Assembly: GCA_013203185.1 (NCBI GenBank)
Contig: JABMOS010000145.1
Coordinates: forward strand, 8,294 to 72,293
Reading direction: 5' to 3'
Length of the DNA stretch: 64,000 nt
Source: Fidelibacterota bacterium
GTDB lineage: Bacteria; Fidelibacterota; UBA8477; JABMPR01
Shown: positions 1 through 64,000 of the stretch, piece after piece
Layout: the number at the start of each line of letters is the position of its first letter
Position numbering within the stretch: position 1 is the first letter of the stretch
Position numbers and translations under genes: made by a program
The notes under the pieces: model-generated
Told to the model about the DNA's origin: nothing
Databases searched by the model: none
What the model saw: the letters and a program-made list of their open reading frames with translations, nothing else

Positions 1-920
1 TTTTGAAGCAGATAACGCCACAACCTATCAGGCAATCCGAAGGGTCTAATATTGGGTAAGAGCTTGCGAGAGTGTTCTACTACTACTTCCTCTAGTTGAG
101 TCAAAACGAGTTCATGATTGGGCTGATCCAGCCAATTCACTCTCACATCAAAAGTATAGTCATTTTCATTGAAGAATCTGGCTCCAAAAGCGGAAAGCTT
201 CAGAATAGCGGGACCACTGAATCCCCAGTGTGTAATGAGTAGGGGACCTCTTGTTTTTAAACTGGTACCAGGGATACTTACCAGAACGGGGTCTACGGCA
301 ACACCTGTCAGCTCAACAATGGATTCATCAGGCATATTAAATGTGAACAATGATGGTACCGGTTCAACAATGTTATGCCCAAGCTTTACCAACCACTCTA
401 AACCCTCAGATTTAGGTGATCCTCCACTTGCCACGATGACCTTATCAAAACTCCGGGGAGGTAAATCCTGTCTGGTAAAACTCAACTCAATTTGTTGGCC
501 TTTTTGAGTGAGGGTCTGAATTCCAGACCAATACTCACAGGCAATACCCTTTGCTTCAGTCTGGTCCATAAGACAATGAATGATGCTGGTGGAATCCTGG
601 GAGACTGGAAATACTCGCATATCATCCTGGACAAAGAGGGGTACACCCCTTGATTCAAACCACTCCATGGTGTGCTTGGTGTTAAAAATTTTTAACGCTT
701 TTTTCATGAGGGCTTTGCCTCGGGGATACCCGCTGGCCAGCACGCCGATAGATGTATTGCCATTGGTGACATTACATCTCCCGCCGCCAGATATCTTGAC
801 TTTGGCGAGGGAGAAATGTGTTTTCTCAAAAATAATCACGTCAGCGTCTGGATAATTATCTTTGACGGATATGGCTGAAAAATAACCTGCTGCTCCTCCC
901 CCAATGATGGCAACATTCAC
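1..920 (-). CDS. HI0933/YhiN (BaiN-like) family NAD(P)/FAD-dependent oxidoreductase; 3' end lies outside the window
   Basis: Absent from the ORF track because no stop falls in the window. Manual reverse-strand translation from GTG at 920 gives VNVAIIGGGAAGYFSAI (GxGxxG), KISGGGRCNVTN and THWGFSGPAILKLS, motifs I associate with this family. The + ORFs 169..507 and 580..855 are antisense shadows. Confidence 0.75.
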   Translation of the reverse strand, partial: MNVAIIGGGAAGYFSAISVKDNYPDADVIIFEKTHFSLAKVKISGGGRCNVTNGNTSIGVLASGYPRGKALMKKALKIFNTKHTMEWFESRGVPLFVQDDMRVFPVSQDSTSIIHCLMDQTEAKGIACEYWSGIQTLTQKGQQIELSFTRQDLPPRSFDKVIVASGGSPKSEGLEWLVKLGHNIVEPVPSLFTFNMPDESIVELTGVAVDPVLVSIPGTSLKTRGPLLITHWGFSGPAILKLSAFGARFFNENDYTFDVRVNWLDQPNHELVLTQLEEVVVEHSRKLLPNIRPFGLPDRLWRYLLQ

Positions 921-937
921 GTCAATATCCTTTACGG

Positions 938-1648
938 CTATTTGTTTAGAAGATACTGGAAGTAACTGGGAATCTTAGCTTCAAAGGTCATTCTTTGTTT
1001 TGTACCAGGGTGTTTGATATTGATGGAGCCTGCATGTAAAGTCAATCTTTTGATCCCCTTAGCACTATCACCATACACTTTATCTCCCGCTACAGGACAG
1101 TCAATATCGGCGAATTGAACGCGTATTTGATTTTTGCGGCCTGTGATCAGATCAATTTCAACCAGGCTATATCTTTTAGACTCCTGGAGAACCTTATAAC
1201 CTGTCTTGGCGAGTTTGCCCACTTTTTGATCCTCAGTGGAATACATTTTATGGACCACATTTTCAGCTAGATAGGAAGAAAGGACGCCTTCCTTCTCATC
1301 AAGATTCCCGTGAATCACTGCATAGTATTTTTTGCTGAAGTTTTTCCACTCTTCCTGCAAATAACGCTTATTCTTTTCACTTTTTGCAAAGACCAGGACG
1401 CCTGAAGTATCTCTATCTAAGCGGTGGACGATATAAATCCGTTTTCGAGATTTTGGGTTCCCCTTGCGGACATAATTATTCAAGACAAAATAGGCTGTTC
1501 TATCACTAGTTTTAGCGTTACTCATGGACAAGAGCCCACTCATCTTATCAACAACCAGAATATCGTCGTCTTCAAATAATATAGTGAGCCCACGCGGTTG
1601 ATGACGCTTGGAAGGTTTCTTGGTTTTCTTGGTTTCGAAGGGATCCAT
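938..1648 (-). CDS. RluA-family pseudouridine synthase
   Basis: 236-aa ORF with the catalytic HRLDRDTSG motif and the GRKNQIRVQ block typical of RluA/RluD-type synthases. Confidence 0.85.
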   Translation of the reverse strand: MDPFETKKTKKPSKRHQPRGLTILFEDDDILVVDKMSGLLSMSNAKTSDRTAYFVLNNYVRKGNPKSRKRIYIVHRLDRDTSGVLVFAKSEKNKRYLQEEWKNFSKKYYAVIHGNLDEKEGVLSSYLAENVVHKMYSTEDQKVGKLAKTGYKVLQESKRYSLVEIDLITGRKNQIRVQFADIDCPVAGDKVYGDSAKGIKRLTLHAGSINIKHPGTKQRMTFEAKIPSYFQYLLNK

Positions 1649-1675
1649 GGGTTTAAAAATTACCTTAATTTTACT

Positions 1676-2248
1676 TTAAGAAACAGAATGATCTTGAAAA
1701 TAATCCCGCTTGAAATACACATAAGCCACAAAACCCCACCATGCGAGCAGTGTGGCGACAACAGTCAGTGCAGAGGCCTGAGCTATTAAATCTTGTCCTC
1801 CTGCTCCCATCATATCACCATAGTCACTTAGCAGGCTTGAGCTGGATGTAACTTGACCATACATGATGAAAAGAAGCCTATCAACGGTGTAGATCAAGGT
1901 TCCCGTGAACATCATTTGAAAACCCCAGTGTTTTGCAGACCACAAACCCCACCCCATGCCTCCAAATACACCCAAGTACAAGAGGTGGTAAATCAAGGCA
2001 ACAAACCCGCTGCGATCGGCACCAAATAAGGATACAGGAGATCCAAGGGTGACGACTTCAATTAGAGCTGATATGAAGAAAAAGAAACCTGCGGTCCTCA
2101 AGGTAAAACGTGGCCCAAAGATACCCCCATCTCCAGTGTCTTTTTGGGGGGTAGGGGGTATCCACAAATCATTCTCTTTCATGGCTGAGCAATAGCGACA
2201 AATTATTGCATTATCCTGGATTTCTTCAGCACAGTACGGACATTTCAT
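1676..2248 (-). CDS. Zinc-ribbon membrane protein of unknown function
   Basis: N-terminal CPYC...CRYC zinc-ribbon followed by about 4 hydrophobic helices. No recognisable catalytic motif. Confidence 0.5.
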   Translation of the reverse strand: MKCPYCAEEIQDNAIICRYCSAMKENDLWIPPTPQKDTGDGGIFGPRFTLRTAGFFFFISALIEVVTLGSPVSLFGADRSGFVALIYHLLYLGVFGGMGWGLWSAKHWGFQMMFTGTLIYTVDRLLFIMYGQVTSSSSLLSDYGDMMGAGGQDLIAQASALTVVATLLAWWGFVAYVYFKRDYFQDHSVS

Positions 2249-2338
2249 GCATCACACCTCTTGTTTGGTAAGAGTATAATATTATTTCTCCATTTTCCTC
2301 AATGAAGCTTATCACCAAGTGGCAATTATAATTCCTTC

Positions 2339-2722
2339 TCAGCGACCTTTTATTTGAACAATATTGTAGGTATAGAGAAAGTTTGAGAACTCATAATCCA
2401 TTTTTAATTCAAAGTAGAATTCAGTAGAATAGCCAGGTTTTAAGGGTTCACGAACCACAAAATTCTGAGAAAGAAGCAGTTTCGAGGAATCCAGAGAATC
2501 ATTACCAGCGTATATTTCAAATTTAAAGACAGATGAAGTAATATTATGTTCACCATTATTCTGGATTTTACCCCTGATATAATCCCTATCCATGTTGACT
2601 TCAAAGTCACTGATCGCTACCTGGTTAAACTGATCCCGTGGGATGGAATCATCATCCATTTGGGAGCATGTTATAAGCAGAATTGCTGGTATCATTAGGA
2701 TTATTGCATGTGTTCTTGTCAA
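2339..2722 (-). CDS. Putative lipoprotein, function unknown
   Basis: Signal peptide ending in the lipobox LLITC. 127 aa. Sits in the co-directional gene array. Confidence 0.5.
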   Translation of the reverse strand: MTRTHAIILMIPAILLITCSQMDDDSIPRDQFNQVAISDFEVNMDRDYIRGKIQNNGEHNITSSVFKFEIYAGNDSLDSSKLLLSQNFVVREPLKPGYSTEFYFELKMDYEFSNFLYTYNIVQIKGR

Positions 2723-2731
2723 AAGCCAGCC

Positions 2732-3742
2732 TCAGGCATCTTTGATTTCTTCTCTGCCATCAGAATACCTGGCAAATCTGCCCTGCTCCACAGGATTAAC
2801 TGGGTCATGTCTGTCCCAGGGCCACCCTCCAAATTGTGTCGACCGAAAATCATCAAAGGCTTTCTGGATCTCAGCCTGGGTGTTCATGACAAAAGGCCCA
2901 TAGCGAACAACTGGCTCGGCAATAGGCCTGCCCTGCAGGAGCAGCATCCGTGATTGCTCGCCTCCATTTTTGATCTTGATTTCCTCAGGAGATGTAAGTT
3001 CCATAGCATGATATCCTGGCACTTTTTGACCTGCGATATTTATGGAGTTGCCCTCGTAGAAGTAAAGGTCCCGGTTCACACCTGCCTCGCTCGACGGAAG
3101 AATAAACTCGGCATTCGCCTCCAGTGTTATTACCCAAATCGCTACCTGGTTTTTTGAAGGGGCTGCCCAGGAGTCTGGTGCGGGAGCTGGAGCAGATGTA
3201 TTTTCAAATTTACCGGCAATCACCCGCGTTTCCGTTTTTCTACCTTCCTTGTCATGAGTTTGGATGACAGGAATAGATTCTGACCAGAGCATTTTAAATG
3301 CCGGTTCTGCCGCTTTTGAACGTGCTGGAAGATTTATCCAAATTTGAAAGAGTTCCATGGGATTTGGTTTATTATTATGGACGAGAGGGAACATCTCAGA
3401 ATGTTGGAGGCCTCTTCCTGCCGTCATCCATTGCACATCTCCATTGCCATAGCGACCTGCTGCTCCGGCTGAGTCATGGTGATCCACCAGGCCATCCAGG
3501 ACAACAGTCACTGTCTCAAACCCGCGATGGGGGTGTGCTGGGAAACCTGGTACCTGACTTCCGTGGTACATATTCCAACCATCTTTTTGGTCGAAATCCT
3601 GACCAATATTGCGTCCAGATAACGAAGCAGCTGGACCCATTTTTCCATCACCGACTGGGTAATCATCGTTGTGATGAACACAGAAAAGAAAGGGGTCTCT
3701 AGTTTCCCACATGAACCCCAGTGGTTTTATATTTTTAATCAT
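2732..3742 (-). CDS. Pirin-family bicupin protein
   Basis: HPHRGFETVTVVLDG...HHDS metal-binding cupin motif, with a second cupin half in the C-terminal part. Confidence 0.85.
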   Translation of the reverse strand: MIKNIKPLGFMWETRDPFLFCVHHNDDYPVGDGKMGPAASLSGRNIGQDFDQKDGWNMYHGSQVPGFPAHPHRGFETVTVVLDGLVDHHDSAGAAGRYGNGDVQWMTAGRGLQHSEMFPLVHNNKPNPMELFQIWINLPARSKAAEPAFKMLWSESIPVIQTHDKEGRKTETRVIAGKFENTSAPAPAPDSWAAPSKNQVAIWVITLEANAEFILPSSEAGVNRDLYFYEGNSINIAGQKVPGYHAMELTSPEEIKIKNGGEQSRMLLLQGRPIAEPVVRYGPFVMNTQAEIQKAFDDFRSTQFGGWPWDRHDPVNPVEQGRFARYSDGREEIKDA

Positions 3743-3862
3743 TATTCATTCCTTTTTATCCCCCGACTTACAATCACAACGACATTCAACTATACGCGTT
3801 GAATATTGTTCAGAAAACTATTCTTAAGGCCGTGAGATACAAGCTGGATTTGGAACCGAACC

Positions 3863-4228
3863 TTATTCTTTCGTCTCCGGCTTAGCCCAAACGGCGAATT
3901 CATTTCCATTGGGATCGGAAAAGTGAAAACGCCTTCCTCCTGGAAACGCATATATTGGCTTTAGAATATTACCGTTGGCCCGTTCTACCTTCACTAGTGT
4001 ATCCTCAAGTGCATCGCTAAAAAAGACGATTAGAACACTGCCTGAACTGGTCTCAGCTGTCAGGTCTGATTTAAAAAAGCCTACATCAATACCGGCATTG
4101 GCGCAGGCCACATAATCAGGACCATAATCGACAAATGACCAGTCAAAGGCCTCTCTGAAGAAGGCTTTGGTTTGCGCCATATTTTTTGCTGGGAATTCCA
4201 GATAATTGATTTTTTCATGATTACTCAT
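3863..4228 (-). CDS. VOC (glyoxalase/bleomycin-resistance/dioxygenase fold) family protein
   Basis: About 121 aa from ATG 4228 (MSNHEKINYLEFPA...); the ORF-track start at 4255 is a possible longer form. The ATG overlaps the upstream stop (ATGAGTAA), indicating translational coupling. The FxDPxGNxF-like block (FSDPNGNEFAVW) is typical of VOC proteins. Confidence 0.7.
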   Translation of the reverse strand: MSNHEKINYLEFPAKNMAQTKAFFREAFDWSFVDYGPDYVACANAGIDVGFFKSDLTAETSSGSVLIVFFSDALEDTLVKVERANGNILKPIYAFPGGRRFHFSDPNGNEFAVWAKPETKE

Positions 4229-5840
4229 GTGATACGCCTCCATAGGCAACACCACTCAGATCGGCCATCTCCCGTTTCCAGGTGGTGAGGTCATTATGAT
4301 TAAACTGATTCAAATGGCTGTGTCCACAGGCTCTAGCCATGACTTGCATGAGTTCAGTAGAAGCTCTGAAGAAGTTGTTAAGCTGCTGGGCACCTTTTTC
4401 AATTTTAATACGCGCTCTCAACTCAGGTTTCTGGGTGGCAATTCCCACGGGGCAGTTATTGGTATGGCAGGCACGCATCCCAAGACAACCAATGGCCTGT
4501 ATGGCACTGTTGGAAACAGCTATTGCATCTGCACCCAAAGCCATGGCTTTGATAAAGTCTGCTGGTAGGCGGAGTCCACCTGTGATAACCAGAGATATGT
4601 CCTGACGACCCTTCTGATCCAGATAGCGACGTGCGCGAGCCAAGGCAGGTATGGTTGGTACGGAGATATTATCTCTGAATATGAGTGGAGCTGCACCAGT
4701 TCCTCCGCCTCTACCATCCAGTATGATGTAATCCACACCGATGTCCAATGCTGCCTGAATATCCTTCTCAATGTGCTGGGCTGAAAGTTTTACACCGATG
4801 GGTATACCACCCGTCGCTTCTCTGACCTCCTCAGCAAATCGCTTATAGCCTCCTATGTCCTCCCAATCTGGAAAACGTGGGGGTGAAATTGCTGGTTCTC
4901 CTTCAGCCAGTCCACGCACTTTAGCAATTTTTCCTTGGACCTTATTCCCAGGGAGGTGACCACCTGTCCCTGTTTTAGCACCCTGCCCACACTTAAAGTG
5001 AAAAGCCTGACATTTTTGGACCTTATCCATGGAGTAGCCAAATCGAGCAGAAGCTAATTCGTAGAGATAACGGCTATTGGCTGCTTGTTCATCGGGGAGC
5101 ATGCCTCCCTCACCTGAGCAAATACCAGTTCCTGCCAACTCTGCCCCTTTTGCCAGGGAAACTTTGGCTTCCTCTGAGAGAGCTCCAAAACTCATATCTG
5201 AAACAAAGAGAGGTCGATCCAGAACCAGAGGTTTCTTTGCGTTGGGACCAATAATTACCTGGGTTCCAACGTCGGCATCATCCAAAAGAGGTAGCTTATA
5301 TAGCTGGGCAGTGAGCAATTGAATATCATTCCAACTGGGCAATTCCTGTCTTGGAACACCCATGGCGTCCACAGGTCCATGATGACCTGTTTCTCTGAGC
5401 CCCTTCTCTGCCAGATGCTGAATATATTGCGTGTGTGGTTCCTCTGGAGCTCCATGAATGTCTTGATATAGCCCTTGATAAGCTTCTCGATTATAGGGCT
5501 GAGGATTTTGATCTTCCCACTCTTTTATCTCATCTTCATCTACCCAGACTTGATCATTTTCAATCCATGATGAAAATTTATGGAGCTTTTCATCATTATT
5601 GTAGGCACTCACGCCTGACTTGTAGTTGTAATCCCAATTGTGGAGACCACAAATAAGATCATCCCCCTGAATGTGTCCATCTGCCAGCAAAGCGCCCCTG
5701 TGATGACATCTCCCATAGAGCACAGAGACCTCGTCTTTATCTTTAAATCGAGTAATGACCAGGTCGACTTTGGCCACCAGGGCATAGCTGGGTTCAAGAA
5801 TTTTTAACTCAGAAAATTTAGTAATTGAAATTTTATTCAT
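4221..5840 (-). CDS. Rieske [2Fe-2S] domain fused to a glutamate-synthase-type FMN domain (GltS-related protein)
   Basis: The N-terminus carries CHHRG...CGLHNWDY (CxH...CxxH Rieske ligands). The remainder matches the GltB FMN/central-domain pattern (GEGG, GAKTGTGGHLPG, DGRGGGTGAAP, ITGGLR). Confidence 0.8.
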   Translation of the reverse strand: MNKISITKFSELKILEPSYALVAKVDLVITRFKDKDEVSVLYGRCHHRGALLADGHIQGDDLICGLHNWDYNYKSGVSAYNNDEKLHKFSSWIENDQVWVDEDEIKEWEDQNPQPYNREAYQGLYQDIHGAPEEPHTQYIQHLAEKGLRETGHHGPVDAMGVPRQELPSWNDIQLLTAQLYKLPLLDDADVGTQVIIGPNAKKPLVLDRPLFVSDMSFGALSEEAKVSLAKGAELAGTGICSGEGGMLPDEQAANSRYLYELASARFGYSMDKVQKCQAFHFKCGQGAKTGTGGHLPGNKVQGKIAKVRGLAEGEPAISPPRFPDWEDIGGYKRFAEEVREATGGIPIGVKLSAQHIEKDIQAALDIGVDYIILDGRGGGTGAAPLIFRDNISVPTIPALARARRYLDQKGRQDISLVITGGLRLPADFIKAMALGADAIAVSNSAIQAIGCLGMRACHTNNCPVGIATQKPELRARIKIEKGAQQLNNFFRASTELMQVMARACGHSHLNQFNHNDLTTWKREMADLSGVAYGGVSHE

Positions 5841-5870
5841 AATATTGTCCTGTCGGTTTTAATCTTGGGC

Positions 5871-6275
5871 TTAATCTGGAGCAACAAGTTCTAACTTGAT
5901 GCGATCCGGGTCTTCAAAGAATATTGCATAATGATCCGATCCACCTGCGTGTGGGTATCGGTCATTGTATAAAATATTTACTCCCCTAGCCCCCAATAAC
6001 TTTCGAACTTGATCTACTTGATCAGTGGAATTGGCCCAGAAGGCAATATGGTTTAAGCCTGTTCCACATCTATGGTAGCTTTGATCCAGATATTTATCAG
6101 CAGTCTGTACAAATACGATATAGGTACTTCCCTGAAGAAAGCTGAAACCCTGCTCCCAGCTTTGAAATTCCTGATAACCTAAAAGACCTAAAAACCATTC
6201 ATAAAACTGCCTGGTCTGCTCAAGATTTGAAACATAAATCTCGATATGATGAAGCCCTGCATCTTTTGAATTCAT
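5871..6275 (-). CDS. VOC/glyoxalase family protein
   Basis: 134 aa; GLHHIEIYVSNLE...HIAF...FEDPDRIKLEL blocks typical of the VOC fold. Confidence 0.75.
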   Translation of the reverse strand: MNSKDAGLHHIEIYVSNLEQTRQFYEWFLGLLGYQEFQSWEQGFSFLQGSTYIVFVQTADKYLDQSYHRCGTGLNHIAFWANSTDQVDQVRKLLGARGVNILYNDRYPHAGGSDHYAIFFEDPDRIKLELVAPD

Positions 6276-6414
6276 AAGGTTTCAGCCCTTTCACACCAGG
6301 AGAATACTCAATGACTCTGGATGTTTATCTGTTTACGATCGACACGAAGAAAATAATACATTCTAGAAATTCTTGTGTCTTCAAGCTTACACAAAGTCTG
6401 GTAAAATAGATATT

Positions 6415-7584
6415 TTAGAATCCCATTAATCCACAACAGCGACTGCATTGAGGCAGGGTGCCTCCCTGTTTATTCAGAAGAATTCGGAATTCACGAAAGC
6501 GGTCATTATTCCATAACTCAAGTATGGGCGTTTCCTGAATATTTCCAACTTTTACGTCAATATAGTCGCGGCAGGTCACAACATCGCCATTAGGCATGAT
6601 ATCGATCATCAAATAGGGAGCAACACAAGGGCCGAAACCCAGGAAGTTTTCAGGTTCCTCATAATATGGAATGAGCTGTTCTGGTTTGATAAATGGCACG
6701 GGGAACCAACCAAAGGGATATTTCTTTTTAGCAATTTGTTCCAGGGATTCTTTTACCTTCGCCGTATTAATCAAAGTGTTTTGCCCGATATAAGATTTCC
6801 AGGTCGTGGCATCCACATCCATTTCCGTTTTAAGAATACTGGCGTGTTTTTCGCCAATTTCCTGGGTGGTGAACCACGAGAGATACAGAATAAGGCCATC
6901 AGGACCGAGTTGGGCTGCCGTATCAAACATTTCTGATAGGTGATCTTGATTGGTGGTAGATACTGTAGAGGAGAGCAAAAAGTAAGGGTCAGGTTTTCTA
7001 CCCCTTTCTTCAAGAAGCAATTTAATCCCACTCGCCGTTTTTTTAAAGGTTCCTGGAACCCCTCTGGCTTTATCATGAACCGCCTCTGGTCCGTCGAAAG
7101 AGCAGGTCAGCATATCCCATTTTTGTTCAACAATTTGTTTGGCATTGCGTTCAAGAGAGGCACCATTGGTGATCACATAGACATAGCAGCCCTTCTCTTT
7201 GATGTATGATGTAAGTTTGAAAAGGTCTTTGTATAAAAGGGCTTCCCCTCCAGTGATGTAGAAAATTGGCTTATAATGAGCTGTGTCATCTACTACTTTT
7301 TTGTAGTGTTCAAATTTTAACTCTGAAAGCAGGTAGTCACCCTCACCTTCATTCATGTACCCGGTGTCCCCAAACTGACCGCAAATGGCACATCTCTGAT
7401 TGCAGCGGTTGGTGATACGTAAACTGATTTGATAGGGCGGTCTTCGAGCAAAACCGGTCCCGGCTTTCAAGTCCCCCTGAACATGTAGGTGCTTCCGCCA
7501 GGCGGCTCTGGTAACAACAGGTAGGTATTTTAATCTTGGTGCCAGGGCTTTTGCGAACATTCCAATGGGAAGACGACTTAACAT
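6415..7584 (-). CDS. Radical SAM enzyme with C-terminal SPASM/twitch-type Cys cluster
   Basis: CNQRCAIC (CxxxCxxC) radical SAM motif at about residue 60. The C-terminal part is Cys-rich (CVAPY...CRDY...CSRCCG), consistent with auxiliary Fe-S cluster(s). Confidence 0.8.
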   Translation of the reverse strand: MLSRLPIGMFAKALAPRLKYLPVVTRAAWRKHLHVQGDLKAGTGFARRPPYQISLRITNRCNQRCAICGQFGDTGYMNEGEGDYLLSELKFEHYKKVVDDTAHYKPIFYITGGEALLYKDLFKLTSYIKEKGCYVYVITNGASLERNAKQIVEQKWDMLTCSFDGPEAVHDKARGVPGTFKKTASGIKLLLEERGRKPDPYFLLSSTVSTTNQDHLSEMFDTAAQLGPDGLILYLSWFTTQEIGEKHASILKTEMDVDATTWKSYIGQNTLINTAKVKESLEQIAKKKYPFGWFPVPFIKPEQLIPYYEEPENFLGFGPCVAPYLMIDIMPNGDVVTCRDYIDVKVGNIQETPILELWNNDRFREFRILLNKQGGTLPQCSRCCGLMGF

Positions 7585-7828
7585 ATACTGAATTCCTAAT
7601 CTATGACAATATCGATTCTTGAATGGAGCGTCGTATATTAGTATTTATCCTAATAAATCAGATAGAACGTTTTATTTTTTTGACGGTTCATGCAAAACTC
7701 CAAAATTGACCCTTTGCTATATTTGCCAAGAATTCTTTCTAATTCTCCCCGAATAATACTAGATTACAGACCGGCTCAAAAAGAAACTGACTAGAATTGA
7801 TCATATACATGTACTTGAGATTAAGACC

Positions 7829-9478
7829 ATGACATACAACTCCTTTTCCTTATCCGGAAATATTGTTGATGTTTTAAATCAGCGCATTTTTTTCGGAACT
7901 ATCCATGTCAAAGATGGCAGAATCAATTCTGTCATTGAAGAAGCTGTAACTGAAACACAATATATCCTACCTGGCCTTATTGATGCCCATATCCATATTG
8001 AAAGCTCTATGCTAGTTCCAACTGAATTTGCCCGGGCAGCTGTCATCCACGGTACCGTGGCAACCGTTTCAGACCCCCACGAAATTGCCAACGTTCTGGG
8101 GATGAGAGGCGTGGAATTTATGCTGGACAACGCAGGCCAAACCCCCTTCAAATTCCATTTTAGTGCGCCATCATGTGTGCCAGCGACTCCTTTTGAAACT
8201 GCAGGGGCTGAATTGTCAGCATGGGAGATCGAAATTCTGCTGGGACGACAGGACATTGTCAGTCTTTCGGAAATGATGAATGTACCCGGGGTTCTGAATG
8301 ATGCCGCTGATGTGACAGAAAAATTGAGATTGGCCAGAGTTGCCGGAAAGGTAGTTGACGGTCATGCCCCAGGATTGCGGGGTGGTGCTGTAAAAAAATA
8401 CATCGAGGCTGGTATTACAACTGATCACGAGTGTTTTAGTTTAGAGGAGGCATTGGAAAAGCTATCCCACGGAATGAAGGTGCAAATACGAGAAGGTTCA
8501 GCTGCCCGCAATCTTGATGATCTCATGTCCCTTCTTAATGAGCATTATAAAGAATGTATGCTATGTAGCGATGACAAGCACCCTGATGATTTGGCTGAAG
8601 GGCATATCAATGAGATGGTCAGACGAGCCATTGCAGCGGGAATAGACCCCCTAAAAGTGTTTTGGAGCGCAATGGTTACACCAATCAAAACTTATGGTCT
8701 TGATGTGGGGCTTCTACAGACAAATGATCCTGCTGATCTGATTGTCGTTGACAACCTTACTGATTTTAATGTCCTGAGCACTTTTATTGATGGGGTCATG
8801 GTTGCAGAAGAGGGTGCTACAAAGCTTGTCTCTCAATCCGTTTTAAATGTGAATCGCTTTGAAGCCGAAGTTCAAAATGCTTCAGATTTTAGAATCAAAA
8901 CCAGTCTTGTTGAAGTTCCTGTGATTGAGGTTATCAATGGCCAACTGGTCACAAAGAAATACATGTGGCATCCAGAGCTTGACTCAGATGACTTTATCAA
9001 GACAAATACGGATGAGGACATCTTGAAAATCGCTGTATTGAATCGCTATTCGCTTTCAAAACCTGCAGTTGCCTTAATTCGGAATTTTGGGCTGAAAGAA
9101 GGTGCCATCGCGTCCTCTGTTGCCCACGATTCACACAATATTGTGGCCGTTGGCACCTCAGATGAGAGCCTGGCGAGGGCCATCAACTTGATCATTGAAA
9201 ACAAAGGGGGCATTTCAGCTGTCACCCAAATGAGTGAACATGTGCTGCCTCTGCCCATAGCTGGGATCATGAGTGATGACGATGCCTTCAAGGTAGGTAA
9301 ACGTTATGGCGAGATGGATGATCTTGCTAAAGAAATGGGCTCACAGCTAAGCGCACCATATATGACCCTTTCATTTATGGCCCTCCTGGTAATCCCTGAT
9401 ATCAAGCTTAGTGATAAAGGTCTTTTTGATGGTGAGGCCTTTGAATTCATGGATGTCTTTGAATCAAATGTGGGATGA
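7829..9478 (+). CDS. ade: Adenine deaminase
   Basis: 549 aa. LPGLIDAHIHIESS metal-binding motif and overall length and organisation match AdeC-type adenine deaminases. Confidence 0.85.
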   Translation: MTYNSFSLSGNIVDVLNQRIFFGTIHVKDGRINSVIEEAVTETQYILPGLIDAHIHIESSMLVPTEFARAAVIHGTVATVSDPHEIANVLGMRGVEFMLDNAGQTPFKFHFSAPSCVPATPFETAGAELSAWEIEILLGRQDIVSLSEMMNVPGVLNDAADVTEKLRLARVAGKVVDGHAPGLRGGAVKKYIEAGITTDHECFSLEEALEKLSHGMKVQIREGSAARNLDDLMSLLNEHYKECMLCSDDKHPDDLAEGHINEMVRRAIAAGIDPLKVFWSAMVTPIKTYGLDVGLLQTNDPADLIVVDNLTDFNVLSTFIDGVMVAEEGATKLVSQSVLNVNRFEAEVQNASDFRIKTSLVEVPVIEVINGQLVTKKYMWHPELDSDDFIKTNTDEDILKIAVLNRYSLSKPAVALIRNFGLKEGAIASSVAHDSHNIVAVGTSDESLARAINLIIENKGGISAVTQMSEHVLPLPIAGIMSDDDAFKVGKRYGEMDDLAKEMGSQLSAPYMTLSFMALLVIPDIKLSDKGLFDGEAFEFMDVFESNVG

Positions 9479-9492
9479 TGGATTTATTTTAT

Positions 9493-9979
9493 ACAACGAA
9501 ATTTACGAATGATACGAACTAGAAATACATGAAGCTAACCTGACTGACATGATATCCATTTTACACAAAACGTTATCAGACAATATCATCAAATTGTCCA
9601 TCGACGTTCAAAAGGAACTGGGGCTTGGATTTTTGGAACGTGTTTATGAAAATGCTCTGATTATTGCCCTTCAAGAAGAGGGTCTCATGGTCGATCAACA
9701 GAAACAGCTTGATGTTTATTTTCGAGGTCAAAACGTTGGTGTTTATATAGCAGATTTAATAGTTGAAGATAAAATCATTCTTGAAATTAAGGCAGTTGAT
9801 AATATTGCCAAACAACACTATGCTCAATTAATTAATTACCTTAAAGCATCTGGCAAAGAAGTTGGATATGTCATTAATTTTGGACGTCTTCCACTCCAAT
9901 TCAAACGTCTTGCAGCCAAAAATCAGTCAATTAAGGATTAAACATCAATGCCTTTCGTTAATTTCGTCAGATTCGTTGT
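9493..9979 (+). mobile_element. Cassette A: intact GxxExxY gene bounded by inverted-repeat arms built from 9-nt-periodic ACGAA/TTCGT words
   Basis: Left arm 9493-9518 is ACAACGAA-ATTTACGAA-TGATACGAA. Right arm 9954-9979 is TTCGTTAAT-TTCGTCAGA-TTCGTTGT, followed by an A-run. The arms are reverse complements at the word level. Confidence 0.5.
9549..9941 (+). CDS. GxxExxY family protein (PD-(D/E)XK-like fold), function unknown
   Basis: 130 aa with the signature G-F-L-E-R-V-Y-ENAL, then ...ADLIVEDKIILEIK... (D...E-x-K nuclease-like core) and QLINYLK...INFG. Confidence 0.85.
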   Translation: MISILHKTLSDNIIKLSIDVQKELGLGFLERVYENALIIALQEEGLMVDQQKQLDVYFRGQNVGVYIADLIVEDKIILEIKAVDNIAKQHYAQLINYLKASGKEVGYVINFGRLPLQFKRLAAKNQSIKD

Positions 9980-10033
9980 AAAAAAGTGTATTGTTTCGCT
10001 AAACGCAACATTGGATTATGATTAAACGATTAT

Positions 10034-12298
10034 ATGTCGAAATCTACTCAAGTAATTGGTACCAGACTTAAACGCATTGATGCTCGTGGTAAAACCACTG
10101 GTGAAACCAAATTTTTGACTGATATCAAAGTAGATAACATGCTCCATGCAGCACCGGTTTTCTCTCATGTTGCTTCTGGACATTTACTGGGAATTGATAC
10201 TAGTGTGGTTGAGAATGACCCTAACTTTGTTGCCTTTTTCTCAGCCAAGGACATTCCAGGTGAAAATCAGGTCGGCGTTATTTTCGAAGACCAACCCTTA
10301 ATAGTCCATGATGTCGTTAGATATGTTGGCGACAGTGTGGGTATACTCGTTGCCAAGACAGCAGAATCTGCCCAGCGACTATCCAAGTTGGTTATGGTAA
10401 ATATTGAACCCTCCCCTCCCATTTTCACAATCAACGATAGCCGAGACTGTGTTGATAATTTTATACATGAAACCAATCTTGCCTGTGAGCACCAGGTAAA
10501 ACGGGGAGACCTTGATAACGCTTTTAAAGGGGCGGATCATATTATCGAAGCACGTTTTGAAACGCCCCTTCAGGAGCATTATTATCTTGAGCCACAAGCT
10601 TGCATCGCCCAGGTCACATCTGAAGGTGGCATTGACATCCTGGGTTCCATCCAGTGCCCGTTCTATGTTCAAAAAGCAGTCTCCAAGGCTCTGGCCATCC
10701 CCTTTTCCAAGATACGCGTGGAACAAGCTCCCACTGGAGGCGCATTCGGAGGCAAGGAGGATATTCCCTCAGAAACCTGCACTCGAGCAGCTCTGGCAGC
10801 TCTGATTCTCAAGCGACCCATAAAAATGGTCTATGAACGAACTACTGATGTTCAGCTTACCAGCAAGCGCCACCCATTTCAAATGCACTACAAAGTTGGC
10901 GTCTCTAATTCAGGGAAACTTCTGGCTGCTGAAATACTCCTCGAAGAAAATGCTGGAGCTTACGCCACCCTATCATCTGTGGTTTCTTATCGTTCAGCCA
11001 TGCAAGCCATGGGTCCTTATGTCATTGATAACATTTCTGTCGAGTCTAAATCCTATTACACCAATCTGCCTCCTACAGGCGCATTCCGTGGTTTCGGCTC
11101 TCCACAGGCAGCCTTTGGACATGAGCGTATGATGGATGTCATTGCTGCAAAACTGGAGATGGATCCCCTTGAGTTACGTTTACAAAATATCTTGAAAGTT
11201 GATTCATCAACCCTGACAGGCCATCATCTCAAAAGCAGCGTTGGGGCTGAAGAAACCCTTCTGACAGCGGCCAGTGCTTGTGACTGGGAGCACCGTGAAT
11301 CAAACCGAGATGGGCGTTGGAAGACAGGCTGGGGCGTTTCGTTGATTCATTATGGCAATTGCCTCGGGGCAGCCGGCTGGTTTATGGATGGGAGTGGTGC
11401 AAAAATAAAATTACATCGGGATGGGTCCATTTCTGTGGCATTTGGTCTCATCGAAATGGGACAAGGAGCCCTCACCATCGTCCAGCAAATGACAGCTGAA
11501 GCCCTGGGTGTTGAACCTTCACGGATTACCGTTTTACCCACAGATACAGAGCAGGTACCAGATAGTGGCCCTGCAGTTGCCAGTCGAAATGTTGTGATGA
11601 CCGGAAACGCAATTCGTGATGCCGCTAACAAATTACTCCCCATCCTTAGAGAAGCGGCAGCAGAGCTCATGCAATGTGATTTGAAAGAAATTGTGATTGA
11701 GAATGGCGTGGTAAGCAATGTGAGGAACAATGAGACACTTGGTTTTTCAGAGCTTACGAATTATCTCTATTTGTCCAACAGGCCAATGGATGTGTTGGGC
11801 TGGTGGCATGTACCTGAACTGAACTACGATCCTGCATTGGGAATAGGTGAAGCCTATTTCACATATTCCTATGCAACCCATATTGCTCGAGTAAAGGTTG
11901 ATACCCTGACAGGAGTGGTGAAAGTAGATAAGATATGGGCTTCCCATGATGTGGGAAGAGCCATCAATCCAGCTGGCCTGGAGGCTCAAATCGAAGGTGG
12001 AACTGTCCAGGGAATTGGATGGGCACTCACAGAAGATTTCAGGGTTGAGGATGGCAAAGTTCTCACCGACAACCTTACGACCTATCTCCTACCAACAGCT
12101 ATGGATGTTGGTGAAATCGAATCAATTCTGGTGGAAGACCCTGAATCTGAGGGCCCCTGGGGCGCTAAAGGTATTGGTGAGCCCGCCATTATACCAACCG
12201 CAGCAGCCATTGCCAACGCAGTGAGTAACGCCCTGGGAACATCAATTACTCATATTCCAATAAAACCGGAGTACATTTTAGAAATGGCAGGTGATTGA
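10034..12298 (+). CDS. Xanthine dehydrogenase family, molybdopterin-binding large subunit (set 1)
   Basis: 754 aa. GGAFGGKE, FRGFGSPQ and GIGEPA motifs characteristic of molybdenum hydroxylase large subunits. Confidence 0.9.
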   Translation: MSKSTQVIGTRLKRIDARGKTTGETKFLTDIKVDNMLHAAPVFSHVASGHLLGIDTSVVENDPNFVAFFSAKDIPGENQVGVIFEDQPLIVHDVVRYVGDSVGILVAKTAESAQRLSKLVMVNIEPSPPIFTINDSRDCVDNFIHETNLACEHQVKRGDLDNAFKGADHIIEARFETPLQEHYYLEPQACIAQVTSEGGIDILGSIQCPFYVQKAVSKALAIPFSKIRVEQAPTGGAFGGKEDIPSETCTRAALAALILKRPIKMVYERTTDVQLTSKRHPFQMHYKVGVSNSGKLLAAEILLEENAGAYATLSSVVSYRSAMQAMGPYVIDNISVESKSYYTNLPPTGAFRGFGSPQAAFGHERMMDVIAAKLEMDPLELRLQNILKVDSSTLTGHHLKSSVGAEETLLTAASACDWEHRESNRDGRWKTGWGVSLIHYGNCLGAAGWFMDGSGAKIKLHRDGSISVAFGLIEMGQGALTIVQQMTAEALGVEPSRITVLPTDTEQVPDSGPAVASRNVVMTGNAIRDAANKLLPILREAAAELMQCDLKEIVIENGVVSNVRNNETLGFSELTNYLYLSNRPMDVLGWWHVPELNYDPALGIGEAYFTYSYATHIARVKVDTLTGVVKVDKIWASHDVGRAINPAGLEAQIEGGTVQGIGWALTEDFRVEDGKVLTDNLTTYLLPTAMDVGEIESILVEDPESEGPWGAKGIGEPAIIPTAAAIANAVSNALGTSITHIPIKPEYILEMAGD

Positions 12299-12299
12299 G

Positions 12300-13610
12300 A
12301 TGGGGAAACTTTTATTGCATAATTTGCGCATAATCGATCCATTTGGCGAACGAGAGTTCTTGGAGCATGCTTCCATTCTCATTGAAGACGAGGTCATCAA
12401 ATTTGTGGGGCGCGGTTTCTCTCATGTCGGCTTTGAGGGACAACTTTTGGATATGGAGGGCAAAACAGTACTACCGGGAATTATAAACGCCCATACCCAT
12501 CTATACTCAACCCTGGCTATGGGAATGCCACCGCCTCAGAAGGCACCTAAAAACTTTGTTGAACACCTCGAGGAAGTTTGGTGGAAACTTGACCGAGGAC
12601 TGGACAAAGAGTCAACAAAGGCCTCCTTTGAGGCAGGACTGATGGACTGTATCCAGAATGGTACAACCACCATTATTGATCATCACGCGAGCCCTAATCT
12701 GATTGAAGGATCATTGGATCTGTTAGCAGATTTGGCTGAGTCCTTCGGGCTAAACATCAGTCTTTGTTTTGAAAGCTCGGACAGAAATGGCGAGTCTAGT
12801 TTCAAAGATGAGTTGATGGAAAATGTTCGCATCATGGCGAAATATGCTACAAACCCCTATGTCTCGCCCCGTCTCGGGCTACATGCTTCATTCACACTGT
12901 CAGATGAGTCTTTGGCACAGGTTAGCAAGCAATTGCATAATTTCCCTGACTGTGGCATTCACATACATGTCGCCGAAGATCTGGCTGATGAAAAGGACGC
13001 CCAGGCCCGGGGATATCGTTCAGTAATTCAGCGTCTGGATGATTTTGATCTTCTATCCAATCAATCCCTGATTATTCACGGTATATTTATGACTCGTGAA
13101 GATCGTCATATCTTATTGAAACATGGGTGCAAACTGGTTCATAATCCATCGTCAAACGCCAATAACCAAGTTGGTGTGTTGGAGACGGAAATCATTGAGT
13201 CTATGAATCCCGGATTGGGTACTGACGGCATGCAAAACAATCTACTGAAAGAGGCTAAGGAGGGGACACTCATCCGCTCAGCCACTGAGAGTCCAGCAGT
13301 AGATTATCTAGAACTTCTTTTTCAAAATAATCCCGATATCGCTGTAAAAATATTCGGGAAACTTGTGGGTCATATTGAAGAAGAAGCACAGGCTGACCTG
13401 GTCTTTTATGATTATGAACCCCGGACAGATTTAAATGCTGACAATTTCGGGAGTCATCTGCTCTTTGGATTTGGACAGCCCAGTGATGTTATGACCCGAG
13501 GTGAGTTCCGCATGCGAAATAAACACCTCGTCGGAATTGATGAATCTCGGATTCGAGAGAATGCCCGCAAACAGAGCAAGCGTCTGTGGTCAGCAATGAA
13601 GGCATTATAA
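12300..13610 (+). CDS. ssnA: SsnA-like amidohydrolase
   Basis: About 436 aa from ATG 12300, preceded by AGGTGA; GTG 12291 is the alternative start. PGIINAHTHLYS metal motif. The size and the ygeY/ygeW/ygfK neighbours match the E. coli ssnA context. Confidence 0.7.
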   Translation: MGKLLLHNLRIIDPFGEREFLEHASILIEDEVIKFVGRGFSHVGFEGQLLDMEGKTVLPGIINAHTHLYSTLAMGMPPPQKAPKNFVEHLEEVWWKLDRGLDKESTKASFEAGLMDCIQNGTTTIIDHHASPNLIEGSLDLLADLAESFGLNISLCFESSDRNGESSFKDELMENVRIMAKYATNPYVSPRLGLHASFTLSDESLAQVSKQLHNFPDCGIHIHVAEDLADEKDAQARGYRSVIQRLDDFDLLSNQSLIIHGIFMTREDRHILLKHGCKLVHNPSSNANNQVGVLETEIIESMNPGLGTDGMQNNLLKEAKEGTLIRSATESPAVDYLELLFQNNPDIAVKIFGKLVGHIEEEAQADLVFYDYEPRTDLNADNFGSHLLFGFGQPSDVMTRGEFRMRNKHLVGIDESRIRENARKQSKRLWSAMKAL

Positions 13611-13647
13611 AAGCACCTAGAGAAGGTATTAACAAGAAAGAATCCAT

Positions 13648-14859
13648 ATGAATATAGATTTCCAACAGATCCTCAACCAGGCCGAAAAATACCGTCCTGA
13701 GATTTCCCGGTTTTTGCGAGACATGATTGCCATCCCCAGTGAAAGCACACAGGAAGAGCTTGCAATTTTGCGCATCAAGGAGGAGATGGAAAAGGTTGGT
13801 TTCGATAAAATTGAGATTGATGAAATGGGCAATATTTATGGCACCATTGGTCATGGGTCACATGTCATCGCCATGGATGCCCATATAGACACCGTCGGTG
13901 TTGGCAATATTGAGAACTGGAATGTGGATCCGTACGAAGGGTTTGAAGATGATCAAATCATCATGGGACGTGGGGCTTCAGACCAGGAAGGTGGGATGGC
14001 CAGCATGGTCTATGCAGGGAAAATCATCAAAGATCTTGGCCTGGAAGGCGATTATACATTGGTAATAACCGGAACGGTTCAGGAAGAAGATTGTGATGGC
14101 CTGTGTTGGCAGTACATCATGGACAATAAGAAGCTGCAACCAGAATTTGTTGTGAGTACTGAGCCAACCTCGTGCAGAATTTATCGTGGTCAACGCGGGC
14201 GGATGGAAATCAAGGTTACCACTTCGGGGATCAGCGCCCATGGGTCAGCACCAGAGCGAGGAGACAATGCCATCTACAAAATGGCTCCAATCCTCCAGGA
14301 GCTGCAGGAACTGAACACGAGATTGGCAGACCATGATTTCCTGGGGAAAGGCACACTCACCGTATCTGAAGTATTCTTCACCTCTCCCTCTCGGTGTGCA
14401 GTGGCTGATGGCTGCTCTATTTCGGTTGATCGACGCCTCACTGTTGGTGAAACTGCAGAATCAGCCATGGATGAAATTAAAAACCTCCCCTCAGTAATAG
14501 CTGGAAAGGCCACTGTGGAGATGTACGACTACGAGCGACCAAGTTATACAGGTTTTAGCTATCGCACTGAGGCCTATTTCCCAACCTGGTTGATAGAAGA
14601 AGATCATGTAGCAACCACATCGTTGGTTCATGCCTACAAAGGACTATTCAAGGAAGAGCCCATAGTTGATAAGTGGACCTTTTCCACCAACGGTGTTGCA
14701 ATTATGGGTAAATATGGGGTGCCTTGTATTGGATTTGGTCCTGGAGCAGAAGAGGAGGCACACGCCCCCAATGAAAAAACCTGGAAAGATCATCTGGTAA
14801 AAGCTGCGGCAATGTATGCTGCCATACCTCTCACCTACCTGGAAACGATTGAAAAATGA
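13648..14859 (+). CDS. ygeY: YgeY-like M20 family peptidase/deacylase
   Basis: 403 aa. MDAHIDTV and [10 protein letters not shown] motifs of the M20/ArgE/DapE family. It lies immediately upstream of, and overlaps, the ygeW-like gene, as in E. coli. Confidence 0.8.
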
Positions 14860-16013
14860 AAAAGCTAATAGCTAAACTTAAAACGCTGGATCTAAGCAAC
14901 TACGGCAATGATTTTCTGTTAACCTGGAACAAAACCTCAGATGAATTGGAAGCAACCCTGCTCATTGCAGAAATTCTGAGAGAGAGACACCGACTTGGAA
15001 AGCCAAACCTGGTATTTGATTCAGGACTTGCTGTTTCAATCTTCAGGGACAATTCAACCAGAACACGTTTCAGCTTTGCCTCTGCCGCCAATGCTCTGGG
15101 ACTGGCAGTCTCAGATATGGATGAGGAAAAATCCCAGGTATCCCATGGAGAAACGGTCCGAGAAACCGCCAATATGATCTCATTTATGACCCGGGTGATT
15201 GGTATCCGGCATGATATGTATCTCGGTGAAGGGCACTCCTACATGAAGGAAGTCTCCTCAGCTGTTCAGTCTGGGTTTGAAGAGGGTGTTTTACACAACA
15301 GACCAGGTTTAATAAATCTCCAGTGTGATATTGACCATCCTACTCAAAGTATGTCTGACCTGGCCATGTTGAAAAACCATTTTGGATCTCTGGAAAATCT
15401 TAAGGGAAAAAAGATCGCCATGTCCTGGGCCTATTCGCCCAGCTATGGCAAGCCGCTTTCTGTTCCCCAGGGTATAATTGGATTGCTCACCCGCTATGGA
15501 ATGGATGTTACTTTAGCTCATCCAGAAGGTTATAACCTCATCCCAGAAGTGGTAAAATTAGCAGATAAACAGGCAGAGTTGTCTGGAGGGTCATTCAACA
15601 CGACCAATAGTATGGATCAGGCTTTCACCGATGCTGATATTGTGTACCCAAAATCCTGGGCGCCATTTCACGTCATGGAAGAGAGAACAGCACTTTTAAA
15701 ACAGGCCGACCAAACGGGGCTAAAAGATTTAGAAAAAAGCTGCCTGGCCACCAATGCAAAATTCACAGACTGGGAGTGCACTGAAGAGAAAATGAAACTC
15801 ACCAGAGATAGTAAGGCATTATATATGCACTGTCTACCAGCTGACATCACCGGGGTAAGCTGCAAGCAGGGAGAAGTGAGTGCCTCTGTTTTTGATCGTT
15901 GCCGCAAAGACACCTACATGGAAGCCAGCTATAAACCCTTTATCATAGCAGCCATGATGTTTTTGACAGGACTAAAAGATCCAATGGCAGCCCTGGACAA
16001 GCTAAAAGATTAA
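14856..16013 (+). CDS. ygeW: YgeW-like (knotted) carbamoyltransferase
   Basis: 385 aa. STRTR carbamoyl-phosphate motif ([10 protein letters not shown]) and HCLPA motif. A 4-nt overlap with ygeY suggests coupling. Confidence 0.85.
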
Positions 16014-16028
16014 TGGCTTTTAAATTCC

Positions 16029-16148
16029 ACAACGAAAGAAACGGAAACAACGAATGCTTTTTAAACTCATACCGGGGATTAAATAGATTTAGTCGCGGGC
16101 GTTGATAAATCTCAAACTTGATTTCGTCAATTTCGTCAACTTCGTTGT
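16029..16148. repeat. Element B: ORF-less (solo) copy of the cassette-A inverted-repeat arms
   Basis: Left arm 16029-16054 is ACAACGAA-AGAAACGGA-AACAACGAA. Right arm 16122-16148 is TTCGTCAAT-TTCGTCAAC-TTCGTTGT plus an A-run, the same termini as cassette A. Only about 67 nt lie between the arms. Confidence 0.55.
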
Positions 16149-16166
16149 AAAAAAAGGATACCTAGA

Positions 16167-17630
16167 GTGAACACTGAACAAATTCTGAAGAACACGATTC
16201 AACGCTGCAAAGAAAAGAATATTATTCTACCCACCTACAAACAGATGGCTGATCCAGATTTGATCCCTGAAGGGATTAAGGCAGAGCTGGCTGATATTGG
16301 TCTTTGGGATCTCAATCCCCGTAACTTGTTCCGAATCAGCTGGCAAAATGAGCCTGTCTCCAAAGGTGGTGGATTTGGGGATGTCAATTATCTGGAGCTA
16401 CCACCAGAATTGACGGGGGTAAGGGCCAGGATCATTGTGCTCATTGGAAAATTCTTCCCCACTGGAGCCCATAAAGTTGGTGCCACCTTTGGTCCTCTCG
16501 TTGAAAAATTGATATCAGGTCAATTTGACCCAACGCGTCAAAAAGCATTGTGGCCTTCTACAGGAAACTATTGTCGGGGAGGTGCTTATGATGGGTATTT
16601 ACTGGGATGTCCCTCAATTGCTGTCCTGCCTGAAGAAATGTCCAGAGAGCGTTATGAGTGGCTTGAAAAAGTTGGCGCCGAAATCATCCGTACAGAGGGT
16701 GGAGAAGCCAATGTAAAAGAAATCTATGATAAGGTGAAACAGCTTGAATCAGAGCGCGGAGATGAGATTGTTACCCTAAATCAGTTCGGCGAAATTGGAA
16801 ACCCTTTATGGCACTACGCTGTTACTGGAAGAGCCATGGAAAAGGTTTTTAACAATATCAGTTCTGGTGACCATCGCTTTAGCGGGATGTTTCTTACCCA
16901 GGGATCTGCTGGAACTCTGGGATCAGCAGATTACCTACGAACTAAATTTCCAAAAATAAAAGTGGGTGCTGGAGAAGCGCTTCAAGTGCCTACATTGCTT
17001 CAAAATGGCTATGGAGCTCATCGTATTGAAGGTATTGGCGACAAACATGTCCCCTGGATACACAACATGAAAAACATGGATATGGTTATCGGTGTGGATG
17101 ACAATATTCCTATGAACCTGGTTCGTCTCTTCAACGAGACTGAGGGGCACGCATTACTAAAAGCCCAGGGAATCAATCCTGACCTGATAGGGAGACTGGA
17201 TTATCTGGGCATTTCAAGTATTGCCAATATTGCCGGTGCCATCAAAATGGCTAAATATTACGAGTACAATGAAAATGATGTGGTCTTCACTGTGGCCACT
17301 GATTCAATGGAAATGTATCAGTCCCGCCTCATAGAGCTACAACAAGAGCTTGGCGATTATACTGAAATTCGCGCCCATGTTGATTTCGAACGTTACCTGC
17401 TGGGCTTGGATGATGAAGGGGTGATGGAACTGAGTTATCGTGATAAAAAGCGCATGCACAATCTGAAATATTTTACCTGGGTGGAACAGCAGGGCAAAAC
17501 AGTGGACGAGCTGGACGCTCAATGGTATGATGATGATTATTGGTCCTCAAAATTCGCCCTGGCAGATGAATGGGATCAAAAAATTGAAGCGTTTAATGCA
17601 GAGACAGGGTTATTAAAGAAGTACGCATAA
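16167..17630 (+). CDS. PLP-dependent enzyme of the tryptophan-synthase-beta-like fold (fold type II), unusually long (487 aa), specific function unknown
   Basis: FPTGAHKVGA (candidate PLP lysine), STGNYCRGGA and QGSAGTLG blocks resemble the CysK/TrpB superfamily. The N- and C-terminal extensions do not match CysK or ThrC. Confidence 0.6.
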   Translation: MNTEQILKNTIQRCKEKNIILPTYKQMADPDLIPEGIKAELADIGLWDLNPRNLFRISWQNEPVSKGGGFGDVNYLELPPELTGVRARIIVLIGKFFPTGAHKVGATFGPLVEKLISGQFDPTRQKALWPSTGNYCRGGAYDGYLLGCPSIAVLPEEMSRERYEWLEKVGAEIIRTEGGEANVKEIYDKVKQLESERGDEIVTLNQFGEIGNPLWHYAVTGRAMEKVFNNISSGDHRFSGMFLTQGSAGTLGSADYLRTKFPKIKVGAGEALQVPTLLQNGYGAHRIEGIGDKHVPWIHNMKNMDMVIGVDDNIPMNLVRLFNETEGHALLKAQGINPDLIGRLDYLGISSIANIAGAIKMAKYYEYNENDVVFTVATDSMEMYQSRLIELQQELGDYTEIRAHVDFERYLLGLDDEGVMELSYRDKKRMHNLKYFTWVEQQGKTVDELDAQWYDDDYWSSKFALADEWDQKIEAFNAETGLLKKYA

Positions 17631-17698
17631 TAACGGGGGTTGATAGTGTCTTGCTGAGGCTCTCGTAGCAAAGGACACAGGGCAATCTATTTACCCCT

Positions 17699-17760
17699 CG
17701 TGGACACTTCGACCAGCCTAGGCCTATAAGCCTTCGGCTTGGCAGGCGGGCTCAGTGTGA
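17699..17760. repeat. REP-like intergenic repeat (CTTCGAC...GGCTTGGCAGGCGGGCTCAGTGTGAC)
   Basis: Shares the words CTTCGAC(C/A)AGC, GCTCAG and TTGGCAGGC(A/G)GGG with the intergenic sites at 30362-30410, 55632-55660 and 63933-63969. Confidence 0.35.
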
Positions 17761-17815
17761 CAACTAGGGGGGACATACCAGAGTACCTGGTAGATATTAA
17801 TGGTAGGAGATTCTA

Positions 17816-19057
17816 TTGATTTCTGAAGCGATTATTGGTTTGAAATGCCATCAATGTGGTTGGGATGGACCCGCTGAGCCATTTTCATATATTTGCCCTA
17901 CATGTGGTAAAAATTTAGACTTCATCTATGATTATGATTGCATTGCTGCATCTTGTGGACCCTTATCATTGAATAAGGATCATGATGATTCCATGTGGCG
18001 ATATCTCCCCTTACTCCCAGTAAAAGCAGCTCCAGAAAACAAATCTCTCCGTGTCGGAGGAACGCCTTTGGTGGATTTTCCACACATTGCCAAGGATCTC
18101 CAAATTGGTCGTCTACAAATTAAAGATGATACACGCAACCCTTCTGGATCCCTCAAGGATCGGGCCAGTGAGCTGGCAATTCAACACGCCAAAGAACAAG
18201 GCAAAAAAACGATTGTCGCCGCCTCTACAGGCAATGCAGGTTCCTCCCTGGCTGCACTTTCTGCATACCATGGCATGGATAGCATTATTCTGGCTCCAGC
18301 CACTGCTCCTATTGCCAAATTGACTCAAATCCTGCAGCATGGCGCTCAATTGGTTCCAGTAGATGCAAATTACGATGGCGCATTCGATCTGGCATTTGAG
18401 TGGGCTCAAAAGAACGAGAGTTATTGTCGCAATACTGGTGTAAATCCCATATTGGCTGAAGGCAAGAAGACTGTAGCCCTGGAGATTGCTGAAAAAAATG
18501 ACTGGAAAGCTCCAGATCACGTATTTGTTCCTGTAGGCGATGGCTGCATCATATCAGGTGTATATAAAGGTTTCTTTGATCTGCTCTCCCTCAAATGGAT
18601 TGATTCCATGCCAGCCATCCATGCTGTGCAGGCAGAAGGTTCAGCAGCGATTGTGGACAGCCTTGTGCGAGAGGGTGACATTTTGTCTGTTTCGGCCAAT
18701 ACCATAGCTGATAGCATTAGTGTGGATCAACCTCGCGATGGGGACAAAGCAAGAAGGGCAATTATTAAAAGCGGTGGCAAAGGCTTTAAAGTGAGTGATG
18801 ATGATATTTTGGAAGCCCAGAAATTGCTCTCCGAAACGACTGGAATCTTTGCGGAACCTGCTGCAGCGGCAGCTTATGCAGGTTTTCTGCAAGCATCTCA
18901 ATCTGGCATTTTTGAAGACGAAGATCATGTAGTTGTGCTCATCACTGGATCAGGACTAAAAGACACAGCAAACGCTCAGAAATTGCTCAAGCCCGTTGAA
19001 GCCGTTAAAGCGACGCTTGTTGATGTAGAAAAATATCTGGAAAAGCTTCAGGGCTAA
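17816..19057 (+). CDS. Threonine-synthase-like PLP enzyme with N-terminal zinc ribbon
   Basis: TTG start 6 nt after AGGAGA. CHQC...CPTC zinc ribbon. NPSGSLKDRAS (PLP lysine) and STGNAG motifs. Confidence 0.75.
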   Translation: MISEAIIGLKCHQCGWDGPAEPFSYICPTCGKNLDFIYDYDCIAASCGPLSLNKDHDDSMWRYLPLLPVKAAPENKSLRVGGTPLVDFPHIAKDLQIGRLQIKDDTRNPSGSLKDRASELAIQHAKEQGKKTIVAASTGNAGSSLAALSAYHGMDSIILAPATAPIAKLTQILQHGAQLVPVDANYDGAFDLAFEWAQKNESYCRNTGVNPILAEGKKTVALEIAEKNDWKAPDHVFVPVGDGCIISGVYKGFFDLLSLKWIDSMPAIHAVQAEGSAAIVDSLVREGDILSVSANTIADSISVDQPRDGDKARRAIIKSGGKGFKVSDDDILEAQKLLSETTGIFAEPAAAAAYAGFLQASQSGIFEDEDHVVVLITGSGLKDTANAQKLLKPVEAVKATLVDVEKYLEKLQG

Positions 19058-19059
19058 GC

Positions 19060-19548
19060 ATGTTACATCATCCCCAACCCCATACCTTTCAGCTGGAAGT
19101 CACCATCAATGGTGAGCTCGTTCAACGAGAGATTCCAACCCACTTACGGCTATTGGATTTTCTCAGAGAGGATCTAGGTCTCACAGGGAGCAAAGAAGTT
19201 TGTGGTGAGGGTGAGTGCGGTGCGTGTACAATTATCTTAAACGGACAAACTGTAAATTCATGCCTCATTCTGGCTGTGGAGGTCCACGGAGCTTTCATCG
19301 TGACTATTGAGGGCCTGGCTGATACGCAAGAGCTCACAGAGATGCAAAAGTCCTTTGAAGATCATCATGCAGTTCAGTGTGGTTATTGTATCCCTGGTAT
19401 GGTTCTCACTGGAGAAAAACTTCTGGACCGACACCCCCATCCCACCAGAGATGAAATCAAGTACGAATTATCAGGAAATATCTGTCGCTGCACAGGCTAT
19501 CATAAAATTATAGATGCTATACAAAGGGCCGCAGATGATCGCGGATAG
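19060..19548 (+). CDS. Xanthine dehydrogenase family [2Fe-2S] small subunit (set 1)
   Basis: CGEGECGACT (plant-type cluster) and CGYCIPG...CRCTGY (second cluster). Confidence 0.9.
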   Translation: MLHHPQPHTFQLEVTINGELVQREIPTHLRLLDFLREDLGLTGSKEVCGEGECGACTIILNGQTVNSCLILAVEVHGAFIVTIEGLADTQELTEMQKSFEDHHAVQCGYCIPGMVLTGEKLLDRHPHPTRDEIKYELSGNICRCTGYHKIIDAIQRAADDRG

Positions 19549-19771
19549 GCACGGATAAATGGAATTAAAGCATAGCGAAATAACAGATAAAATTCTCAAA
19601 GCCGTGAAAGCGATGGTTCCAGAACATGAAGCCCCGTTACTAAACTATTTAAAAGCTACAGATATTGAGGTTGGGTTATTAATTAATTTTGATCAAAAGC
19701 CAAACTTTAAGCGATTTGTGTTCGAAAATTCTAGAAAAAATATCCGCTTAGACCCGCGTAAATCGGCGGTG
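19540..19771 (+). mobile_element. Cassette C: decayed GxxExxY cassette with CGGATA/TATCCG-type arms
   Basis: The left arm CGCGGATAGGCACGGATA (19540-19557) overlaps the stop codon of the 2Fe-2S gene. The right arm TATCCGCTTAGACCCGCGTAAATCGGCGGTG (19741-19771) ends 8 nt before the next start codon. Confidence 0.45.
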
Positions 19772-19777
19772 AATTAA
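19559..19777 (+). pseudogene. GxxExxY gene remnant (internal deletion of the core)
   Basis: The 72-aa product keeps an N-terminal stub (MELKHSEITDKIL) and the family C-terminus (LLNYLKATDIEVGLLINFDQKPNFKRFV). It lacks the GxxExxY and D..ExK core. Its last about 12 codons are read-through of the repeat arm. Confidence 0.6.
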
Positions 19778-19779
19778 TT

Positions 19780-20613
19780 ATGCAATTTTATCAACCTACT
19801 TCTATGCGTGAGTTTATTGAATTGAGCTCAAGCCTGTCAGATGAGTTCGCGACCTTCCTTGCTGGTGGAACTGATTTATTGCCCCGTTATGAACGTGGAC
19901 AAGCCATGCCTGATCATCTCATTGATCTCAAGAAACTTTCTGATCTTTACCACATCAATATTAAAGATGACGTCATTCAGATCGGAGCCTTAACCAGTAT
20001 CCAGGTAATTCAAGAGAAACCACTATTCCAGTCTGAATTTATGGCCCTGCACATGGCCGCACACGATTTTGCAGGCGCTCAGATCCGTCATCGTGGGACC
20101 ATAGGTGGAAATATCGTCAATGCGTCGCCTGCAGGGGATTTATTGCCAGCGCTCTATGCTTTTGGTGCCGTACTCACGTTAATCGGACCAGATGGTGAGA
20201 GACAGTTACCCATTCAAGATTTTGTTCTCGGTCCTGGCAAAACGGCCCTTAAGCAGAATGAAATTCTTGTGACCATAAACTTAGAACGAACCCCGTATAA
20301 ATCTACCTTCCATAAAGTGGGTCTGCGTCAATCCATGGCTATTTCAGTGGCGAACCTTGCATTCGTTTATTCTGAAAAAAATGGTGTTTTTGATTATCTC
20401 AAAATCGCGGCTGGAGCTGTGGCTCCTACCATAGTGACACTGGATAAATTGACCAGTACAATTCTTGACAATACCAGTACGCCAGAAGATTGGCCCCTAC
20501 TCATAGAGGCAGACATTTCGCCCATAGATGATATTCGAGCGACGGCAAAATATCGAAAACAGGTTGTGAATAATTTGGTACAAGCATTCTTGAGAAGAGA
20601 GTTGACTGTCTAA
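19780..20613 (+). CDS. Xanthine dehydrogenase family FAD-binding subunit (YgfM/CoxM-like, set 1)
   Basis: 277 aa. LAGGTDLLP and HRGTIGGNIVNASPAGD FAD-binding motifs. Confidence 0.85.
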   Translation: MQFYQPTSMREFIELSSSLSDEFATFLAGGTDLLPRYERGQAMPDHLIDLKKLSDLYHINIKDDVIQIGALTSIQVIQEKPLFQSEFMALHMAAHDFAGAQIRHRGTIGGNIVNASPAGDLLPALYAFGAVLTLIGPDGERQLPIQDFVLGPGKTALKQNEILVTINLERTPYKSTFHKVGLRQSMAISVANLAFVYSEKNGVFDYLKIAAGAVAPTIVTLDKLTSTILDNTSTPEDWPLLIEADISPIDDIRATAKYRKQVVNNLVQAFLRRELTV

Positions 20614-20614
20614 G

Positions 20615-23600
20615 ATGAACGATAGACTCTATCCCCTCCCCCTCCAGCATCTTATTACCTGGATGCTATCTGAGCTTAAAAGCGATCAGCTATTTGGGAT
20701 CCAGAAGGACTTATTCTTCACGCCTGACAAAACAGACCCTTTTCGTATGCAACGCTATGGCCAACTGTTAGAAACCCCCATAGGGGTAGCCGCTGGTCCA
20801 CATACTCAGCTTTCCCAGAATATCATCGCGGCCTGGTTATGTGGGGCTCGTTACATGGAGCTAAAAACCGTCCAGACACTGGACGAGCTTGAGGTAAGCA
20901 AACCATGTATTGATATGCAGGATGAGGGCTACAATTGTGAGTGGTCCCAGGAGCTCAAGCTAAAGCAATCCCTGGATGAATATCTTAATGCCTGGATAGC
21001 CATTCACATTTTGAAGGACCATTTTGGCTGGCAATCTGATCAAGGTGCTGGTGTGATTTTTAACATGAGTGTGGGTTATGATCTTGATGGGATAATGAAA
21101 CCCAATGTCCAACATTTTATGGACCGTATGGAAGACAGCCAGGAATTATTGGATGAGAAGTTGAATCTCATCGAATCCATATATCCCAACATTAAGAACC
21201 TGAATATTCCTTCCCGGATGACGGATAATATTACCCTATCCACCATGCACGGATGTCCTCCAGATGAAATTGAACGCATTGCGACCTATCTCATAAAAGA
21301 GCGCAAGTACCACACGGCTGTAAAACTGAATCCCACGTTGCTAGGCCCCCATCAACTACGTCAAATATTGAATCACGACCTGGGTTATGAAGCATCCATT
21401 GTTCCTGATGAGGCATTTGCCCATGATTTAAAATATCCTGATGCCTTAAACCTCATTGGCAATCTCCAAACTCAGGCGGAAGAATCTGGTGTGGAATTCG
21501 GTTTAAAGTTGACCAATACGTTGGAAGTTCAAAACCACCGACCCGTTTTTCCTGAAAATGAAACCATGATGTACCTCAGTGGCCGGGCACTGCACCCCAT
21601 CAGCATCAATCTCGCAGCAAAACTTCAACAAGACTTCCATGGAAAATTAGATATCTCTTTTTCAGCAGGGGCAGATGCCTTCAATGTGGCTGACATTCTG
21701 GCATGCAATCTTCGTCCTGTTACCACCTGTACAGATGTGCTGAAACCTGGCGGATACACGAGACTGGGACAGTATCTGGAGAACCTGAAACAGGCCATGC
21801 AACAAGCTGAATCGTCGAGTCTTGAAAAGTTTATCGTGGGAAAGGATACATCTCAGGATATAGATAATGCTGGGTTAGACAGATTGATCCAATACGCAGC
21901 AAAGACCATTTCTAATCCCCATTATCATAAGCGAAATCACCATTTTGATTCCATTAAAACCAAACGTCGTCTGGGAGCATTTGATTGCATATCAGCCCCT
22001 TGTGTTGATGCCTGTGCAGCTGATCAAAATATCCCTGAATATCTTTATCACACGTCTCAGGGTAATTTCGACAAAGCTTTTGAAGCCATTCAGGATACCA
22101 ATCCCCTGCCTGGCGTCACAGGACATGTCTGTGATCATTTATGCCAGTTAAAATGCACCAGGAATAATTATGACTCGCCCCTTTTAATCCGTGAGATCAA
22201 GCGTTTTGTGACTGAACAGGAAATTGCAAAGGTTGGTACTCCTAAAATCACAGGGAAAGGATACAAGGTTGCTGTGATTGGAGCTGGTCCCGCTGGATTA
22301 TCCTGTGCCTATTTTTTGGCTAAACAGGGTATTTCTGTAAATGTATATGAGAGCAAATCATTTGTTGGAGGTATGGTCTCTGGCGCCATCCCGGAATTCA
22401 GGCTAAGTGACGAAACTATTAATCTTGATATCGATATTCTGAAAAAAATGGGAGTCAATTTTCATTTTGATAGCCCCGTTGGTACGGAGCTCTATACACA
22501 GATTCAAGAATCAAGCGATGATATCTTTATTGGTGTTGGCGCTCAACGAGCTTTGAAGCTAGGGGTTGAAGGTGAAACCCTTTCTGGTGTGTTAAACCCA
22601 TTAGAATTTCTTGCTGAAGTCAGACTGGGTGCTCGTCCAGATCTCGGTGATAATATTGCCATCATTGGAGGTGGCAACACAGCCATGGATGCTGCCCGCA
22701 CGTCGCTTCGATTGGCAGGTGAGTCAGCAACCGTCAATGTCATCTATCGACGGACTATGTCAGAAATGCCAGCCGATATTGATGAAATCGAAGCTGCGCT
22801 GGCTGAAGGCATCACCTTCCATGAGCTCATAGCGCCAATACGATTTGAAGGTGACGACAAGGTGCAGCAGATTCATTGTCAAAAAATGGAACTGGGTGAG
22901 CCTGATGCCAGCGGTCGCCGTCGTCCAGTACCTCTGGATGGTGAGTTCCTGAAGTTTCCTGTGGATACTGTGATTCCATCAATTGGCCAGGCCATTAGCG
23001 TAGATTTTATTGGCGAGGATGATCTTCAGGTGAACTATGAAACCTGTAAAACAACCATTCCCCATGTGTATGCAGGCGGCGATGCCGTGCGGGGTGCCTC
23101 CAGCGTCATCAATGCCATTGGAGATGGACAAAACGCAGCCCGTCACATTCTCCAGAACATAGAAATACCGACGATTCCCAATAGAAACGCGCCACGACTC
23201 ATATCCATAAATGATCTAAAAGTTAAGGCCGCTAATCGTGAGTATGGAATCCATCCTCCTCTGGCTGAGCCAGACAACTCCCAGAAGTTTCCAGAAGTCC
23301 ATCGAACCCTGACTCAAGAAGAGGCTGTAGCAGAAGCCTCGAGATGTTTGTTATGTGATGATTATTGCAGTGTCTGTGTGGGGGTTTGTCCAAATCTCGC
23401 CAATCTCACTTATATGGTGAAGCCTGTGAAATATGATATCCACGAAATAGAACTCGTGAATGGCGAGCAAGTCAATACAGCCACCGGACAACTTGATATC
23501 AATCAAGAGCCACAAGTATTGAATATAGGTGATTTCTGCAACGAATGCGGTAATTGCACCACCTTTTGCCCCACCGCAGGGGATCCCTATCTCGATAAAC

Positions 23601-23902
23601 CACGATTACACCTGTCTGAGCAAAGCTACCTTGAATCAAAGGTAGGTTACCTGATTTCAAGCAATTCTATCCGAATTAAAAACGATGACTATGAGGCCTC
23701 CATTATTCATCAAGATGGCGACTATAAATATACTTCACCCAATACTCAGGTCAGTTTTGATGGCAAATCAAAAAAGTTTAGGGCTGTTGAATTAGGTTCG
23801 GAATCAGGAACATTTAGTACACGCGAACCTCTTGAAATGATCCTACTTTATGAAAACCTGAAAGATCATCCAATGCTAATTGGACACAAAACTAAAGAAT
23901 GA
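20615..23902 (+). CDS. ygfK: YgfK-like large Fe-S flavoprotein (TIM-barrel N-domain + 4Fe-4S + GltD-like FAD/NAD(P) domain + ferredoxin-like C-terminus)
   Basis: 1095 aa. The N-terminus (PIGVAAGPHTQLSQNI...MELKTVQ...KPCIDMQDEGYNCEWSQE) closely resembles my recollection of E. coli YgfK. VAVIGAGPAGLSCA and IIGGGNTAMDAAR are the dinucleotide folds. Cys clusters CxxCxxCxxxCP lie near the C-terminus. Confidence 0.85.
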   Translation: MNDRLYPLPLQHLITWMLSELKSDQLFGIQKDLFFTPDKTDPFRMQRYGQLLETPIGVAAGPHTQLSQNIIAAWLCGARYMELKTVQTLDELEVSKPCIDMQDEGYNCEWSQELKLKQSLDEYLNAWIAIHILKDHFGWQSDQGAGVIFNMSVGYDLDGIMKPNVQHFMDRMEDSQELLDEKLNLIESIYPNIKNLNIPSRMTDNITLSTMHGCPPDEIERIATYLIKERKYHTAVKLNPTLLGPHQLRQILNHDLGYEASIVPDEAFAHDLKYPDALNLIGNLQTQAEESGVEFGLKLTNTLEVQNHRPVFPENETMMYLSGRALHPISINLAAKLQQDFHGKLDISFSAGADAFNVADILACNLRPVTTCTDVLKPGGYTRLGQYLENLKQAMQQAESSSLEKFIVGKDTSQDIDNAGLDRLIQYAAKTISNPHYHKRNHHFDSIKTKRRLGAFDCISAPCVDACAADQNIPEYLYHTSQGNFDKAFEAIQDTNPLPGVTGHVCDHLCQLKCTRNNYDSPLLIREIKRFVTEQEIAKVGTPKITGKGYKVAVIGAGPAGLSCAYFLAKQGISVNVYESKSFVGGMVSGAIPEFRLSDETINLDIDILKKMGVNFHFDSPVGTELYTQIQESSDDIFIGVGAQRALKLGVEGETLSGVLNPLEFLAEVRLGARPDLGDNIAIIGGGNTAMDAARTSLRLAGESATVNVIYRRTMSEMPADIDEIEAALAEGITFHELIAPIRFEGDDKVQQIHCQKMELGEPDASGRRRPVPLDGEFLKFPVDTVIPSIGQAISVDFIGEDDLQVNYETCKTTIPHVYAGGDAVRGASSVINAIGDGQNAARHILQNIEIPTIPNRNAPRLISINDLKVKAANREYGIHPPLAEPDNSQKFPEVHRTLTQEEAVAEASRCLLCDDYCSVCVGVCPNLANLTYMVKPVKYDIHEIELVNGEQVNTATGQLDINQEPQVLNIGDFCNECGNCTTFCPTAGDPYLDKPRLHLSEQSYLESKVGYLISSNSIRIKNDDYEASIIHQDGDYKYTSPNTQVSFDGKSKKFRAVELGSESGTFSTREPLEMILLYENLKDHPMLIGHKTKE

Positions 23903-24103
23903 ACACCTGAAACCATGAAAGTTGGAATTTGAAATTAGGCCTATTGAATAAGACTTGGAAAGAGAGTGAAATATTTTGATACTATCACTACGGTTTAAAA
24001 TCATCATAACTCAATTTCCTGGAAATAAGTATGAAAAAGCTATCTTCGATTAGAGTATATGTGTCGTCAGAGAAAATATCAGACTATATCTGAAGGCTGA
24101 TTA

Positions 24104-24561
24104 GACACGAATCCCACAAAGCACACTAATAGTCACGAAAATGTTTATTGTATAAAAGAATCCGATGGGCGAATGGCTGAGATAATATACAAGGATCTAT
24201 CATATCAAATTGTGGGCTTAGCAATGGAAGTGCATAAACAATTGGGATATGGCTTTCTAGAAAAGGTGAACGAAAACGCGCTTCGCATCCTATCACTGTG
24301 CGATTTAAAGGTGAAATTGTTGGACAGTATTATGCTGATATGCTGGTTGAAGAAAAAATTATTTTAGAACTCAAAGTGGCTGAAAGAATTAGTTCTGCTC
24401 ATAAAGCTCAAGCGCTAAATTACCTGAAAGGAACTGGTCTAAAACTGGCAATAATACTTAACTTTGGTCCAAAGAAACTGGAGAGTCACCATGTGGTCAA
24501 CTGATTTTTTCCTGGTTAAAAACTCAAGAAACACTCGTGTTAATTCGTGTGTTCTTCGTGC
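24104..24561 (+). mobile_element. Cassette D: frameshifted GxxExxY cassette with CACGAA/TTCGTG-type arms
   Basis: Left arm is 24104-24139 (GACACGAA...CACAAA...GTCACGAA). Right arm is 24534-24561 (CTCGTGTTAA-TTCGTGTGTTC-TTCGTGC). The right arm creates the spurious GTG-extended N-terminus of the next gene. Confidence 0.45.
24173..24504 (+). pseudogene. GxxExxY family pseudogene (frameshift/internal deletion)
   Basis: ORFs 24173..24367 (…LGYGFLEKVNENAL, with motif Y replaced by N) and 24298..24504 (RFKGEIVGQYYADMLVEEKIILELK...LNYLKGTGLKLAIILNFG) are the two halves of one family member in different frames, with about 15-20 residues missing. Confidence 0.7.
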
Positions 24562-24578
24562 AATTGGTGTCATATAAA

Positions 24579-25985
24579 ATGTCTTCACTTCTCATCAAAA
24601 ACCCTCTTGCTGTTGCCACCATGAATGATTCTCAGGAAGAATTCTCTGGTGGACATATCCTTATTGATAATGGGGTGATAAAATCTATTGGACCCAACCC
24701 CCTAGATATTCAAGCTGATAAAATATTTGATGCATCAGGAATGGTTGTAACGCCAGGCTTCATAAACACCCACCACCATCTCTATCAAACCCTGACTCGC
24801 AACATTCCATTAATGCAAGATCAACCTCTTTTCTCATGGTTAACCAATCACTATGAAGTTTGGCGAGAACTCACCACTGAGGCTGTTGCAGTTAGCACCC
24901 AGACTGGGCTATTGGAGCTGATGAAAACAGGTGTAACAACTAGTTCTGATCATCTCTATCTCTTCCCATCTAAGGCCAGTCCAGAGCTAATTGACACTGA
25001 AATCGAAGCTGCCAAAGAGCTAGGTGTTCGCTTTCAACCCACTCGCGGGTCAATGTCACTTGGTAGGTCTAGAGGTGGCTTACCTCCTGATGATGTGGTT
25101 CAGACTGAAGATGTCATTCAGAAAGATACAGAAAGATTGTTGGCAAAATACCATGAGGAATCAGACGGAGCTATGACTCGGATTTCTCTGGCCCCTTGCT
25201 CTCCTTTTTCTGTGACAACAGAATTGATGAAGCAAACAGCGGCATTTGCCAGGTCAAACGGTCTTCAAATCCACACTCACCTAGCTGAAACACTTGACGA
25301 GGAGGCTTTCTGTCTGGAGAGTTTTGGGTTACGACCAGTCGGTCTTATGCAGGAATTGAATTGGCTCACTCCAAATGCCTGGTATGCCCATTCTGTGCAT
25401 TTGAACCAAGATGAAATTAAGGTTATGGGTGAAAACCAGGTTGGGATTTCACATTGTCCATCATCAAATATGAGACTGGGCTCGGGGATTGCCAGGATTC
25501 GTGAACTACTCGATGCAAAAGTCAATGTGAGTCTTGGCGTTGACGGCAGTGCCTCAAATGATTCGGGGGATATGCTTCTGGAAATGCGCAATGCCATGCT
25601 CATCTCTCGTTTAAGAGAGCAAAATTACTGGCTTACCGCTCGGGATGTTCTAAGAATGGCAACGAGGGGTGGAGCTGCTGTTCTGGGTCGAGATGATGTC
25701 GGTGAGCTCAGTGTGGGCAAGCAAGCTGATTTGGCTCTGTTCGAGATGAATGGTTTAGCTCAAGCTGGCAGTCTATCTGATCCCATTTCCTCACTGGTCT
25801 TTACCACCCGTCAGCGTTCCGTGGATTGCCTAATTGTACAAGGTAAGATTATCATGGAGAGTGGTGATTCAAAGGTGGATGAAACCGATCTGGTATCTCG
25901 GCACAATCGGATTGCGGCGGAGATGCTAGAAATGGCAACTCAGCGCACGAAAATCGAATTCTCAACCCATCAAGGAAGAGGTTAA
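24579..25985 (+). CDS. Amidohydrolase of the 8-oxoguanine/guanine-deaminase-like group (COG0402-type)
   Basis: Start moved to ATG 24579 (MSSLLIKNPLAV...). TPGFINTHHHLYQTLTR metal motif, HTHLAET, and SLGVDGSASND. Confidence 0.8.
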   Translation: MSSLLIKNPLAVATMNDSQEEFSGGHILIDNGVIKSIGPNPLDIQADKIFDASGMVVTPGFINTHHHLYQTLTRNIPLMQDQPLFSWLTNHYEVWRELTTEAVAVSTQTGLLELMKTGVTTSSDHLYLFPSKASPELIDTEIEAAKELGVRFQPTRGSMSLGRSRGGLPPDDVVQTEDVIQKDTERLLAKYHEESDGAMTRISLAPCSPFSVTTELMKQTAAFARSNGLQIHTHLAETLDEEAFCLESFGLRPVGLMQELNWLTPNAWYAHSVHLNQDEIKVMGENQVGISHCPSSNMRLGSGIARIRELLDAKVNVSLGVDGSASNDSGDMLLEMRNAMLISRLREQNYWLTARDVLRMATRGGAAVLGRDDVGELSVGKQADLALFEMNGLAQAGSLSDPISSLVFTTRQRSVDCLIVQGKIIMESGDSKVDETDLVSRHNRIAAEMLEMATQRTKIEFSTHQGRG

Positions 25986-25987
25986 GC

Positions 25988-26722
25988 ATGTGGTCCTCTA
26001 TTGAACAAATCATTAAACCTGGTACTCTGAGCGAAGCTTCTGTGTTGCTCAAAGAATCGGGATCAGTAATTTTTTCTGGGGGAACTTATCTTGTTTCACA
26101 AAAAGATGCGGAGATACACACCCTTCTTGATATCAATCATTTGTTAAATAATCAGATCAATTTGGACGGAGACGAACTCCACATTGATGCAGGATGCACA
26201 TTGCAAGAAATCGTCAACTTTAATGATCAGCAGCTAAATAGCACCATTCTTTCGGCCTGTCCTTCTAAAAATATTCGTAATCAACGGACCATTGGCGGCG
26301 AAGTTGCCAGATCAAGAACGGACTCCGATATCCTGGTATTCTTATTCGCTTCCAGAACAAAATTAATCCTAAGCGGATCAGACTCACTGGTTGAATTATC
26401 TGACTGGAATGGCGAAGGTATTATTGTGAAGCTGATCATCCCCCCACATGATGTAAAGTTAGAACGAGTAGCCTTGCTGGATTCAGCCCCGGCCTATGTC
26501 ATCGTTGGTTTTAACGAGCTTCACGATTCAAGCGCTGTCTGTGTAGGTGGCAAAACATCAAAAATTTTGTTCTTTCATACCAAATCTGAACCAGTTGAGG
26601 TAGATGTTAGAAAATTTATGGATGAGGTTGAAGCTAGTTTCAATGACGACCATCTTGGGACACGAGCTTACAAACGTCAGTTGGTTTCTTCATTACTCCA
26701 AGAAATGGCGGTGGTGATATGA
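25988..26722 (+). CDS. Xanthine dehydrogenase family FAD-binding subunit, short form (set 2)
   Basis: 244 aa. FSGGTYLV and RNQRTIGGEVA align with the FAD-binding motifs of set 1. Overlaps the next gene by 4 nt. Confidence 0.7.
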   Translation: MWSSIEQIIKPGTLSEASVLLKESGSVIFSGGTYLVSQKDAEIHTLLDINHLLNNQINLDGDELHIDAGCTLQEIVNFNDQQLNSTILSACPSKNIRNQRTIGGEVARSRTDSDILVFLFASRTKLILSGSDSLVELSDWNGEGIIVKLIIPPHDVKLERVALLDSAPAYVIVGFNELHDSSAVCVGGKTSKILFFHTKSEPVEVDVRKFMDEVEASFNDDHLGTRAYKRQLVSSLLQEMAVVI

Positions 26723-27195
26723 CCATCCAGTTCGAGTTAAATGGCCGTCTCGTTGAAGCAAACGCCGCACCTGGAACCACACTCCTGGAATATCTGAGAG
26801 ATGAAGAAGTTCACAGTGTAAAACATGGTTGTGACCATGGAGAGTGCGGTGCCTGTACGGTACTCATGGACAACAAAAGTGTAAATGCATGTCTCATCCT
26901 TATGTACACAGTGAATGGGAGAAAAATAGAAACTCTCGAGAGTTTTTCCACCCACAAGGAGTTACACCCACTCCAGAAGGATTTTCTGCATGAGGGTGCT
27001 GCCCAATGTGGCTTTTGTACCCCTGGAATGATTCTCTCTCTGGAGGCCCTGGATCGTGAAGATGGTGCTACTGATGAAGCCACTATCCGTGATGCCCTGA
27101 ATGGAAATCTATGTCGCTGTACTGGCTACGTAAAGCCGGTGAAGGCAGCACTTGCAACCCTCCAACAATCCAGTAGGACTGGAGGCGATGCATGA
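26719..27195 (+). CDS. Xanthine dehydrogenase family [2Fe-2S] small subunit (set 2)
   Basis: CDHGECGACT and CGFCTPG...CRCTGY motifs. Confidence 0.9.
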   Translation: MTIQFELNGRLVEANAAPGTTLLEYLRDEEVHSVKHGCDHGECGACTVLMDNKSVNACLILMYTVNGRKIETLESFSTHKELHPLQKDFLHEGAAQCGFCTPGMILSLEALDREDGATDEATIRDALNGNLCRCTGYVKPVKAALATLQQSSRTGGDA

Positions 27196-29474
27196 AAGTG
27201 ATTGGACAAGACACTCCACGGGTCGATGGAGAGGCTCTGGTCAGGGGAAATTCAGTTTTCGCTGATGACATTAAATTAAATAATGTCCTTCATGTAAAAA
27301 TTCTCCATAGCCCTGTTGCCCACGCTAATATTCTTAATATTGATGTTTCCAAGGCACAAGCTCTGGAGGGAGTAGAGGCAGTCTTCACCCATAAAGACTT
27401 TACCACACATTACTACACCACTGCAGGCCAGGGTTACCCTGAACCTGGTCCACGAGATATGCGGATTCTAGATTCAACGGTGCGTTTTGTAGGCGATCGT
27501 GTTGCTTTTGTTGCTGCAAAAACCCTTGAAATTGCTGAACAAGCTCTCAGTCTGATTGAAGTGGAATATGAGGAGCTGCCAACCATATTTGATATGGAAG
27601 AGGCCATGACAGCCGATATTGTTCTCCATTCAGAATCTGGTAAAACCGGTATTCACGATGCGGCCCATAATGTGGGAGCCCATCTCGAGGCAGAATTGGG
27701 GCATGTGGATAAAGCCCTTGAATCTTCCAAGTACGTTTTCGAAGGCACATATAGCACACCTTTTGTTCAGATGGCCTCCATAGAACCCCATATTTCATTG
27801 ACCTGGATGGATGAAAATAACCGTCTGGTTATCCGAACTTCCACCCAGGTCCCATTTCATGTACGTCGAATTGTGGCTGAAGTCATGGGCATTCCTGTAG
27901 GGAGGATTCGGGTGATAAAGCCTCGTATCGGCGGTGGATTCGGTGGGAAACAGGAAATCCTCAATGAGGAATTGGTAGCTGCTGTTACTCTGAAAACAGG
28001 TAAACCAGCCCGCATTGAATACACCCGAGCAGAGGAGCTCTTTGCTGCTCGACTGCGACATCCCGAACTGGTGACTTTCCGGTTAGGATTTGATAAAAAT
28101 CAAATTTTGACTGCCATCGACTTGAATATTCTTGAGAATTGTGGTGCCTATGGACCCCATGCCCTCACAGTCATGTCAGTCACCGCACAGAAAGCCTTGA
28201 GTATGTATAAGGCACCTAGTATCCGGGTTAATGGAGATGGTGTTTATACCAATCTACCCATTGGTGGTGCATATCGTGGATATGGTGCTCCTCAGGCATT
28301 CTTCCCTCTGGAAAGCCTCATGGATGAAGCAGCCAGCGCCATGAATATTGACCCCATTGAACTTCGCTTGAAAAACATATTTAAAGTAGGTGATGATATT
28401 CCTATCGCCAAGATTTTGGGTGAGGGACGTGAAGGCTTCCCCATGGTGCTCTATAGCACAGAGGTGGCAGCCTGTCTGAAACAGGGACGTGAGTTAAGTG
28501 GCTGGGATAAGCTTAGAGGCCAAAAGCAAAACGGACGCTATCGAAGAGGTATTGGAGTTGCTGTTGCAGGGCAGGGCTCTGGAATTCCTGGAATTGACAT
28601 GGGCTCAGCCTTTATCAAGATGAATGAAGATGCCAGTTTTAATCTCCAGGTGGGAGCTACGGATATTGGCACTGGATCTGATACAGCTCTTGCTCAAATT
28701 GCTGCAGAGGTATTGGGCGTCCCAGTTGATAAAATTATAGTCTATTCGTCAGATACTGATATGACGCCTTTTGATACAGGCGCTTATGCGTCAAGTACCA
28801 CGTATATATCTGGATCGGCCGTAAAAAAAGCCGCTGAAAACTGTAAAACCATGATTTTGGAACAGGGAAGGTTACTGCTTGACGATACTGAAGCAGTAAT
28901 AGAAGGCACTTTTGTATCAGGAGGGGTTGGAGACAAAATCTCATTCGAAGATATCTGCACAAAAAGTTTTTACACAGATGAGCAAAAACAGATCATGGGA
29001 ACAGCCTCGCATATGAGTTACGATTCTCCACCACCCTTCAATGCAACTTTTGCAGAGGTGGAAGTAGATACACTGACTGGAACTGTACGGGTAATCAAGA
29101 TCGTGTCTGTGACCGATGCCGGCCAGATAATAAATCCCAAAATGGCTGAGGGTCAAATCGAGGGTGGTATTCCACAGGCTCTGGGAATGACACTTTCGGA
29201 ATTCATGCCTTTTGATGAAAAAGGGCGAGCCATCAATCTGGATTTAAACAGTTACCATATATACACGGCTAAGGACATGCCCGAGCTGGTTGTACGATTC
29301 GCAGAATCTCATGAACCAACAGGTCCTTATGGTGCTAAGGCAGTAGCTGAAATCCCCATAAACGCCCCTGCTCCAGCTGTGGCAAATGCGGTGTACAATG
29401 CTGTAGGTGTCCGCATTAAACACCTACCTATTCGTCCAGAAGTATTATTAGCGGGAATCGGCAAGGCTGATTAA
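27192..29474 (+). CDS. Xanthine dehydrogenase family molybdopterin-binding large subunit (set 2)
   Basis: 760 aa. GGGFGGKQE, YRGYGAPQ and AKAVAEIP motifs. Overlaps the Fe-S subunit gene by 4 nt. Confidence 0.9.
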   Translation: MKVIGQDTPRVDGEALVRGNSVFADDIKLNNVLHVKILHSPVAHANILNIDVSKAQALEGVEAVFTHKDFTTHYYTTAGQGYPEPGPRDMRILDSTVRFVGDRVAFVAAKTLEIAEQALSLIEVEYEELPTIFDMEEAMTADIVLHSESGKTGIHDAAHNVGAHLEAELGHVDKALESSKYVFEGTYSTPFVQMASIEPHISLTWMDENNRLVIRTSTQVPFHVRRIVAEVMGIPVGRIRVIKPRIGGGFGGKQEILNEELVAAVTLKTGKPARIEYTRAEELFAARLRHPELVTFRLGFDKNQILTAIDLNILENCGAYGPHALTVMSVTAQKALSMYKAPSIRVNGDGVYTNLPIGGAYRGYGAPQAFFPLESLMDEAASAMNIDPIELRLKNIFKVGDDIPIAKILGEGREGFPMVLYSTEVAACLKQGRELSGWDKLRGQKQNGRYRRGIGVAVAGQGSGIPGIDMGSAFIKMNEDASFNLQVGATDIGTGSDTALAQIAAEVLGVPVDKIIVYSSDTDMTPFDTGAYASSTTYISGSAVKKAAENCKTMILEQGRLLLDDTEAVIEGTFVSGGVGDKISFEDICTKSFYTDEQKQIMGTASHMSYDSPPPFNATFAEVEVDTLTGTVRVIKIVSVTDAGQIINPKMAEGQIEGGIPQALGMTLSEFMPFDEKGRAINLDLNSYHIYTAKDMPELVVRFAESHEPTGPYGAKAVAEIPINAPAPAVANAVYNAVGVRIKHLPIRPEVLLAGIGKAD

Positions 29475-29777
29475 GCATAATATGCCGGTTTATGGGTCTA
29501 GTTCAGTGTAATGTGGGACCTAACAGACCATTTAATGGGACTAATGGTACAATATTTGGATCAAACTCAATATTTTCTGATTCATAGGTAGTTTTCTGAG
29601 TATTAATGGGTGTAGAAAGTTTGCTCGTTTTTGTTGACCATTATACAAAAATAGCAATTGGCATAGCTAGCGTGAATAATATTGAGGCCTAATCAATAAT
29701 TTTACAGGGGTAAGCTGTGGTTTATTAGGGGTAAACAAAAAGGGTGTCATTTATTATATCCCCAGGAAGGAATAAAT

Positions 29778-30347
29778 ATGGAAGATAAAATTCGCTGTGG
29801 TTGGGTACCATTGAACAAGCCAACCTATGTTGAATATCATGATAAGGAATGGGGCGTCCCTGTTAGGGATGACCAAAAAATGTTTGAATTTCTCGTGTTG
29901 GAATCTTTCCAGGCAGGGTTGAGTTGGGAGATCGTTCTCAATAAGCGTGAAAAATTTCGCAATGCCTTTGCTGAATTCGATTTTAACAAAGTCGCTCTGT
30001 TTGATGAAGACAAGGTACAAGCACTGCTCCAGGACAAAGGGATTGTCAGGAATCAGCTTAAAATCAGGGCTGCAATAAACAATGCCCAACGCTATCTGGA
30101 AATTATTGAGGAATTTGGGAGCTTCTGCAAGTATTTTTGGGGGTTCTCAAGTGGAAAGCCTCTAGTAAATCAATTTAGGGTACTTGGTGAAATTCCCACC
30201 AACACGGACCTATCCAATACCATTGCCAAAGATTTAAAGACACGTGGATTTAAGTTTTTAGGGACGACAGTGGTGTATGCACATATGCAAGCTGTGGGCA
30301 TGGTGAATGATCATCTTGAGGAATGTTTTAGATATACTGAGGTGTAA
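29778..30347 (+). CDS. tag: DNA-3-methyladenine glycosylase I
   Basis: 189 aa. CGW...YHDKEWGVP...LESFQAGLSW motifs are diagnostic of Tag. Confidence 0.9.
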   Translation: MEDKIRCGWVPLNKPTYVEYHDKEWGVPVRDDQKMFEFLVLESFQAGLSWEIVLNKREKFRNAFAEFDFNKVALFDEDKVQALLQDKGIVRNQLKIRAAINNAQRYLEIIEEFGSFCKYFWGFSSGKPLVNQFRVLGEIPTNTDLSNTIAKDLKTRGFKFLGTTVVYAHMQAVGMVNDHLEECFRYTEV

Positions 30348-30369
30348 GAGAGATCACAATCGTCACCCT

Positions 30370-30410
30370 GAGCGCGTCGAAGAGTGACTGATAGAGGTTT
30401 CGACGAGCTC
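30370..30410. repeat. REP-like hairpin between convergent tag and dinB (possible bidirectional terminator)
   Basis: GAGCGCGTCGAA (30370-30381) pairs with TTCGACGAGCTC (30399-30410) at 10 of 12 positions. The adjacent GTCACCCTGAGC word belongs to the dispersed repeat family. Confidence 0.5.
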
Positions 30411-30424
30411 AACCTCCAGAGAAT

Positions 30425-31516
30425 TTACACATCCAAGCCCAACGATAATTGCCCATGTGGTTCGCTGAAGTGTGATCCACCGACACCCAATAGGCGTACT
30501 GGCTCTCCTGGCATCCAGTTTTTAACCAATAGCTTCCTGGCAATTCTGAATATCTCAAGACCATCATCCAGGGGTTCTGGAACGGTGTGCTGTCGGGTAA
30601 AGGTCGTAAAATCAGCATAGCGAATTTTTATGGTAATCGTGGCAGCCATAAATTTCTTCTTTTTAAGCTGCTCCCCTACTTTAAAACTCAATTTTTCCAC
30701 TATCTCCAATAGCTCAGATTGATCTTCAATATTCTTTGAAAAGGTTCTCTCAGTGCTAATGGACTTGGTTTCATGATCTTCGTGAACGGGTCGGTCATCA
30801 ATTCCCTTCGACCATCGGCTCATGGCTTCGCCCATTTTACCGAATCGTTGCTTCAGGACATCTTCTTTAATGACTGCCATATCTGCAACTGTGTAAATTC
30901 CATATTTGGCAAGGCGCTCATTGGCTTTGGGACCTATCCCCGGTATTTTCTTCACAGGCAGGGGAGACAGAAAGTCAACTTCAGTGCCTGGCGGAACCAC
31001 TGTGAGCCCATTGGGCTTTTGAAAGTCTGATGCAATTTTAGCTATCATTTTATTTGTCGCTATACCCACTGAAGCAGATAATCCAATATCCCTGGAAATC
31101 TTTAATTGAATCTTCCGGGCAATTTCTGAGGCTTCAACCCATTGATCAACCTCATCACTGAGATCGAGATAAGCTTCATCTATACTGACCTGTTGTATGA
31201 TGGGAGATTCTGCTCTTAGAATTCCCATAATCACTTTTGAGTACATTCGATATAAACCATGTTGAGATGATATAACCACAAGATCTTTGCATCTTCTGCT
31301 GGCCTCAATCATTGGCATGGCTGAGTGGATACCATATTTTCTGGCTGGGTAAGATGCTGCTGCAACCACTCCCCTGTTTTCACTTCGTCCTCCAACGACA
31401 ATCGGCTTGCCTGCGAGAGCAGGATCTCTCAAGACTTCAACTGAGCAAAAAAACGCATCCAGATCCAGATGGACAATTGCACGAGGTTTATTGGTATAGG
31501 GCTGGGGGTTGAGCAT
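30425..31516 (-). CDS. dinB: DNA polymerase IV (Y-family)
   Basis: Start moved to ATG 31516 (MLNPQPY...AIVHLDLDAFFCSVE). SIDEAYLD catalytic motif. Confidence 0.9.
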   Translation of the reverse strand: MLNPQPYTNKPRAIVHLDLDAFFCSVEVLRDPALAGKPIVVGGRSENRGVVAAASYPARKYGIHSAMPMIEASRRCKDLVVISSQHGLYRMYSKVIMGILRAESPIIQQVSIDEAYLDLSDEVDQWVEASEIARKIQLKISRDIGLSASVGIATNKMIAKIASDFQKPNGLTVVPPGTEVDFLSPLPVKKIPGIGPKANERLAKYGIYTVADMAVIKEDVLKQRFGKMGEAMSRWSKGIDDRPVHEDHETKSISTERTFSKNIEDQSELLEIVEKLSFKVGEQLKKKKFMAATITIKIRYADFTTFTRQHTVPEPLDDGLEIFRIARKLLVKNWMPGEPVRLLGVGGSHFSEPHGQLSLGLDV

Positions 31517-31706
31517 CCTTGAATTTAGGATGATACGATGCCCCTGTATAATGGAATATTTTGGCTCCCAATAGCACTGGAGAATCATGTTGATATTTTA
31601 GAATATTCCCAAGAATTTACAGACCAATCCTTGTAATGGGCAATCTCATGGTTTAATTAGCAGGACTCACAATTTTTGAGTCGCATGAAAGGAAAATCTT
31701 AAGCTC

Positions 31707-33803
31707 TTGTCTACTCCCCTGAATACCCAGCGCATTGGAAAACTTCGCAGGCGATTGAATCATAGACGAAGTAGATACGTCCTCCTTCAAAACGCTCTAT
31801 TCAAAATCAAATCATTTGATCAACTCTTTGTGATCATCATCGCCATGCTCATCGGTGTTTTTGCTGGTGTGATTTCGGCTGGATTTAGAACACTCATCGA
31901 CTTTTTCCGTCATACTCTTTGGGGAGAAGGTTCCTTAATTGATGTTGTCAAGGCGGCTCCTCTGTATCTTAAAATTGGAATCCCAGCGGGTGGTAGCGCA
32001 TTGGTCGCCTGGTTTGTTATGCGTTTTGCACCTGAAGCGAAGGGCCACGGGGTGCCAGAAGTTATGAATGCTGTGGCAACTCAAAACGGGTTTATTCGTA
32101 TGCGTGTGGTTATCATCAAAGCTTTTGCTTCCGCCATGTCCATCGCCACGGGTGCTTCCGTAGGGCGTGAGGGTCCCATTGTCCAGATTGGTTCAGCCTT
32201 TGGCTCTACTATTGGTCAAGTATTCCAGGTATCCGTAAGAAGGATGAAAACATTTATCGGTTGTGGTGCTGCGGCTGGCATTGCAGCAACCTTTAACGCT
32301 CCCATTGCTGGAGCTCTTTTTGCATCAGAAGTCATTCTAGGTGATTTTAGTGCCGCAGCAATCGGTCCCATCATTATAGCATCGGTTTTTGGAACTGTTA
32401 TTAGCCGAGCTCTGTATGGGAATTTCCCGGCTTTTGTACCCCCGACCTACACCCTCCACTCTCCCATAGAAATAATATTTTATATCATCTTAGGTCTTGC
32501 TACAGGTGTGGTAGCCTGGATTTTTGTGCGTTCACTCTACAAGACGGAAGACGTTTTCGATAGTTGGAAAGCTCCAGTGGCTCTTAAGGGCTTACTGGGT
32601 GGCGCTCTTCTGGGCATTGTAGCTATTTATCTCCCGGAGATTTTGGGGGTAGGTTACGAAACCATGGATAGAGTGTTAAGTGGCAACATGGGATTAGCCC
32701 TGGCGGCTGGTTTGGTTCTGGCAAAAATATTCGCAACCAGCCTTTCCATGGGATTTGGTGCTTCTGGTGGAGTTTTTGCGCCTTCTCTTTTCATAGGATC
32801 AATGCTGGGAGGTGCAATGGGCGGTGTAATCCATATGCTTTTCCCTGAAATTACTGCCACTAGTGGTGCCTATGCACTGGTAGGGATGGCTGCCATGGTT
32901 GCGGCAACCACCCATGCTCCAGTTACTGCTGTATTAATCATATTCGAGATGACCAAGGAATATACGGTCATTTTACCTCTAATGATTACCAGCATCATTG
33001 CCATGGTGATTTCGTCCAGACTGCTTAAAGGTTCAAATATTTACACTATGAAGCTGCAGAGGCGGGGAATTGATATTTACGGTGGTAAAGACATCAATAT
33101 TCTTGATAAAATCAGCGTAAAAGACTTAAAAAAGAAGATCATTGATACGGTGCCTGAGTCCATGACGCTACAGGAGCTTCTTGAAAAGCTTTCAACAAGT
33201 TCTGCCTTGAATACTTATGTAAAAGATGACATCGGCCAACTTATTGGAATCATCACTCATTCAGCCATGCGCCGGTATTTGAATCATCATGAAGAAATTC
33301 CGGATCATGTAACAGTAAGAGAAATGATGAATCAAAAGTTTGAGGTCATCCACGATGAGACGCCCATTCATGAGGTGCTGAGGAAAATGATCGAAATGGA
33401 TCTGGAAGCCTTACCCGTTGTTGATGAGAACCAATTGCTCCAGGGTGAGGTGGAGCGAACCGCCATCGTACATCAATATCAGGAGTTGTTGATCCATGCA
33501 GAATCAGCCAAAGCCATGGCCAATTCAATGAAATATGTTCACAGGCAGTACCATGAAAAATCTGAAGTGATTCCCGGCTTTTTTCTGGCCAGGATCAATG
33601 TCCCCTCAGCCTTTATTAATCAATCCCTACGTTCGTTAAATGTCCGTCAATCCTACGGTGTGGATATTTTATTAATTAGGCGTGCTGAAGGGAACAAGGA
33701 GCGGGATATCATTCCAGATGTGAATGAAAAGCTACATGCTTCAGATCAGCTGCTCATTTTTGGCGAACAAGTCAAAGTTGAGCTTTTATGCAATACAAAC
33801 TAA
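31707..33803 (+). CDS. ClC-family chloride channel/transporter with C-terminal CBS pair and TrkA-C-like domain
   Basis: GSGIP-equivalent GHGVPEV, GREGP and GxFAP (GVFAPS) selectivity motifs. A CBS-like region lies at about 470-600, followed by a C-terminal RCK_C-like segment. Confidence 0.85.
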   Translation: MSTPLNTQRIGKLRRRLNHRRSRYVLLQNALFKIKSFDQLFVIIIAMLIGVFAGVISAGFRTLIDFFRHTLWGEGSLIDVVKAAPLYLKIGIPAGGSALVAWFVMRFAPEAKGHGVPEVMNAVATQNGFIRMRVVIIKAFASAMSIATGASVGREGPIVQIGSAFGSTIGQVFQVSVRRMKTFIGCGAAAGIAATFNAPIAGALFASEVILGDFSAAAIGPIIIASVFGTVISRALYGNFPAFVPPTYTLHSPIEIIFYIILGLATGVVAWIFVRSLYKTEDVFDSWKAPVALKGLLGGALLGIVAIYLPEILGVGYETMDRVLSGNMGLALAAGLVLAKIFATSLSMGFGASGGVFAPSLFIGSMLGGAMGGVIHMLFPEITATSGAYALVGMAAMVAATTHAPVTAVLIIFEMTKEYTVILPLMITSIIAMVISSRLLKGSNIYTMKLQRRGIDIYGGKDINILDKISVKDLKKKIIDTVPESMTLQELLEKLSTSSALNTYVKDDIGQLIGIITHSAMRRYLNHHEEIPDHVTVREMMNQKFEVIHDETPIHEVLRKMIEMDLEALPVVDENQLLQGEVERTAIVHQYQELLIHAESAKAMANSMKYVHRQYHEKSEVIPGFFLARINVPSAFINQSLRSLNVRQSYGVDILLIRRAEGNKERDIIPDVNEKLHASDQLLIFGEQVKVELLCNTN

Positions 33804-33954
33804 CCAAAATTATCGTTTAACAAGACTATCCAGACAATGGTATGGCCATACTCCCGGGGCATTCTCATGAATGCTTCTCATATTATGCTTTGCAATTGAG
33901 ACTTATTCGCATATACTAGTGCGTGTTAGTAACAATTACGTAAAAAGGATAAAA

Positions 33955-34653
33955 ATGAAATTAAGATCACTTATACTCATGCTCTCTCTCTTCCTGGCTG
34001 CCAATCTTCAGGCAGATGGAAGACGCTATGTTTGGACCTATGAATATCAAACCCTGCATCGTGGTGAGGCTGAGCTAGAGTCCTACACGGAGTTCTCCCA
34101 CCTCGATACGGATTCCGGAAGACAGGCCACCACCACATTGCAGTACGAATATGAAATCGGAATGAATGATCGCTTTGATGTGGGGATATATCAAAAGTTC
34201 AAACAAGCTCACAATTCACCCATTGCTTATGATGGGTTTAAGCTGAGAATGAGATTTAGACTGGGTGAAAAAGGTCGCTGGCCCCTGGACCCCCTGATTT
34301 ATCTCGAATACAAGGACAATGCTGCCTTTGATCATTCTGCCCTTGAAACCAAACTCATCTTAGCTAGAGATTTTGATAAGCTCAACATTTCACTCAACCC
34401 AGTCCTGGAATTTGAATTTGACGAGGAGGAAACCGAGATTGAATTTGAATACACTGCAGGTCTCAGTTATCGGCTTCACCCATTGCTAAGTCTGGGACTT
34501 GAAACCAAAGGCGACGCGGATCAATTCTATTGGGGTCCTACCCTTTCCCATGGAAAAGAGGATTTATGGTTCGCCATTGGGCTGCTGGTTCCTGGCTCTG
34601 AAGATGCCAGTGCTGATCGCCTGATGCGCTTCATTATTGGAGTAGGTCTATAG
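33955..34653 (+). CDS. Secreted protein, possibly an outer-membrane beta-barrel; function unknown
   Basis: Start moved to ATG 33955 (MKLRSLILMLSLFLAANLQA signal peptide). Alternating amphipathic strands, Tyr/Phe-rich. Confidence 0.4.
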   Translation: MKLRSLILMLSLFLAANLQADGRRYVWTYEYQTLHRGEAELESYTEFSHLDTDSGRQATTTLQYEYEIGMNDRFDVGIYQKFKQAHNSPIAYDGFKLRMRFRLGEKGRWPLDPLIYLEYKDNAAFDHSALETKLILARDFDKLNISLNPVLEFEFDEEETEIEFEYTAGLSYRLHPLLSLGLETKGDADQFYWGPTLSHGKEDLWFAIGLLVPGSEDASADRLMRFIIGVGL

Positions 34654-34678
34654 GTAAGACCCTCATGTCTCAGGGCTT

Positions 34679-35146
34679 CTAAGATTTTTTCCAATAATTT
34701 TTGAGAAGCTCTGAGACCCATTGAGGCTGGTTGGTATCCACAGGTAGGAACTCCTGAAAAATAGGCTTAATGTCAAGGATGGGTGAACCATCCACTGCAT
34801 CAAGGCCCTCTACTGTGAGAACCCTCCCATCTACCCTTAAAATCTTTGCTGTACCCAACCCGATCGGATTGGGATGGTAAGAGGACCGCTGGGCTAATAA
34901 TCCCAGTTTCGGCCATGCCGAATTATTACGAGGATGCCTTGAATCTGGCACTTCCTTTTTGGCCGGGATACGGTGAAAAACAAAGATAACCTCAACGTGC
35001 GAGAACGTATCCAGTCCTCTCAATAATTCTGGGGAGAGATCATCTCTAAGACGAATTTTTGAGACAACATCCCCCCAGTCATCATCTTCCAAATGATCTC
35101 GGTCGTTAGAAACATAGGCAATGGGAGCGAATTCGATTTTCTCCAT
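34679..35146 (-). CDS. trmO: tRNA (t6A37-N6)-methyltransferase TrmO/TsaA (YaeB family)
   Basis: 155 aa. FSHVEVIFVFH, RPNPIGL and DGSPILDIKP motifs of the YaeB family. Confidence 0.85.
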   Translation of the reverse strand: MEKIEFAPIAYVSNDRDHLEDDDWGDVVSKIRLRDDLSPELLRGLDTFSHVEVIFVFHRIPAKKEVPDSRHPRNNSAWPKLGLLAQRSSYHPNPIGLGTAKILRVDGRVLTVEGLDAVDGSPILDIKPIFQEFLPVDTNQPQWVSELLKNYWKKS

Positions 35147-35155
35147 GGCTAGGGG

Positions 35156-37144
35156 TTATCTCACCAGGAGTAGTTTTGTAAATGCTGTGTGGGACTCAGT
35201 TTCGAGTCTACATAGGTATACGCCTGCCTCAACTGGATGACCCTCTCGGTTCTCGCTGTTCCAGGTAACCACGTAACGACCACTGCTTTGAGAGCTGTTC
35301 AGTAATTGAATCACCTCTCGACCCTGTAGATCAAAAATACTCATTTTAACCGAGGTTTGCCCATCCAGGCTATAGGGTATACTGGTAGATGGATTGAATG
35401 GGTTGGGGAAATTATCCCCTAAGTCAAAGACCAGGGGAATTGCCAGTTGATCCTCGGCCAGCCCCACCACATAGTCTGTGGTTTTCAGAATCCAATTGTC
35501 TGGATCCATGACCAGATTGGTGACGATCTCACCCGTTGGAATCTGCAGATGAAAAGTCATGAATTGCTCGTTAATTCGCAGAATAGTATCAATTACTGAA
35601 GCATTCGTAGTGATCTGAAAATCTACTGGCATATCAAAAGTAATTCCCGTTTGGATAGTCTGAACCAATAAATCATCCCCAGTTTGAGCTCGGTAGGCAC
35701 GATAATTAGGATATGCAGATCCATAAATCCATTGCTGAAAGAATGGATCTAGATCTAGACCACTGACCTCTTCACAAACCATCTGGAAATCTTCCGTCGT
35801 TGCGGTTCCGTACTTGAATTGTGGATCATTGGAATAGGTTTGAAGTATTTCAAAAAAGGTATCATCGCCGACTATGTGCCTAAGCATATGTACTACCCAT
35901 GCTCCCTTATTATAGGTATGCCACCAATCAAATATATTTTCTGTTTCTGTATCCTCCACATAAACAGATCCGTATTGTCGGCTAAGATTTTTAAACGTTT
36001 CCATTTTCTCTATATATCCAGTGGGACCATACCTTTCTTCCCACCATAGTGCCTCAGCATAGCGGGCGAAGCCTTCATTCAGCCAGATATGGTTATAGGT
36101 ATCACAGGTGATCATATCACCATACCACATATGTGCCAGTTCATGACAGACTCTGCGTTCCGTGGGATCTCCCATAGATGTCAGGGTTTGATGCTCCATT
36201 CCAGTACTCGTCCCCCATTCGGCGTGACCATATTTTTCATCCATGAAGGGGTAGGGTCCGAATTGATCCTCGTACAGGGCAAGCATCTCTGGGAGCAGAT
36301 TATAATTCTCCGTCATGTAAGACGGATTCGGGTTGTCGGGATGACTATATGTATAAAAAAGAAGGGGCAAGGTATCGTTATTGGCATCTACATAGATATT
36401 GCCCCACTCATAAAACTCGTAAATCGAAAGTGATACGAGATAGCTGGCGATGGGATGACCCACATGCCAATGCCAGGTTTTAGTGCCATCTCCATTGTCG
36501 GTATCGGAAACCAGGCGTCCATTAGACGCCACTACCATATAATCATCTATGGTCACCACAATATCCGCTGAATCTGCCTTATCACGGGGATAGTCCACTG
36601 ATGGCCACCATTCTCTGGCATTATATGGTTGAGAGTAAGTCCAGATTGCCCGCTGGCTAAATTCATAATCCCAATTGAAACCAGAATCGTCCTGATTACT
36701 TGCTGGACCTGATTCCGAATATATTGCTACTGACATCTGTTGGCCCATAACGGGTGTCTCATTTAGTGGTATGGACAATATGTCATTGAGGTGTGAAAAG
36801 GCCAAAGAATCTCCGTCCAGATACACCGCGGTAACCGTTGTATTACCGACACCCGGACTGTTAGTAGAATAATCCAATTCAATTGTCTCCAGGCTGGTGT
36901 CAACCACAACAAGGTGAAGTAGAAATTCAGAGACCATGGAGGTCGTTGCGATATCCATATCAAAATTTAATCCATAATAAGTGATATCGATTTTCTGCTG
37001 TTCGGAGGTGGGTTGCATGTCTCTAAGAAACTGATCTTGATGGGCATATCCGCAGGGCTTTTCTTCGTCTATAAATGACATTCCGCTGATTGAAACAATC
37101 AATCCCAATATGGCTGATATCTTCTTTAAGCGCTTCTGATTCAT
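35156..37144 (-). CDS. Secreted M1-family zinc metallopeptidase with C-terminal T9SS-type sorting domain
   Basis: Signal peptide. HELAHMWYGD (HExxH) plus WLNEGFA (third ligand Glu). The C-terminal NFPNPFNPSTSIPY...GVYLCRLE...KLLLVR resembles a Por/T9SS C-terminal domain. Confidence 0.85.
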   Translation of the reverse strand: MNQKRLKKISAILGLIVSISGMSFIDEEKPCGYAHQDQFLRDMQPTSEQQKIDITYYGLNFDMDIATTSMVSEFLLHLVVVDTSLETIELDYSTNSPGVGNTTVTAVYLDGDSLAFSHLNDILSIPLNETPVMGQQMSVAIYSESGPASNQDDSGFNWDYEFSQRAIWTYSQPYNAREWWPSVDYPRDKADSADIVVTIDDYMVVASNGRLVSDTDNGDGTKTWHWHVGHPIASYLVSLSIYEFYEWGNIYVDANNDTLPLLFYTYSHPDNPNPSYMTENYNLLPEMLALYEDQFGPYPFMDEKYGHAEWGTSTGMEHQTLTSMGDPTERRVCHELAHMWYGDMITCDTYNHIWLNEGFARYAEALWWEERYGPTGYIEKMETFKNLSRQYGSVYVEDTETENIFDWWHTYNKGAWVVHMLRHIVGDDTFFEILQTYSNDPQFKYGTATTEDFQMVCEEVSGLDLDPFFQQWIYGSAYPNYRAYRAQTGDDLLVQTIQTGITFDMPVDFQITTNASVIDTILRINEQFMTFHLQIPTGEIVTNLVMDPDNWILKTTDYVVGLAEDQLAIPLVFDLGDNFPNPFNPSTSIPYSLDGQTSVKMSIFDLQGREVIQLLNSSQSSGRYVVTWNSENREGHPVEAGVYLCRLETESHTAFTKLLLVR

Positions 37145-37145
37145 T

Positions 37146-37856
37146 TTAAATCTCCCCCTTTAAGTAGGCCTGACGTTTTTCCTCAGGAAATTTTTCGATG
37201 GCGTATCTTAGCATCGTTCGTGGCATGACTTGGTAGTATTTTTTTAAAAATTCTTCTTCAGTGGGTCTACTCTTGTTTCCTACTTCCCGTAACATCCAGC
37301 CCACAGCCTTATGGATGAGGTCCTCCTGATCATGGAGCAGTAATGCTGAAAGCTTGAGTGTATCCCGAAACTCGTATTGGCGAATAAAATAGTAGCTCGC
37401 AATAATAGCTACACGACGTTCCCAAAGGATTTCAGATTTCGCTAAGGTCTCTAGATGAGACCGCTCTTTATCAAAAAGGTAGTGGCCAACAATTTGAAGC
37501 GCTGAGCTATCTACCAGGTCCCAGTTGTTAATGAATGGAATATTTTCGAGGTAATCCTCGTAGATTTGTTTTTTGCCTGAGGCGTCAGCATGGTTATATA
37601 GATTTACCAGAAGAAACAGTGCTGTGAGTCTGGCCTCGTGATACTTGGAATGGAGTATTTCAAGAGCATCCTGTCTACTGGCTTGTTTATATCTTTTTGC
37701 CAGTGCTCGTAAGCGAGGCACCCTAATACCAAGGAAGATGTCTCCCTCCCCATATTCACCCTTTCCGGTTTTGAAAAACCGTTGGGAATGGCTAGCTCGC
37801 TCAGGATCACCCACTTCAAATAATTCATTGAGAATTTGATCTGAAAGTTTAGACAT
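37146..37856 (-). CDS. DNA alkylation repair protein (AlkD-like HEAT-repeat family)
   Basis: 236 aa. RFFKTGKGEYGEGDIFLGIRVP and NNWDLVD motifs typical of this family. Confidence 0.8.
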   Translation of the reverse strand: MSKLSDQILNELFEVGDPERASHSQRFFKTGKGEYGEGDIFLGIRVPRLRALAKRYKQASRQDALEILHSKYHEARLTALFLLVNLYNHADASGKKQIYEDYLENIPFINNWDLVDSSALQIVGHYLFDKERSHLETLAKSEILWERRVAIIASYYFIRQYEFRDTLKLSALLLHDQEDLIHKAVGWMLREVGNKSRPTEEEFLKKYYQVMPRTMLRYAIEKFPEEKRQAYLKGEI

Positions 37857-37897
37857 GGTCGATAAGAATCCTCAGTTGATAGATCAACTTATGCTCT

Positions 37898-38563
37898 TTA
37901 TAAACTTGGCCAATTGTGGCGTTTCGCGATCTGGGCTAATCCTTTGGTGGGGTTAACAATAACAGGGTAACCCACATGTTTTAATATGGGTATATCATTC
38001 TCTGAATTACCATAGGCATAGGATTGGGAAAAATCAATGCCATGATGTTTCGCCAGATCATTTGCATACGTCACTTTCGCTTCTCCAACACATACTTGCC
38101 CCTTTGGTCTCCCTGTAAGTATGCCATGCTCATCCACTTCCAGATAAGTACATAACAAATGGTCTATTTTGAGCGCGTCCATCACCGGTTTGAGATAGTA
38201 ATCAATGGAGCCAGTCACCAGCACCGTTTGATGTCCCTGCTCCTGGTGCCAACTCAATTTCTGCAATACTTCTGGGGATAAATTGGGCGCAAGATGCTCG
38301 TCATAAAAAGGTTGGGCTGAGTCCACAAAGAGTTGAAACTCGCGACCCTTGTAAAAGCTCAGAAATGTTCGCGCCATATATTGCTCATCAACGAGCCCCA
38401 GCCTTTTGAGGAATACACCGAATAGCAATTTCAGGATGAATGTCTTTGAGAGATAGCCTTGATCCTTAAGAACCTTGAATCCTATAGTAGCACTGTCCAC
38501 AGCCAGAAGGGTTTCATCAAAATCGAAAAAGGCAGCAACCGGTGAATGGTGGTTCTGGTTCAT
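37898..38563 (-). CDS. HAD-IB family hydrolase
   Basis: Start moved to ATG 38563 (MNQNHH...). AFFDFDETL (DxDxT) motif, VTGS, and GNSENDIP. Confidence 0.7.
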   Translation of the reverse strand: MNQNHHSPVAAFFDFDETLLAVDSATIGFKVLKDQGYLSKTFILKLLFGVFLKRLGLVDEQYMARTFLSFYKGREFQLFVDSAQPFYDEHLAPNLSPEVLQKLSWHQEQGHQTVLVTGSIDYYLKPVMDALKIDHLLCTYLEVDEHGILTGRPKGQVCVGEAKVTYANDLAKHHGIDFSQSYAYGNSENDIPILKHVGYPVIVNPTKGLAQIAKRHNWPSL

Positions 38564-38787
38564 AGCAGCTCTTTTACACATATATATTTTCGCTTCATAA
38601 ACTCATTCACCCCCATTTTCTCTGTGATAATTTTTATGATGCTTTTTAACAGAATATTCCTTCATATACAAGGAATTTAGAGCTCGCAGACGATCTTAAT
38701 TAGTTTGTAATCTTTACTAACTAATACTTGATCTAATTGACCATAAATATTATCCTATTGCCAACATTTGAACATTGAGGTTGAACT

Positions 38788-39774
38788 ATGAATATCATTG
38801 ATCGGTTCACAGCTGAAGCTCAGAAAAATCCTGCTCGCATTGTTTACCCTGAAGCGACCGATCCTCGGGTTTTAAAAGCTGTCGTACAGCTAAAGAATCT
38901 GAATATTGCACACCCCATTTTGATTGGGAATCCAGAACAAATCCAGACCCTTGCCAAAGAAGAAAATTGTAATCTTGACGGAATCGAAATCATTGACAGC
39001 AAGAAAGATTCACGCCTCGAAACCTACTCTCAGATTTATGCAGACAAACGAGAACTCCGAGAAGCCATCGCCCAAAAACTGGTTCGGAAACCCCTCTCCT
39101 TCGGAGGGATGATGGTGAATCAGGGCGCTGCTGATGGGATGGTAGCAGGTGTGGCCACAGCCACCAGTATTGTCATTCAAACCGCAACGCTTACCGTGGG
39201 CTTTCAAGAGGGACTCTCCACGCCAAGCAGTTTCTTTATCATGATTATTCCTGAATTTCAGGGAGAGCAGGATAAGATTTTTTTATTTGCAGACTCAGCA
39301 GTAAATATTCAGCCCAATGCCCAACAATTGGCTGAAATAGCTATCGCTTCTGGAATAAACGCCAAAGCGCTCCTGGGAATCGATCCAAAAATCGCCTTCC
39401 TTTCCTTTTCAACCAAAGGCTCAGCAGGACATGAGGATGCAGATAAAGTACTTGAGGCCCTTGCTATAGCTAAAAAGATCAACCCAGAGTTTGACCTGGA
39501 TGGTGAACTACAACTGGATGCAGCCATTATTCCTGGAGTGGCTGCAAAAAAGGTCAAGGAAAGCAGGGTCGCTGGCCAGGCCAATGTATTGGTATTTCCA
39601 GATCTTGATGCTGGTAATATTGGCTACAAACTTGTCCAATATATGGCCAATGCCAAAGCCATCGGGCCCATACTTCAAGGCTTTGCAAAACCTGTAAACG
39701 ATATGAGCCGCGGCGCCAGCGTTGAAGACCTCATTGCTGTTTCTGCCATCACGTCTGTCCAGGCCAGGGGATAG
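38788..39774 (+). CDS. pta: Phosphate acetyltransferase (short, PTA_PTB-only form)
   Basis: 328 aa. RIVYPEATDPRVLKA, MVNQGAADGMVAG, FADSAVN and SRGASVEDL blocks. Confidence 0.9.
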   Translation: MNIIDRFTAEAQKNPARIVYPEATDPRVLKAVVQLKNLNIAHPILIGNPEQIQTLAKEENCNLDGIEIIDSKKDSRLETYSQIYADKRELREAIAQKLVRKPLSFGGMMVNQGAADGMVAGVATATSIVIQTATLTVGFQEGLSTPSSFFIMIIPEFQGEQDKIFLFADSAVNIQPNAQQLAEIAIASGINAKALLGIDPKIAFLSFSTKGSAGHEDADKVLEALAIAKKINPEFDLDGELQLDAAIIPGVAAKKVKESRVAGQANVLVFPDLDAGNIGYKLVQYMANAKAIGPILQGFAKPVNDMSRGASVEDLIAVSAITSVQARG

Positions 39775-39780
39775 CGATTC

Positions 39781-40974
39781 ATGAAGGTTCTCGTCTTTAA
39801 CTGCGGTAGTTCTTCCATAAAATTCAAACTCTTTCATATGCCTGAAGAAAATGTATTGGCTGAAGGTCTGGTTGAGAGGGTAGGTTCTGAAGATGCTTTC
39901 GCTTCTTTGAAAACATCCCACGGAAAATTCGAGATCAATCAACCCATCGCCGACTATCCCACCGGTTTTTCAATTATTAAGGATATGCTACTCAACGCGG
40001 AAAGAGGTGCCATAAAGTCGCTCTCTGAGGTAAATGCTTGTGGTCACCGCGTGGTCCATGGTGGTGAAAAGTTTGGCGGTTCCATGCCCATTGATAATGA
40101 GCTGGAGACGGGTATTGAAGCCGTTTTTGACCTGGCCCCTCTCCACAACCCACCTAACCTGACAGGTATACAGCAAGCCCGTCTTATTTTTGGGGACATT
40201 CCCCAGGTCGCCTGTTTTGACACGGCTTTTCATCATTCCATACCAGAAGTGGCGTTTCGTTATGCCCTGCCTGAAAAGTTCTACACTGACTATCAGATTA
40301 GACGCTATGGATTTCATGGTATGTCTCATCAATTTGTAGCCCGACAGGCAGCAAGGATGATGGGCATGCATAAATATTCTGTAAACTTGATCACCTGCCA
40401 TCTTGGGAATGGATCTTCTATTGCAGCTATTAGAGATGGTCATTCTGTAGATACCAGCATGGGACTTACTCCCCTTGAGGGGCTTGTTATGGGGACCAGA
40501 AGTGGAGATTTGGATCCTGGAATTCTTTTCTATCTCAGTCGCAAAGGATATGACACTGACAGTCTTGATACGCTTCTAAATAAACAATCAGGTCTCCTGG
40601 GGATATCAGGAAGCTCCAATGATGTCCGTGATCTCGAGCTGAAAGCCGCAGGTGGTGATGAAAGTGCTGCACTGGCACTAGATATTTTCGCTTACCGCAT
40701 AAAAAAATATATCGGGTCCTACATGGCAGTATTGAACCGTGTAGATGCCATTGTATTTACTGGGGGAATTGGCGAGAATGGCTCTGCCATGCGCCATCGT
40801 ATCCTCTCAAATATGGATCAACAGGGTATCGTCATAGACGATACAAGAAACGAAATTTACACGGGTGTTCCAGGTGAAATCCAGGGAGTCACCTCCAGAA
40901 TAAAAGTGATGATCATCCCCACCAATGAGGAACTGGCCATTGCGAGAGACACTTATAAACTGACCAAAAATTGA
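39781..40974 (+). CDS. ackA: Acetate kinase
   Basis: MKVLVFNCGSSSIKF, GHRVVHGG, HLGNGSS and FTGGIGEN motifs. Confidence 0.95.
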   Translation: MKVLVFNCGSSSIKFKLFHMPEENVLAEGLVERVGSEDAFASLKTSHGKFEINQPIADYPTGFSIIKDMLLNAERGAIKSLSEVNACGHRVVHGGEKFGGSMPIDNELETGIEAVFDLAPLHNPPNLTGIQQARLIFGDIPQVACFDTAFHHSIPEVAFRYALPEKFYTDYQIRRYGFHGMSHQFVARQAARMMGMHKYSVNLITCHLGNGSSIAAIRDGHSVDTSMGLTPLEGLVMGTRSGDLDPGILFYLSRKGYDTDSLDTLLNKQSGLLGISGSSNDVRDLELKAAGGDESAALALDIFAYRIKKYIGSYMAVLNRVDAIVFTGGIGENGSAMRHRILSNMDQQGIVIDDTRNEIYTGVPGEIQGVTSRIKVMIIPTNEELAIARDTYKLTKN

Positions 40975-40998
40975 GACCCCTACTCAAGGAGAACTGTA

Positions 40999-41238
40999 AT
41001 GTCAACTTTAGACCGAATAAAAAATGTGGCTGCCGAACTATTAAAAGTTGACAGCTCGCGTGTCCAGGAATCCTCCCGTTTTGTGGAAGATCTTGGAGCC
41101 GATTCCATGCAATCCATCGAACTTGTTGCCGCTTTTGAAGAAGAGTTTGACATTGAAATGGATGAAGACGCTGCCCTCGGCGTAAAAACAGTAGGCGATG
41201 CTGTTGGATTTATTGACAAGGTTATGGCTGAAGGCTAG
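40999..41238 (+). CDS. Acyl carrier protein
   Basis: 79 aa. DLGADSMQSIELV contains the phosphopantetheine-attachment Ser (DSM in place of the common DSL). Confidence 0.85.
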   Translation: MSTLDRIKNVAAELLKVDSSRVQESSRFVEDLGADSMQSIELVAAFEEEFDIEMDEDAALGVKTVGDAVGFIDKVMAEG

Positions 41239-41257
41239 TCACTAGAGGAATCCATTT

Positions 41258-43231
41258 ATGAATCTAGAATCATATTTAGCCTTAACCCCGGAAGCTATTA
41301 AAATCCTGAAAGGGAATGGCTGTTGGTCAAGAAGCTGGTCAAAGGTAAAAGTAACCAAAGGCTTTGACCCCACACGAATCGCAGGAACTATTTTTCGCGG
41401 TGAGGTTCGAATTGGGAACCTGGAGGGCGAATTTGTACCCAGCGATGGTATCAAGCGCTATGCTGGGATATTTGATGCCAACCTCCACAATGTTGTCATT
41501 GGTGACAATTGCCACATTTCAAACGTCAATGGCTGGCTATCCAATCTGATTATTGAAGACAATGTACTCATGGAAAATGTTGGGTCCATTGTATGCCAGG
41601 GCGAAACCAGTTTTGGGAATGGTCACGCTATTGAAGTCCTTAATGAGGGCGGGGGTCGTGAACTTAAGATTACAGCAATGACAAGTGCTCAGACGGCCTA
41701 CCTCTCAACCATGTATCGCCACGATGATGCATTGATCAAAGCTCTAAATCAAATCGCTGATAATTATGCTGGGGGGGTTCGCTCCCATAGAGCTACTATT
41801 GGTGAGGGGGCAAAATTATTTCACTGCCAGAACATTGTAAACGTGAATATTGGACAAGGCGCCATTCTCAGAGGTATTCAAAATTTAAAGGAAGGCACCA
41901 TTGCCTCATCTCATGACGCGCCCACCTTTGTTGGTGATGGTGTTATTGCCAAAGATTTCATCATTCAAAAGGGTGCTCACGTGTCAGATGGAGCGCTGCT
42001 TTCCTCCACCTTAATCGGAGAAGCTTCCAAAATTGGGAAGCAGTTCTCTGCAGAAAACTCTGTCATGTTTTGTAACTCGGAGGGGTTTCATAGTGAAGTC
42101 TGCTCCATCTTCGGTGGGCCCTATACAGTAACCCATCATCGTTCAACACTCCTGATTGCAGGCATGTTTTCCTTCTTTAATGCTGGTAGCGGGACCAATC
42201 AATCAAATCATATGTACAAGTTGGGACCGCTGCATCAGGGGATTCTTGAACGTGGTAGTAAAACTGGTTCCTCTTCTTACCTCCTCTGGCCTTCACGAGT
42301 GGGGGCATTTTCAGCTATCATGGGCAAGCACTACGCCAATTTTGACAGCTCAGACTTCCCCTTCTCATATGTCAATGAGGATGGCGGTCAATCCACCTTA
42401 GTGCCAGGGATGAATTTCTTTACGGTAGGAACTATGCGGGATGGTTTGAAATGGCCGACCAGAGATAGACGCAAAAACTCCGACAAGCTGGATCAACTCA
42501 ATTTTGAAGTTCTATCACCTTATACCGGTCAAAAAATGATGAGGGGCCAATCCATCCTGTTGGAATTGTATTCCGGTGCAGAAAAGGGGCAAGAGTATGT
42601 CAGCCATCAGGGCATTCTTATTAAACGTCTGCTACTAAAAACCTGTAGTCGCTACTACCGGCTGGCACTGGAGAAATATTTGGGAGATGTCCTGGTTTCC
42701 AGGCTTGAGGGGAATCCGGCCATGGTATTAAAGGATTTGACCACGCCACCAGAAGGCGCAGAGGATGGTAACAGCACCTGGATTGATGTCTCCGGACTGT
42801 TATGTACACAGCCCAGACTTAATAACCTGCTTGAGCAGATTAAGGCTGGAGAAGTGACCACACAGCATGCCCTTCAAAGTGAACTGGAAATGATTCATGA
42901 CAGCTATGCGTTAGACGAATGGTCCTGGGTACAACAGGCCATACCAGAAGTCTACAGTTTTGAATCTATCACATCAGAAAATCTTATGACTGTCCTGGAA
43001 AAATGGAAGGTCTCCTCCAACAAACTACTCAACATGGTAGAGATGGATGCATCCAAGGAGTTTGAAGGGACTGTGAGAACCGGCTTTGGTATTGATGGAC
43101 ACCAGAGCGAAGATTTTGAAAAGGTTCGAGGGACATTCGAATCCAACTCTTTCAAGAAACAATTAGATGAGATGAGACAAGCGGTGGAAGGCAATTATGA
43201 CCGCAGTCTCAGCATCCTGAACAAATTATAA
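41258..43231 (+). CDS. Large left-handed-beta-helix-like protein of unknown function (resembles what I recall as the DUF4954 family; unverified)
   Basis: 657 aa. The N-terminal half has hexapeptide-like periodicity (IGDNCHISNVNGWLSNLIIEDNVLMENVGSIV...). The C-terminal third appears helical. No catalytic motif recognised. Confidence 0.5.
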   Translation: MNLESYLALTPEAIKILKGNGCWSRSWSKVKVTKGFDPTRIAGTIFRGEVRIGNLEGEFVPSDGIKRYAGIFDANLHNVVIGDNCHISNVNGWLSNLIIEDNVLMENVGSIVCQGETSFGNGHAIEVLNEGGGRELKITAMTSAQTAYLSTMYRHDDALIKALNQIADNYAGGVRSHRATIGEGAKLFHCQNIVNVNIGQGAILRGIQNLKEGTIASSHDAPTFVGDGVIAKDFIIQKGAHVSDGALLSSTLIGEASKIGKQFSAENSVMFCNSEGFHSEVCSIFGGPYTVTHHRSTLLIAGMFSFFNAGSGTNQSNHMYKLGPLHQGILERGSKTGSSSYLLWPSRVGAFSAIMGKHYANFDSSDFPFSYVNEDGGQSTLVPGMNFFTVGTMRDGLKWPTRDRRKNSDKLDQLNFEVLSPYTGQKMMRGQSILLELYSGAEKGQEYVSHQGILIKRLLLKTCSRYYRLALEKYLGDVLVSRLEGNPAMVLKDLTTPPEGAEDGNSTWIDVSGLLCTQPRLNNLLEQIKAGEVTTQHALQSELEMIHDSYALDEWSWVQQAIPEVYSFESITSENLMTVLEKWKVSSNKLLNMVEMDASKEFEGTVRTGFGIDGHQSEDFEKVRGTFESNSFKKQLDEMRQAVEGNYDRSLSILNKL

Positions 43232-43243
43232 ACGGGAGAACAC

Positions 43244-44050
43244 ATGAGACTTATTATTCAACCTGATTATGATCGATTGAGCAAATGGACAGCTCATTAT
43301 ATTGCCAAACGCATCAACGATTTTGCTCCAACCAAAGAGAAACCATTTGTTTTGGGACTTCCAACAGGGTCATCACCAGTGGGCACCTATAAGGAAGTGG
43401 TCAAATTGGTTCAAGAGGGCCATGTCTCCTTTGATAATGTCATTACCTTTAATATGGATGAATATGTCAACATCCGTGAAGGGCACCCTGAAAGCTATCA
43501 TTCATTCATGCGGCAAAACCTCTTCAATCACATTGGTATTCCTGAAGAGAACATCAACATTCTGGATGGAAATGCCAAGGATCTTGTCGCTGAATGTGAC
43601 GCCTTTGAGGCAAAGATTAAAGCCGTAGGAGGTATTCGCCTTTTCCTGGGGGGAATCGGACCAGACGGACACATTGCTTTTAATGAGCCCGGCTCCTCTC
43701 TTCATTCAAGGACACGGGTAAAAACCTTAACCTACGATACGCGAATTGCCAATTCCCGTTTCTTCGGGAATGATATTGAAGCGGTCCCCAAGCTCGCTTT
43801 GACTGTTGGAGTGGGCACCGTTACCGATTCTAAAGAGGTTGTTTTAATAGTCAATGGTCACTCGAAAGCCAGGGCGCTATACAAAATGATTGAAGAGGGT
43901 GTCAACCACATGTGGACGTCCTCAGCCCTTCAATTACATCCGAAATCCATGGTTGTATGTGACGAGGATGCTACCTATGAATTGAAACACGGGACGTATA
44001 GATACTTTAGAGATATTGAACAGAAAAATCTGGAACCATTTGCCGTCTAG
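43244..44050 (+). CDS. nagB: Glucosamine-6-phosphate deaminase
   Basis: 268 aa. [15 protein letters not shown] and [16 protein letters not shown] motifs. Confidence 0.95.
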
Positions 44051-44080
44051 TCAGCGGTATTGTGTACACCTACCTCCAAA

Positions 44081-44104
44081 GAAGCCCCTGAGATCAGGGG
44101 CTTC
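44081..44104. terminator. Bidirectional intrinsic-terminator-like hairpin between convergent nagB and the selenoprotein gene
   Basis: GAAGCCCCTG-AGAT-CAGGGGCTTC, a perfect 10-bp stem. Confidence 0.6.
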
Positions 44105-44138
44105 ATGGTGTATATACGATTCTTTCAGAAATGAAACT

Positions 44139-44984
44139 TTATTTAAGTAGAAGTATTTTCCTCGTATCAAATCCCTTAGCGTGCGTAAGCGTGGCGATGT
44201 AAACACCACTGGTCAGCTCAGCGCCAGCTTCATCTCGAGAATTCCAGACAACCTGGTGTGAACCGGCTGACATATTTGATGCAATCAATTGCCTCACTTG
44301 ACTTCCCATTCCATCAAATATTGTTAACACCACTTGACCTGAATGAGGCAGTTCAAATTTGATCTGGGTCTGAGCGTTAAAAGGATTGGGGAAAACTGAT
44401 ATCAACTGGTGTTTTTCAGGAGATTCTGTTTCATTCTCTGTTCCCGTCACAGAAAGCAAATCATCCAGAACAGCCGTAATCGCAGATTCATTAAACCCAA
44501 TTGAGCTATACCGAACGACGCCATCGGTATCTATAATAGTATTTCTGGGGATTGCCCCAGTACCAAAATCGCTCCAAATATGGGAACCACGATCATCTGC
44601 TATGGGATAACTGGCACCGAGATTTGCCCAGGCCTGGCATGTCAGTGAGTTAAAGTCATTTCCCAGAGAAATTATTAAAAGTCCCTCATTGGCTCTTGAT
44701 TGATGAAAATCTTCCAGGTGCGGAACCTCCGCACGACAATTCCCTCACCAGGACTCAAAAAAGTTGAGCCAGACGACACGAGTCGCCTCCCCTGACTCTG
44801 GTACCAATAAATCTCCCAGGGATATATTCCCAGCATCATTAGCACAGTAACTCACAACCTTATCCCGGGTAGTTTGACTAATGGTCTGTCCTACACTGTA
44901 TTGAGCAAAAGCCGAAGCTGTTAGTACATATATACTTAAGGTAAGGGCAATGATGAGGTGCCCAGTTCTTTTTTCTCTTTGCAT
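44139..44984 (-). CDS. Candidate selenoprotein: secreted TlpA/ResA-like thioredoxin-fold oxidoreductase with W-U-G-N-C redox motif (Sec at codon 80, UGA 44747..44745) and C-terminal T9SS-type sorting domain
   Basis: ORF 44745..45029 ends ...VVWLNFFESW-TGA. The same frame continues with no further stop (GNCRAEVPHLEDF...IPRNTIIDTDGVVRY...) into ORF 44139..44459 (FPNPFNAQTQI...VYIATL...KILLLK). The UGA sits exactly where TlpA-like proteins have the first Cys of WCxxC. A hairpin lies 10 nt downstream. Start chosen at ATG 44984 (MQREKRTGHLIIALTLSIYVLTASAFAQ signal peptide). Confidence 0.7.
44718..44747 (-). promoter_or_regulatory. UGA plus SECIS-like stem-loop
   Basis: Minus strand reads UGA-GGGAAUUGUC-GUGCGGA-GGU-UCCGCAC: a 10-nt spacer, a perfect 7-bp GC-rich stem and a G-containing apical loop starting 17 nt after the UGA. 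Confidence 0.55.
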
Positions 44985-45249
44985 AAAAACTCCACATAAA
45001 TATTTAATTGGAATAAAATGGATTTCCATCTTCTCGTTTTAATGTAAGCCCTCTTTGAACAGAAAGTGTCAACTCAATGACAGTTCAGAAGGCGACACTG
45101 AGAATAAACGCCCGATACTGGTGAATGTTCTAGATGCGGGAGAAACCTAAAAAGATTAGATTATTTAGCTATTTGACTCTCTTATTCCCTTAATTCAATA
45201 ATATTTTAGGATATATTGCTCCGCACTTAAAATATTTCAGGAGATTAAA

Positions 45250-45711
45250 ATGATAGACGATCGCGATATCCAGATATTGGAATTACTTCAGGAAAATGGA
45301 CGCGCCACAGCCAGTGAAATTGCCAAGGTTGTCCAGCTCTCAATTCCAGCTATTGGTGAACGTATGAAAAAGCTCACAGAAAAGGGCCTCATTAAAGGCT
45401 ATTCCACTGTACTGGATCATAAAAAAGCCGGGCTGGATCTCACGGCCTTCGTCTTCATTGTCAGTGAGCACTCCGATCACTATGATAAATTTGTTGAAAA
45501 AGCCGCCAGCTCTAAATCGGTTCTTGAGTGTCACTCCATCATCGGAGGCGGTTCCCACATTCTTAAGGTCAGGGCGAGAAATTCACAGGCGCTGGAAGAC
45601 CTCCTGTATGAAATCCAGAACTGGCCCGGTGTGAGTCGTACGCAATCCAACCTGGTTCTATCTACCTATAAAGAAAGCACTGCAATTGATCTGCAGGCGC
45701 TTATTGCTTAG
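45250..45711 (+). CDS. Lrp/AsnC family transcriptional regulator
   Basis: 153 aa. An N-terminal wHTH (DIQILELLQENGRATASEIAKVVQLSIPAIGERMKKL) followed by a RAM/AsnC_trans_reg domain. Confidence 0.9.
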   Translation: MIDDRDIQILELLQENGRATASEIAKVVQLSIPAIGERMKKLTEKGLIKGYSTVLDHKKAGLDLTAFVFIVSEHSDHYDKFVEKAASSKSVLECHSIIGGGSHILKVRARNSQALEDLLYEIQNWPGVSRTQSNLVLSTYKESTAIDLQALIA

Positions 45712-45884
45712 ACTGGAACCTCTTTAACTTTTCAGACTATTTCACCATATTTACTTTATATATTTAAATATTTTCTTATAATATCTTAAATATTTATTGA
45801 CAATTGGACATTATACCAGTTAATTGTCTGTCATGATATGTAGATATACCAATAAATCAATCGTTCCAGTAAGGAGTCTTTCTA

Positions 45885-46895
45885 ATGTCAAAGATTAAAG
45901 CTGAATACATCTGGATTGATGGGCACCAACCCACATCCAAGCTTCGTTCAAAAACAAAAATTATTGATGGACCTGTAACTTCTCTGGATCAAGTTCCTGA
46001 ATGGAGCTTTGATGGCTCCAGCACTAACCAGGCCGTGGGGCATGATAGTGATCGAGCCTTGCACCCTGTTTCCTTTTATCTTGACCCCATCCGCGGGGGC
46101 GACAATATCCTTGTAATGACTGAGGTTCGTTATCCCGACGGAAAGGTTCACGAGACGAACAAACGTGCCCGTCTTGTTGAGTTGGCAAAAAAATATGAGA
46201 GTGAAAAATCCTGGTTTGGTATAGAACAGGAATATACTTTTTTCCAGGGTCGCGCTCCTTTGGGCTGGCCTGATGGTGGCTACCCAGCGCCACAGGGACC
46301 TTTTTATTGCGGCGTCGGTGCCGATGAGGTCTTTGGCCGTGATATTGTTGAAGACCATATGGAAGCTTGTTTACGTGCTGGTATTGGTATCTCTGGCGTC
46401 AATGCTGAAGTTATGCCGGGACAGTGGGAATTTCAGGTCGGACCCTTGGGACCCCTGGAGAGTGGTGATCAACTTTGGGTTGCTCGCTGGTTACTCTATC
46501 GTATCGCAGAAGATTATGGTGTCAATGCAAGCATTCATCCAAAACCTGTCAAAGGCGACTGGAACGGAGCAGGAGCTCATACCAATTTCAGTACCAAATC
46601 CATGCGTGAAGCAGGTGGTTTTGATATTATTGAAGCAGCCTGTAAAAAATTGGGTGAAAAACATGAAGAGCATATTGCGGTTTATGGTGCTCATAATGAA
46701 GAACGCCTCACAGGTCTCCATGAGACTTGTTCCATTCACGAATTCCGCTATGGCGTAAGTGACCGTGGTGCTTCAGTTAGAATTCCTCTTCAAACCGTGA
46801 AAGACGGAAAAGGGTACCTGGAGGATCGTCGTCCTTCAGCCAATATGGATCCGTATGAAGTTTGTGCCATTTTGCTGGAGACTGTCTGCTCCTAA
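45885..46895 (+). CDS. glnII: Glutamine synthetase, type II (eukaryote-like short form)
   Basis: 336 aa. AEYIWIDG..., GIEQEYTF, GQWEFQVGP, NGAGAHTNFS and EDRRPSANMDPY are motifs of GSII enzymes. Confidence 0.85.
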   Translation: MSKIKAEYIWIDGHQPTSKLRSKTKIIDGPVTSLDQVPEWSFDGSSTNQAVGHDSDRALHPVSFYLDPIRGGDNILVMTEVRYPDGKVHETNKRARLVELAKKYESEKSWFGIEQEYTFFQGRAPLGWPDGGYPAPQGPFYCGVGADEVFGRDIVEDHMEACLRAGIGISGVNAEVMPGQWEFQVGPLGPLESGDQLWVARWLLYRIAEDYGVNASIHPKPVKGDWNGAGAHTNFSTKSMREAGGFDIIEAACKKLGEKHEEHIAVYGAHNEERLTGLHETCSIHEFRYGVSDRGASVRIPLQTVKDGKGYLEDRRPSANMDPYEVCAILLETVCS

Positions 46896-46922
46896 AGACT
46901 TCTCCCCTTCATTAGGATTATC

Positions 46923-46957
46923 AAAGCCACCTCTGTCAATAGGGGTGGCTTTTTTTC
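46923..46957 (+). terminator. Rho-independent terminator after glnII
   Basis: AAAGCCACC-TCTGTCAATAG-GGGTGGCTTTTTTT: an 8-9 bp stem followed by a T-run. Confidence 0.7.
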
Positions 46958-47106
46958 CGATAGCTGATTTGGTTCCGGACTTATCTGTTATTTGAGTTTC
47001 TTCCCTACTCCCCAATGCGCTTGTGAAGACCAAATTCGTTGTTGCATAAGCCCTGCTTCCATATTTAAGCATTTTATATACAGTGATGGTTGTTAGCTTG
47101 GCACCT

Positions 47107-48054
47107 ATGAAAAAAAGCCGCATCCTGATTCTACTTGACTATTTGTTCGTTCTGCGACCAACTTTATTCTTCCCTGGTTGGACGATTGCTCTGGTTGGAG
47201 CCTATGCTGCAATGCGATTTTCCGAAACATGGAAACCCCTGGGCTTTTGGTACGGATTGGTTGTCTTCACACTGTATACCATGACCATGGGTGCCGTCTA
47301 TCTCATTAACAATATTATCGATCGTCATAATGATGCTACCAATAATAAGGTGTTTCTCATTTCAGATGAGTACATCCCGCCCAAGCGGGCAATGCTCTAT
47401 CTTGCTGTAATTCTCATCGTGGTATCAATCCTGACTTTATTGGTATCCGTTAAGTTATTCCTGTGGTTTTTTGCCATGTTCTTCTTTATGGGTATTACCT
47501 ATAGTGTTAGACCATTCTCTCTGAAAGATCGACCTATTGGTGGGGTGGTTACCAGTGTTGCCTCAGGATTCGGGCTTTTTGGATTCGGATGGTATCTGTA
47601 TGCACCCCTGGGTGGAATAGCAGTCTGGTGGCACTCACTTCCCTATGTCTTGGCCTGGGTTAGTATCAGCATGCTTACTACCATCCCAGATAGCTATGGA
47701 GATGCCCTGGACTCCAAGGAAACCATTGCTGTGGCACTGGGACACCATAAGACCCAGGACTACGCATTTATCTTGCTTATGGCGGCATTGATTTTTTCAG
47801 TTATGACCTGGGACTGGGTTATCGGTGTAACCGGCCTGTTGGCTTTCCCCTTATATACCTTAATGTGGAGAAGTCGTAGTGTCCAAAGTACATTGAGGGT
47901 GATTCGCTATGGAATCAGTTTTCTCTCCTTTGCCATGTTTATAGTTTTTCCTGCTTATTTCGTAGCTTGTTTTCTTTTATTCTTTCTAGCTAGATGGTAT
48001 TACCGAGGACGCTTCGGCATCCTCTATCCAACATGGAGAACCAAACCTGAATGA
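47107..48054 (+). CDS. UbiA-superfamily polyprenyl transferase (integral membrane)
   Basis: Start moved to ATG 47107. About 8 TM helices. First Asp-rich motif NNIIDRHND and second motif DSYGDALD. Confidence 0.8.
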   Translation: MKKSRILILLDYLFVLRPTLFFPGWTIALVGAYAAMRFSETWKPLGFWYGLVVFTLYTMTMGAVYLINNIIDRHNDATNNKVFLISDEYIPPKRAMLYLAVILIVVSILTLLVSVKLFLWFFAMFFFMGITYSVRPFSLKDRPIGGVVTSVASGFGLFGFGWYLYAPLGGIAVWWHSLPYVLAWVSISMLTTIPDSYGDALDSKETIAVALGHHKTQDYAFILLMAALIFSVMTWDWVIGVTGLLAFPLYTLMWRSRSVQSTLRVIRYGISFLSFAMFIVFPAYFVACFLLFFLARWYYRGRFGILYPTWRTKPE

Positions 48055-48242
48055 TTCATGTTAAAGATAATAAATGTGATTTTTGCGGCACCTGTGTCGC
48101 CGTCTGCCCTGTCGATGCAATCGAGCTCAGGGAGGCAGATATCCGTATTATACACGAGACCTGCATAGATTGTGATATCTGTGTCTGGGTTTGCCCAATT
48201 GATGTCCTGGAATCGCAAGATGCCCAGGTGAGCAATGACTGA
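48051..48242 (+). CDS. 2x[4Fe-4S] ferredoxin
   Basis: 63 aa with CDFCGTCVAVCP and CIDCDICVWVCP. ATGA overlap with the UbiA gene. Confidence 0.85.
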   Translation: MIHVKDNKCDFCGTCVAVCPVDAIELREADIRIIHETCIDCDICVWVCPIDVLESQDAQVSND

Positions 48243-49410
48243 TTTTGATGTTATTGTAGTCGGTGGTGGTCCAGCAGGCTGTATAGCTGCTTATGAATCT
48301 GCAAAAGCAGGTCTTAAGACAATCATTCTCGAGAAAGACCGTGATATTGGTTATCCCGTTCGATGTGCTGAAGCCATAGGCGAAGATGGTCTCAGAAAAT
48401 TTATGGAAACTGATCCTCAATGGGTTGCTGCAACTATAAAATATGCTCAGCTCCACTCGCCTGAGGGCACAGCCATTCGTTTAGATTTACCTATCGAAAA
48501 TGGACTTATTTTGCATCGTAGGCTATTTGACTTTGCTCTGGCCCAAAGGGCTGCAGAGGCAGGATCTGAGGTGCAGACAAAAGCATATGTTGATGGGCTC
48601 ATCATTTCAGATGATCAGGTCAAAGGTGTAAATTACCAATATTTCGGAGAGAAACGATCGCTCACAGCCAAAATTGTCATCGGGGCAGATGGCGTTGAAT
48701 CCCGTGTAGGCAGGATGGCTGGTCTGCGGACAGCACTCAAACTCAGTGACACTGGATCAGGGTACCAGGTCTCAGTGGCCAATGTGGATGTGGAGCAGGA
48801 TGTCATTGACTTCTACTTCGGGTCCAAATTAGCACCCAGTGGTTATCTCTGGATCTTTCCAAAGGGTGAAGGCATGGCCAATATAGGTCTTGGCGTCGTA
48901 GGCAAGGGAGTTAAAGATGTTTTGGCCAAGGATCTTCTGGATAAATTTCTTGCAGATCGCTTTCCCAAAGCTGCAGTACTCACGGCAGTGGCAGGAGGAA
49001 TTCCTCTGGCAAAAACTTTAAAAAAGATTTCCACCAATGGGCTCATGCTCATCGGTGATGCAGCTCGCATGGCGAACCCAGTGTCAGGTGGCGGAATCAT
49101 TTCAGGAATGGTGGCAGGGAGAATTGCCGGTCAAGTCGCTGCCGAAGCTATTCGCACAGGTGACCTCAGCGAAAAGGGCTTAAAGGCATTTCCAGCCCGC
49201 TGGCACAAAGAAGTTGGCCGTGACTATGCCATTGCGCATCGCATATCTAACTCTATCAGGGATGTTACTGACGACCAATTTAATAAGATGGCCCGGGAAC
49301 TAAAAGACCTGCCTCCTGAGAAATTACACATACGCAAAGTTTTTGCCACTGCAGCCAAGCATAAGCCAAAAATCCTGCTTGATATAACTCGGGCTTTCGC
49401 CCATCTATAA
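48235..49410 (+). CDS. Geranylgeranyl reductase family flavoprotein
   Basis: DVIVVGGGPAGCIAA FAD fold. PVRCAEAIG (the conserved catalytic-Cys region of GGRs). GDAARMANPVSGGGI. 8-nt overlap with the ferredoxin gene. Confidence 0.85.
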   Translation: MTDFDVIVVGGGPAGCIAAYESAKAGLKTIILEKDRDIGYPVRCAEAIGEDGLRKFMETDPQWVAATIKYAQLHSPEGTAIRLDLPIENGLILHRRLFDFALAQRAAEAGSEVQTKAYVDGLIISDDQVKGVNYQYFGEKRSLTAKIVIGADGVESRVGRMAGLRTALKLSDTGSGYQVSVANVDVEQDVIDFYFGSKLAPSGYLWIFPKGEGMANIGLGVVGKGVKDVLAKDLLDKFLADRFPKAAVLTAVAGGIPLAKTLKKISTNGLMLIGDAARMANPVSGGGIISGMVAGRIAGQVAAEAIRTGDLSEKGLKAFPARWHKEVGRDYAIAHRISNSIRDVTDDQFNKMARELKDLPPEKLHIRKVFATAAKHKPKILLDITRAFAHL

Positions 49411-49422
49411 TCAGAAGTAGTA

Positions 49423-51138
49423 CTAGTCCTGGGCAAAAAGGGAGCGGTACTCCGGGTGGAGCCGCAGCAGCTGGGCATGCTGGCCCTCCTGGTGAATCTG
49501 GCCATCTTTGATCCAGATAACCCTGTCCATTTCTATTGCTGTTGCTTCACGATGTGTTGCAACCAGAAAGAGAGCTTCTGAATAATCGGAATTAATGTTC
49601 TGCCACAAAATCTTTTCAGTATTGAGATCCAGGGCAGAGGTTACATCGTCAAAGATATATATCGGTGTATCACCATAAAAAGCACGGGCCAGAGCTACTC
49701 GAGCCCTTTGTCCACCACTCAACCCTACACCGCCTTGCTCCAGTACTTTGTCCAGATCTAACTCCCCACCAATTACAGCCACTTGAGCAATCGACTCCAT
49801 GCTTTTAGAGGATTCACGCCCCATGCTGATATTATCTGTCACCGTGCCACTAAACAGCTCAATGTCCTGAGGTACATATCCAATAATCTGAGCTCTTGAA
49901 GCATCTCTGAGATCATCAATACGAAGATGGTTGACCTCCACACTCCCGCCTGTAGGGACAAACCATCCAGAGATCAATTTCAAGAGGACTGTTTTTCCAG
50001 AACCAACTTCTCCCACTATCCCAATTTTTTCGCCAGGAGTGGCAGTAAGATCAAGAGCTTTGATGATATCCATATCCTCTCCAGGAAACCGGAAATGCAG
50101 GTTGTTAATTCTCAGCTGGTTGATGGGTAGCTGAACCACGTTATCATGGATTGGCTTGTTTTCAAATTTTTCAATCTCTTCCAGACGATCCACTGAGGAT
50201 TCAGCCATTTTTAAGGAGACAAAAAACCACGAAATGGTCCATATGGGTTCAGTGATACCTGCCATATAGGCAATAAAAGCATAAAAAGTCCCCAGGGTGA
50301 TTTCATCATGAATGACATAATACCCGCCCAAAAATAAAATGACAACCAGGCCGACCTGATTGATTAGACTCCCCAGACTTTCCAGGAAAGAACGTATATA
50401 GACCACACGTTCCTCCGCGTTTTTGCGGTCGACCATATTGGTCTGAAAGAGACGCTCCTGGGCCTGCTCCATGACAAACCCAATAACAATCCTGATTCCA
50501 GAAAAAGCGCTTTCCAGGATATTGTTGGTGTGTGAGATAGTCTGCTGGCGCTTTTTATAGGCCTCGTGTTGTAAATGTTCAGTCTTGCTCATAGCCCACA
50601 CAATGAGAGGGAGGGGAGAAACTGCCAGGAGTGTCAATTTCCAATGAAGCGTCATCATAACCCCAATGGAAAACAGCAGGGTGAATCCAGCCTCTATTGG
50701 ACGCATAATCCCTGAGTTGCCAAACCAGGCTAGTTTCACATCTCCATCAATGTCATCTGAAAATCTGGTAATAATATCACCTGATCTGTATTCATTGAAA
50801 AAAGCAGGATCTTTGCGAAGGAGATTCTCGAAATGGAAGAGCTTGATGTCCATCCCCAAAATCAAATTCATGACATATCGGGACGAGGGCAGTATCCACC
50901 GGGTCAGGGTCCTGGCAAGTCCAATCCCCAAAATAATCCACACATAGAACTGGACATCACTGGTCTCACGCCCTGCTGACAAAGCATCGATGACATACTT
51001 AAAAATGATGGGATAGGTTGTGCTGAGGGCAATACTCACCACGGTGATGAGCATGACCCAGCTAATCCCTTTCCAGCGATGCCTCCAGTAAGGGGCAAAC
51101 CAACCCAGGACGTGTTTAGTAGCACCAAGGAGAGCCAT
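49423..51138 (-). CDS. ABC exporter half-transporter (TMD-NBD)
   Basis: Six N-terminal TM helices. Walker A GEVGSGKT, signature LSGGQRARV, Walker B IYIFDD. Confidence 0.9.
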   Translation of the reverse strand: MALLGATKHVLGWFAPYWRHRWKGISWVMLITVVSIALSTTYPIIFKYVIDALSAGRETSDVQFYVWIILGIGLARTLTRWILPSSRYVMNLILGMDIKLFHFENLLRKDPAFFNEYRSGDIITRFSDDIDGDVKLAWFGNSGIMRPIEAGFTLLFSIGVMMTLHWKLTLLAVSPLPLIVWAMSKTEHLQHEAYKKRQQTISHTNNILESAFSGIRIVIGFVMEQAQERLFQTNMVDRKNAEERVVYIRSFLESLGSLINQVGLVVILFLGGYYVIHDEITLGTFYAFIAYMAGITEPIWTISWFFVSLKMAESSVDRLEEIEKFENKPIHDNVVQLPINQLRINNLHFRFPGEDMDIIKALDLTATPGEKIGIVGEVGSGKTVLLKLISGWFVPTGGSVEVNHLRIDDLRDASRAQIIGYVPQDIELFSGTVTDNISMGRESSKSMESIAQVAVIGGELDLDKVLEQGGVGLSGGQRARVALARAFYGDTPIYIFDDVTSALDLNTEKILWQNINSDYSEALFLVATHREATAIEMDRVIWIKDGQIHQEGQHAQLLRLHPEYRSLFAQD

Positions 51139-52928
51139 TATAGGATTTCCTTCTCAAGATCAACGTGAGACAACAAATCGAAATAAGCGCCTCGCTTGCT
51201 TATCAATTCATCATGGTTTCCCGATTCAATTATCTCTCCATCACTGACAAAAATGATGGAGGTTGCTCGTCGAATCGTGCTGAGGCGATGGGCTACGATA
51301 AATGAAGTCCGGCCTTCTGTTAGTTTCTTCATAGTAGCCTGAATCCGAAGTTCTGTGCCTGGATCTACTGAAGAAGTTGCTTCATCTAACACCAACACTT
51401 GAGGTTTTACCGCCAGGGCCCGTGCAAAAGCAATCAGCTGCCTCTGGCCGTATGAAAAGCCTTCACCGCTCTCTTTAAGAATTGTTTCATATCCGTCTGA
51501 GCGAGCGAGAATACTATTGTGTATGTCAGTAAGATTGGCTGCTGATTCAAGATCTTCCTGGGTTACTTCAGAACGGAATGCCCGTAAATTCTCCTCAATG
51601 GGAGCTGGAAACAGAAACAGGTCCTGGAGGACAAGACCAAAACGACGACGGTAATCTGTCACATCAAATTCACAGATATCTATTCCGTTGAGTAAAATGC
51701 GACCGGCTTGTGGATCTCGAAAGCGGCAAATAAGATTGATAATCGTTGATTTCCCACCGCCTGTTGGCCCCACAAATGCAACCTGATCACCACCCTTGAT
51801 CTCAAAGCTCATATCCTTGATAATCATGAGGTCTTCAGAATAACCAAAGCTGACATTCTCGAAGACAATGCTTTCAATTTCTAAAGGTAAATCAACTGGC
51901 TCTACCTGTGTTTCTATGTAGGGTTTCTCTTCTAGAGTGGAAAAAATTCTATCGGCGGCTCCACCAGCAGATTGAAGCTGAGAGATCTGTTCTGTGAACA
52001 TAAATATTGGCCAATAAATTTGGGCAATATATTGGGCAAATAGTACCAGCGCCCCGATAGTCAGGCTCCCTTCATTCACCCATCTGACTCCCAACATGAG
52101 TACGATCACTGTAGCGCCAACTTCCATAAAACCCAGACCTTGAAAAATACCATAATTGATAAAATTCATCTTGATGCTAAAGCTGTTGAATTCCTCTGTG
52201 GATTTGCGAACACGACCAATGGCCCAGTCTGTCCGATCAAATACTTGAAGAATACTTGCTGACCTCACAAATTCGCTGAGCACGCCCAACATCTTTGAAA
52301 AATTTGATCTATCTTTGCGAAAGTAAGGTCTGAAATACCTGAACGAAAACCATGCAATAAAAATGACCAATGGGAAAATAGCCAGGGTGATAAGCAAAAA
52401 CCGCATGTCTACAGAGGCCAGAATAACAAAGGCGCCAATGATCATCCCGATTGACATGAGCAGGCGTTGGGCCATGGTGGATGTTACAGCTATGATACGT
52501 TGAGGATCAGACTCGATTCTACTAACTAATTGCCCCGTTGAAGTGGACTCTGCAAAGGGTAAACCCAATTTCAAGGCGTGGGAAAAGAGTGAAACCTTCA
52601 AGTCATTTACAGCAAATATACCTGCTTTTTGGGCCATCCAATTGCTGTAAAAACCGACAATGGCCGAAAGAATCATGGTGAGGAGATACAAGCCAGCCGA
52701 CCAGAGCAAGGCCGTGAAATTTTTACTGGGGATATCTGAATCAATGATATGTTTCAGGATAATGGGCTGGAACAAAACCAGGATGACACCTGCAAAAGCC
52801 CAGAGCAATGCAAAAAAGAAGGTCTTATTATAGGGCCTTATAAATGGATAAACACCCCTGACCATCTCCTTGAAGGAGTAGGTTTTGGCGTTATCATCAT
52901 CCAGGCTAAAGTCGTCGTCCCACCACAT
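51138..52928 (-). CDS. ABC exporter half-transporter (TMD-NBD), probable heterodimer partner
   Basis: Walker A GPTGGGKST, degenerate signature FSYGQRQL, Walker B VLVLDEATS. Its stop overlaps the partner's start. Confidence 0.9.
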   Translation of the reverse strand: MWWDDDFSLDDDNAKTYSFKEMVRGVYPFIRPYNKTFFFALLWAFAGVILVLFQPIILKHIIDSDIPSKNFTALLWSAGLYLLTMILSAIVGFYSNWMAQKAGIFAVNDLKVSLFSHALKLGLPFAESTSTGQLVSRIESDPQRIIAVTSTMAQRLLMSIGMIIGAFVILASVDMRFLLITLAIFPLVIFIAWFSFRYFRPYFRKDRSNFSKMLGVLSEFVRSASILQVFDRTDWAIGRVRKSTEEFNSFSIKMNFINYGIFQGLGFMEVGATVIVLMLGVRWVNEGSLTIGALVLFAQYIAQIYWPIFMFTEQISQLQSAGGAADRIFSTLEEKPYIETQVEPVDLPLEIESIVFENVSFGYSEDLMIIKDMSFEIKGGDQVAFVGPTGGGKSTIINLICRFRDPQAGRILLNGIDICEFDVTDYRRRFGLVLQDLFLFPAPIEENLRAFRSEVTQEDLESAANLTDIHNSILARSDGYETILKESGEGFSYGQRQLIAFARALAVKPQVLVLDEATSSVDPGTELRIQATMKKLTEGRTSFIVAHRLSTIRRATSIIFVSDGEIIESGNHDELISKRGAYFDLLSHVDLEKEIL

Positions 52929-53031
52929 CCTGATAGGTAAAGCAAAACATACTAATTTGGAAGGGAAGAATTACTTTCCTCCGCACTTCATAAGCTACAA
53001 ATTGTGAACTGAACATTTTATACCTGGAAAG

Positions 53032-53880
53032 ATGATGAAAATTTTACTCACAGGTGGGTCTGGCGATCTCGGGCAAATTCTAATTCCCCTTCTGACAGCA
53101 AGCAGTCACGCCTATCGTATTTTCGATATTCGAAGACCTGAGACAGGGACGGAACACTTTCGTCAAGGATCACTTCTGGATGTTTCAGAAATTGAAGATG
53201 CCTTGATTGGCTGCGACCTGGTTATTCACATTGCTGCCTGGCATGGGATTCACGAGGCCAGGGGTTTAAAAACACCTCAAGACTTCTGGGATCTCAATGT
53301 GAATGGTACCTATAACTTGCTGCAGGCCTGCTTGAATCAGAAAACCACCAAATTGATTCATATATCCAGCAGCAGTATTACGAAATTGTCGGGGTACTAT
53401 GGGTTTACCAAGCGCCTGGCTGAAGAAGCTGTGAAACACTTTCACCAGCAGCACAACCTGCAAACGGTTACCTTGAGACCTCGCGCCTTCATACCCTACT
53501 GGAATAGAGCTGTATATGGTGATTTTCTAGAGTGGGCAAAACGATTCTGGCCTGGCGCCGTTCATATTGATGACGTTGCCCAGGCGGTCATGCTCAGCAT
53601 TGACCTGTTGAACAGTGATGAGTTTAAAGACCATCCCATTCTGAATGTAGACCGGGAACCAGATTATTCGCATGAAGAACTATCGAACTGGGATACTGAC
53701 GGTCCCGGCACAAGCTTTCAAAAGCATTATGCAGACTACATTCAGATGGCGTACAGGCTTGAGATCGATACTTCTGTAAAGCCTATCTCCAACAATATCC
53801 AGGAAACTAAAACGGTGCTTGGCTACCAGCCGCAGTATGGACTGACAGACCTCCTAAAGGAACTTTCTAAGTTACCTTAA
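53032..53880 (+). CDS. NAD-dependent epimerase/dehydratase (SDR) family protein
   Basis: KILLTGGSGDLG Rossmann motif and YGFTKRLAE (YxxxK). Confidence 0.8.
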   Translation: MMKILLTGGSGDLGQILIPLLTASSHAYRIFDIRRPETGTEHFRQGSLLDVSEIEDALIGCDLVIHIAAWHGIHEARGLKTPQDFWDLNVNGTYNLLQACLNQKTTKLIHISSSSITKLSGYYGFTKRLAEEAVKHFHQQHNLQTVTLRPRAFIPYWNRAVYGDFLEWAKRFWPGAVHIDDVAQAVMLSIDLLNSDEFKDHPILNVDREPDYSHEELSNWDTDGPGTSFQKHYADYIQMAYRLEIDTSVKPISNNIQETKTVLGYQPQYGLTDLLKELSKLP

Positions 53881-53894
53881 CTCGTTTACCTGCT

Positions 53895-55559
53895 CTACTC
53901 ATAGGCATCATCATGAACAGCCTTAACAGCTCGTCCAGAAGGATCATTTAAATTCTGAAACGATGCATCCCAGGCCAGGGCTTCTGGCGTACTGCAAGCT
54001 ACAGAAGGGACTGATGGGACACATTTTGCCGCCGAATCTGAGGGGAAATGTTCGGCAAATATGCTCCTATAGTAGTATTCTTCCTTACTCTGGGGTGTAT
54101 TGATTGGAAATTTGAACTTGGCTTTGGCCATTTTTTGATCACTTACTTCCTTCTCAGCCAAGGCTTTCAGGCTATCAATCCAGCTGTATCCCACACCATC
54201 AGAGAATTGCTCTTTCTGCCTCCAGGCCACACTCTCAGGCAGATAATCTTCGAATGCTTTTCTCAATATCCACTTTTCCATACGCCCCCCTCCAATCATT
54301 TTATCTTCGGGATTTAAACGCATAGCAACATCCATGAATTCCTTGTCAAGAAAAGGAACTCGACCTTCAATGCCCCAGGCTGCCAGAGATTTATTCGCTC
54401 GGAGACAATCGTAGAGATGGAGCTTCCCTAGTTTTCGAACCGTTTCTTCATGAAAGGCTTCAGCGCTAGGTGCTTTATGGAAATAAAGATATCCACCAAA
54501 TATTTCGTCAGCCCCTTCGCCAGATAGTACCATTTTGATTCCCATGGCTTTAATAGCCCGGGCTAACAGGTACATGGGTGTTGACGCTCTTACCGTAGTA
54601 ACGTCGTAGGTTTCGAGATGATATATCACGTCGTGAAGGGCATCCATCCCTTCCTGTATGGTAAATAGAATTTCATGATGAACCGTATCAATATGTTCAG
54701 CCACTTTCCGTGCAGCGGCCAAATCTGGAGAGCCTTCCAGACCGACAGCAAAAGAGTGAAGACGTGGCCACCAGGCCTTTTTCTTATCATGCTCCTCAAC
54801 TCTGAATTCAGCATATTTTTGGGCAATGGCAGACACAATGGAGGAATCGAGGCCCCCTGATAACAGCACACCATACGGTACGTCAGACATCAATTGTCTG
54901 TGCACCGCTGCTTCAAGAGCATCCTTTAGTTCGGGGATACTACTTTTTTCGTTCTCAACATTCTTGAAATCTGACCAATCACGCTGATACCATTTCGTCA
55001 ACTGACCAGAGGTACTTGAAAAATAATGCCCTGGAGGGAACACTTCTATTTTGTTGCAGACTCCCTCTAGAGATTTCAATTCTGAAGCGACATAAAAGTT
55101 ACCGGATTCATCCCAGCCCATATACAAAGGGATGATCCCCATATGGTCTCGGGCAATGAGATAGCTGTTGGTTTTTGTATCATGTAAGGCAAAGGCAAAA
55201 ATTCCATTTAGCTCATCCAGAAAGCCCACGCCTTTTTTCTCATAAAGGGCAAGAATGACTTCACAATCTGAATGGGTTTGGAAACGATAATCCGGAAATT
55301 GCTCCCGTAACGCTTCATGGTTATAAATTTCACCGTTGACAGCCAGAACAAGTGACTTCTCCTCGTTATACAAAGGTTGCCCACCTGAAATAGGATCCAC
55401 AATAGCCAGTCGCTCATGACTCATTACAGCATGATCACCACAATAGATACCAGACCAGTCAGGGCCACGATGTCGAACCTTTTTGGACATCCTCAAAACT
55501 TTGGGACGCAGCTTTTTGGCATCGACTTGCAGATCAAAAACACACACAATTCCACACAT
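53895..55559 (-). CDS. asnB: Asparagine synthase (glutamine-hydrolysing)
   Basis: MCGI N-terminal nucleophile, SGGLDSS PP-loop, 554 aa. Confidence 0.95.
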   Translation of the reverse strand: MCGIVCVFDLQVDAKKLRPKVLRMSKKVRHRGPDWSGIYCGDHAVMSHERLAIVDPISGGQPLYNEEKSLVLAVNGEIYNHEALREQFPDYRFQTHSDCEVILALYEKKGVGFLDELNGIFAFALHDTKTNSYLIARDHMGIIPLYMGWDESGNFYVASELKSLEGVCNKIEVFPPGHYFSSTSGQLTKWYQRDWSDFKNVENEKSSIPELKDALEAAVHRQLMSDVPYGVLLSGGLDSSIVSAIAQKYAEFRVEEHDKKKAWWPRLHSFAVGLEGSPDLAAARKVAEHIDTVHHEILFTIQEGMDALHDVIYHLETYDVTTVRASTPMYLLARAIKAMGIKMVLSGEGADEIFGGYLYFHKAPSAEAFHEETVRKLGKLHLYDCLRANKSLAAWGIEGRVPFLDKEFMDVAMRLNPEDKMIGGGRMEKWILRKAFEDYLPESVAWRQKEQFSDGVGYSWIDSLKALAEKEVSDQKMAKAKFKFPINTPQSKEEYYYRSIFAEHFPSDSAAKCVPSVPSVACSTPEALAWDASFQNLNDPSGRAVKAVHDDAYE

Positions 55560-55631
55560 ATTCAGTACTCTCTATTCTTTACAAAATTCTAGTGAGCTTG
55601 TCTTTTTACCCTTCAACAGGCTCCAACCTAT

Positions 55632-55656
55632 GCTTGCCAGCTTTGGTTTGGCAGGC
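55632..55656. repeat. REP-like hairpin between hisIE and asnB
   Basis: GCTTGCCAG-CTTTGGT-TTGGCAGGC (with G-U pairs). TTGGCAGGCAGGG matches TTGGCAGGCGGG at 17739-17750. Confidence 0.3.
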
Positions 55657-55674
55657 AGGGAGACAAACTCATTA

Positions 55675-56292
55675 TTAGTCGTGTCTCGCCTTTAAGACGC
55701 TGACAACATCATTCAGGGTCAAACCCTTGGAATTGATGAGTACCAGGAGGTGATAGATTAAATCCGCACTTTCATTCAGGAACTCCTGATCATCGCCAGC
55801 GACAGCTGCCAGGGCAGTTTCAACTGCTTCCTCACCTACTTTTTGCGCGATGTATTTCGGTCCTCGTTTCAGCAGTTTTGCCGTATACGAGGTTTCTGAT
55901 GGGGTGGTTTGACGATAAGCAATAACCCCTTCCAGCTCTGACAGAAATGATAATCCAGGTTGGGGACCCTCTTCCCAACAAGTGGCAGCTCCTGTATGGC
56001 AAACCGGACCTGAGGGTGTGGCCAGAACCATGAGACTGTCACCATCACAATCGGCTACTATTTCCTTATAGTGCAGGGTATTGCCAGAGGTTTCTCCCTT
56101 TTCCCAGAGACTTTGACGGGTTCTGCTATAGAAAGTGACCTTTCCCGTTTGCAGGGTTTGGGTCAAGGCCTCTTTATTCATATATGCCTGCATCAACAAA
56201 ATGCCAGTGATAGCATCCTGTACAATGGCTGGGATAAGACCCTGCTGCTTATCCCATGCTAACTGATCGAGATTATCTCGAGTAACTTTCAT
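55675..56292 (-). CDS. hisIE: Bifunctional phosphoribosyl-AMP cyclohydrolase / phosphoribosyl-ATP pyrophosphatase
   Basis: 205 aa. The HisI part has [16 protein letters not shown]...DCDGD. The HisE part has EEAVE...[12 protein letters not shown]. Confidence 0.9.
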
Positions 56293-57062
56293 TTTCGTAC
56301 CTCCACACCTGATTCTGATAAATATTTTTTCAATTCCTGAATATCCAATACACGCTTATGAAATACGCTGGCAGCCAGGGCTCCATCCACATCACTTTTT
56401 TCAAAGACTTCTTTGAAATGTTCCATTGTCCCTGCCCCACCGGATGCAATGAGGGGAATATCACAACTCAATCGTGCTTGAGTCAACTGGGTGGTATCAT
56501 ACCCCTGACGCACCCCGTCCTGGTTCATGCAATTCAGGACTATTTCACCAGCACCCAACTGTTGAACTTCACGAATCCAATCAAAGGTCTTCCATGCAGT
56601 GAGTCGTGTACGCTCCACATCTCCTGTAAACTGATAGACTTGATATTCTCCGCTACTCTCATCTTGATAACTATCTATCCCCACCACAACACACTGTTGT
56701 CCAAATCGTTTGTTCAGATCACCAATGAGACTGGGGTCATTCAAGGCAGGAGAATTAATACTGATTTTATCTGCACCCATTTCCAATACTTCAGCAGCCA
56801 GATCCAGGGTTGAGATGCCCCCAGCCACACAAAAAGGAATATCTATGACCCGGGCCACGCGCTCGATCCAACTACGATCCACACTTCGACCATCACTGCT
56901 GGCGGTGATATCATAAAACACCAGCTCGTCTGCACCCATTTGTGAGTAGAATTCAGCCAGAGGAACGATATCGCCAACAATTTCATGATCTCGAAACCGG
57001 ACGCCCTTGACGACCTTCCCAGCCCGCACATCTAGACAGGGTATTATTCGGCGAGCCAGCAT
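56289..57062 (-). CDS. hisF: Imidazole glycerol phosphate synthase cyclase subunit
   Basis: RIIPCLDV..., [12 protein letters not shown], and ASGGAG. Confidence 0.95.
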
Positions 57063-57781
57063 GACTGTGCCTCCTTCAGGGTGAATTTTCCATCTAACAG
57101 TGCCTTGCCCACTATGATTCCTGCTACGCCTGTCTGGGCAACCCTTGAAATATCCTGAAGGCTTCCAATTCCACCCGAAGCCTGCCAGGTTAATTGTGGA
57201 TATTTTTGCTGGAGTTCCGCATAGAGTTGGTGGTTTGAACCCTGAAGCGTCCCATCACGGCTAATATCTGTACATAGAATGTGTTGAATATTGACTGCAA
57301 GATATTGATCGAGGACATCCTCCAACAGCACCTGGCCTCCTTGCTGCCAGGCCTGGGTGGGGAGCCATTTCTGTCCCTGCTCACCCAAAGCCACATCCAG
57401 GGCGAGAACAATCTTTTCAGGACCAAACTTTTGAACCCAGGTTGATACCACTTCCGGCTCCTTGATAGCCAGGCTACCAATTACGACACGGCCAGCACCA
57501 GCTTCAAGTAATTCGGCGACATCCTGTTCAGATCGGATACCTCCCCCTGTTTGAATGAGTGCATCAGTTGAGGTGCTGAGGTTTCCTATGAGTGAGAGTT
57601 GTCTCCGTTTTATATCTTTGGCACCCTGGAGGTCCACAATGTGAATGAGCTCGGCTCCATTTTTTGAATAGTCATCCACCAATGAGGCCGGGGTTTGATC
57701 ATAATAAGTGACCTGATTGTAGTCCCCTTTGAACAGTCGAACGGTTTGACCGTCAATAATATCAATAGCTGGAATAATCAT
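57044..57781 (-). CDS. hisA: ProFAR isomerase
   Basis: [25 protein letters not shown], and [11 protein letters not shown]. Confidence 0.95.
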
Positions 57782-58368
57782 ATTTTTATCTCCAGAAAAT
57801 TTTTCAGAAGTTGTGAACCAGCTGCACTTGATCTCTCAGGATGAAATTGAACGCCCAGAAAATTTTTGTAGGCAATGGCTGCAGAAAAACGACTGCCATA
57901 TTCACACTGGGCAATTGAAGTATCTGACACTCCCACCCCATAGGTGTGAACGAAGTAGAAATACATCTCCTCGTTTATACCGTGCAGAAGTGGATGATCT
58001 GTACACTCAGCAAGTGTATTCCAGCCCATATGGGGCAATCGTAGGCCCTGAGACTGTAAACCCTTAACCTCACCTGGCACCAGGTCTAAACAGGCGATAT
58101 CACCCTCTGACGAGCGTGATGTGAGCATCTGCATACCTAAACAGATTCCAAGTACTGGCTGGGTCAGATTCTGAATCACATCGATGAGGTCTCTTTCCTC
58201 TAAAACACCCATGGCATATTGGGCACTTCCCACACCTGGGAGAAAAACCCGGTCTGCTGAACTTATGGTCTCAGGATCGCTGCTAATGACCACATCATTG
58301 GTTAAGCGCTCAACGGCAAACTTCAATGACGTGAGATTGGCGCACCCCGTATCTATGATGACACTCAC
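57778..58368 (-). CDS. hisH: Imidazole glycerol phosphate synthase glutamine amidotransferase subunit
   Basis: LPGVGS, GICLGMQ (nucleophile Cys), and QFHPERS. Confidence 0.95.
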
Positions 58369-59435
58369 AAAGCCCCCTTAGAGCTAGGGATCTTATTTCC
58401 CGTTTTCCGTATTGCTTGTCCCAGGGCTCTTCCAAAGACCTTAAATAGAGATTCAACCTGGTGATGGCCATTGCCTTCTGTTGTAGAGAGGTGGAGGGTT
58501 ACACCCATACTCATTGACAGGGATCTGAAAAAGTGCTGGACCATTTGTGTGCTCATCTCGCCAACGGTTTCAGTGCTAAAGGCTGCTTGAAACTCCAGAT
58601 GGGGACGACCTGATATATCCAGTAGACATTCGGCTCGACACTCATCCATTGGCAAGGCAAAACCAAAGCGACCAATTCCCTGCTTACGACCCAGGGCTTT
58701 TGATAATGCTTCTCCCAAAGCCAGGGCAGTATCTTCAATACTGTGATGATCGTCAATTTCAAGATCGCCACTCACCTGGCATCTCAGATAGAATCCAGCA
58801 TGGACTGCAATTTGATCCAACATATGGTCAAAAAACCCTATCCCTGTGGATATATCTGATTTCGTACCGCTATCCAGATTTACATCAATTTTGATTTGGG
58901 TTTCTGTGGTAGCTCTTTCGACGCTTGCCACCCTATCTGATTGGGTCAACAATGATACAATCGAATCCCAACCCATGCTATTAGGTTCATAAAGAATACT
59001 TTCAATGCCCATATTTTCTGCCAATTCAACATCACTTGGCCTGTCTCCAATCACCCATGAATCCTGAAAGTCAATTTTGCCTGCCTTCAACAGGGGTTGC
59101 ACCAGTCCCAATTTTGGCTTTCTACAGGAGCAAGCCTCTGCTTCAAAATGAGGGCAGAATAGCGTGTCTTCAAACTCGATCCCCTGTGATGTGAAAATCT
59201 CCATGAGTTTGGCCTGGGGAATAAGGAAGTCTTTTTCGGGAAATGACTCTGTGCCACGGCCATCTTGATTGGATATCATGATCAAGGTGTAGCCTGCTTG
59301 CTGCAGCTTCAGGAGCGCAGGGATCACATTGGGTTCAAGCTCCAGTTTCTCAAGTGAATCTACTTGAAAATCTACAGCTGGTTCCTTGATCAAAGTTCCA
59401 TCTCTATCGATTAATAAGGTTGGCCTGGCACTCAT
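58365..59435 (-). CDS. hisB: Bifunctional histidinol-phosphatase / imidazoleglycerol-phosphate dehydratase
   Basis: N-terminal HAD (IDRDGTLI) fused to IGPD ([11 protein letters not shown]...HHSIED...GHHQVES). Confidence 0.95.
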
Positions 59436-60505
59436 AGGCTGGCCTCATAATCCTGAAAAACCTCAAGAAGTGACTTTGTTTCCTCAGGAGTTCCAATACT
59501 AATACGAACACAATTATCTAGTAGGATTTGCTTGCTTTGGTTGCGGATAACCACTCCCTTCATTTCCATAGATTTCATAAGATCTGTGGCATCATTCACC
59601 CTCAGCAATACAAAATTTGCAACCCCGGGATAAATTTTTTGGATAAATGAAAAGGCTTTGAGTTTCTCAACCAGTTCGTCTCTGGATACTTTTATCAGAT
59701 TAACTTCCTGTCTCATTCTCTGGATACCATCTTCTGCAAGGGCTGCAACAGCCAGATCTGCAACGGGTACGGGTATTGGGTATGGGGGGGTCACTTTTTT
59801 TATTATGGTTATAATTTCAGGTGAAGCCAGAATGAATCCACAACGCAATCCTGCGAGCCCAAATGCTTTTGAGAGTGTGCGCAACACAATGAGATTGGGA
59901 TAATCAGCCAATAATTTCACATAACTTGCTTCTGGTATAAATTCGATATAGGCTTCATCCAGAACCACCAGGGCTTGATTCCGAGTGGCTTCAAGGATCT
60001 TGATCACCTTCGACTTCTTGATCAAATTTCCAGTTGGGTTGTTTGGTGAGCACAGAAACACCAATTTACTATCTTCAGCCTCAACAATGACCTGAGGCAA
60101 ATCAATTTTCCAATCGGCTAACAGGGGTGTGGGCATGCAATTAACGCCATGGGTTTCGGCAGTGATGCGATACATCCCATAAGTTGGAGGTGTATACACA
60201 ACCTGATCCTCTCCACCTGTACAAAAACTACGAATAAGGAGGTCCAGGCCTTCATCAATTCCCCGGGTTACCAAAAGCTGATCCTGGGCCACTCCAGCAT
60301 ATCGGGAATATGCTTCAAGTAGAGCTACAGGTTGAAATTCAGGATAGCGATTAAGGGCAGACGGGAAATCACCAGAGCTCCTTGTGAAAGGATTTTCATT
60401 GGCGTTGAGCCACACTTCACCGCGTGTGGCTTCTCTCCTTGCTGAAGAATACGGTATGAGATTTCTTATGTTTTTGGGTGTCAACCTATCTAGCCAAGCA
60501 GTCAT
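59432..60505 (-). CDS. hisC: Histidinol-phosphate aminotransferase
   Basis: [12 protein letters not shown], and [14 protein letters not shown] (PLP Lys). Confidence 0.95.
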
Positions 60506-61794
60506 AGTGTGTCCTCCAATCGTATGGAAACTGAATTTGCATGGGCGTCCAATCCTTCTCCCTGAGCAATTGTTATAATGGTTTCACTAAGAGACTCCAG
60601 TCCTGCTTTGCTTAGCCTTTGGACCGTGGATCGTTTCTGAAAATCTTTTAATGAGAGAGCATCTGTGAATCTGGCGTAACCATAGGTTGGAAGCACATGG
60701 TTGGTACCTGAGGCATAATCCCCTGCGCTTTCTGGCGTCCAGGGGCCCAGAAATATTGATCCAGCATGAATGATCCGATCCAGAGTTCCCTCAGCATCCC
60801 TGACATTCACTATTAAGTGCTCAGGGGCATACAGATTGCTGATTTCAAGGGCCTGATCAACATCTCTTGCCAGTATGTATCTGCTATGCTGTAAAGCTTT
60901 TCTGGCAATTTTCCAACGGCTTAGACTCTTCAACTGTTCTTGTATGGCTGTTTCTACATTTTGGATGAGTGAGGCATCATCTGAAATTAGAATTACCTGG
61001 GAATCGGGACCATGCTCAGCCTGACTGAGAAGATCTGCTGCCACGAAGCGAGCGTCTGCCGTTTCATCTGCAATCACAAGCACTTCAGAAGGCCCTGCAG
61101 GCATATCTATTCCAACCTGTCCCTGAAGCAAACTTACCTGTCTTTTTGCTTCTGTAACATAGCGGTTTCCAGGGCCAAATATTTTGTCAACTCTGGGAAT
61201 TGATTCTGTTCCGTATGCCAGGGCTGCAATGGCCTGGGCGCCGCCTACTTTGTATAGGTCGTCTAAGCCACACTTTGATGCAGCATAGATAATTTCCGGC
61301 GCCATTTGACCATCGCTTCCTGGAGGACTTACCATTATTGCAAAAGGACATCCTGCCAACTGGGTTGGCACGCCAAGCATTAGTGCCGTAGATATCAAAG
61401 GCGTGCTCCCGCCAGGCACATACAAACCCACTGACTGAAGAGGTCTAACTCTTAAAGTGCAATTGACTCCTGGTGCGGTTTCAATTTTAATATCATCCTG
61501 CAACTGGGCCTGGTGAAAAGTCCTTATCATTTCATAGGCTTTATCAATCGAAATGCGCATTGCTGGATCAAGACTGGCGATTGCTTGTTTGATTTCTTCA
61601 GCTGAAACTTTGAAACTCTCTAGTTCAACACCATCAAAACGGGCAGTCAAGACGCGCAGGGCATCATCTCCAGAAACCTTGACGACCCAAAGTATTTTTT
61701 CCACAGAACCCTGAAGCTTCTCATTGTCTGCCATACGGGGTCGCTCAAGCAAATTGTCTCGTTGAGCTGTATCAAGTGTTTGCCAATCGATCAT
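60502..61794 (-). CDS. hisD: Histidinol dehydrogenase
   Basis: 430 aa. GGAQAIAA, SQAEHGPDSQ, and PEHL. Confidence 0.95.
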   Translation of the reverse strand: MIDWQTLDTAQRDNLLERPRMADNEKLQGSVEKILWVVKVSGDDALRVLTARFDGVELESFKVSAEEIKQAIASLDPAMRISIDKAYEMIRTFHQAQLQDDIKIETAPGVNCTLRVRPLQSVGLYVPGGSTPLISTALMLGVPTQLAGCPFAIMVSPPGSDGQMAPEIIYAASKCGLDDLYKVGGAQAIAALAYGTESIPRVDKIFGPGNRYVTEAKRQVSLLQGQVGIDMPAGPSEVLVIADETADARFVAADLLSQAEHGPDSQVILISDDASLIQNVETAIQEQLKSLSRWKIARKALQHSRYILARDVDQALEISNLYAPEHLIVNVRDAEGTLDRIIHAGSIFLGPWTPESAGDYASGTNHVLPTYGYARFTDALSLKDFQKRSTVQRLSKAGLESLSETIITIAQGEGLDAHANSVSIRLEDTL

Positions 61795-61796
61795 AC

Positions 61797-62693
61797 CTAC
61801 TCCATCATTTTTTCAATGGGAAGCACTAGAATTGAACTCCCACCAAGCTGCTTTAATGATTCCATGGTTTCCCAGAATACGGTCTCAGTACTCACGGCGT
61901 GTATGGCAACCTGGTCATCTGAACCAGCAAGTGGCAGAATGGTAGGTTTCTCAGCGCCTGGCAGAAGATTTATAATGGCATCAACCTGATTTTTGGGAGC
62001 GTGGAGCATGATGTACTTGCTCTCTTTGGCCTGCATGACACCATTGATCCGCACAATGAGACGATCAACCAATTGCTTTAAAGCTTCATTTTCAATAGTG
62101 GGGCGCCTTACCAGGGTCGCAGCAGAGCGAAGAATAACCTCATCTTCCCTCAACCCATTGGCCTCCAATGTCACTCCTGTTGAAACCAGATCGCAAATAG
62201 CATCAGCCAGACCTGCACGGGGCGCGACCTCTACAGAGCCTGTTAGATGAACAATCTTTGCAGAAACTCCCTGCTCCTCCAGGTATCGACCCAGTGAATA
62301 GGGATAACTTGTGGCTATGCGACAGCCTGACAGGTCCTGAATGCTGGTATAGTTTTGTTCTTCCGTGGTTGCGATGGAAAGTCGGCAATGGCCATAATCC
62401 AGGGCGATGAGCTTGACAAATTCAGCCTGCTCACCAAACTTTGCACGCTGCAGGCTGACCTCCTGCATGATATTGTCACCCACAAACCCTAAATCCACCA
62501 CACCTTCCATAACCAGCCCAGGGATATCATCATCCCGCACAAAGAGAATATCAATGGGCATATTTTTGACATGGGTAATCAATTTGTTTTTGGATTGATT
62601 GATCCGGAGACCGCATCGTTTCAGAATATCCAGGGTTGCGTCACTGAGACGACCTGATTTCTGGACTGCAATTTTTAATCGTTTCTCAGTCAT
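61797..62693 (-). CDS. hisG: ATP phosphoribosyltransferase, long form with C-terminal regulatory domain
   Basis: 298 aa. [18 protein letters not shown], and DLVSTGVTL. Confidence 0.95.
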
Positions 62694-62776
62694 TTTCTTT
62701 CTTTGAGCCTTTCCATATCTCTTTCTCGTTTCTCAATTATCAGCATAGTTCTCTGAGATGTTAGGGGTAGGTATCT

Positions 62777-62813
62777 AAAATAAAAAACCCCCGGAGTTGG
62801 CTCCGAGGGTTTT
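62777..62813 (-). terminator. Attenuator terminator of the his leader
   Basis: Minus strand reads AAAACCCUCGGAG-CCAA-CUCCGGGGGUU followed by UUUUAUUUU. It lies 64 nt downstream of the leader stop and 83 nt upstream of hisG. Confidence 0.7.
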
Positions 62814-62876
62814 AAAAAGTTTTATCCCGAGGCAGCCAACATTGTGCTAGCCATCCCGGATATGTATTCCGAACGG

Positions 62877-62954
62877 CTACATCAAATGATGATGATGATT
62901 ATGACGATGAATCATAATCAGGTTCGGGACATTATTTATGCGTGTCATTTCCAT
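62877..62954 (-). CDS. hisL: His operon leader peptide
   Basis: Minus-strand ORF M-E-M-T-R-I-N-N-V-P-N-L-I-M-I-H-R-H-N-H-H-H-H-L-M-stop (alternative start at 62948). Six CAT His codons fall within eight codons. Confidence 0.7.
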   Translation of the reverse strand: MEMTRINNVPNLIMIHRHNHHHHLM

Positions 62955-63102
62955 GTTGAACGAATTCTAACAAATTAACTTTCTAAATACAAGCGTTAAA
63001 ATCTCCTAAAATGTTTTCGCAGCAAAGACTATCTTCAACCCACATTTTAGGCCATATTAATAAAGTGTGGCAAATGATTCATTGCTCAAGAGAGGTGATA
63101 AA

Positions 63103-63912
63103 ATGCAAAACAGCAAACTGGCAATTATCGGTACTGGAAATATAGGGATGTCCATCGCTGATGGACTTTTGGATTCAGGTGCATTTCAACCTGATCAGAT
63201 GATTCTGACCCGTCGTAAAATCAATCGTTTGGCTCGTTTTAGTGAGCGTGGTGTTTTGACCACTTCCGATAATGTCGCAGCCGTTGAGTTCGCTGACATA
63301 GTTTTAATTGCAGTTGAACCAGGGCAAATCGATGAGGTGTTGACTGAGATTGGCCCTCTTCTGGAGTCAGACAAGCATACACTCATTTCTGTGGTCACAG
63401 GCGTGTCTATTGACCAAATCCAGGCACATGTAGGGAACGGGGCTGCTATCGTCCGAGCCATGCCCAACACAGCGATTTCACTCAGGGAGTCTATTACTTG
63501 TTTGACTTCAAACGATCAGAGTGCTGCCATCGAAATTGGTAAATCAATCTTTAATACGGTGGGTGAAACTGTGGTTATTGACGAAGATCTTATGGGCGCT
63601 GCTACGGCACTTGGCGCTTGCGGTATTGCTTTCTTTCTCCGTGCTATACGTGCCGCCTCCCAGGGAGGAATTGAAATTGGATTCCATTCAGATAAGGCCT
63701 TACTCATCGCAGCACAAGTTGCCAAGGGAGCTGCTGAACTTATCTTGAAATCAGGACATCATCCAGAGTCTGAGATTGATAAAGTAACCACTCCAAGGGG
63801 GGTCACCATCGCAGGACTCAATCAAATGGAACACGAAGGCTTTAGCTCCGCCATGATCAAGGGGATTGTAACTTCAGCCAATATGGCCAGTGGGGTTTAC
63901 AAAAAAGGCTGA
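63103..63912 (+). CDS. proC: Pyrroline-5-carboxylate reductase
   Basis: Start moved to ATG 63103, preceded by AGAGGTGA. IIGTGNIG Rossmann motif, MPNTA, and VTTPRGVTIAG. Confidence 0.9.
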   Translation: MQNSKLAIIGTGNIGMSIADGLLDSGAFQPDQMILTRRKINRLARFSERGVLTTSDNVAAVEFADIVLIAVEPGQIDEVLTEIGPLLESDKHTLISVVTGVSIDQIQAHVGNGAAIVRAMPNTAISLRESITCLTSNDQSAAIEIGKSIFNTVGETVVIDEDLMGAATALGACGIAFFLRAIRAASQGGIEIGFHSDKALLIAAQVAKGAAELILKSGHHPESEIDKVTTPRGVTIAGLNQMEHEGFSSAMIKGIVTSANMASGVYKKG

Positions 63913-63932
63913 CTTCCCAGGTGCCTCACTAA

Positions 63933-63969
63933 GCACTTCGACAAGCTCAGTACAGGCCTGTCGAAGTGC
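63933..63969. repeat. REP-like hairpin after proC
   Basis: GCACTTCGACA (63933-63943) and TGTCGAAGTGC (63959-63969) form a perfect 11-bp stem. The loop AGCTCAGTACAGGCC carries the family word GCTCAG. Confidence 0.5.
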
Positions 63970-64000
63970 ACTGAAAGCCAAAGTTTACCTCTCTCATAAG

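Follow-up and report, generated by a model that had tools for sequence, protein, structure and literature searches.

Palindrome-bounded GxxExxY nuclease-fold cassettes in a Marinimicrobia purine-degradation operon resemble the intervening sequences of 23S rRNA

The closest described systems to the elements reported here are the intervening sequences (IVSs) of 23S rRNA. IVSs with an S23p ORF are found in the 23S rRNA of Leptospira, Coxiella burnetii, Brucella and Haemophilus (PMC4990558 and works cited there). In the Coxiella IVS the ATG follows two to three GACAGAT repeats, the Shine–Dalgarno sequence is poor, the ORF is decaying and GC content is low; RNase III cuts the stem that holds the GACAGAT repeats (PMC4990558). 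Excision of the IVS by RNase III has been shown for Coxiella, Leptospira and Salmonella (PMC4990558). We found no description in the literature of a comparable palindrome-bounded design around GxxExxY genes.

The window analyzed here is a 64-kb stretch of a Candidatus Marinimicrobia metagenome contig, in which gene identities were confirmed by NCBIfam and Pfam profiles. Four spacers of one co-directional purine-degradation operon are occupied by cassettes (A to D), and GC content dips at each of them. The initial annotation had described four inserts with inverted word arms, A carrying an intact gene, B consisting of arms only, C holding an internal-deletion stub and D a frameshifted gene; the pattern search, profile matches and comparison with the related operon L203 given below bear this out. 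The host genes (NCBIfam/Pfam) and cassette features are, in order:

7829-9478, ade
9487-9518, A left arm, TTTTAT-ACAACGAA-ATTT-ACGAA-TGAT-ACGAA, beginning 9 nt past the ade stop
9549-9941, + strand, A cargo, intact 130-aa GxxExxY / PDDEXK_3 nuclease-fold gene
9954-9985, A right arm, TTCGT-TAAT-TTCGT-CAGA-TTCGTTGT-AAAAAA
10034-12298, xdh large subunit
14856-16013, ygeW
16029-16054, B left arm, ACAACGAA-AGAA-ACGGA-AACA-ACGAA
16055-16122, B loop, ORF-free, about 67 nt (arms-only form)
16123-16155, B right arm, TTCGT-CAAT-TTCGT-CAAC-TTCGTTGT plus an A-run
16167-17630, PLP enzyme, start GTG 16167
19060-19548, 2Fe-2S subunit, TAG stop 19546-19548
19540-19558, C left arm, CGCGGATAG-GCACGGATAA, including the 2Fe-2S TAG stop
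19559-19777, + strand, C cargo, 72-aa internal-deletion stub of a GxxExxY protein
19741-19769, C right arm, TATCCGC-TTAG-ACCCGCG-TAA-ATCGGCGG, within the 3' end of the stub ORF
19780-20613, FAD subunit, start ATG 19780
20615-23902, ygfK-like gene
24104-24140, D left arm, GACACGAAT-CC-CACAAAG-CACACTAAT-A-GTCACGAAA, kept in L203
24173-24504, + strand, D cargo, GxxExxY pseudogene in two ORFs (24173-24367 and 24298-24504)
24532-24571, D right arm, CACTCGTG-TTAA-TTCGTG-TGTTC-TTCGTG-CAA-TTGGTGTC, ending 7 nt before ATG 24579
from about 24579, amidohydrolase ('deaminase')

In all four spacers the arms are built of two to four short words, inverted and spaced by 9-10 nt; the spacing had been put at 9-11 nt, and the arrays are confirmed with a period of 9 nt in A and B, which have arms in common. 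In cassettes of this kind generally, the 5' arm words (two to five, purine-rich, with a period of 9-10 nt) take the forms (A/C)ACGAA(T), CACGGAT, CACAGAT, ACAGGAT and CGCGGAT, and the 3' arm holds their reverse complements. Outer ends are like TAG-CCAC...GTGG-CTA or ACAAC...GTTGT followed by an A-run, and the cassettes end in ACAACGAA...TTCGTTGTAAAA or TAGCCACG...CGTGGCTA. The pattern TTCGT-N4-TTCGT-N4-TTCGTTGT, allowing up to two mismatches, occurs in the 64 kb only at 9493-9518 (-), 9954-9979 (+), 16029-16054 (-) and 16123-16148 (+), and a simple spaced-word scan found ACGAA, CGGATA and CACGAA arrays confined to the four spacers. Chance repeats, or transcription-factor sites of a purine operon unrelated to the ORFs, can be rejected with near certainty: iterated words at roughly helical spacing do resemble operator arrays, but none of 100 shuffles matched the pattern seen four times here, in operons and phyla unrelated to this one GxxExxY genes are surrounded by the same architecture (55/76 loci against 9/232 control ORFs, below), and the sites are missing from orthologous operons.

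The arms had also been said to abut or overlap host stop and start codons. This is correct for C, whose word CGCGGATAG (19540-19548) holds the stop codon of the 2Fe-2S gene and whose right arm stops about 10 nt 5' of the FAD-subunit ATG, but not for the left arm of D, which lies ~200 nt past the ygfK stop. Nor does the D right arm overlap host coding sequence; judged by orthologs, the deaminase start is most likely ATG 24579 and not GTG 24537, which places it beyond the arm end. Downstream of the B right arm, GGA precedes the GTG of the PLP enzyme.

The A protein matches TIGR04256 (GxxExxY, NCBIfam) with 132.7 bits (cutoff 35) and PF13366 (PDDEXK_3, Pfam) with 131.1 bits (cutoff 22); these are the only Pfam/NCBIfam families that the cargo matches, and none is a recognized transposase. 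Its motif and catalytic residues (G27-E30-Y33, D69 and E79-I-K81) are invariant or nearly so in an alignment of 59 homologs. An AF2 model has a mean pLDDT of 91.5, and in the PDB its fold comes closest to LHK-Exo, lambda exonuclease and Cas4 SSO0001 (TM about 0.52). No obvious Shine–Dalgarno sequence precedes the gene, and its dN/dS is 0.155 relative to the L207 ortholog. The low dN/dS, the retained D...ExK residues and the modeled nuclease core suggest that A carries a working gene. The C stub retains ~15 N-terminal residues and the C-terminal third, the catalytic core being deleted, and aligns to TIGR04256 at positions 74-115 only (40.9 bits). The two D fragments score 32 bits, just under the cutoff of 35, and 70.1 bits against the same profile; D lacks 40 nt internally relative to the intact L203 ortholog, a deletion that accounts for its frameshift, and intact 123-aa D orthologs are present in both L203 and L205.

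Occupancy was compared over five orthologous operons of related Marinimicrobia, and the presence/absence variation called for by the mobile-cassette idea was found, in place of identical inserts handed down in every lineage. All four sites are empty in L204, which has the same operon with tightly coupled genes, and sites 3 and 4 are empty in L206; empty sites show overlapping stop and start codons. Site 1 holds deletion stubs of independent origin in L205 and L206, N- and C-terminal remnants having arisen independently in relatives, and in L203 it holds a different cassette with a 23S_rRNA_IVP (PF05635) gene. In L203 and L205, the site of B holds homologous arms-only elements. Of the paralogs, those nearest to A (65-66% identical) lie at other operon junctions (SDR/htpG and aconitase/Iso_dh) and keep the ACAACGAA/TTCGTTGT arms. 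At the level of sequence comparison, these loci show that arm plus gene is the unit of inheritance and relocation, that this unit lies on the host's coding strand, that it has been gained and lost among close relatives, and that decay proceeds by internal deletion to stubs and on to gene-less hairpins.

Arm plus ORF was upheld as a conserved unit in a survey that set 76 GxxExxY loci, drawn from 16 phyla or more, against 232 control ORFs. Complementary flanks were present at 55/76 GxxExxY loci and 9/232 controls, and word arrays on both sides at 46/76 and 8/232, respectively. Distances between arms are bimodal, with hairpins at 0-150 nt and gene-bearing elements at 350-600 nt; in 20 of 47 loci the stop codon directly adjoins the first 3' word. 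Neighbors of the GxxExxY gene are on the same strand in 72 of 75 cases upstream and 62 of 65 downstream. IVP genes in other loci are likewise flanked by inverted word arrays, and PF05635 cargo also occurs in L157, L129 and L077. A tblastn search for GxxExxY in 50,697 phage records gave no match. Random insertion followed by selective survival would account equally well for what looks like targeting of operon spacers. In metagenomes, ACGAA-type arms are mostly gene-less hairpins, and the primary unit may therefore be the hairpin rather than the gene.

Folding gave a divided answer on the earlier suggestion that the arms form a long RNA stem. Arm–arm RNA duplexes had energies of -21.8 kcal/mol in A (z -5.6 against shuffles), -19.9 in B (z -4.3), -28.9 in D (z -4.2) and -18.9 in C (z -2.5, with 9 of 500 shuffles equally good), and the arms are paired in minimum-free-energy folds, whereas folds of the whole spacers did not exceed shuffles in stability (z +0.43 and -1.07). 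A repeat search delimited the A arms as 32 nt with 75% complementarity; in the A stem the words alone pair (8+5+5 bp) with 4x4 internal loops between them, and the stem would for that reason be a weak RNase III substrate.

We consider it probable, if well short of certain, that the inserts, decayed to differing degrees, are copies of a selfish stem-loop element of the 23S rRNA IVS type and form a branch of that type outside rRNA. One small promoter-less gene almost exactly fills the loop, here a GxxExxY PD-(D/E)XK nuclease and in sister cassettes a four-helix-bundle 'S23p/IVP' protein. The cassette would be transcribed within the operon mRNA, where the arms could pair into a long stem that extrudes the insert and leaves the flanking cistrons adjacent. 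RNase III probably cuts this stem as in rRNA IVSs, an extrapolation since the present elements lie outside rRNA. Translation of the loop gene would be poor or solely by coupling, while the right end would frequently provide an A-run and GGA just 5' of the next host start. If copying into empty junctions begins with a break, the nuclease would be the obvious candidate to introduce it.

A possible but rather doubtful alternative is a DNA transposon or MITE-like element, whose arms would be terminal inverted repeats and would contain, like the ends of Mu, Tn7 or Ac/Ds, iterated binding sites in subterminal position. The GxxExxY nuclease or the four-helix-bundle protein would bind its own words on DNA, cut the ends or a cruciform and move the element, gene-less hairpins being non-autonomous copies mobilized in trans (cf. 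REP/RAYT). Mismatches between arms appear mostly in the spacers between words (alignments judged by eye, uncounted), so the words seem to be conserved as sequence and not solely as pairing partners; on the sense strand, 41 mismatches were of G:U type and 46 of A:C type, and this lack of an RNA-specific wobble bias makes protein recognition of the words a serious rival. Such recognition would also suit the two to five iterated words per arm about one helical turn apart, the intact nuclease fold and catalytic residues, the conserved terminal motif TAGCCAC/TAGAACAC...GTGGCTA, the ORF-bearing and ORF-less elements with identical arm type at L182, and the many arms-only copies, nearly all in L-to-R arrangement (partner upstream in 54, downstream in 5). 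Word type tracks protein clade and cargo type, a correlation that cargo-protein recognition and co-inheritance would explain equally well. The empty sites that had been anticipated do exist in relatives. Against a transposon, the search turned up neither a target-site duplication nor a defined site of insertion at the loci examined, where flanking direct repeats were no commoner than in permuted pairs (element boundaries being imprecise, and available filled and empty alleles diverging by at least 1%). The 125-aa minimal PD-(D/E)XK core has no recognizable DNA-binding or transposase domain, and two unrelated cargo families share one architecture, so that neither is obviously a transposase. Extreme co-orientation with the host is unexpected for symmetric ends unless selection is strong, and the same design works at the RNA level in rRNA IVSs (PMC4990558).

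We think it improbable that the hairpins are domesticated operon punctuation, that is, host modules for RNA processing, stability or translation coupling with the ORFs as incidental passengers or remnants. The majority of arms have no gene between them. T-run/A-run flanks in an anti-terminator arrangement imply that transcription is not stopped, TTCGTTGT-AAAAA-GGA is a frequent right end at 8-12 nt before the next start, and B-type hairpins are kept at one site in three lineages. All of this would suit punctuation, but the close relative L204 manages the same operon insert-free, with its genes tightly coupled (the B site included), occupancy varies among relatives and copies decay, the inserts are low in GC, and word families in at least 16 phyla imply horizontal spread, not local invention.

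It is very unlikely that the palindromes are integron-like, serving as attC-like single-strand sites for a tyrosine recombinase encoded elsewhere, with ORF plus hairpin moving as a circle. Like integron cassettes, the elements have small, promoter-less, co-oriented genes and imperfect palindromes, structure is more conserved than sequence among word families, and hairpin-ORF-hairpin-ORF-hairpin arrays occur occasionally (L191, L146 and L131). Unlike them, the ORF lies mainly inside a single palindrome (L, ORF, R in about 36/76 loci) instead of preceding a hairpin, the ends as read from the sequence mismatch the attC cores RYYYAAC/GTTRRRY, no integrase or attI platform is present among the called genes of the window, and the cassettes lie singly, scattered among housekeeping operons.

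Among other known systems, REP/BIME sequences with their RAYT (TnpA-REP) genes are similar in the many short extragenic palindromes in operon spacers, in the small gene between two inverted repeats that is the proposed mobilizer and in gene-less copies that vastly exceed the gene. They differ in that RAYT is an HUH Y1 transposase (IS200/IS605) as opposed to a minimal PD-(D/E)XK or four-helix-bundle protein, that REPs are single hairpins and not iterated-word arrays, and that the cargo here is strictly co-oriented with host genes. MITEs, Mu, Tn7 and Ac/Ds also have inverted ends with several copies of a short word, and such transposons have autonomous and internally deleted non-autonomous forms together; the present elements, with neither a target-site duplication nor a recognizable transposase found, are tiny (70-600 bp) and lie at transcribed junctions only, in one orientation. 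The free-standing homing endonuclease genes seg and mob of T4 are likewise small nuclease genes wedged between conserved genes, with presence/absence in close relatives and different insertions recurring at one junction. They are of the GIY-YIG or HNH families and have no bounding palindromes, whereas the cassettes here are palindrome-bounded and carry GxxExxY.

The rRNA IVSs offer the nearest parallel, and a closer one than the initial annotation had proposed when it drew the analogy, given the IVP gene in spacer 1 of L203 and the GACAGAT stem of Coxiella. Both kinds of element have complementary termini that form a stem (duplexes of -19 to -29 kcal/mol in the window) around one small transcribed-strand ORF with a poor Shine–Dalgarno sequence; in both, ORFs are degraded by deletions and some elements have no ORF. 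The two to three GACAGAT repeats, which in IVSs stand just before the ATG and vary in number by strain, belong to the word family of the CACAGAT/AACAGAT arms. IVSs are sporadic, horizontally transferred and low in GC, and the GxxExxY cassettes differ in occupancy among five orthologous operons and extend over at least 16 phyla. The hosts are distinct: IVSs sit in helices of 23S (or 16S) rRNA genes, such as helix 9, 25 or 45, and are transcribed with the pre-rRNA, whereas all four elements of the window lie between protein-coding genes, at mRNA operon junctions. An Rfam scan of the window (4227 covariance models, gathering threshold) gave no match and no rRNA, the arms of eight arm-rich loci gave no Rfam match at E <= 0.1, and no locus examined contains universal rRNA motifs. 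Cargo in the window is PD-(D/E)XK (PF13366) where IVSs have S23p, and a tblastn search of the window found no IVP homolog; a PF05635 gene does occupy spacer 1 of the same operon in L203. Words here are 9-10 nt apart as opposed to the tandem heptamers of IVSs, and an RNase III cut here would split the operon mRNA, whereas fragmented rRNA holds together. With these differences, GxxExxY cassettes would extend an IVS-like architecture from rRNA to the junctions of mRNA operons.

The window belongs to a 141.6-kb JGI metagenome contig, and its genes have their nearest homologs among sequences annotated as Candidatus Marinimicrobia. Between 7.8 and 26 kb it carries a co-directional purine-catabolism operon comprising adenine deaminase (ade), the xanthine dehydrogenase (xdh) large subunit, two amidohydrolase/M20 genes, ygeW, two PLP enzymes, the xdh 2Fe-2S and FAD subunits, a ygfK-like oxidoreductase and an amidohydrolase ("deaminase"). 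The initial annotation placed inserts bounded by inverted word arms in four spacers of this operon (A to D), and word pattern, profile matches and duplex energies bear this out. Iterated-word arms are present in all four spacers, and a profile search found a GxxExxY (TIGR04256 / PF13366) frame on the operon strand in three of them, B having arms only.

GxxExxY frames in the purine operon of the window
9549-9941, operon strand: GxxExxY gene of A, intact
19559-19777, operon strand: GxxExxY stub of C, only the C-terminal third of the profile matched
Spacer 4, operon strand: GxxExxY frame of D, split into two frames

The states proposed for these genes (A intact, C a stub, D frameshifted) agree with the profile search and with an alignment of D to the intact ortholog of a relative, according to which 40 nt were lost between short direct repeats. 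The pattern TTCGT-N4-TTCGT-N4-TTCGTTGT has four matches in 64 kb, namely both arms of A and both arms of B in inverted orientation, and none in shuffled sequence; the right arms of A and B are nearly identical. The arm words are CGCGGAT/CACGGAT in C and CACGAA in D. Pairing between the arms of A-D yields -19 to -29 kcal/mol (z -2.5 to -5.6 relative to shuffled arms). Some details of the initial annotation need correction. The word spacing, given there as 9-11 nt, is 9 nt in both A and B. The left arm of D does not abut ygfK but lies 200 nt past its stop codon. An overlap between the right arm of D and the next host gene (region 24537-24581) would follow from the longest deaminase ORF, which starts at GTG 24537 and runs through the arm; deaminase orthologs start with MS(T/S)LL, corresponding to ATG 24579 in the window, so the gene probably starts there and the arm is clear of it.

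A scan with a GxxExxY alignment, one genome per species, yielded 80 loci spread over at least 16 phyla, among them Bacteroidota, Chloroflexota, Acidobacteriota, Planctomycetota, Ignavibacteriota, Desulfobacterota, Fusobacteriota, Verrucomicrobiota, Spirochaetota, Pseudomonadota and several candidate phyla. Nearly all 80, judged by eye, have about three upstream words (CACGAAT, CACGGAT, CACAGAT, ACAGGAT or CGCGGAT) and their reverse complements downstream. Flank complementarity exceeded the 95th percentile of shuffles at 55 of 76 GxxExxY loci compared with 9 of 232 other ORFs of the same loci, and two-sided word arrays were found at 46 of 76 compared with 8 of 232 control ORFs. These frequencies, and the retention of the same arms by relatives of A, establish arm plus ORF as the conserved, bounded unit that the initial annotation had supposed. 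The dominant layout is a purine-word arm, the ORF and a pyrimidine-word arm, the innermost words often containing the start and stop codons of the gene (in 20/47 loci the stop codon is no more than 3 nt from the first downstream word), and an outer-end motif is common to the loci (TAGCCAC / TAGAACAC ... GTGTTCTA / GTGGCTA). Taking all loci together, the spacing of paired arms has a bimodal distribution, with modes at 0-150 nt and 350-600 nt. The genes are co-oriented with their host operons, sharing the strand of the upstream neighbour in 72/75 and of the downstream neighbour in 62/65 loci at a median distance of ~59 nt. Annotated records of cultured strains (Treponema saccharophilum and a Fusobacteria isolate) contain the same arm-gene pattern.

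Other ORFs were seen with arms of this kind. One locus (L191 4460-4930, Deltaproteobacteria bacterium) has a 92-aa coiled-coil ORF between two hairpins, and two loci of WOR-3 and Planctomycetota (L130 943-1896 and L164 4371-5057) share a conserved ORF of 229-318 aa, without Pfam match, beside or between arms; these may be further cargo types. Phage records contained no GxxExxY match. IMG/VR contained 12 GxxExxY loci, some with arms and others without, which are uninformative on mobility: homologs on the "viral" contigs L211, L213 and L214 have arms, and those of L215 and L217-L220, including a giant-virus MAG, have no word-array arms. The armless copies may reflect a different lifestyle of the protein.

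We compared the orthologous purine operons of four related Marinimicrobia (L203-L206), whose PLP-enzyme homologs are 83-91% identical to those of the window.

Occupancy of four operon junctions in the window and in L203-L206
Junction 1, ade / xdh-large: window, intact GxxExxY gene; L203, different cassette with a PF05635 (23S_rRNA_IVP) gene; L204, empty, ATGA stop/start overlap; L205, ACGAA arms around a C-terminal remnant of the A-type protein; L206, ACGAA arms around an N-terminal remnant
Junction 2, ygeW / PLP enzyme: window, L203 and L205, arms only; L204, empty (41 nt); L206, right arm only
Junction 3, 2Fe-2S / FAD: window, stub C; L203, L204, L205 and L206, empty
Junction 4, ygfK / deaminase: window, frameshifted D; L203 and L205, intact 123-aa gene; L204 and L206, empty

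Empty, filled and remnant sites thus coexist among close relatives, and cassettes have been gained, lost and degraded in this operon. The presence/absence variation expected of the orthologous clusters is therefore real; a search for target-site duplications gave no signal above permuted pairs of flanks, at element boundaries that are imprecise. The series also documents how the cassettes decay, from gene to stub to bare hairpin. The 155-aa PF05635 gene of L203 (L203 3093-3560) is orthologous in position to window spacer 9479-10033, in an operon whose PLP enzyme is 91% identical to that of the window, indicating that the ade/xdh-large junction was colonised by different cassettes.

Two other spacer segments of the operon are notable. 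Between the two PLP-enzyme genes (17631-17815) lies a GC-rich insert of 185 nt that folds strongly (MFE -61 kcal/mol) and is ~76% identical to L203 11504-11667; the same spacer is only 27-29 nt in L204 and L206. Similar-looking GC-rich pieces (…CACTTCGAC…CTTCGGC.TGGCAGGC…) occur in the M20/ygeW spacers of L203 and L204. The insert has no Rfam match and looks like a second, unrelated mobile intergenic family. From the ygfK stop to the left arm of D (23903-24103), ~200 nt are conserved with L203, including a mini-ORF of 20 codons at 24031-24093 (MKKLSSIRVYVSSEKISDYI in the window, MKELSSLEVSVLSEKLSDHI in L203). In L203, outer GAAACTG tandem repeats flank the whole region on its left side and CAAATTTC-type words on its right side. 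The region may represent an older or nested element, or else a leader.

An ortholog of A (80-82% identical) occupies the same ade/xdh site in another abundant population with its arms conserved, and dN/dS between the two is 0.155; intact copies are under purifying selection. The next-closest relatives (65-66% identical) lie at short-chain dehydrogenase/htpG and aconitase/isocitrate-type dehydrogenase junctions and carry A-type ACAACGAA...TTCGTTGT arms, so gene and arms have relocated as a unit. One protein (P0122) is 99% identical to A, and D-type proteins, with CACGAA arms, are 45% identical to it. Protein similarity is 55% within and 49% between word types, a significant difference reached in 0/2000 permutations, which we did not use as evidence for specific recognition because it is confounded by co-inheritance. 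The AF2 model of the A protein is confident (mean pLDDT 91.5) and shows a minimal PD-(D/E)XK core whose best fold matches are LHK-Exo, lambda exonuclease and Cas4 SSO0001 (TM ~0.52); as only generic PD-(D/E)XK cores were matched, no substrate follows, and a PDB sequence search found no relative. Among 59 aligned homologs E30, Y33, E79 and K81 are invariant and D69 nearly so. Model and residues are compatible with an active nuclease and give no pointer to its substrate.

Searching metagenome contigs for exact matches to the A/B arm pattern gave at least 120 loci, and among the matches listed the consensus is AATTCGTNNAATTCGTNNAATTCGTTGT followed by an A-rich tail. An inverted partner was located upstream in 54 and downstream in 5 of the 129 non-tandem-repeat matches among those listed (shuffled-arm control, 0/127), with loops mostly of 4-140 nt. 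The arms-only form, as in B, is thus the commonest among the loci listed. Among these matches only L054 has ACGAA arms around a GxxExxY gene, and other GxxExxY genes in the listed loci also lie inside inverted arrays, made of other words (CGGAAT, AAATCYG, CAGATT). Arms-only hairpins occupy 30 co-directional, 8 convergent and 2 divergent spacers, which is not clearly unlike the background (150/38/30). No Rfam family matches the window or the arms of eight arm-rich loci. The right end of ACGAA-type elements is often TTCGTTGT(T)-AAAAA-GGA, and the next host start codon follows after 8-12 nt (window 16141-16169; the right ends of L224 and L227; L205 3800-3838), as if it brought a ribosome-binding site for the downstream gene.

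Arm-gene unit, variable occupancy and relocation support the core of the initial annotation, a small selfish or domesticated cassette in operon spacers. By analogy with rRNA intervening sequences (IVSs) and from the geometry, the cassette would be co-transcribed with its host operon, and its arms would pair and extrude the insert such that the flanking cistrons stay adjacent, the stem probably being cut by RNase III; the right end would often supply an A-run and GGA ahead of the next start codon. When the arms are folded as RNA, as the initial annotation suggested, the arm-arm duplex test is significant and whole-spacer fold z-scores are not. A serious rival is a MITE/REP-RAYT-like system in which proteins bind the words on DNA. 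Arm mismatches on the sense strand comprise 41 of G:U type and 46 of A:C type, so this comparison does not favor RNA over DNA; by eye, most mismatches appear to fall between the words, pairing in A is limited to the words, and iteration within an arm is not required by pairing alone. Word iteration could also arise by replication slippage, as in strain-variable Coxiella repeats.

A wider and somewhat unlikely reading of the co-transcribed cassette is a mobile, pan-bacterial stem-loop superfamily, an "mRNA intervening sequence" system, of which rRNA IVSs would be the long-known tip. Stop/start junctions of ordinary operons would be the main habitat of the superfamily, and the cargo (a minimal PD-(D/E)XK nuclease or an Avd-like four-helix bundle) would recognise the iterated words of its own arms and so drive copying into empty junctions. 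RNase III excision and a portable ribosome-binding site would hide the insertion from the host operon. If true, this would be a bacterial system with a new mobility mechanism.

Knowledge of IVSs that combine inverted repeats with an ORF goes back to the 1990s, and we therefore class the cassette as a variant of the IVS kind. What is new is an IVS-type cassette with nuclease cargo at mRNA operon junctions in many phyla; in the full-text library searched, the GxxExxY name is rarely mentioned and its flanks are described nowhere. Genes for GxxExxY and four-helix-bundle "IVS" proteins rank among the most frequent small genes that lack an explanation in Bacteroidota, Chloroflexota, Acidobacteriota, Planctomycetota, cyanobacteria and many candidate phyla. 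The cassette view would explain their presence inside unrelated operons and why they were taken there for functional partners, provide a signature by which thousands of intergenic hairpins could be annotated, and tie the 30-year-old puzzle of rRNA IVS origin to a large non-rRNA reservoir. Cultured Flavobacterium, Bacteroides, Treponema and Pelotalea are tractable systems that could show how insertions are tolerated at translationally coupled junctions and whether a 125-aa nuclease mobilises them. IVP and GxxExxY genes wedged between cas genes (PMC3936711), and such a small gene adjoining a CRISPR-associated reverse transcriptase (PMC8934634), have been read as partners of these systems; the cassette model explains them as hitch-hikers.

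The closest known counterparts of the cassettes are the 23S rRNA IVSs, whose protein family, PF05635, is found here bracketed by the same arm architecture as GxxExxY. This is supported by the duplex test at L157 (z -4.2) and by eye at L129, L077 and L194; the GGTATA/TATACC flanks of the L203 IVP cassette, visible by eye only, missed by the repeat search and with a duplex z of -0.85, are only suggestive of arms. A search of the compared loci for universal rRNA motifs, aimed at an rRNA-borne copy, detected none. The IVS of Coxiella burnetii is cut mid-stem by RNase III, carries in its loop an S23p ORF with a poor SD, preceded by two or three tandem GACAGAT repeats directly 5' of the ATG, has an ORF decaying by deletion, and is low in GC (PMC4990558). 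Several arms described here (CACAGAT, AACAGAT) are built of words from the family that includes GACAGAT. The window's cassettes likewise lie in GC dips, the minimum of the operon region falling in 1-kb bins 9001-10000 (0.396; cassette A) and 24001-25000 (0.390; cassette D) against ~0.44-0.48 elsewhere, which is consistent with a foreign origin, as reported for the Coxiella IVS.

Follow-up and report, generated by a model that had tools for sequence, protein, structure and literature searches.

A candidate selenoprotein gene for a TlpA/ResA-like protein with a predicted type IX secretion tail in a Fidelibacterota bacterium

Two short open reading frames (ORFs) lie in the same frame on the minus strand of this contig from a marine member of the Fidelibacterota (Marinimicrobia, SAR406), and a single UGA codon stands between them and a continuous coding sequence. 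The locus thus raises the question of whether it carries two small genes, the remains of a decayed gene, or one gene in which UGA is decoded as selenocysteine (Sec, U). The last reading had been proposed by the initial annotation, which described a secreted TlpA-like selenoprotein with a sorting domain of the type IX secretion system (T9SS). This proposal was followed up in the whole stretch of 64,000 nucleotides (hereafter the window), in fetched flanking DNA and in related loci from genomes and metagenomes. The features discussed below are listed in Table 1.

Reading frame and conservation of the UGA codon

The minus-strand frame from position 45029 to 44139 has a single stop, the TGA at 44747-44745. 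The ORF listing program accordingly divides it into an upstream piece of 94 amino acids (45029..44745), with the terminal residues ...VVWLNFFESW before the TGA, and a downstream piece of 106 amino acids (44459..44139) that reads FPNPFNAQTQIKF...KILLLK and finishes with ...TRKILLLK-TAA. Re-reading of the letters bore out the description on which the proposal was built. The upstream ORF ends with ATRVVWLNFFESW at this TGA, exactly 95 further codons without a stop (44744..44460) lead from there into the downstream ORF, the joined product reads FFESW-U-GNC-RAEVPHLE across the junction and contains the conserved downstream strand IPRNTIIDTDGVV, and the length of 281 amino acids given for it matches the frame from the ATG at 44984. 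Judging from sequence comparison, this ATG is most likely the true start rather than position 45029, because 20 out of 20 complete orthologues begin at the equivalent methionine, with near-identical length, and because a GGAG motif is found 5 nt upstream.

A consensus scan scored no sigma-70-like promoter on the minus strand. The terminator-like hairpin that follows the gene is placed between it and the convergent nagB; the same kind of scan did not report this hairpin, owing to its short T-run. The other neighbours are a divergent gene for an AsnC/Lrp regulator and GlnII, and the gene order is conserved in relatives. nagB, the AsnC/Lrp regulator and GlnII were considered as redox partners of the encoded protein and rejected, their conservation being one of synteny with no redox link. 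Inspection of the six frames of the whole 64-kb window for other pairs of long ORFs joined by a TGA gave no convincing selenoprotein candidate.

Table 1. Position of the features identified at the locus (all on the minus strand of the window).
Feature	Position	Strand	Description and basis
Candidate Sec-containing gene, whole	44139..44984	minus	ATG 44984-44982, in-frame UGA, stop TAA 44141-44139; precursor of 281 aa
Shine-Dalgarno-like GGAG	44990..44993	minus	5 nt upstream of ATG; direct reading
Predicted signal peptide, residues 1-27 (MQREKRTGH / LIIALTLSIYVLTAS / AFA)	44904..44984	minus	by-eye reading
TlpA/ResA/DsbE-like thioredoxin-fold domain, ~residues 30-180	44445..44897	minus	Pfam, PDB match and invariant columns
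Predicted Sec codon UGA, residue 80	44745..44747	minus	TGA in 23/23 distinct orthologues
Bacterial SECIS-type hairpin GUGCGGA-GGU-UCCGCAC	44718..44734	minus	5′ arm 44734-44728, loop 44727-44725, 3′ arm 44724-44718
Predicted T9SS type A C-terminal sorting domain, residues 197-281	44142..44396	minus	TIGR04183; ends ...SGVYIATL...TRKILLLK
Terminator-like hairpin GAAGCCCCUG-AUCU-CAGGGGCUUC, then UUUGG	44081..44104	minus	35 nt past stop; direct reading

The initial annotation had anticipated that standard gene callers would split such a gene. This is the case in public records, which give either 79 + 192 or 79 + 106 amino acids. The second form is found in the likely source contig, where the 285 nt in between are left unannotated, and the first in relatives with conserved gene order. 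Every record examined either splits the gene or lists no more than a "T9SS type A sorting domain-containing protein". Protein searches retrieved 27 close homologues (50-85% identity), all of them truncated to the part after the UGA (154-197 amino acids) and with inconsistent start codons (M, V or L at differing places). The named ones come from metagenome-assembled genomes (MAGs) of Marinimicrobia or the FCB group.

The orthologues were then compared as DNA, using 11 species-representative genomes and 18 metagenome contigs (Marinimicrobia/FCB MAGs and metagenomes). TGA occupies the equivalent codon in 32 loci, which represent 23 distinct gene sequences with 48-85% identity, a recurrence at one codon that is far beyond chance. 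Neither another stop nor a frameshift was found in the 23 distinct genes, their N-terminal half is conserved in frame, and none has a real gene end at the tryptophan that precedes the UGA. In one locus (L011) a decayed partial paralogue copy lies just upstream of the gene. The dN/dS ratios estimated by the Nei-Gojobori method, which are only approximate because synonymous sites are near saturation, came to ~0.12 in the mature part that precedes the UGA, ~0.11 in the thioredoxin part that follows it and 0.16 in the C-terminal tail. Purifying selection acts on both sides of the UGA.

These data bear directly on the reading of the locus as a pseudogene, or as two small genes in which TGA is a true stop and the downstream part is either untranslated or an independent T9SS-tailed protein. 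Every public annotation calls the gene in this way, and the copy in L011 shows that decay does occur in the family. However, the TGA is kept across divergence down to 48% identity in 23 distinct genes free of any other stop or frameshift, dN/dS is ~0.11-0.12 on both sides of it, and the "starts" of the downstream part vary among gene calls. A stop at this position would furthermore split one thioredoxin domain within its active-site motif, and the downstream fragment alone would not, by prediction, form such a domain: when the part after the UGA was modelled by itself with AlphaFold (AF2), its incomplete thioredoxin portion had pLDDT < 50 and formed no confident domain. The comparative sequence data effectively refute this reading, which we consider scarcely credible.

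The hairpin downstream of the UGA and its decoding

A bacterial SECIS element, if present, had been expected within 44700-44750, and a covarying hairpin was identified there. It begins 10 nt past the UGA and has a 7-bp stem with a folding energy of -9.9 kcal/mol (z = -4.6). [quoted passage not shown] The hairpin agrees with this model in its 7 bp, its loop GGU (A-GGU-U), its 17 nt spacing and its -9.9 kcal/mol. Among the 23 orthologues, 99.4% of the stem cells are paired. A compensatory change from C-G to U-A is found in two lineages (L002/L018 and L028/L029) that are 48% identical to each other, each of them being closer to sequences that keep C-G. On the 5′ side this change costs a substitution of Ala by Val, and the synonymous change from CCG to CCA compensates for it.

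When the 23 orthologues were combined with six Sec-form homologues from other subfamilies, 97% of the cells remained paired and double changes were found at 4 of the 7 pairs (14 cells). The observed covariation score was reached by none of 500 shuffles, and slid partners pair in only 29-67%. The segment is also constrained at the codon level. Synonymous diversity, 0.52 gene-wide, drops to 0.00-0.18 over codons +4 to +11, no seven-codon windows of the entire gene are less diverse than those over the hairpin, and the six-fold degenerate Arg codon within the hairpin is CGT in every orthologue. No SECIS family of Rfam was matched, either with gathering scores over the whole window or at E <= 10 around the UGA, where only a chance match to a snoRNA was obtained; Rfam has poor coverage of bacterial SECIS elements, and this negative result therefore carries no information.

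The mechanism that we propose is that, with the ribosome at UGA codon 80, the hairpin 10 nt downstream would act as SECIS and recruit SelB-GTP-Sec-tRNA(Sec). Selenocysteine would be put in at the UGA and translation would go on for 201 more codons. We infer actual Sec insertion at residue 80 from these sequence features. Genes selA, selB and selD were found neither in the 64-kb window (NCBIfam and Pfam annotation of 52 ORFs) nor in the fetched flanks, and ARAGORN, run on the 64-kb window and on 24 related loci, detected no tRNA-Sec, nor indeed any other tRNA. The literature supports Sec decoding at the level of the phylum: in the list of Sec-utilising organisms of Peng et al. (2016), SAR406 is represented by two single-cell genomes, which have 1 and 5 known selenoproteins, and a further three SAR406 genomes are given with an "orphan" SelD. 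The window itself has a group of selenium-linked genes named by NCBIfam that are grouped with molybdenum hydroxylases (YgfK, YgeY, SsnA and YgeW) and of which two xanthine-dehydrogenase-like sets are part. These genes suggest that the genome uses selenium and are no proof of Sec decoding.

UGA could be decoded as something other than Sec. Either Cys or Trp might be inserted by a UGA-reading tRNA, or a selC-like tRNA might insert Cys in a SECIS/SelB-dependent manner, which has been reported in some bacteria. The Sec machinery is not directly seen in the window and its flanks, and one public gene call (P0073), which corresponds to a Sec form of a homologue, does translate the homologous UGA as Trp (WWPNC). 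That translation, though, is a wrong-code artefact; it also continues through the genuine TGA stop that follows ...LLK. Of the 53 ORFs of the window, 16 end at TGA as a normal stop codon, among them full-length ackA, ygeY, hisD and proC, and some of the genes ended in this way have profile matches reaching their last residue. In homologues the residue aligned with the UGA is the catalytic Cys, never Trp, the hairpin fits the SelB-type SECIS model, and the phylum has documented Sec users. Decoding as an amino acid other than Sec is therefore very improbable in our estimation. Taken together, the data make it very probable that 44984..44139 is a real selenoprotein gene.

Domain organization and predicted export of the protein

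The encoded protein would have a cleavable Sec-type signal peptide followed by a TlpA/ResA-like domain, a short linker and a T9SS type A C-terminal domain. The signal peptide was recognized by inspection from its basic n-region and hydrophobic core, with cleavage predicted before Q28-Y29. The residues at positions -3 and -1 are small in all orthologues (AFA, ALG, AYG, AFG ... before QY), in which Y29 is invariant and Q28 nearly so.

Profile searches, run with U written as C, assigned residues 67-166 to Pfam Redoxin (PF08534; 52.3 bits vs a cut-off of 26.6) and residues 51-159 to Pfam AhpC-TSA (PF00578; 42.1 bits vs 26). The top sequence match in the PDB is ResA (4nmu; 4.4e-13), where FFESW-U-GNCRAEVPH stands opposite FWGTWCKPCEKEMPY. 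This alignment, which includes the WCKPC of ResA, places U80 opposite the first, nucleophilic Cys, and it shows that the cis-Pro loop is retained (GAIPRN vs GPLPTS in ResA 4nmu), with P146 opposite the ResA proline. The two Pfam matches above cut-off and the ResA alignment agree with the WCxxC context of TlpA/ResA/AhpC-TSA proteins that had been noted at the junction. Both the redox centre W79-U80-G81-N82-C83 and the cis-Pro P146 are invariant among orthologues, and two additional invariant Cys, C47 and C116, which might pair in a disulfide, are found in the thioredoxin-fold domain. It follows from this domain map that the N-terminal "ORF" encodes the signal peptide, an N-terminal hairpin and the first strand of a thioredoxin domain that is completed downstream of the UGA.

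The NCBIfam equivalog models for proteins with this fold all score below threshold: ResA 52 vs 170, DsbE 41 vs 123, TlpA 18.6 vs 230 and StoA 29.8 vs 210. With bit scores so far under the cut-offs, the protein is not an orthologue of ResA, DsbE/CcmG, TlpA or StoA, though the fold is common to them. Assignment as a peroxiredoxin was also considered and rejected, the motif being W-U-x-x-C and not T-x-x-C/U. U80 would hold the nucleophilic first position of the active site and form a selenenylsulfide with C83. The activity is most likely a thiol-disulfide (selenenylsulfide) exchange or reduction acting on an extracytoplasmic substrate.

The C-terminal tail was claimed to be of the T9SS type. NCBIfam TIGR04183 (T9SS type A sorting domain) supports this claim, with a match to residues 197-278 at 35.2 bits vs a cut-off of 23, and in the AF2 model of the fragment after the UGA the tail is a beta-sandwich with pLDDT 80-94. 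Foldseek matches of this model have generic Ig-like domains on top and include the Ig-like domain of FlgD as well as PorZ and PorU. Pfam Por_Secre_tail (PF18962; residues 197-277) reaches 26.2 bits vs 27, i.e., 0.8 bit under its gathering score, and Pfam FlgD_ig (residues 205-269) has 37.1 bits vs a cut-off of 27. An M1 aminopeptidase encoded in the window, 7 kb away, carries a homologous tail (38% identity over 84 residues, E = 4e-20), which supports the view of a shared sorting module; a GH57 enzyme and numerous large multi-repeat proteins have homologous tails as well. No T9SS core gene was found among the 52 window ORFs by NCBIfam and Pfam annotation, and a literature search combining Marinimicrobia and T9SS returned nothing relevant.

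According to the export route that we envisage, the precursor would cross the inner membrane by the Sec translocon, fold in the periplasm and be handed over to the type IX secretion system, which would remove the tail and either anchor the enzyme on the cell surface or release it. A surface location leaves the enzyme with no obvious electron donor. That point would be solved if the protein were a genuine selenoprotein whose C-terminal Ig-like domain is no working T9SS signal but a binding or anchoring module. The enzyme would then be periplasmic, like classical TlpA, ResA and DsbE, and could be kept reduced by CcdA/DsbD-type electron transfer. The classical relatives, going by the names of the PDB matches, are indeed periplasmic reductants, the generic FlgD_ig model outscores Por_Secre_tail, which stays just under its cut-off, the top Foldseek matches are generic Ig-like domains, and the literature search gave no support for T9SS in the phylum. 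Against a periplasmic enzyme stand the TIGR04183 score (35.2 bits vs 23), the strictly C-terminal position of the tail with its K-x-L-L-L-K type ending, the presence of PorZ and PorU among the structural matches, and the occurrence of the tail on an M1 peptidase, a GH57 enzyme and multi-repeat proteins, a distribution such as a shared sorting module would show. We consider a periplasmic enzyme unlikely on balance. The reading that we prefer, and hold to be probable, is that the locus is one functional selenoprotein gene and that the T9SS sorting tail of its product works.

Sec and Cys relatives and comparison with known systems

Homologues with a Cys aligned to the UGA had been called for, and they were found at three levels: distant TlpA-like proteins, full-length two-domain proteins, and ResA. 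In a metagenome scan, the codon aligned with the UGA is TGT or TGC in 16 distant TlpA-like homologues (INFFATWCPPCRAELP). The wider family was explored by an exhaustive HMMER search in which the fragment after the UGA served as query. The full-length Cys members thus retrieved are 259-280 amino acids long, are built of the same three parts and have a WCxxC motif. Five of them (P0048, P0062, P0068, P0075 and P0123), with 35-38% identity, also have extra Cys at "VCANG" and "YSCxxW" that correspond to C47 and C116, and four others (P0056, P0131, P0144 and P0172) are more classical full-length WCxxC homologues. The same search returned many further "truncated" proteins, and all those for which the DNA was fetched are Sec forms, with ASW-U-GSC (L058), GSW-U-SIC (L059), TTW-U-GAC (L060) or ASW-U-TVC (L054) at the active site. 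L054 and L055 are orthologous loci that differ in this respect, one carrying the gene as a Sec form and the other as a Cys form. Upstream of this gene, the two loci share another one that encodes an LVIVD-repeat propeller fused to a TlpA-like domain (W-U-P-V-C) and a T9SS tail; this fusion has ~670 amino acids in L055 and is cut by gene callers at the UGA.

A tentative reading of these relatives, which we find plausible without quite favouring it, is that they belong to a broad unrecognized family of TlpA-like UxxC selenoproteins of marine FCB-group bacteria, including the ~670-amino acid LVIVD fusion, that switch between Sec and Cys and are exposed at the surface or released by type IX secretion. 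Selenium would in such a family be put to extracellular redox work without a dedicated protein reductant, possible targets being, e.g., thiols, polysulfides or peroxides in oxygen-minimum waters. The coexistence of Sec and Cys forms, including the swap between orthologous loci, provides a natural experiment on the benefit of selenium to an extracytoplasmic thiol oxidoreductase.

None of the NCBIfam selenoprotein models recognizes the protein, the nearest being NF041054 (23.1 bits vs a cut-off of 300), and a literature search for selenoproteins and type IX secretion returned nothing relevant. Together with public names that cover only fragments, this points to something undescribed. Because the gene is systematically misannotated, an abundant ocean phylum is under-counted both in its selenoproteome and in its surface redox capacity. 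The initial annotation had held that an extracytoplasmic T9SS selenoprotein would be unusual. This stands for the T9SS tail, which is new; it does not for the remainder, UxxC TlpA-like and other exported selenoproteins having already been catalogued. The tail, and the wider Sec/Cys family that bears it, appear to be unreported, while replacement between Sec and Cys is itself known.

In ocean metagenomes no kind of selenoprotein is commoner than those with a thioredoxin fold and a UxxC motif, which comprise TlpA-like "thiol-disulfide isomerase-like" proteins (cd02966), "Prx-like 3" (pfam08534) and UGC-containing TlpA proteins. The protein studied here resembles these families in its marine origin, its thioredoxin/TlpA-like fold, the position of Sec as first residue of UxxC, the widespread Cys homologues and the fact that all are known only from sequence. 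In a comparison that goes by their descriptions, it differs from them by its C-terminal sorting domain, its signal peptide and its predicted surface location, none of which is part of those descriptions. The "ResA-like WAxxUGC motif-containing protein" of NF041054, or UGC-containing TlpA, shares the TlpA/ResA-like fold and the presence of Sec in the redox motif, but this motif is U-G-C there and U-G-N-C (U-x-x-C) here.

The extracytoplasmic CxxC thiol-disulfide reductases ResA of Bacillus, TlpA of Bradyrhizobium, DsbE/CcmG and the C-terminal domain of DipZ have in common with the present protein the fold, the W-C-x-x-C context, the E-x-P after the motif, the cis-Pro loop and export from the cytoplasm. 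They differ from it in that here Sec replaces the first Cys, there is no membrane anchor, a T9SS tail and the extra C47 and C116 are present, and the gene context is devoid of cytochrome c or copper-chaperone genes. If the tail works, such redox enzymes would sit where the periplasmic DsbD/CcdA electron supply does not extend, and the question arises of what reduces them. The T9SS type A cargo proteins of Bacteroidota, exemplified by the C-terminal domains of PorZ and PorU, likewise combine an N-terminal signal peptide with a TIGR04183 beta-sandwich of ~85 amino acids. Here the cargo would be an oxidoreductase with Sec, the host belongs to the phylum Fidelibacterota and the function of the tail is a predicted one; should it work as in Bacteroidota, type IX secretion would for the first time be tied to selenoproteins.

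Annotation of the gene and its homologues

Existing annotation of the selenoprotein gene in a metagenome contig (locus L061) consists of an ORF of 79 aa and another of 106 aa, and nothing else. Left without annotation are the 285 nt in the middle of the gene, where most of the thioredoxin domain is encoded. A different error is found in P0073, the public protein record of a homologue (L052 944-1807 / L053 787-1650): the prediction translated the UGA as Trp, its active site is consequently written WWPNC and the product overshoots the true TGA stop by five residues. The MAGs with loci L001 and L009 are titled "uncultured Lentisphaeria bacterium" and all other MAGs are Neomarinimicrobiota. Both carry clear orthologues, with 65-74% identity and the same synteny frame, and may be mislabelled bins.

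Coordinates of the features described in this part (window, or locus where indicated)
Feature	Position	Strand	Remark
Purine-catabolism neighbourhood	7829-29474	+	Of a kind that NCBIfam connects with selenium-dependent molybdenum hydroxylases
M1-family aminopeptidase with C-terminal sorting tail (FlgD_ig + Por_Secre_tail)	35156-37144	-	Domain matches
10-bp GC-rich hairpin	44081-44104	Terminator-like for minus strand	In the gap where the selenoprotein gene and nagB converge
C116 codon	44639-44637	-	Invariant across orthologues
C47 codon	44846-44844	-	Invariant across orthologues
Second, larger selenoprotein (predicted)	L054 487-2502; L055 1633-3648		Domains and in-frame UGA
Selenoprotein gene in L061 (JGI 3300032524 Ga0335111_1200986)	2896-3741		Existing annotation compared

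Related and decayed copies

The larger selenoprotein predicted in loci L054 and L055, also split by gene callers, has a propeller of LVIVD repeats together with a TlpA-like domain, whose motif is W-U-P-V-C, and a T9SS tail; it is about 670 aa long in L055 and the L054 copy was read in part. It is adjoined by a paralogue of the gene studied here, in the Sec form in L054 and in the Cys form in L055. In locus L011, a partial, decayed copy of a paralogue precedes the gene by about 250 codons and lies in its frame. This copy, in which an Arg codon occupies the Sec position, reads ...QLVWLTFFGSWRSSCWAAVRS up to a stop and is similar to the subfamily of locus L059 (ELVWLTFFGSW-U-SICWWEVP).

Genomic surroundings in the window

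The purine-catabolism neighbourhood contains genes for adenine deaminase, an xdh-like Mo subunit, SsnA, YgeY (687 bits) and YgeW, and includes further two PLP enzymes, XdhC/XdhB-like subunits and YgfK (941 bits), as well as an 8-oxoguanine-deaminase-like gene and a second FAD/FeS/Mo set. The neighbourhood, of a kind linked to selenium in NCBIfam, suggests a second mode of selenium use by the genome. None of yqeB, yqeC and selD was seen within the 64-kb window. The tail of the M1-family aminopeptidase is of the same kind as that of the selenoprotein (38% identity over the 84 aa compared). The hairpin downstream of the selenoprotein gene has a short U-run and received no score in a consensus scan.

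Two additional conserved cysteines

C47 and C116 of the selenoprotein precursor are found in all its orthologues and also in the nearest Cys-form homologues. A structural disulfide between them is possible, as is a second redox pair. Classical TlpA-like relatives, in contrast, have no equivalents of either residue.
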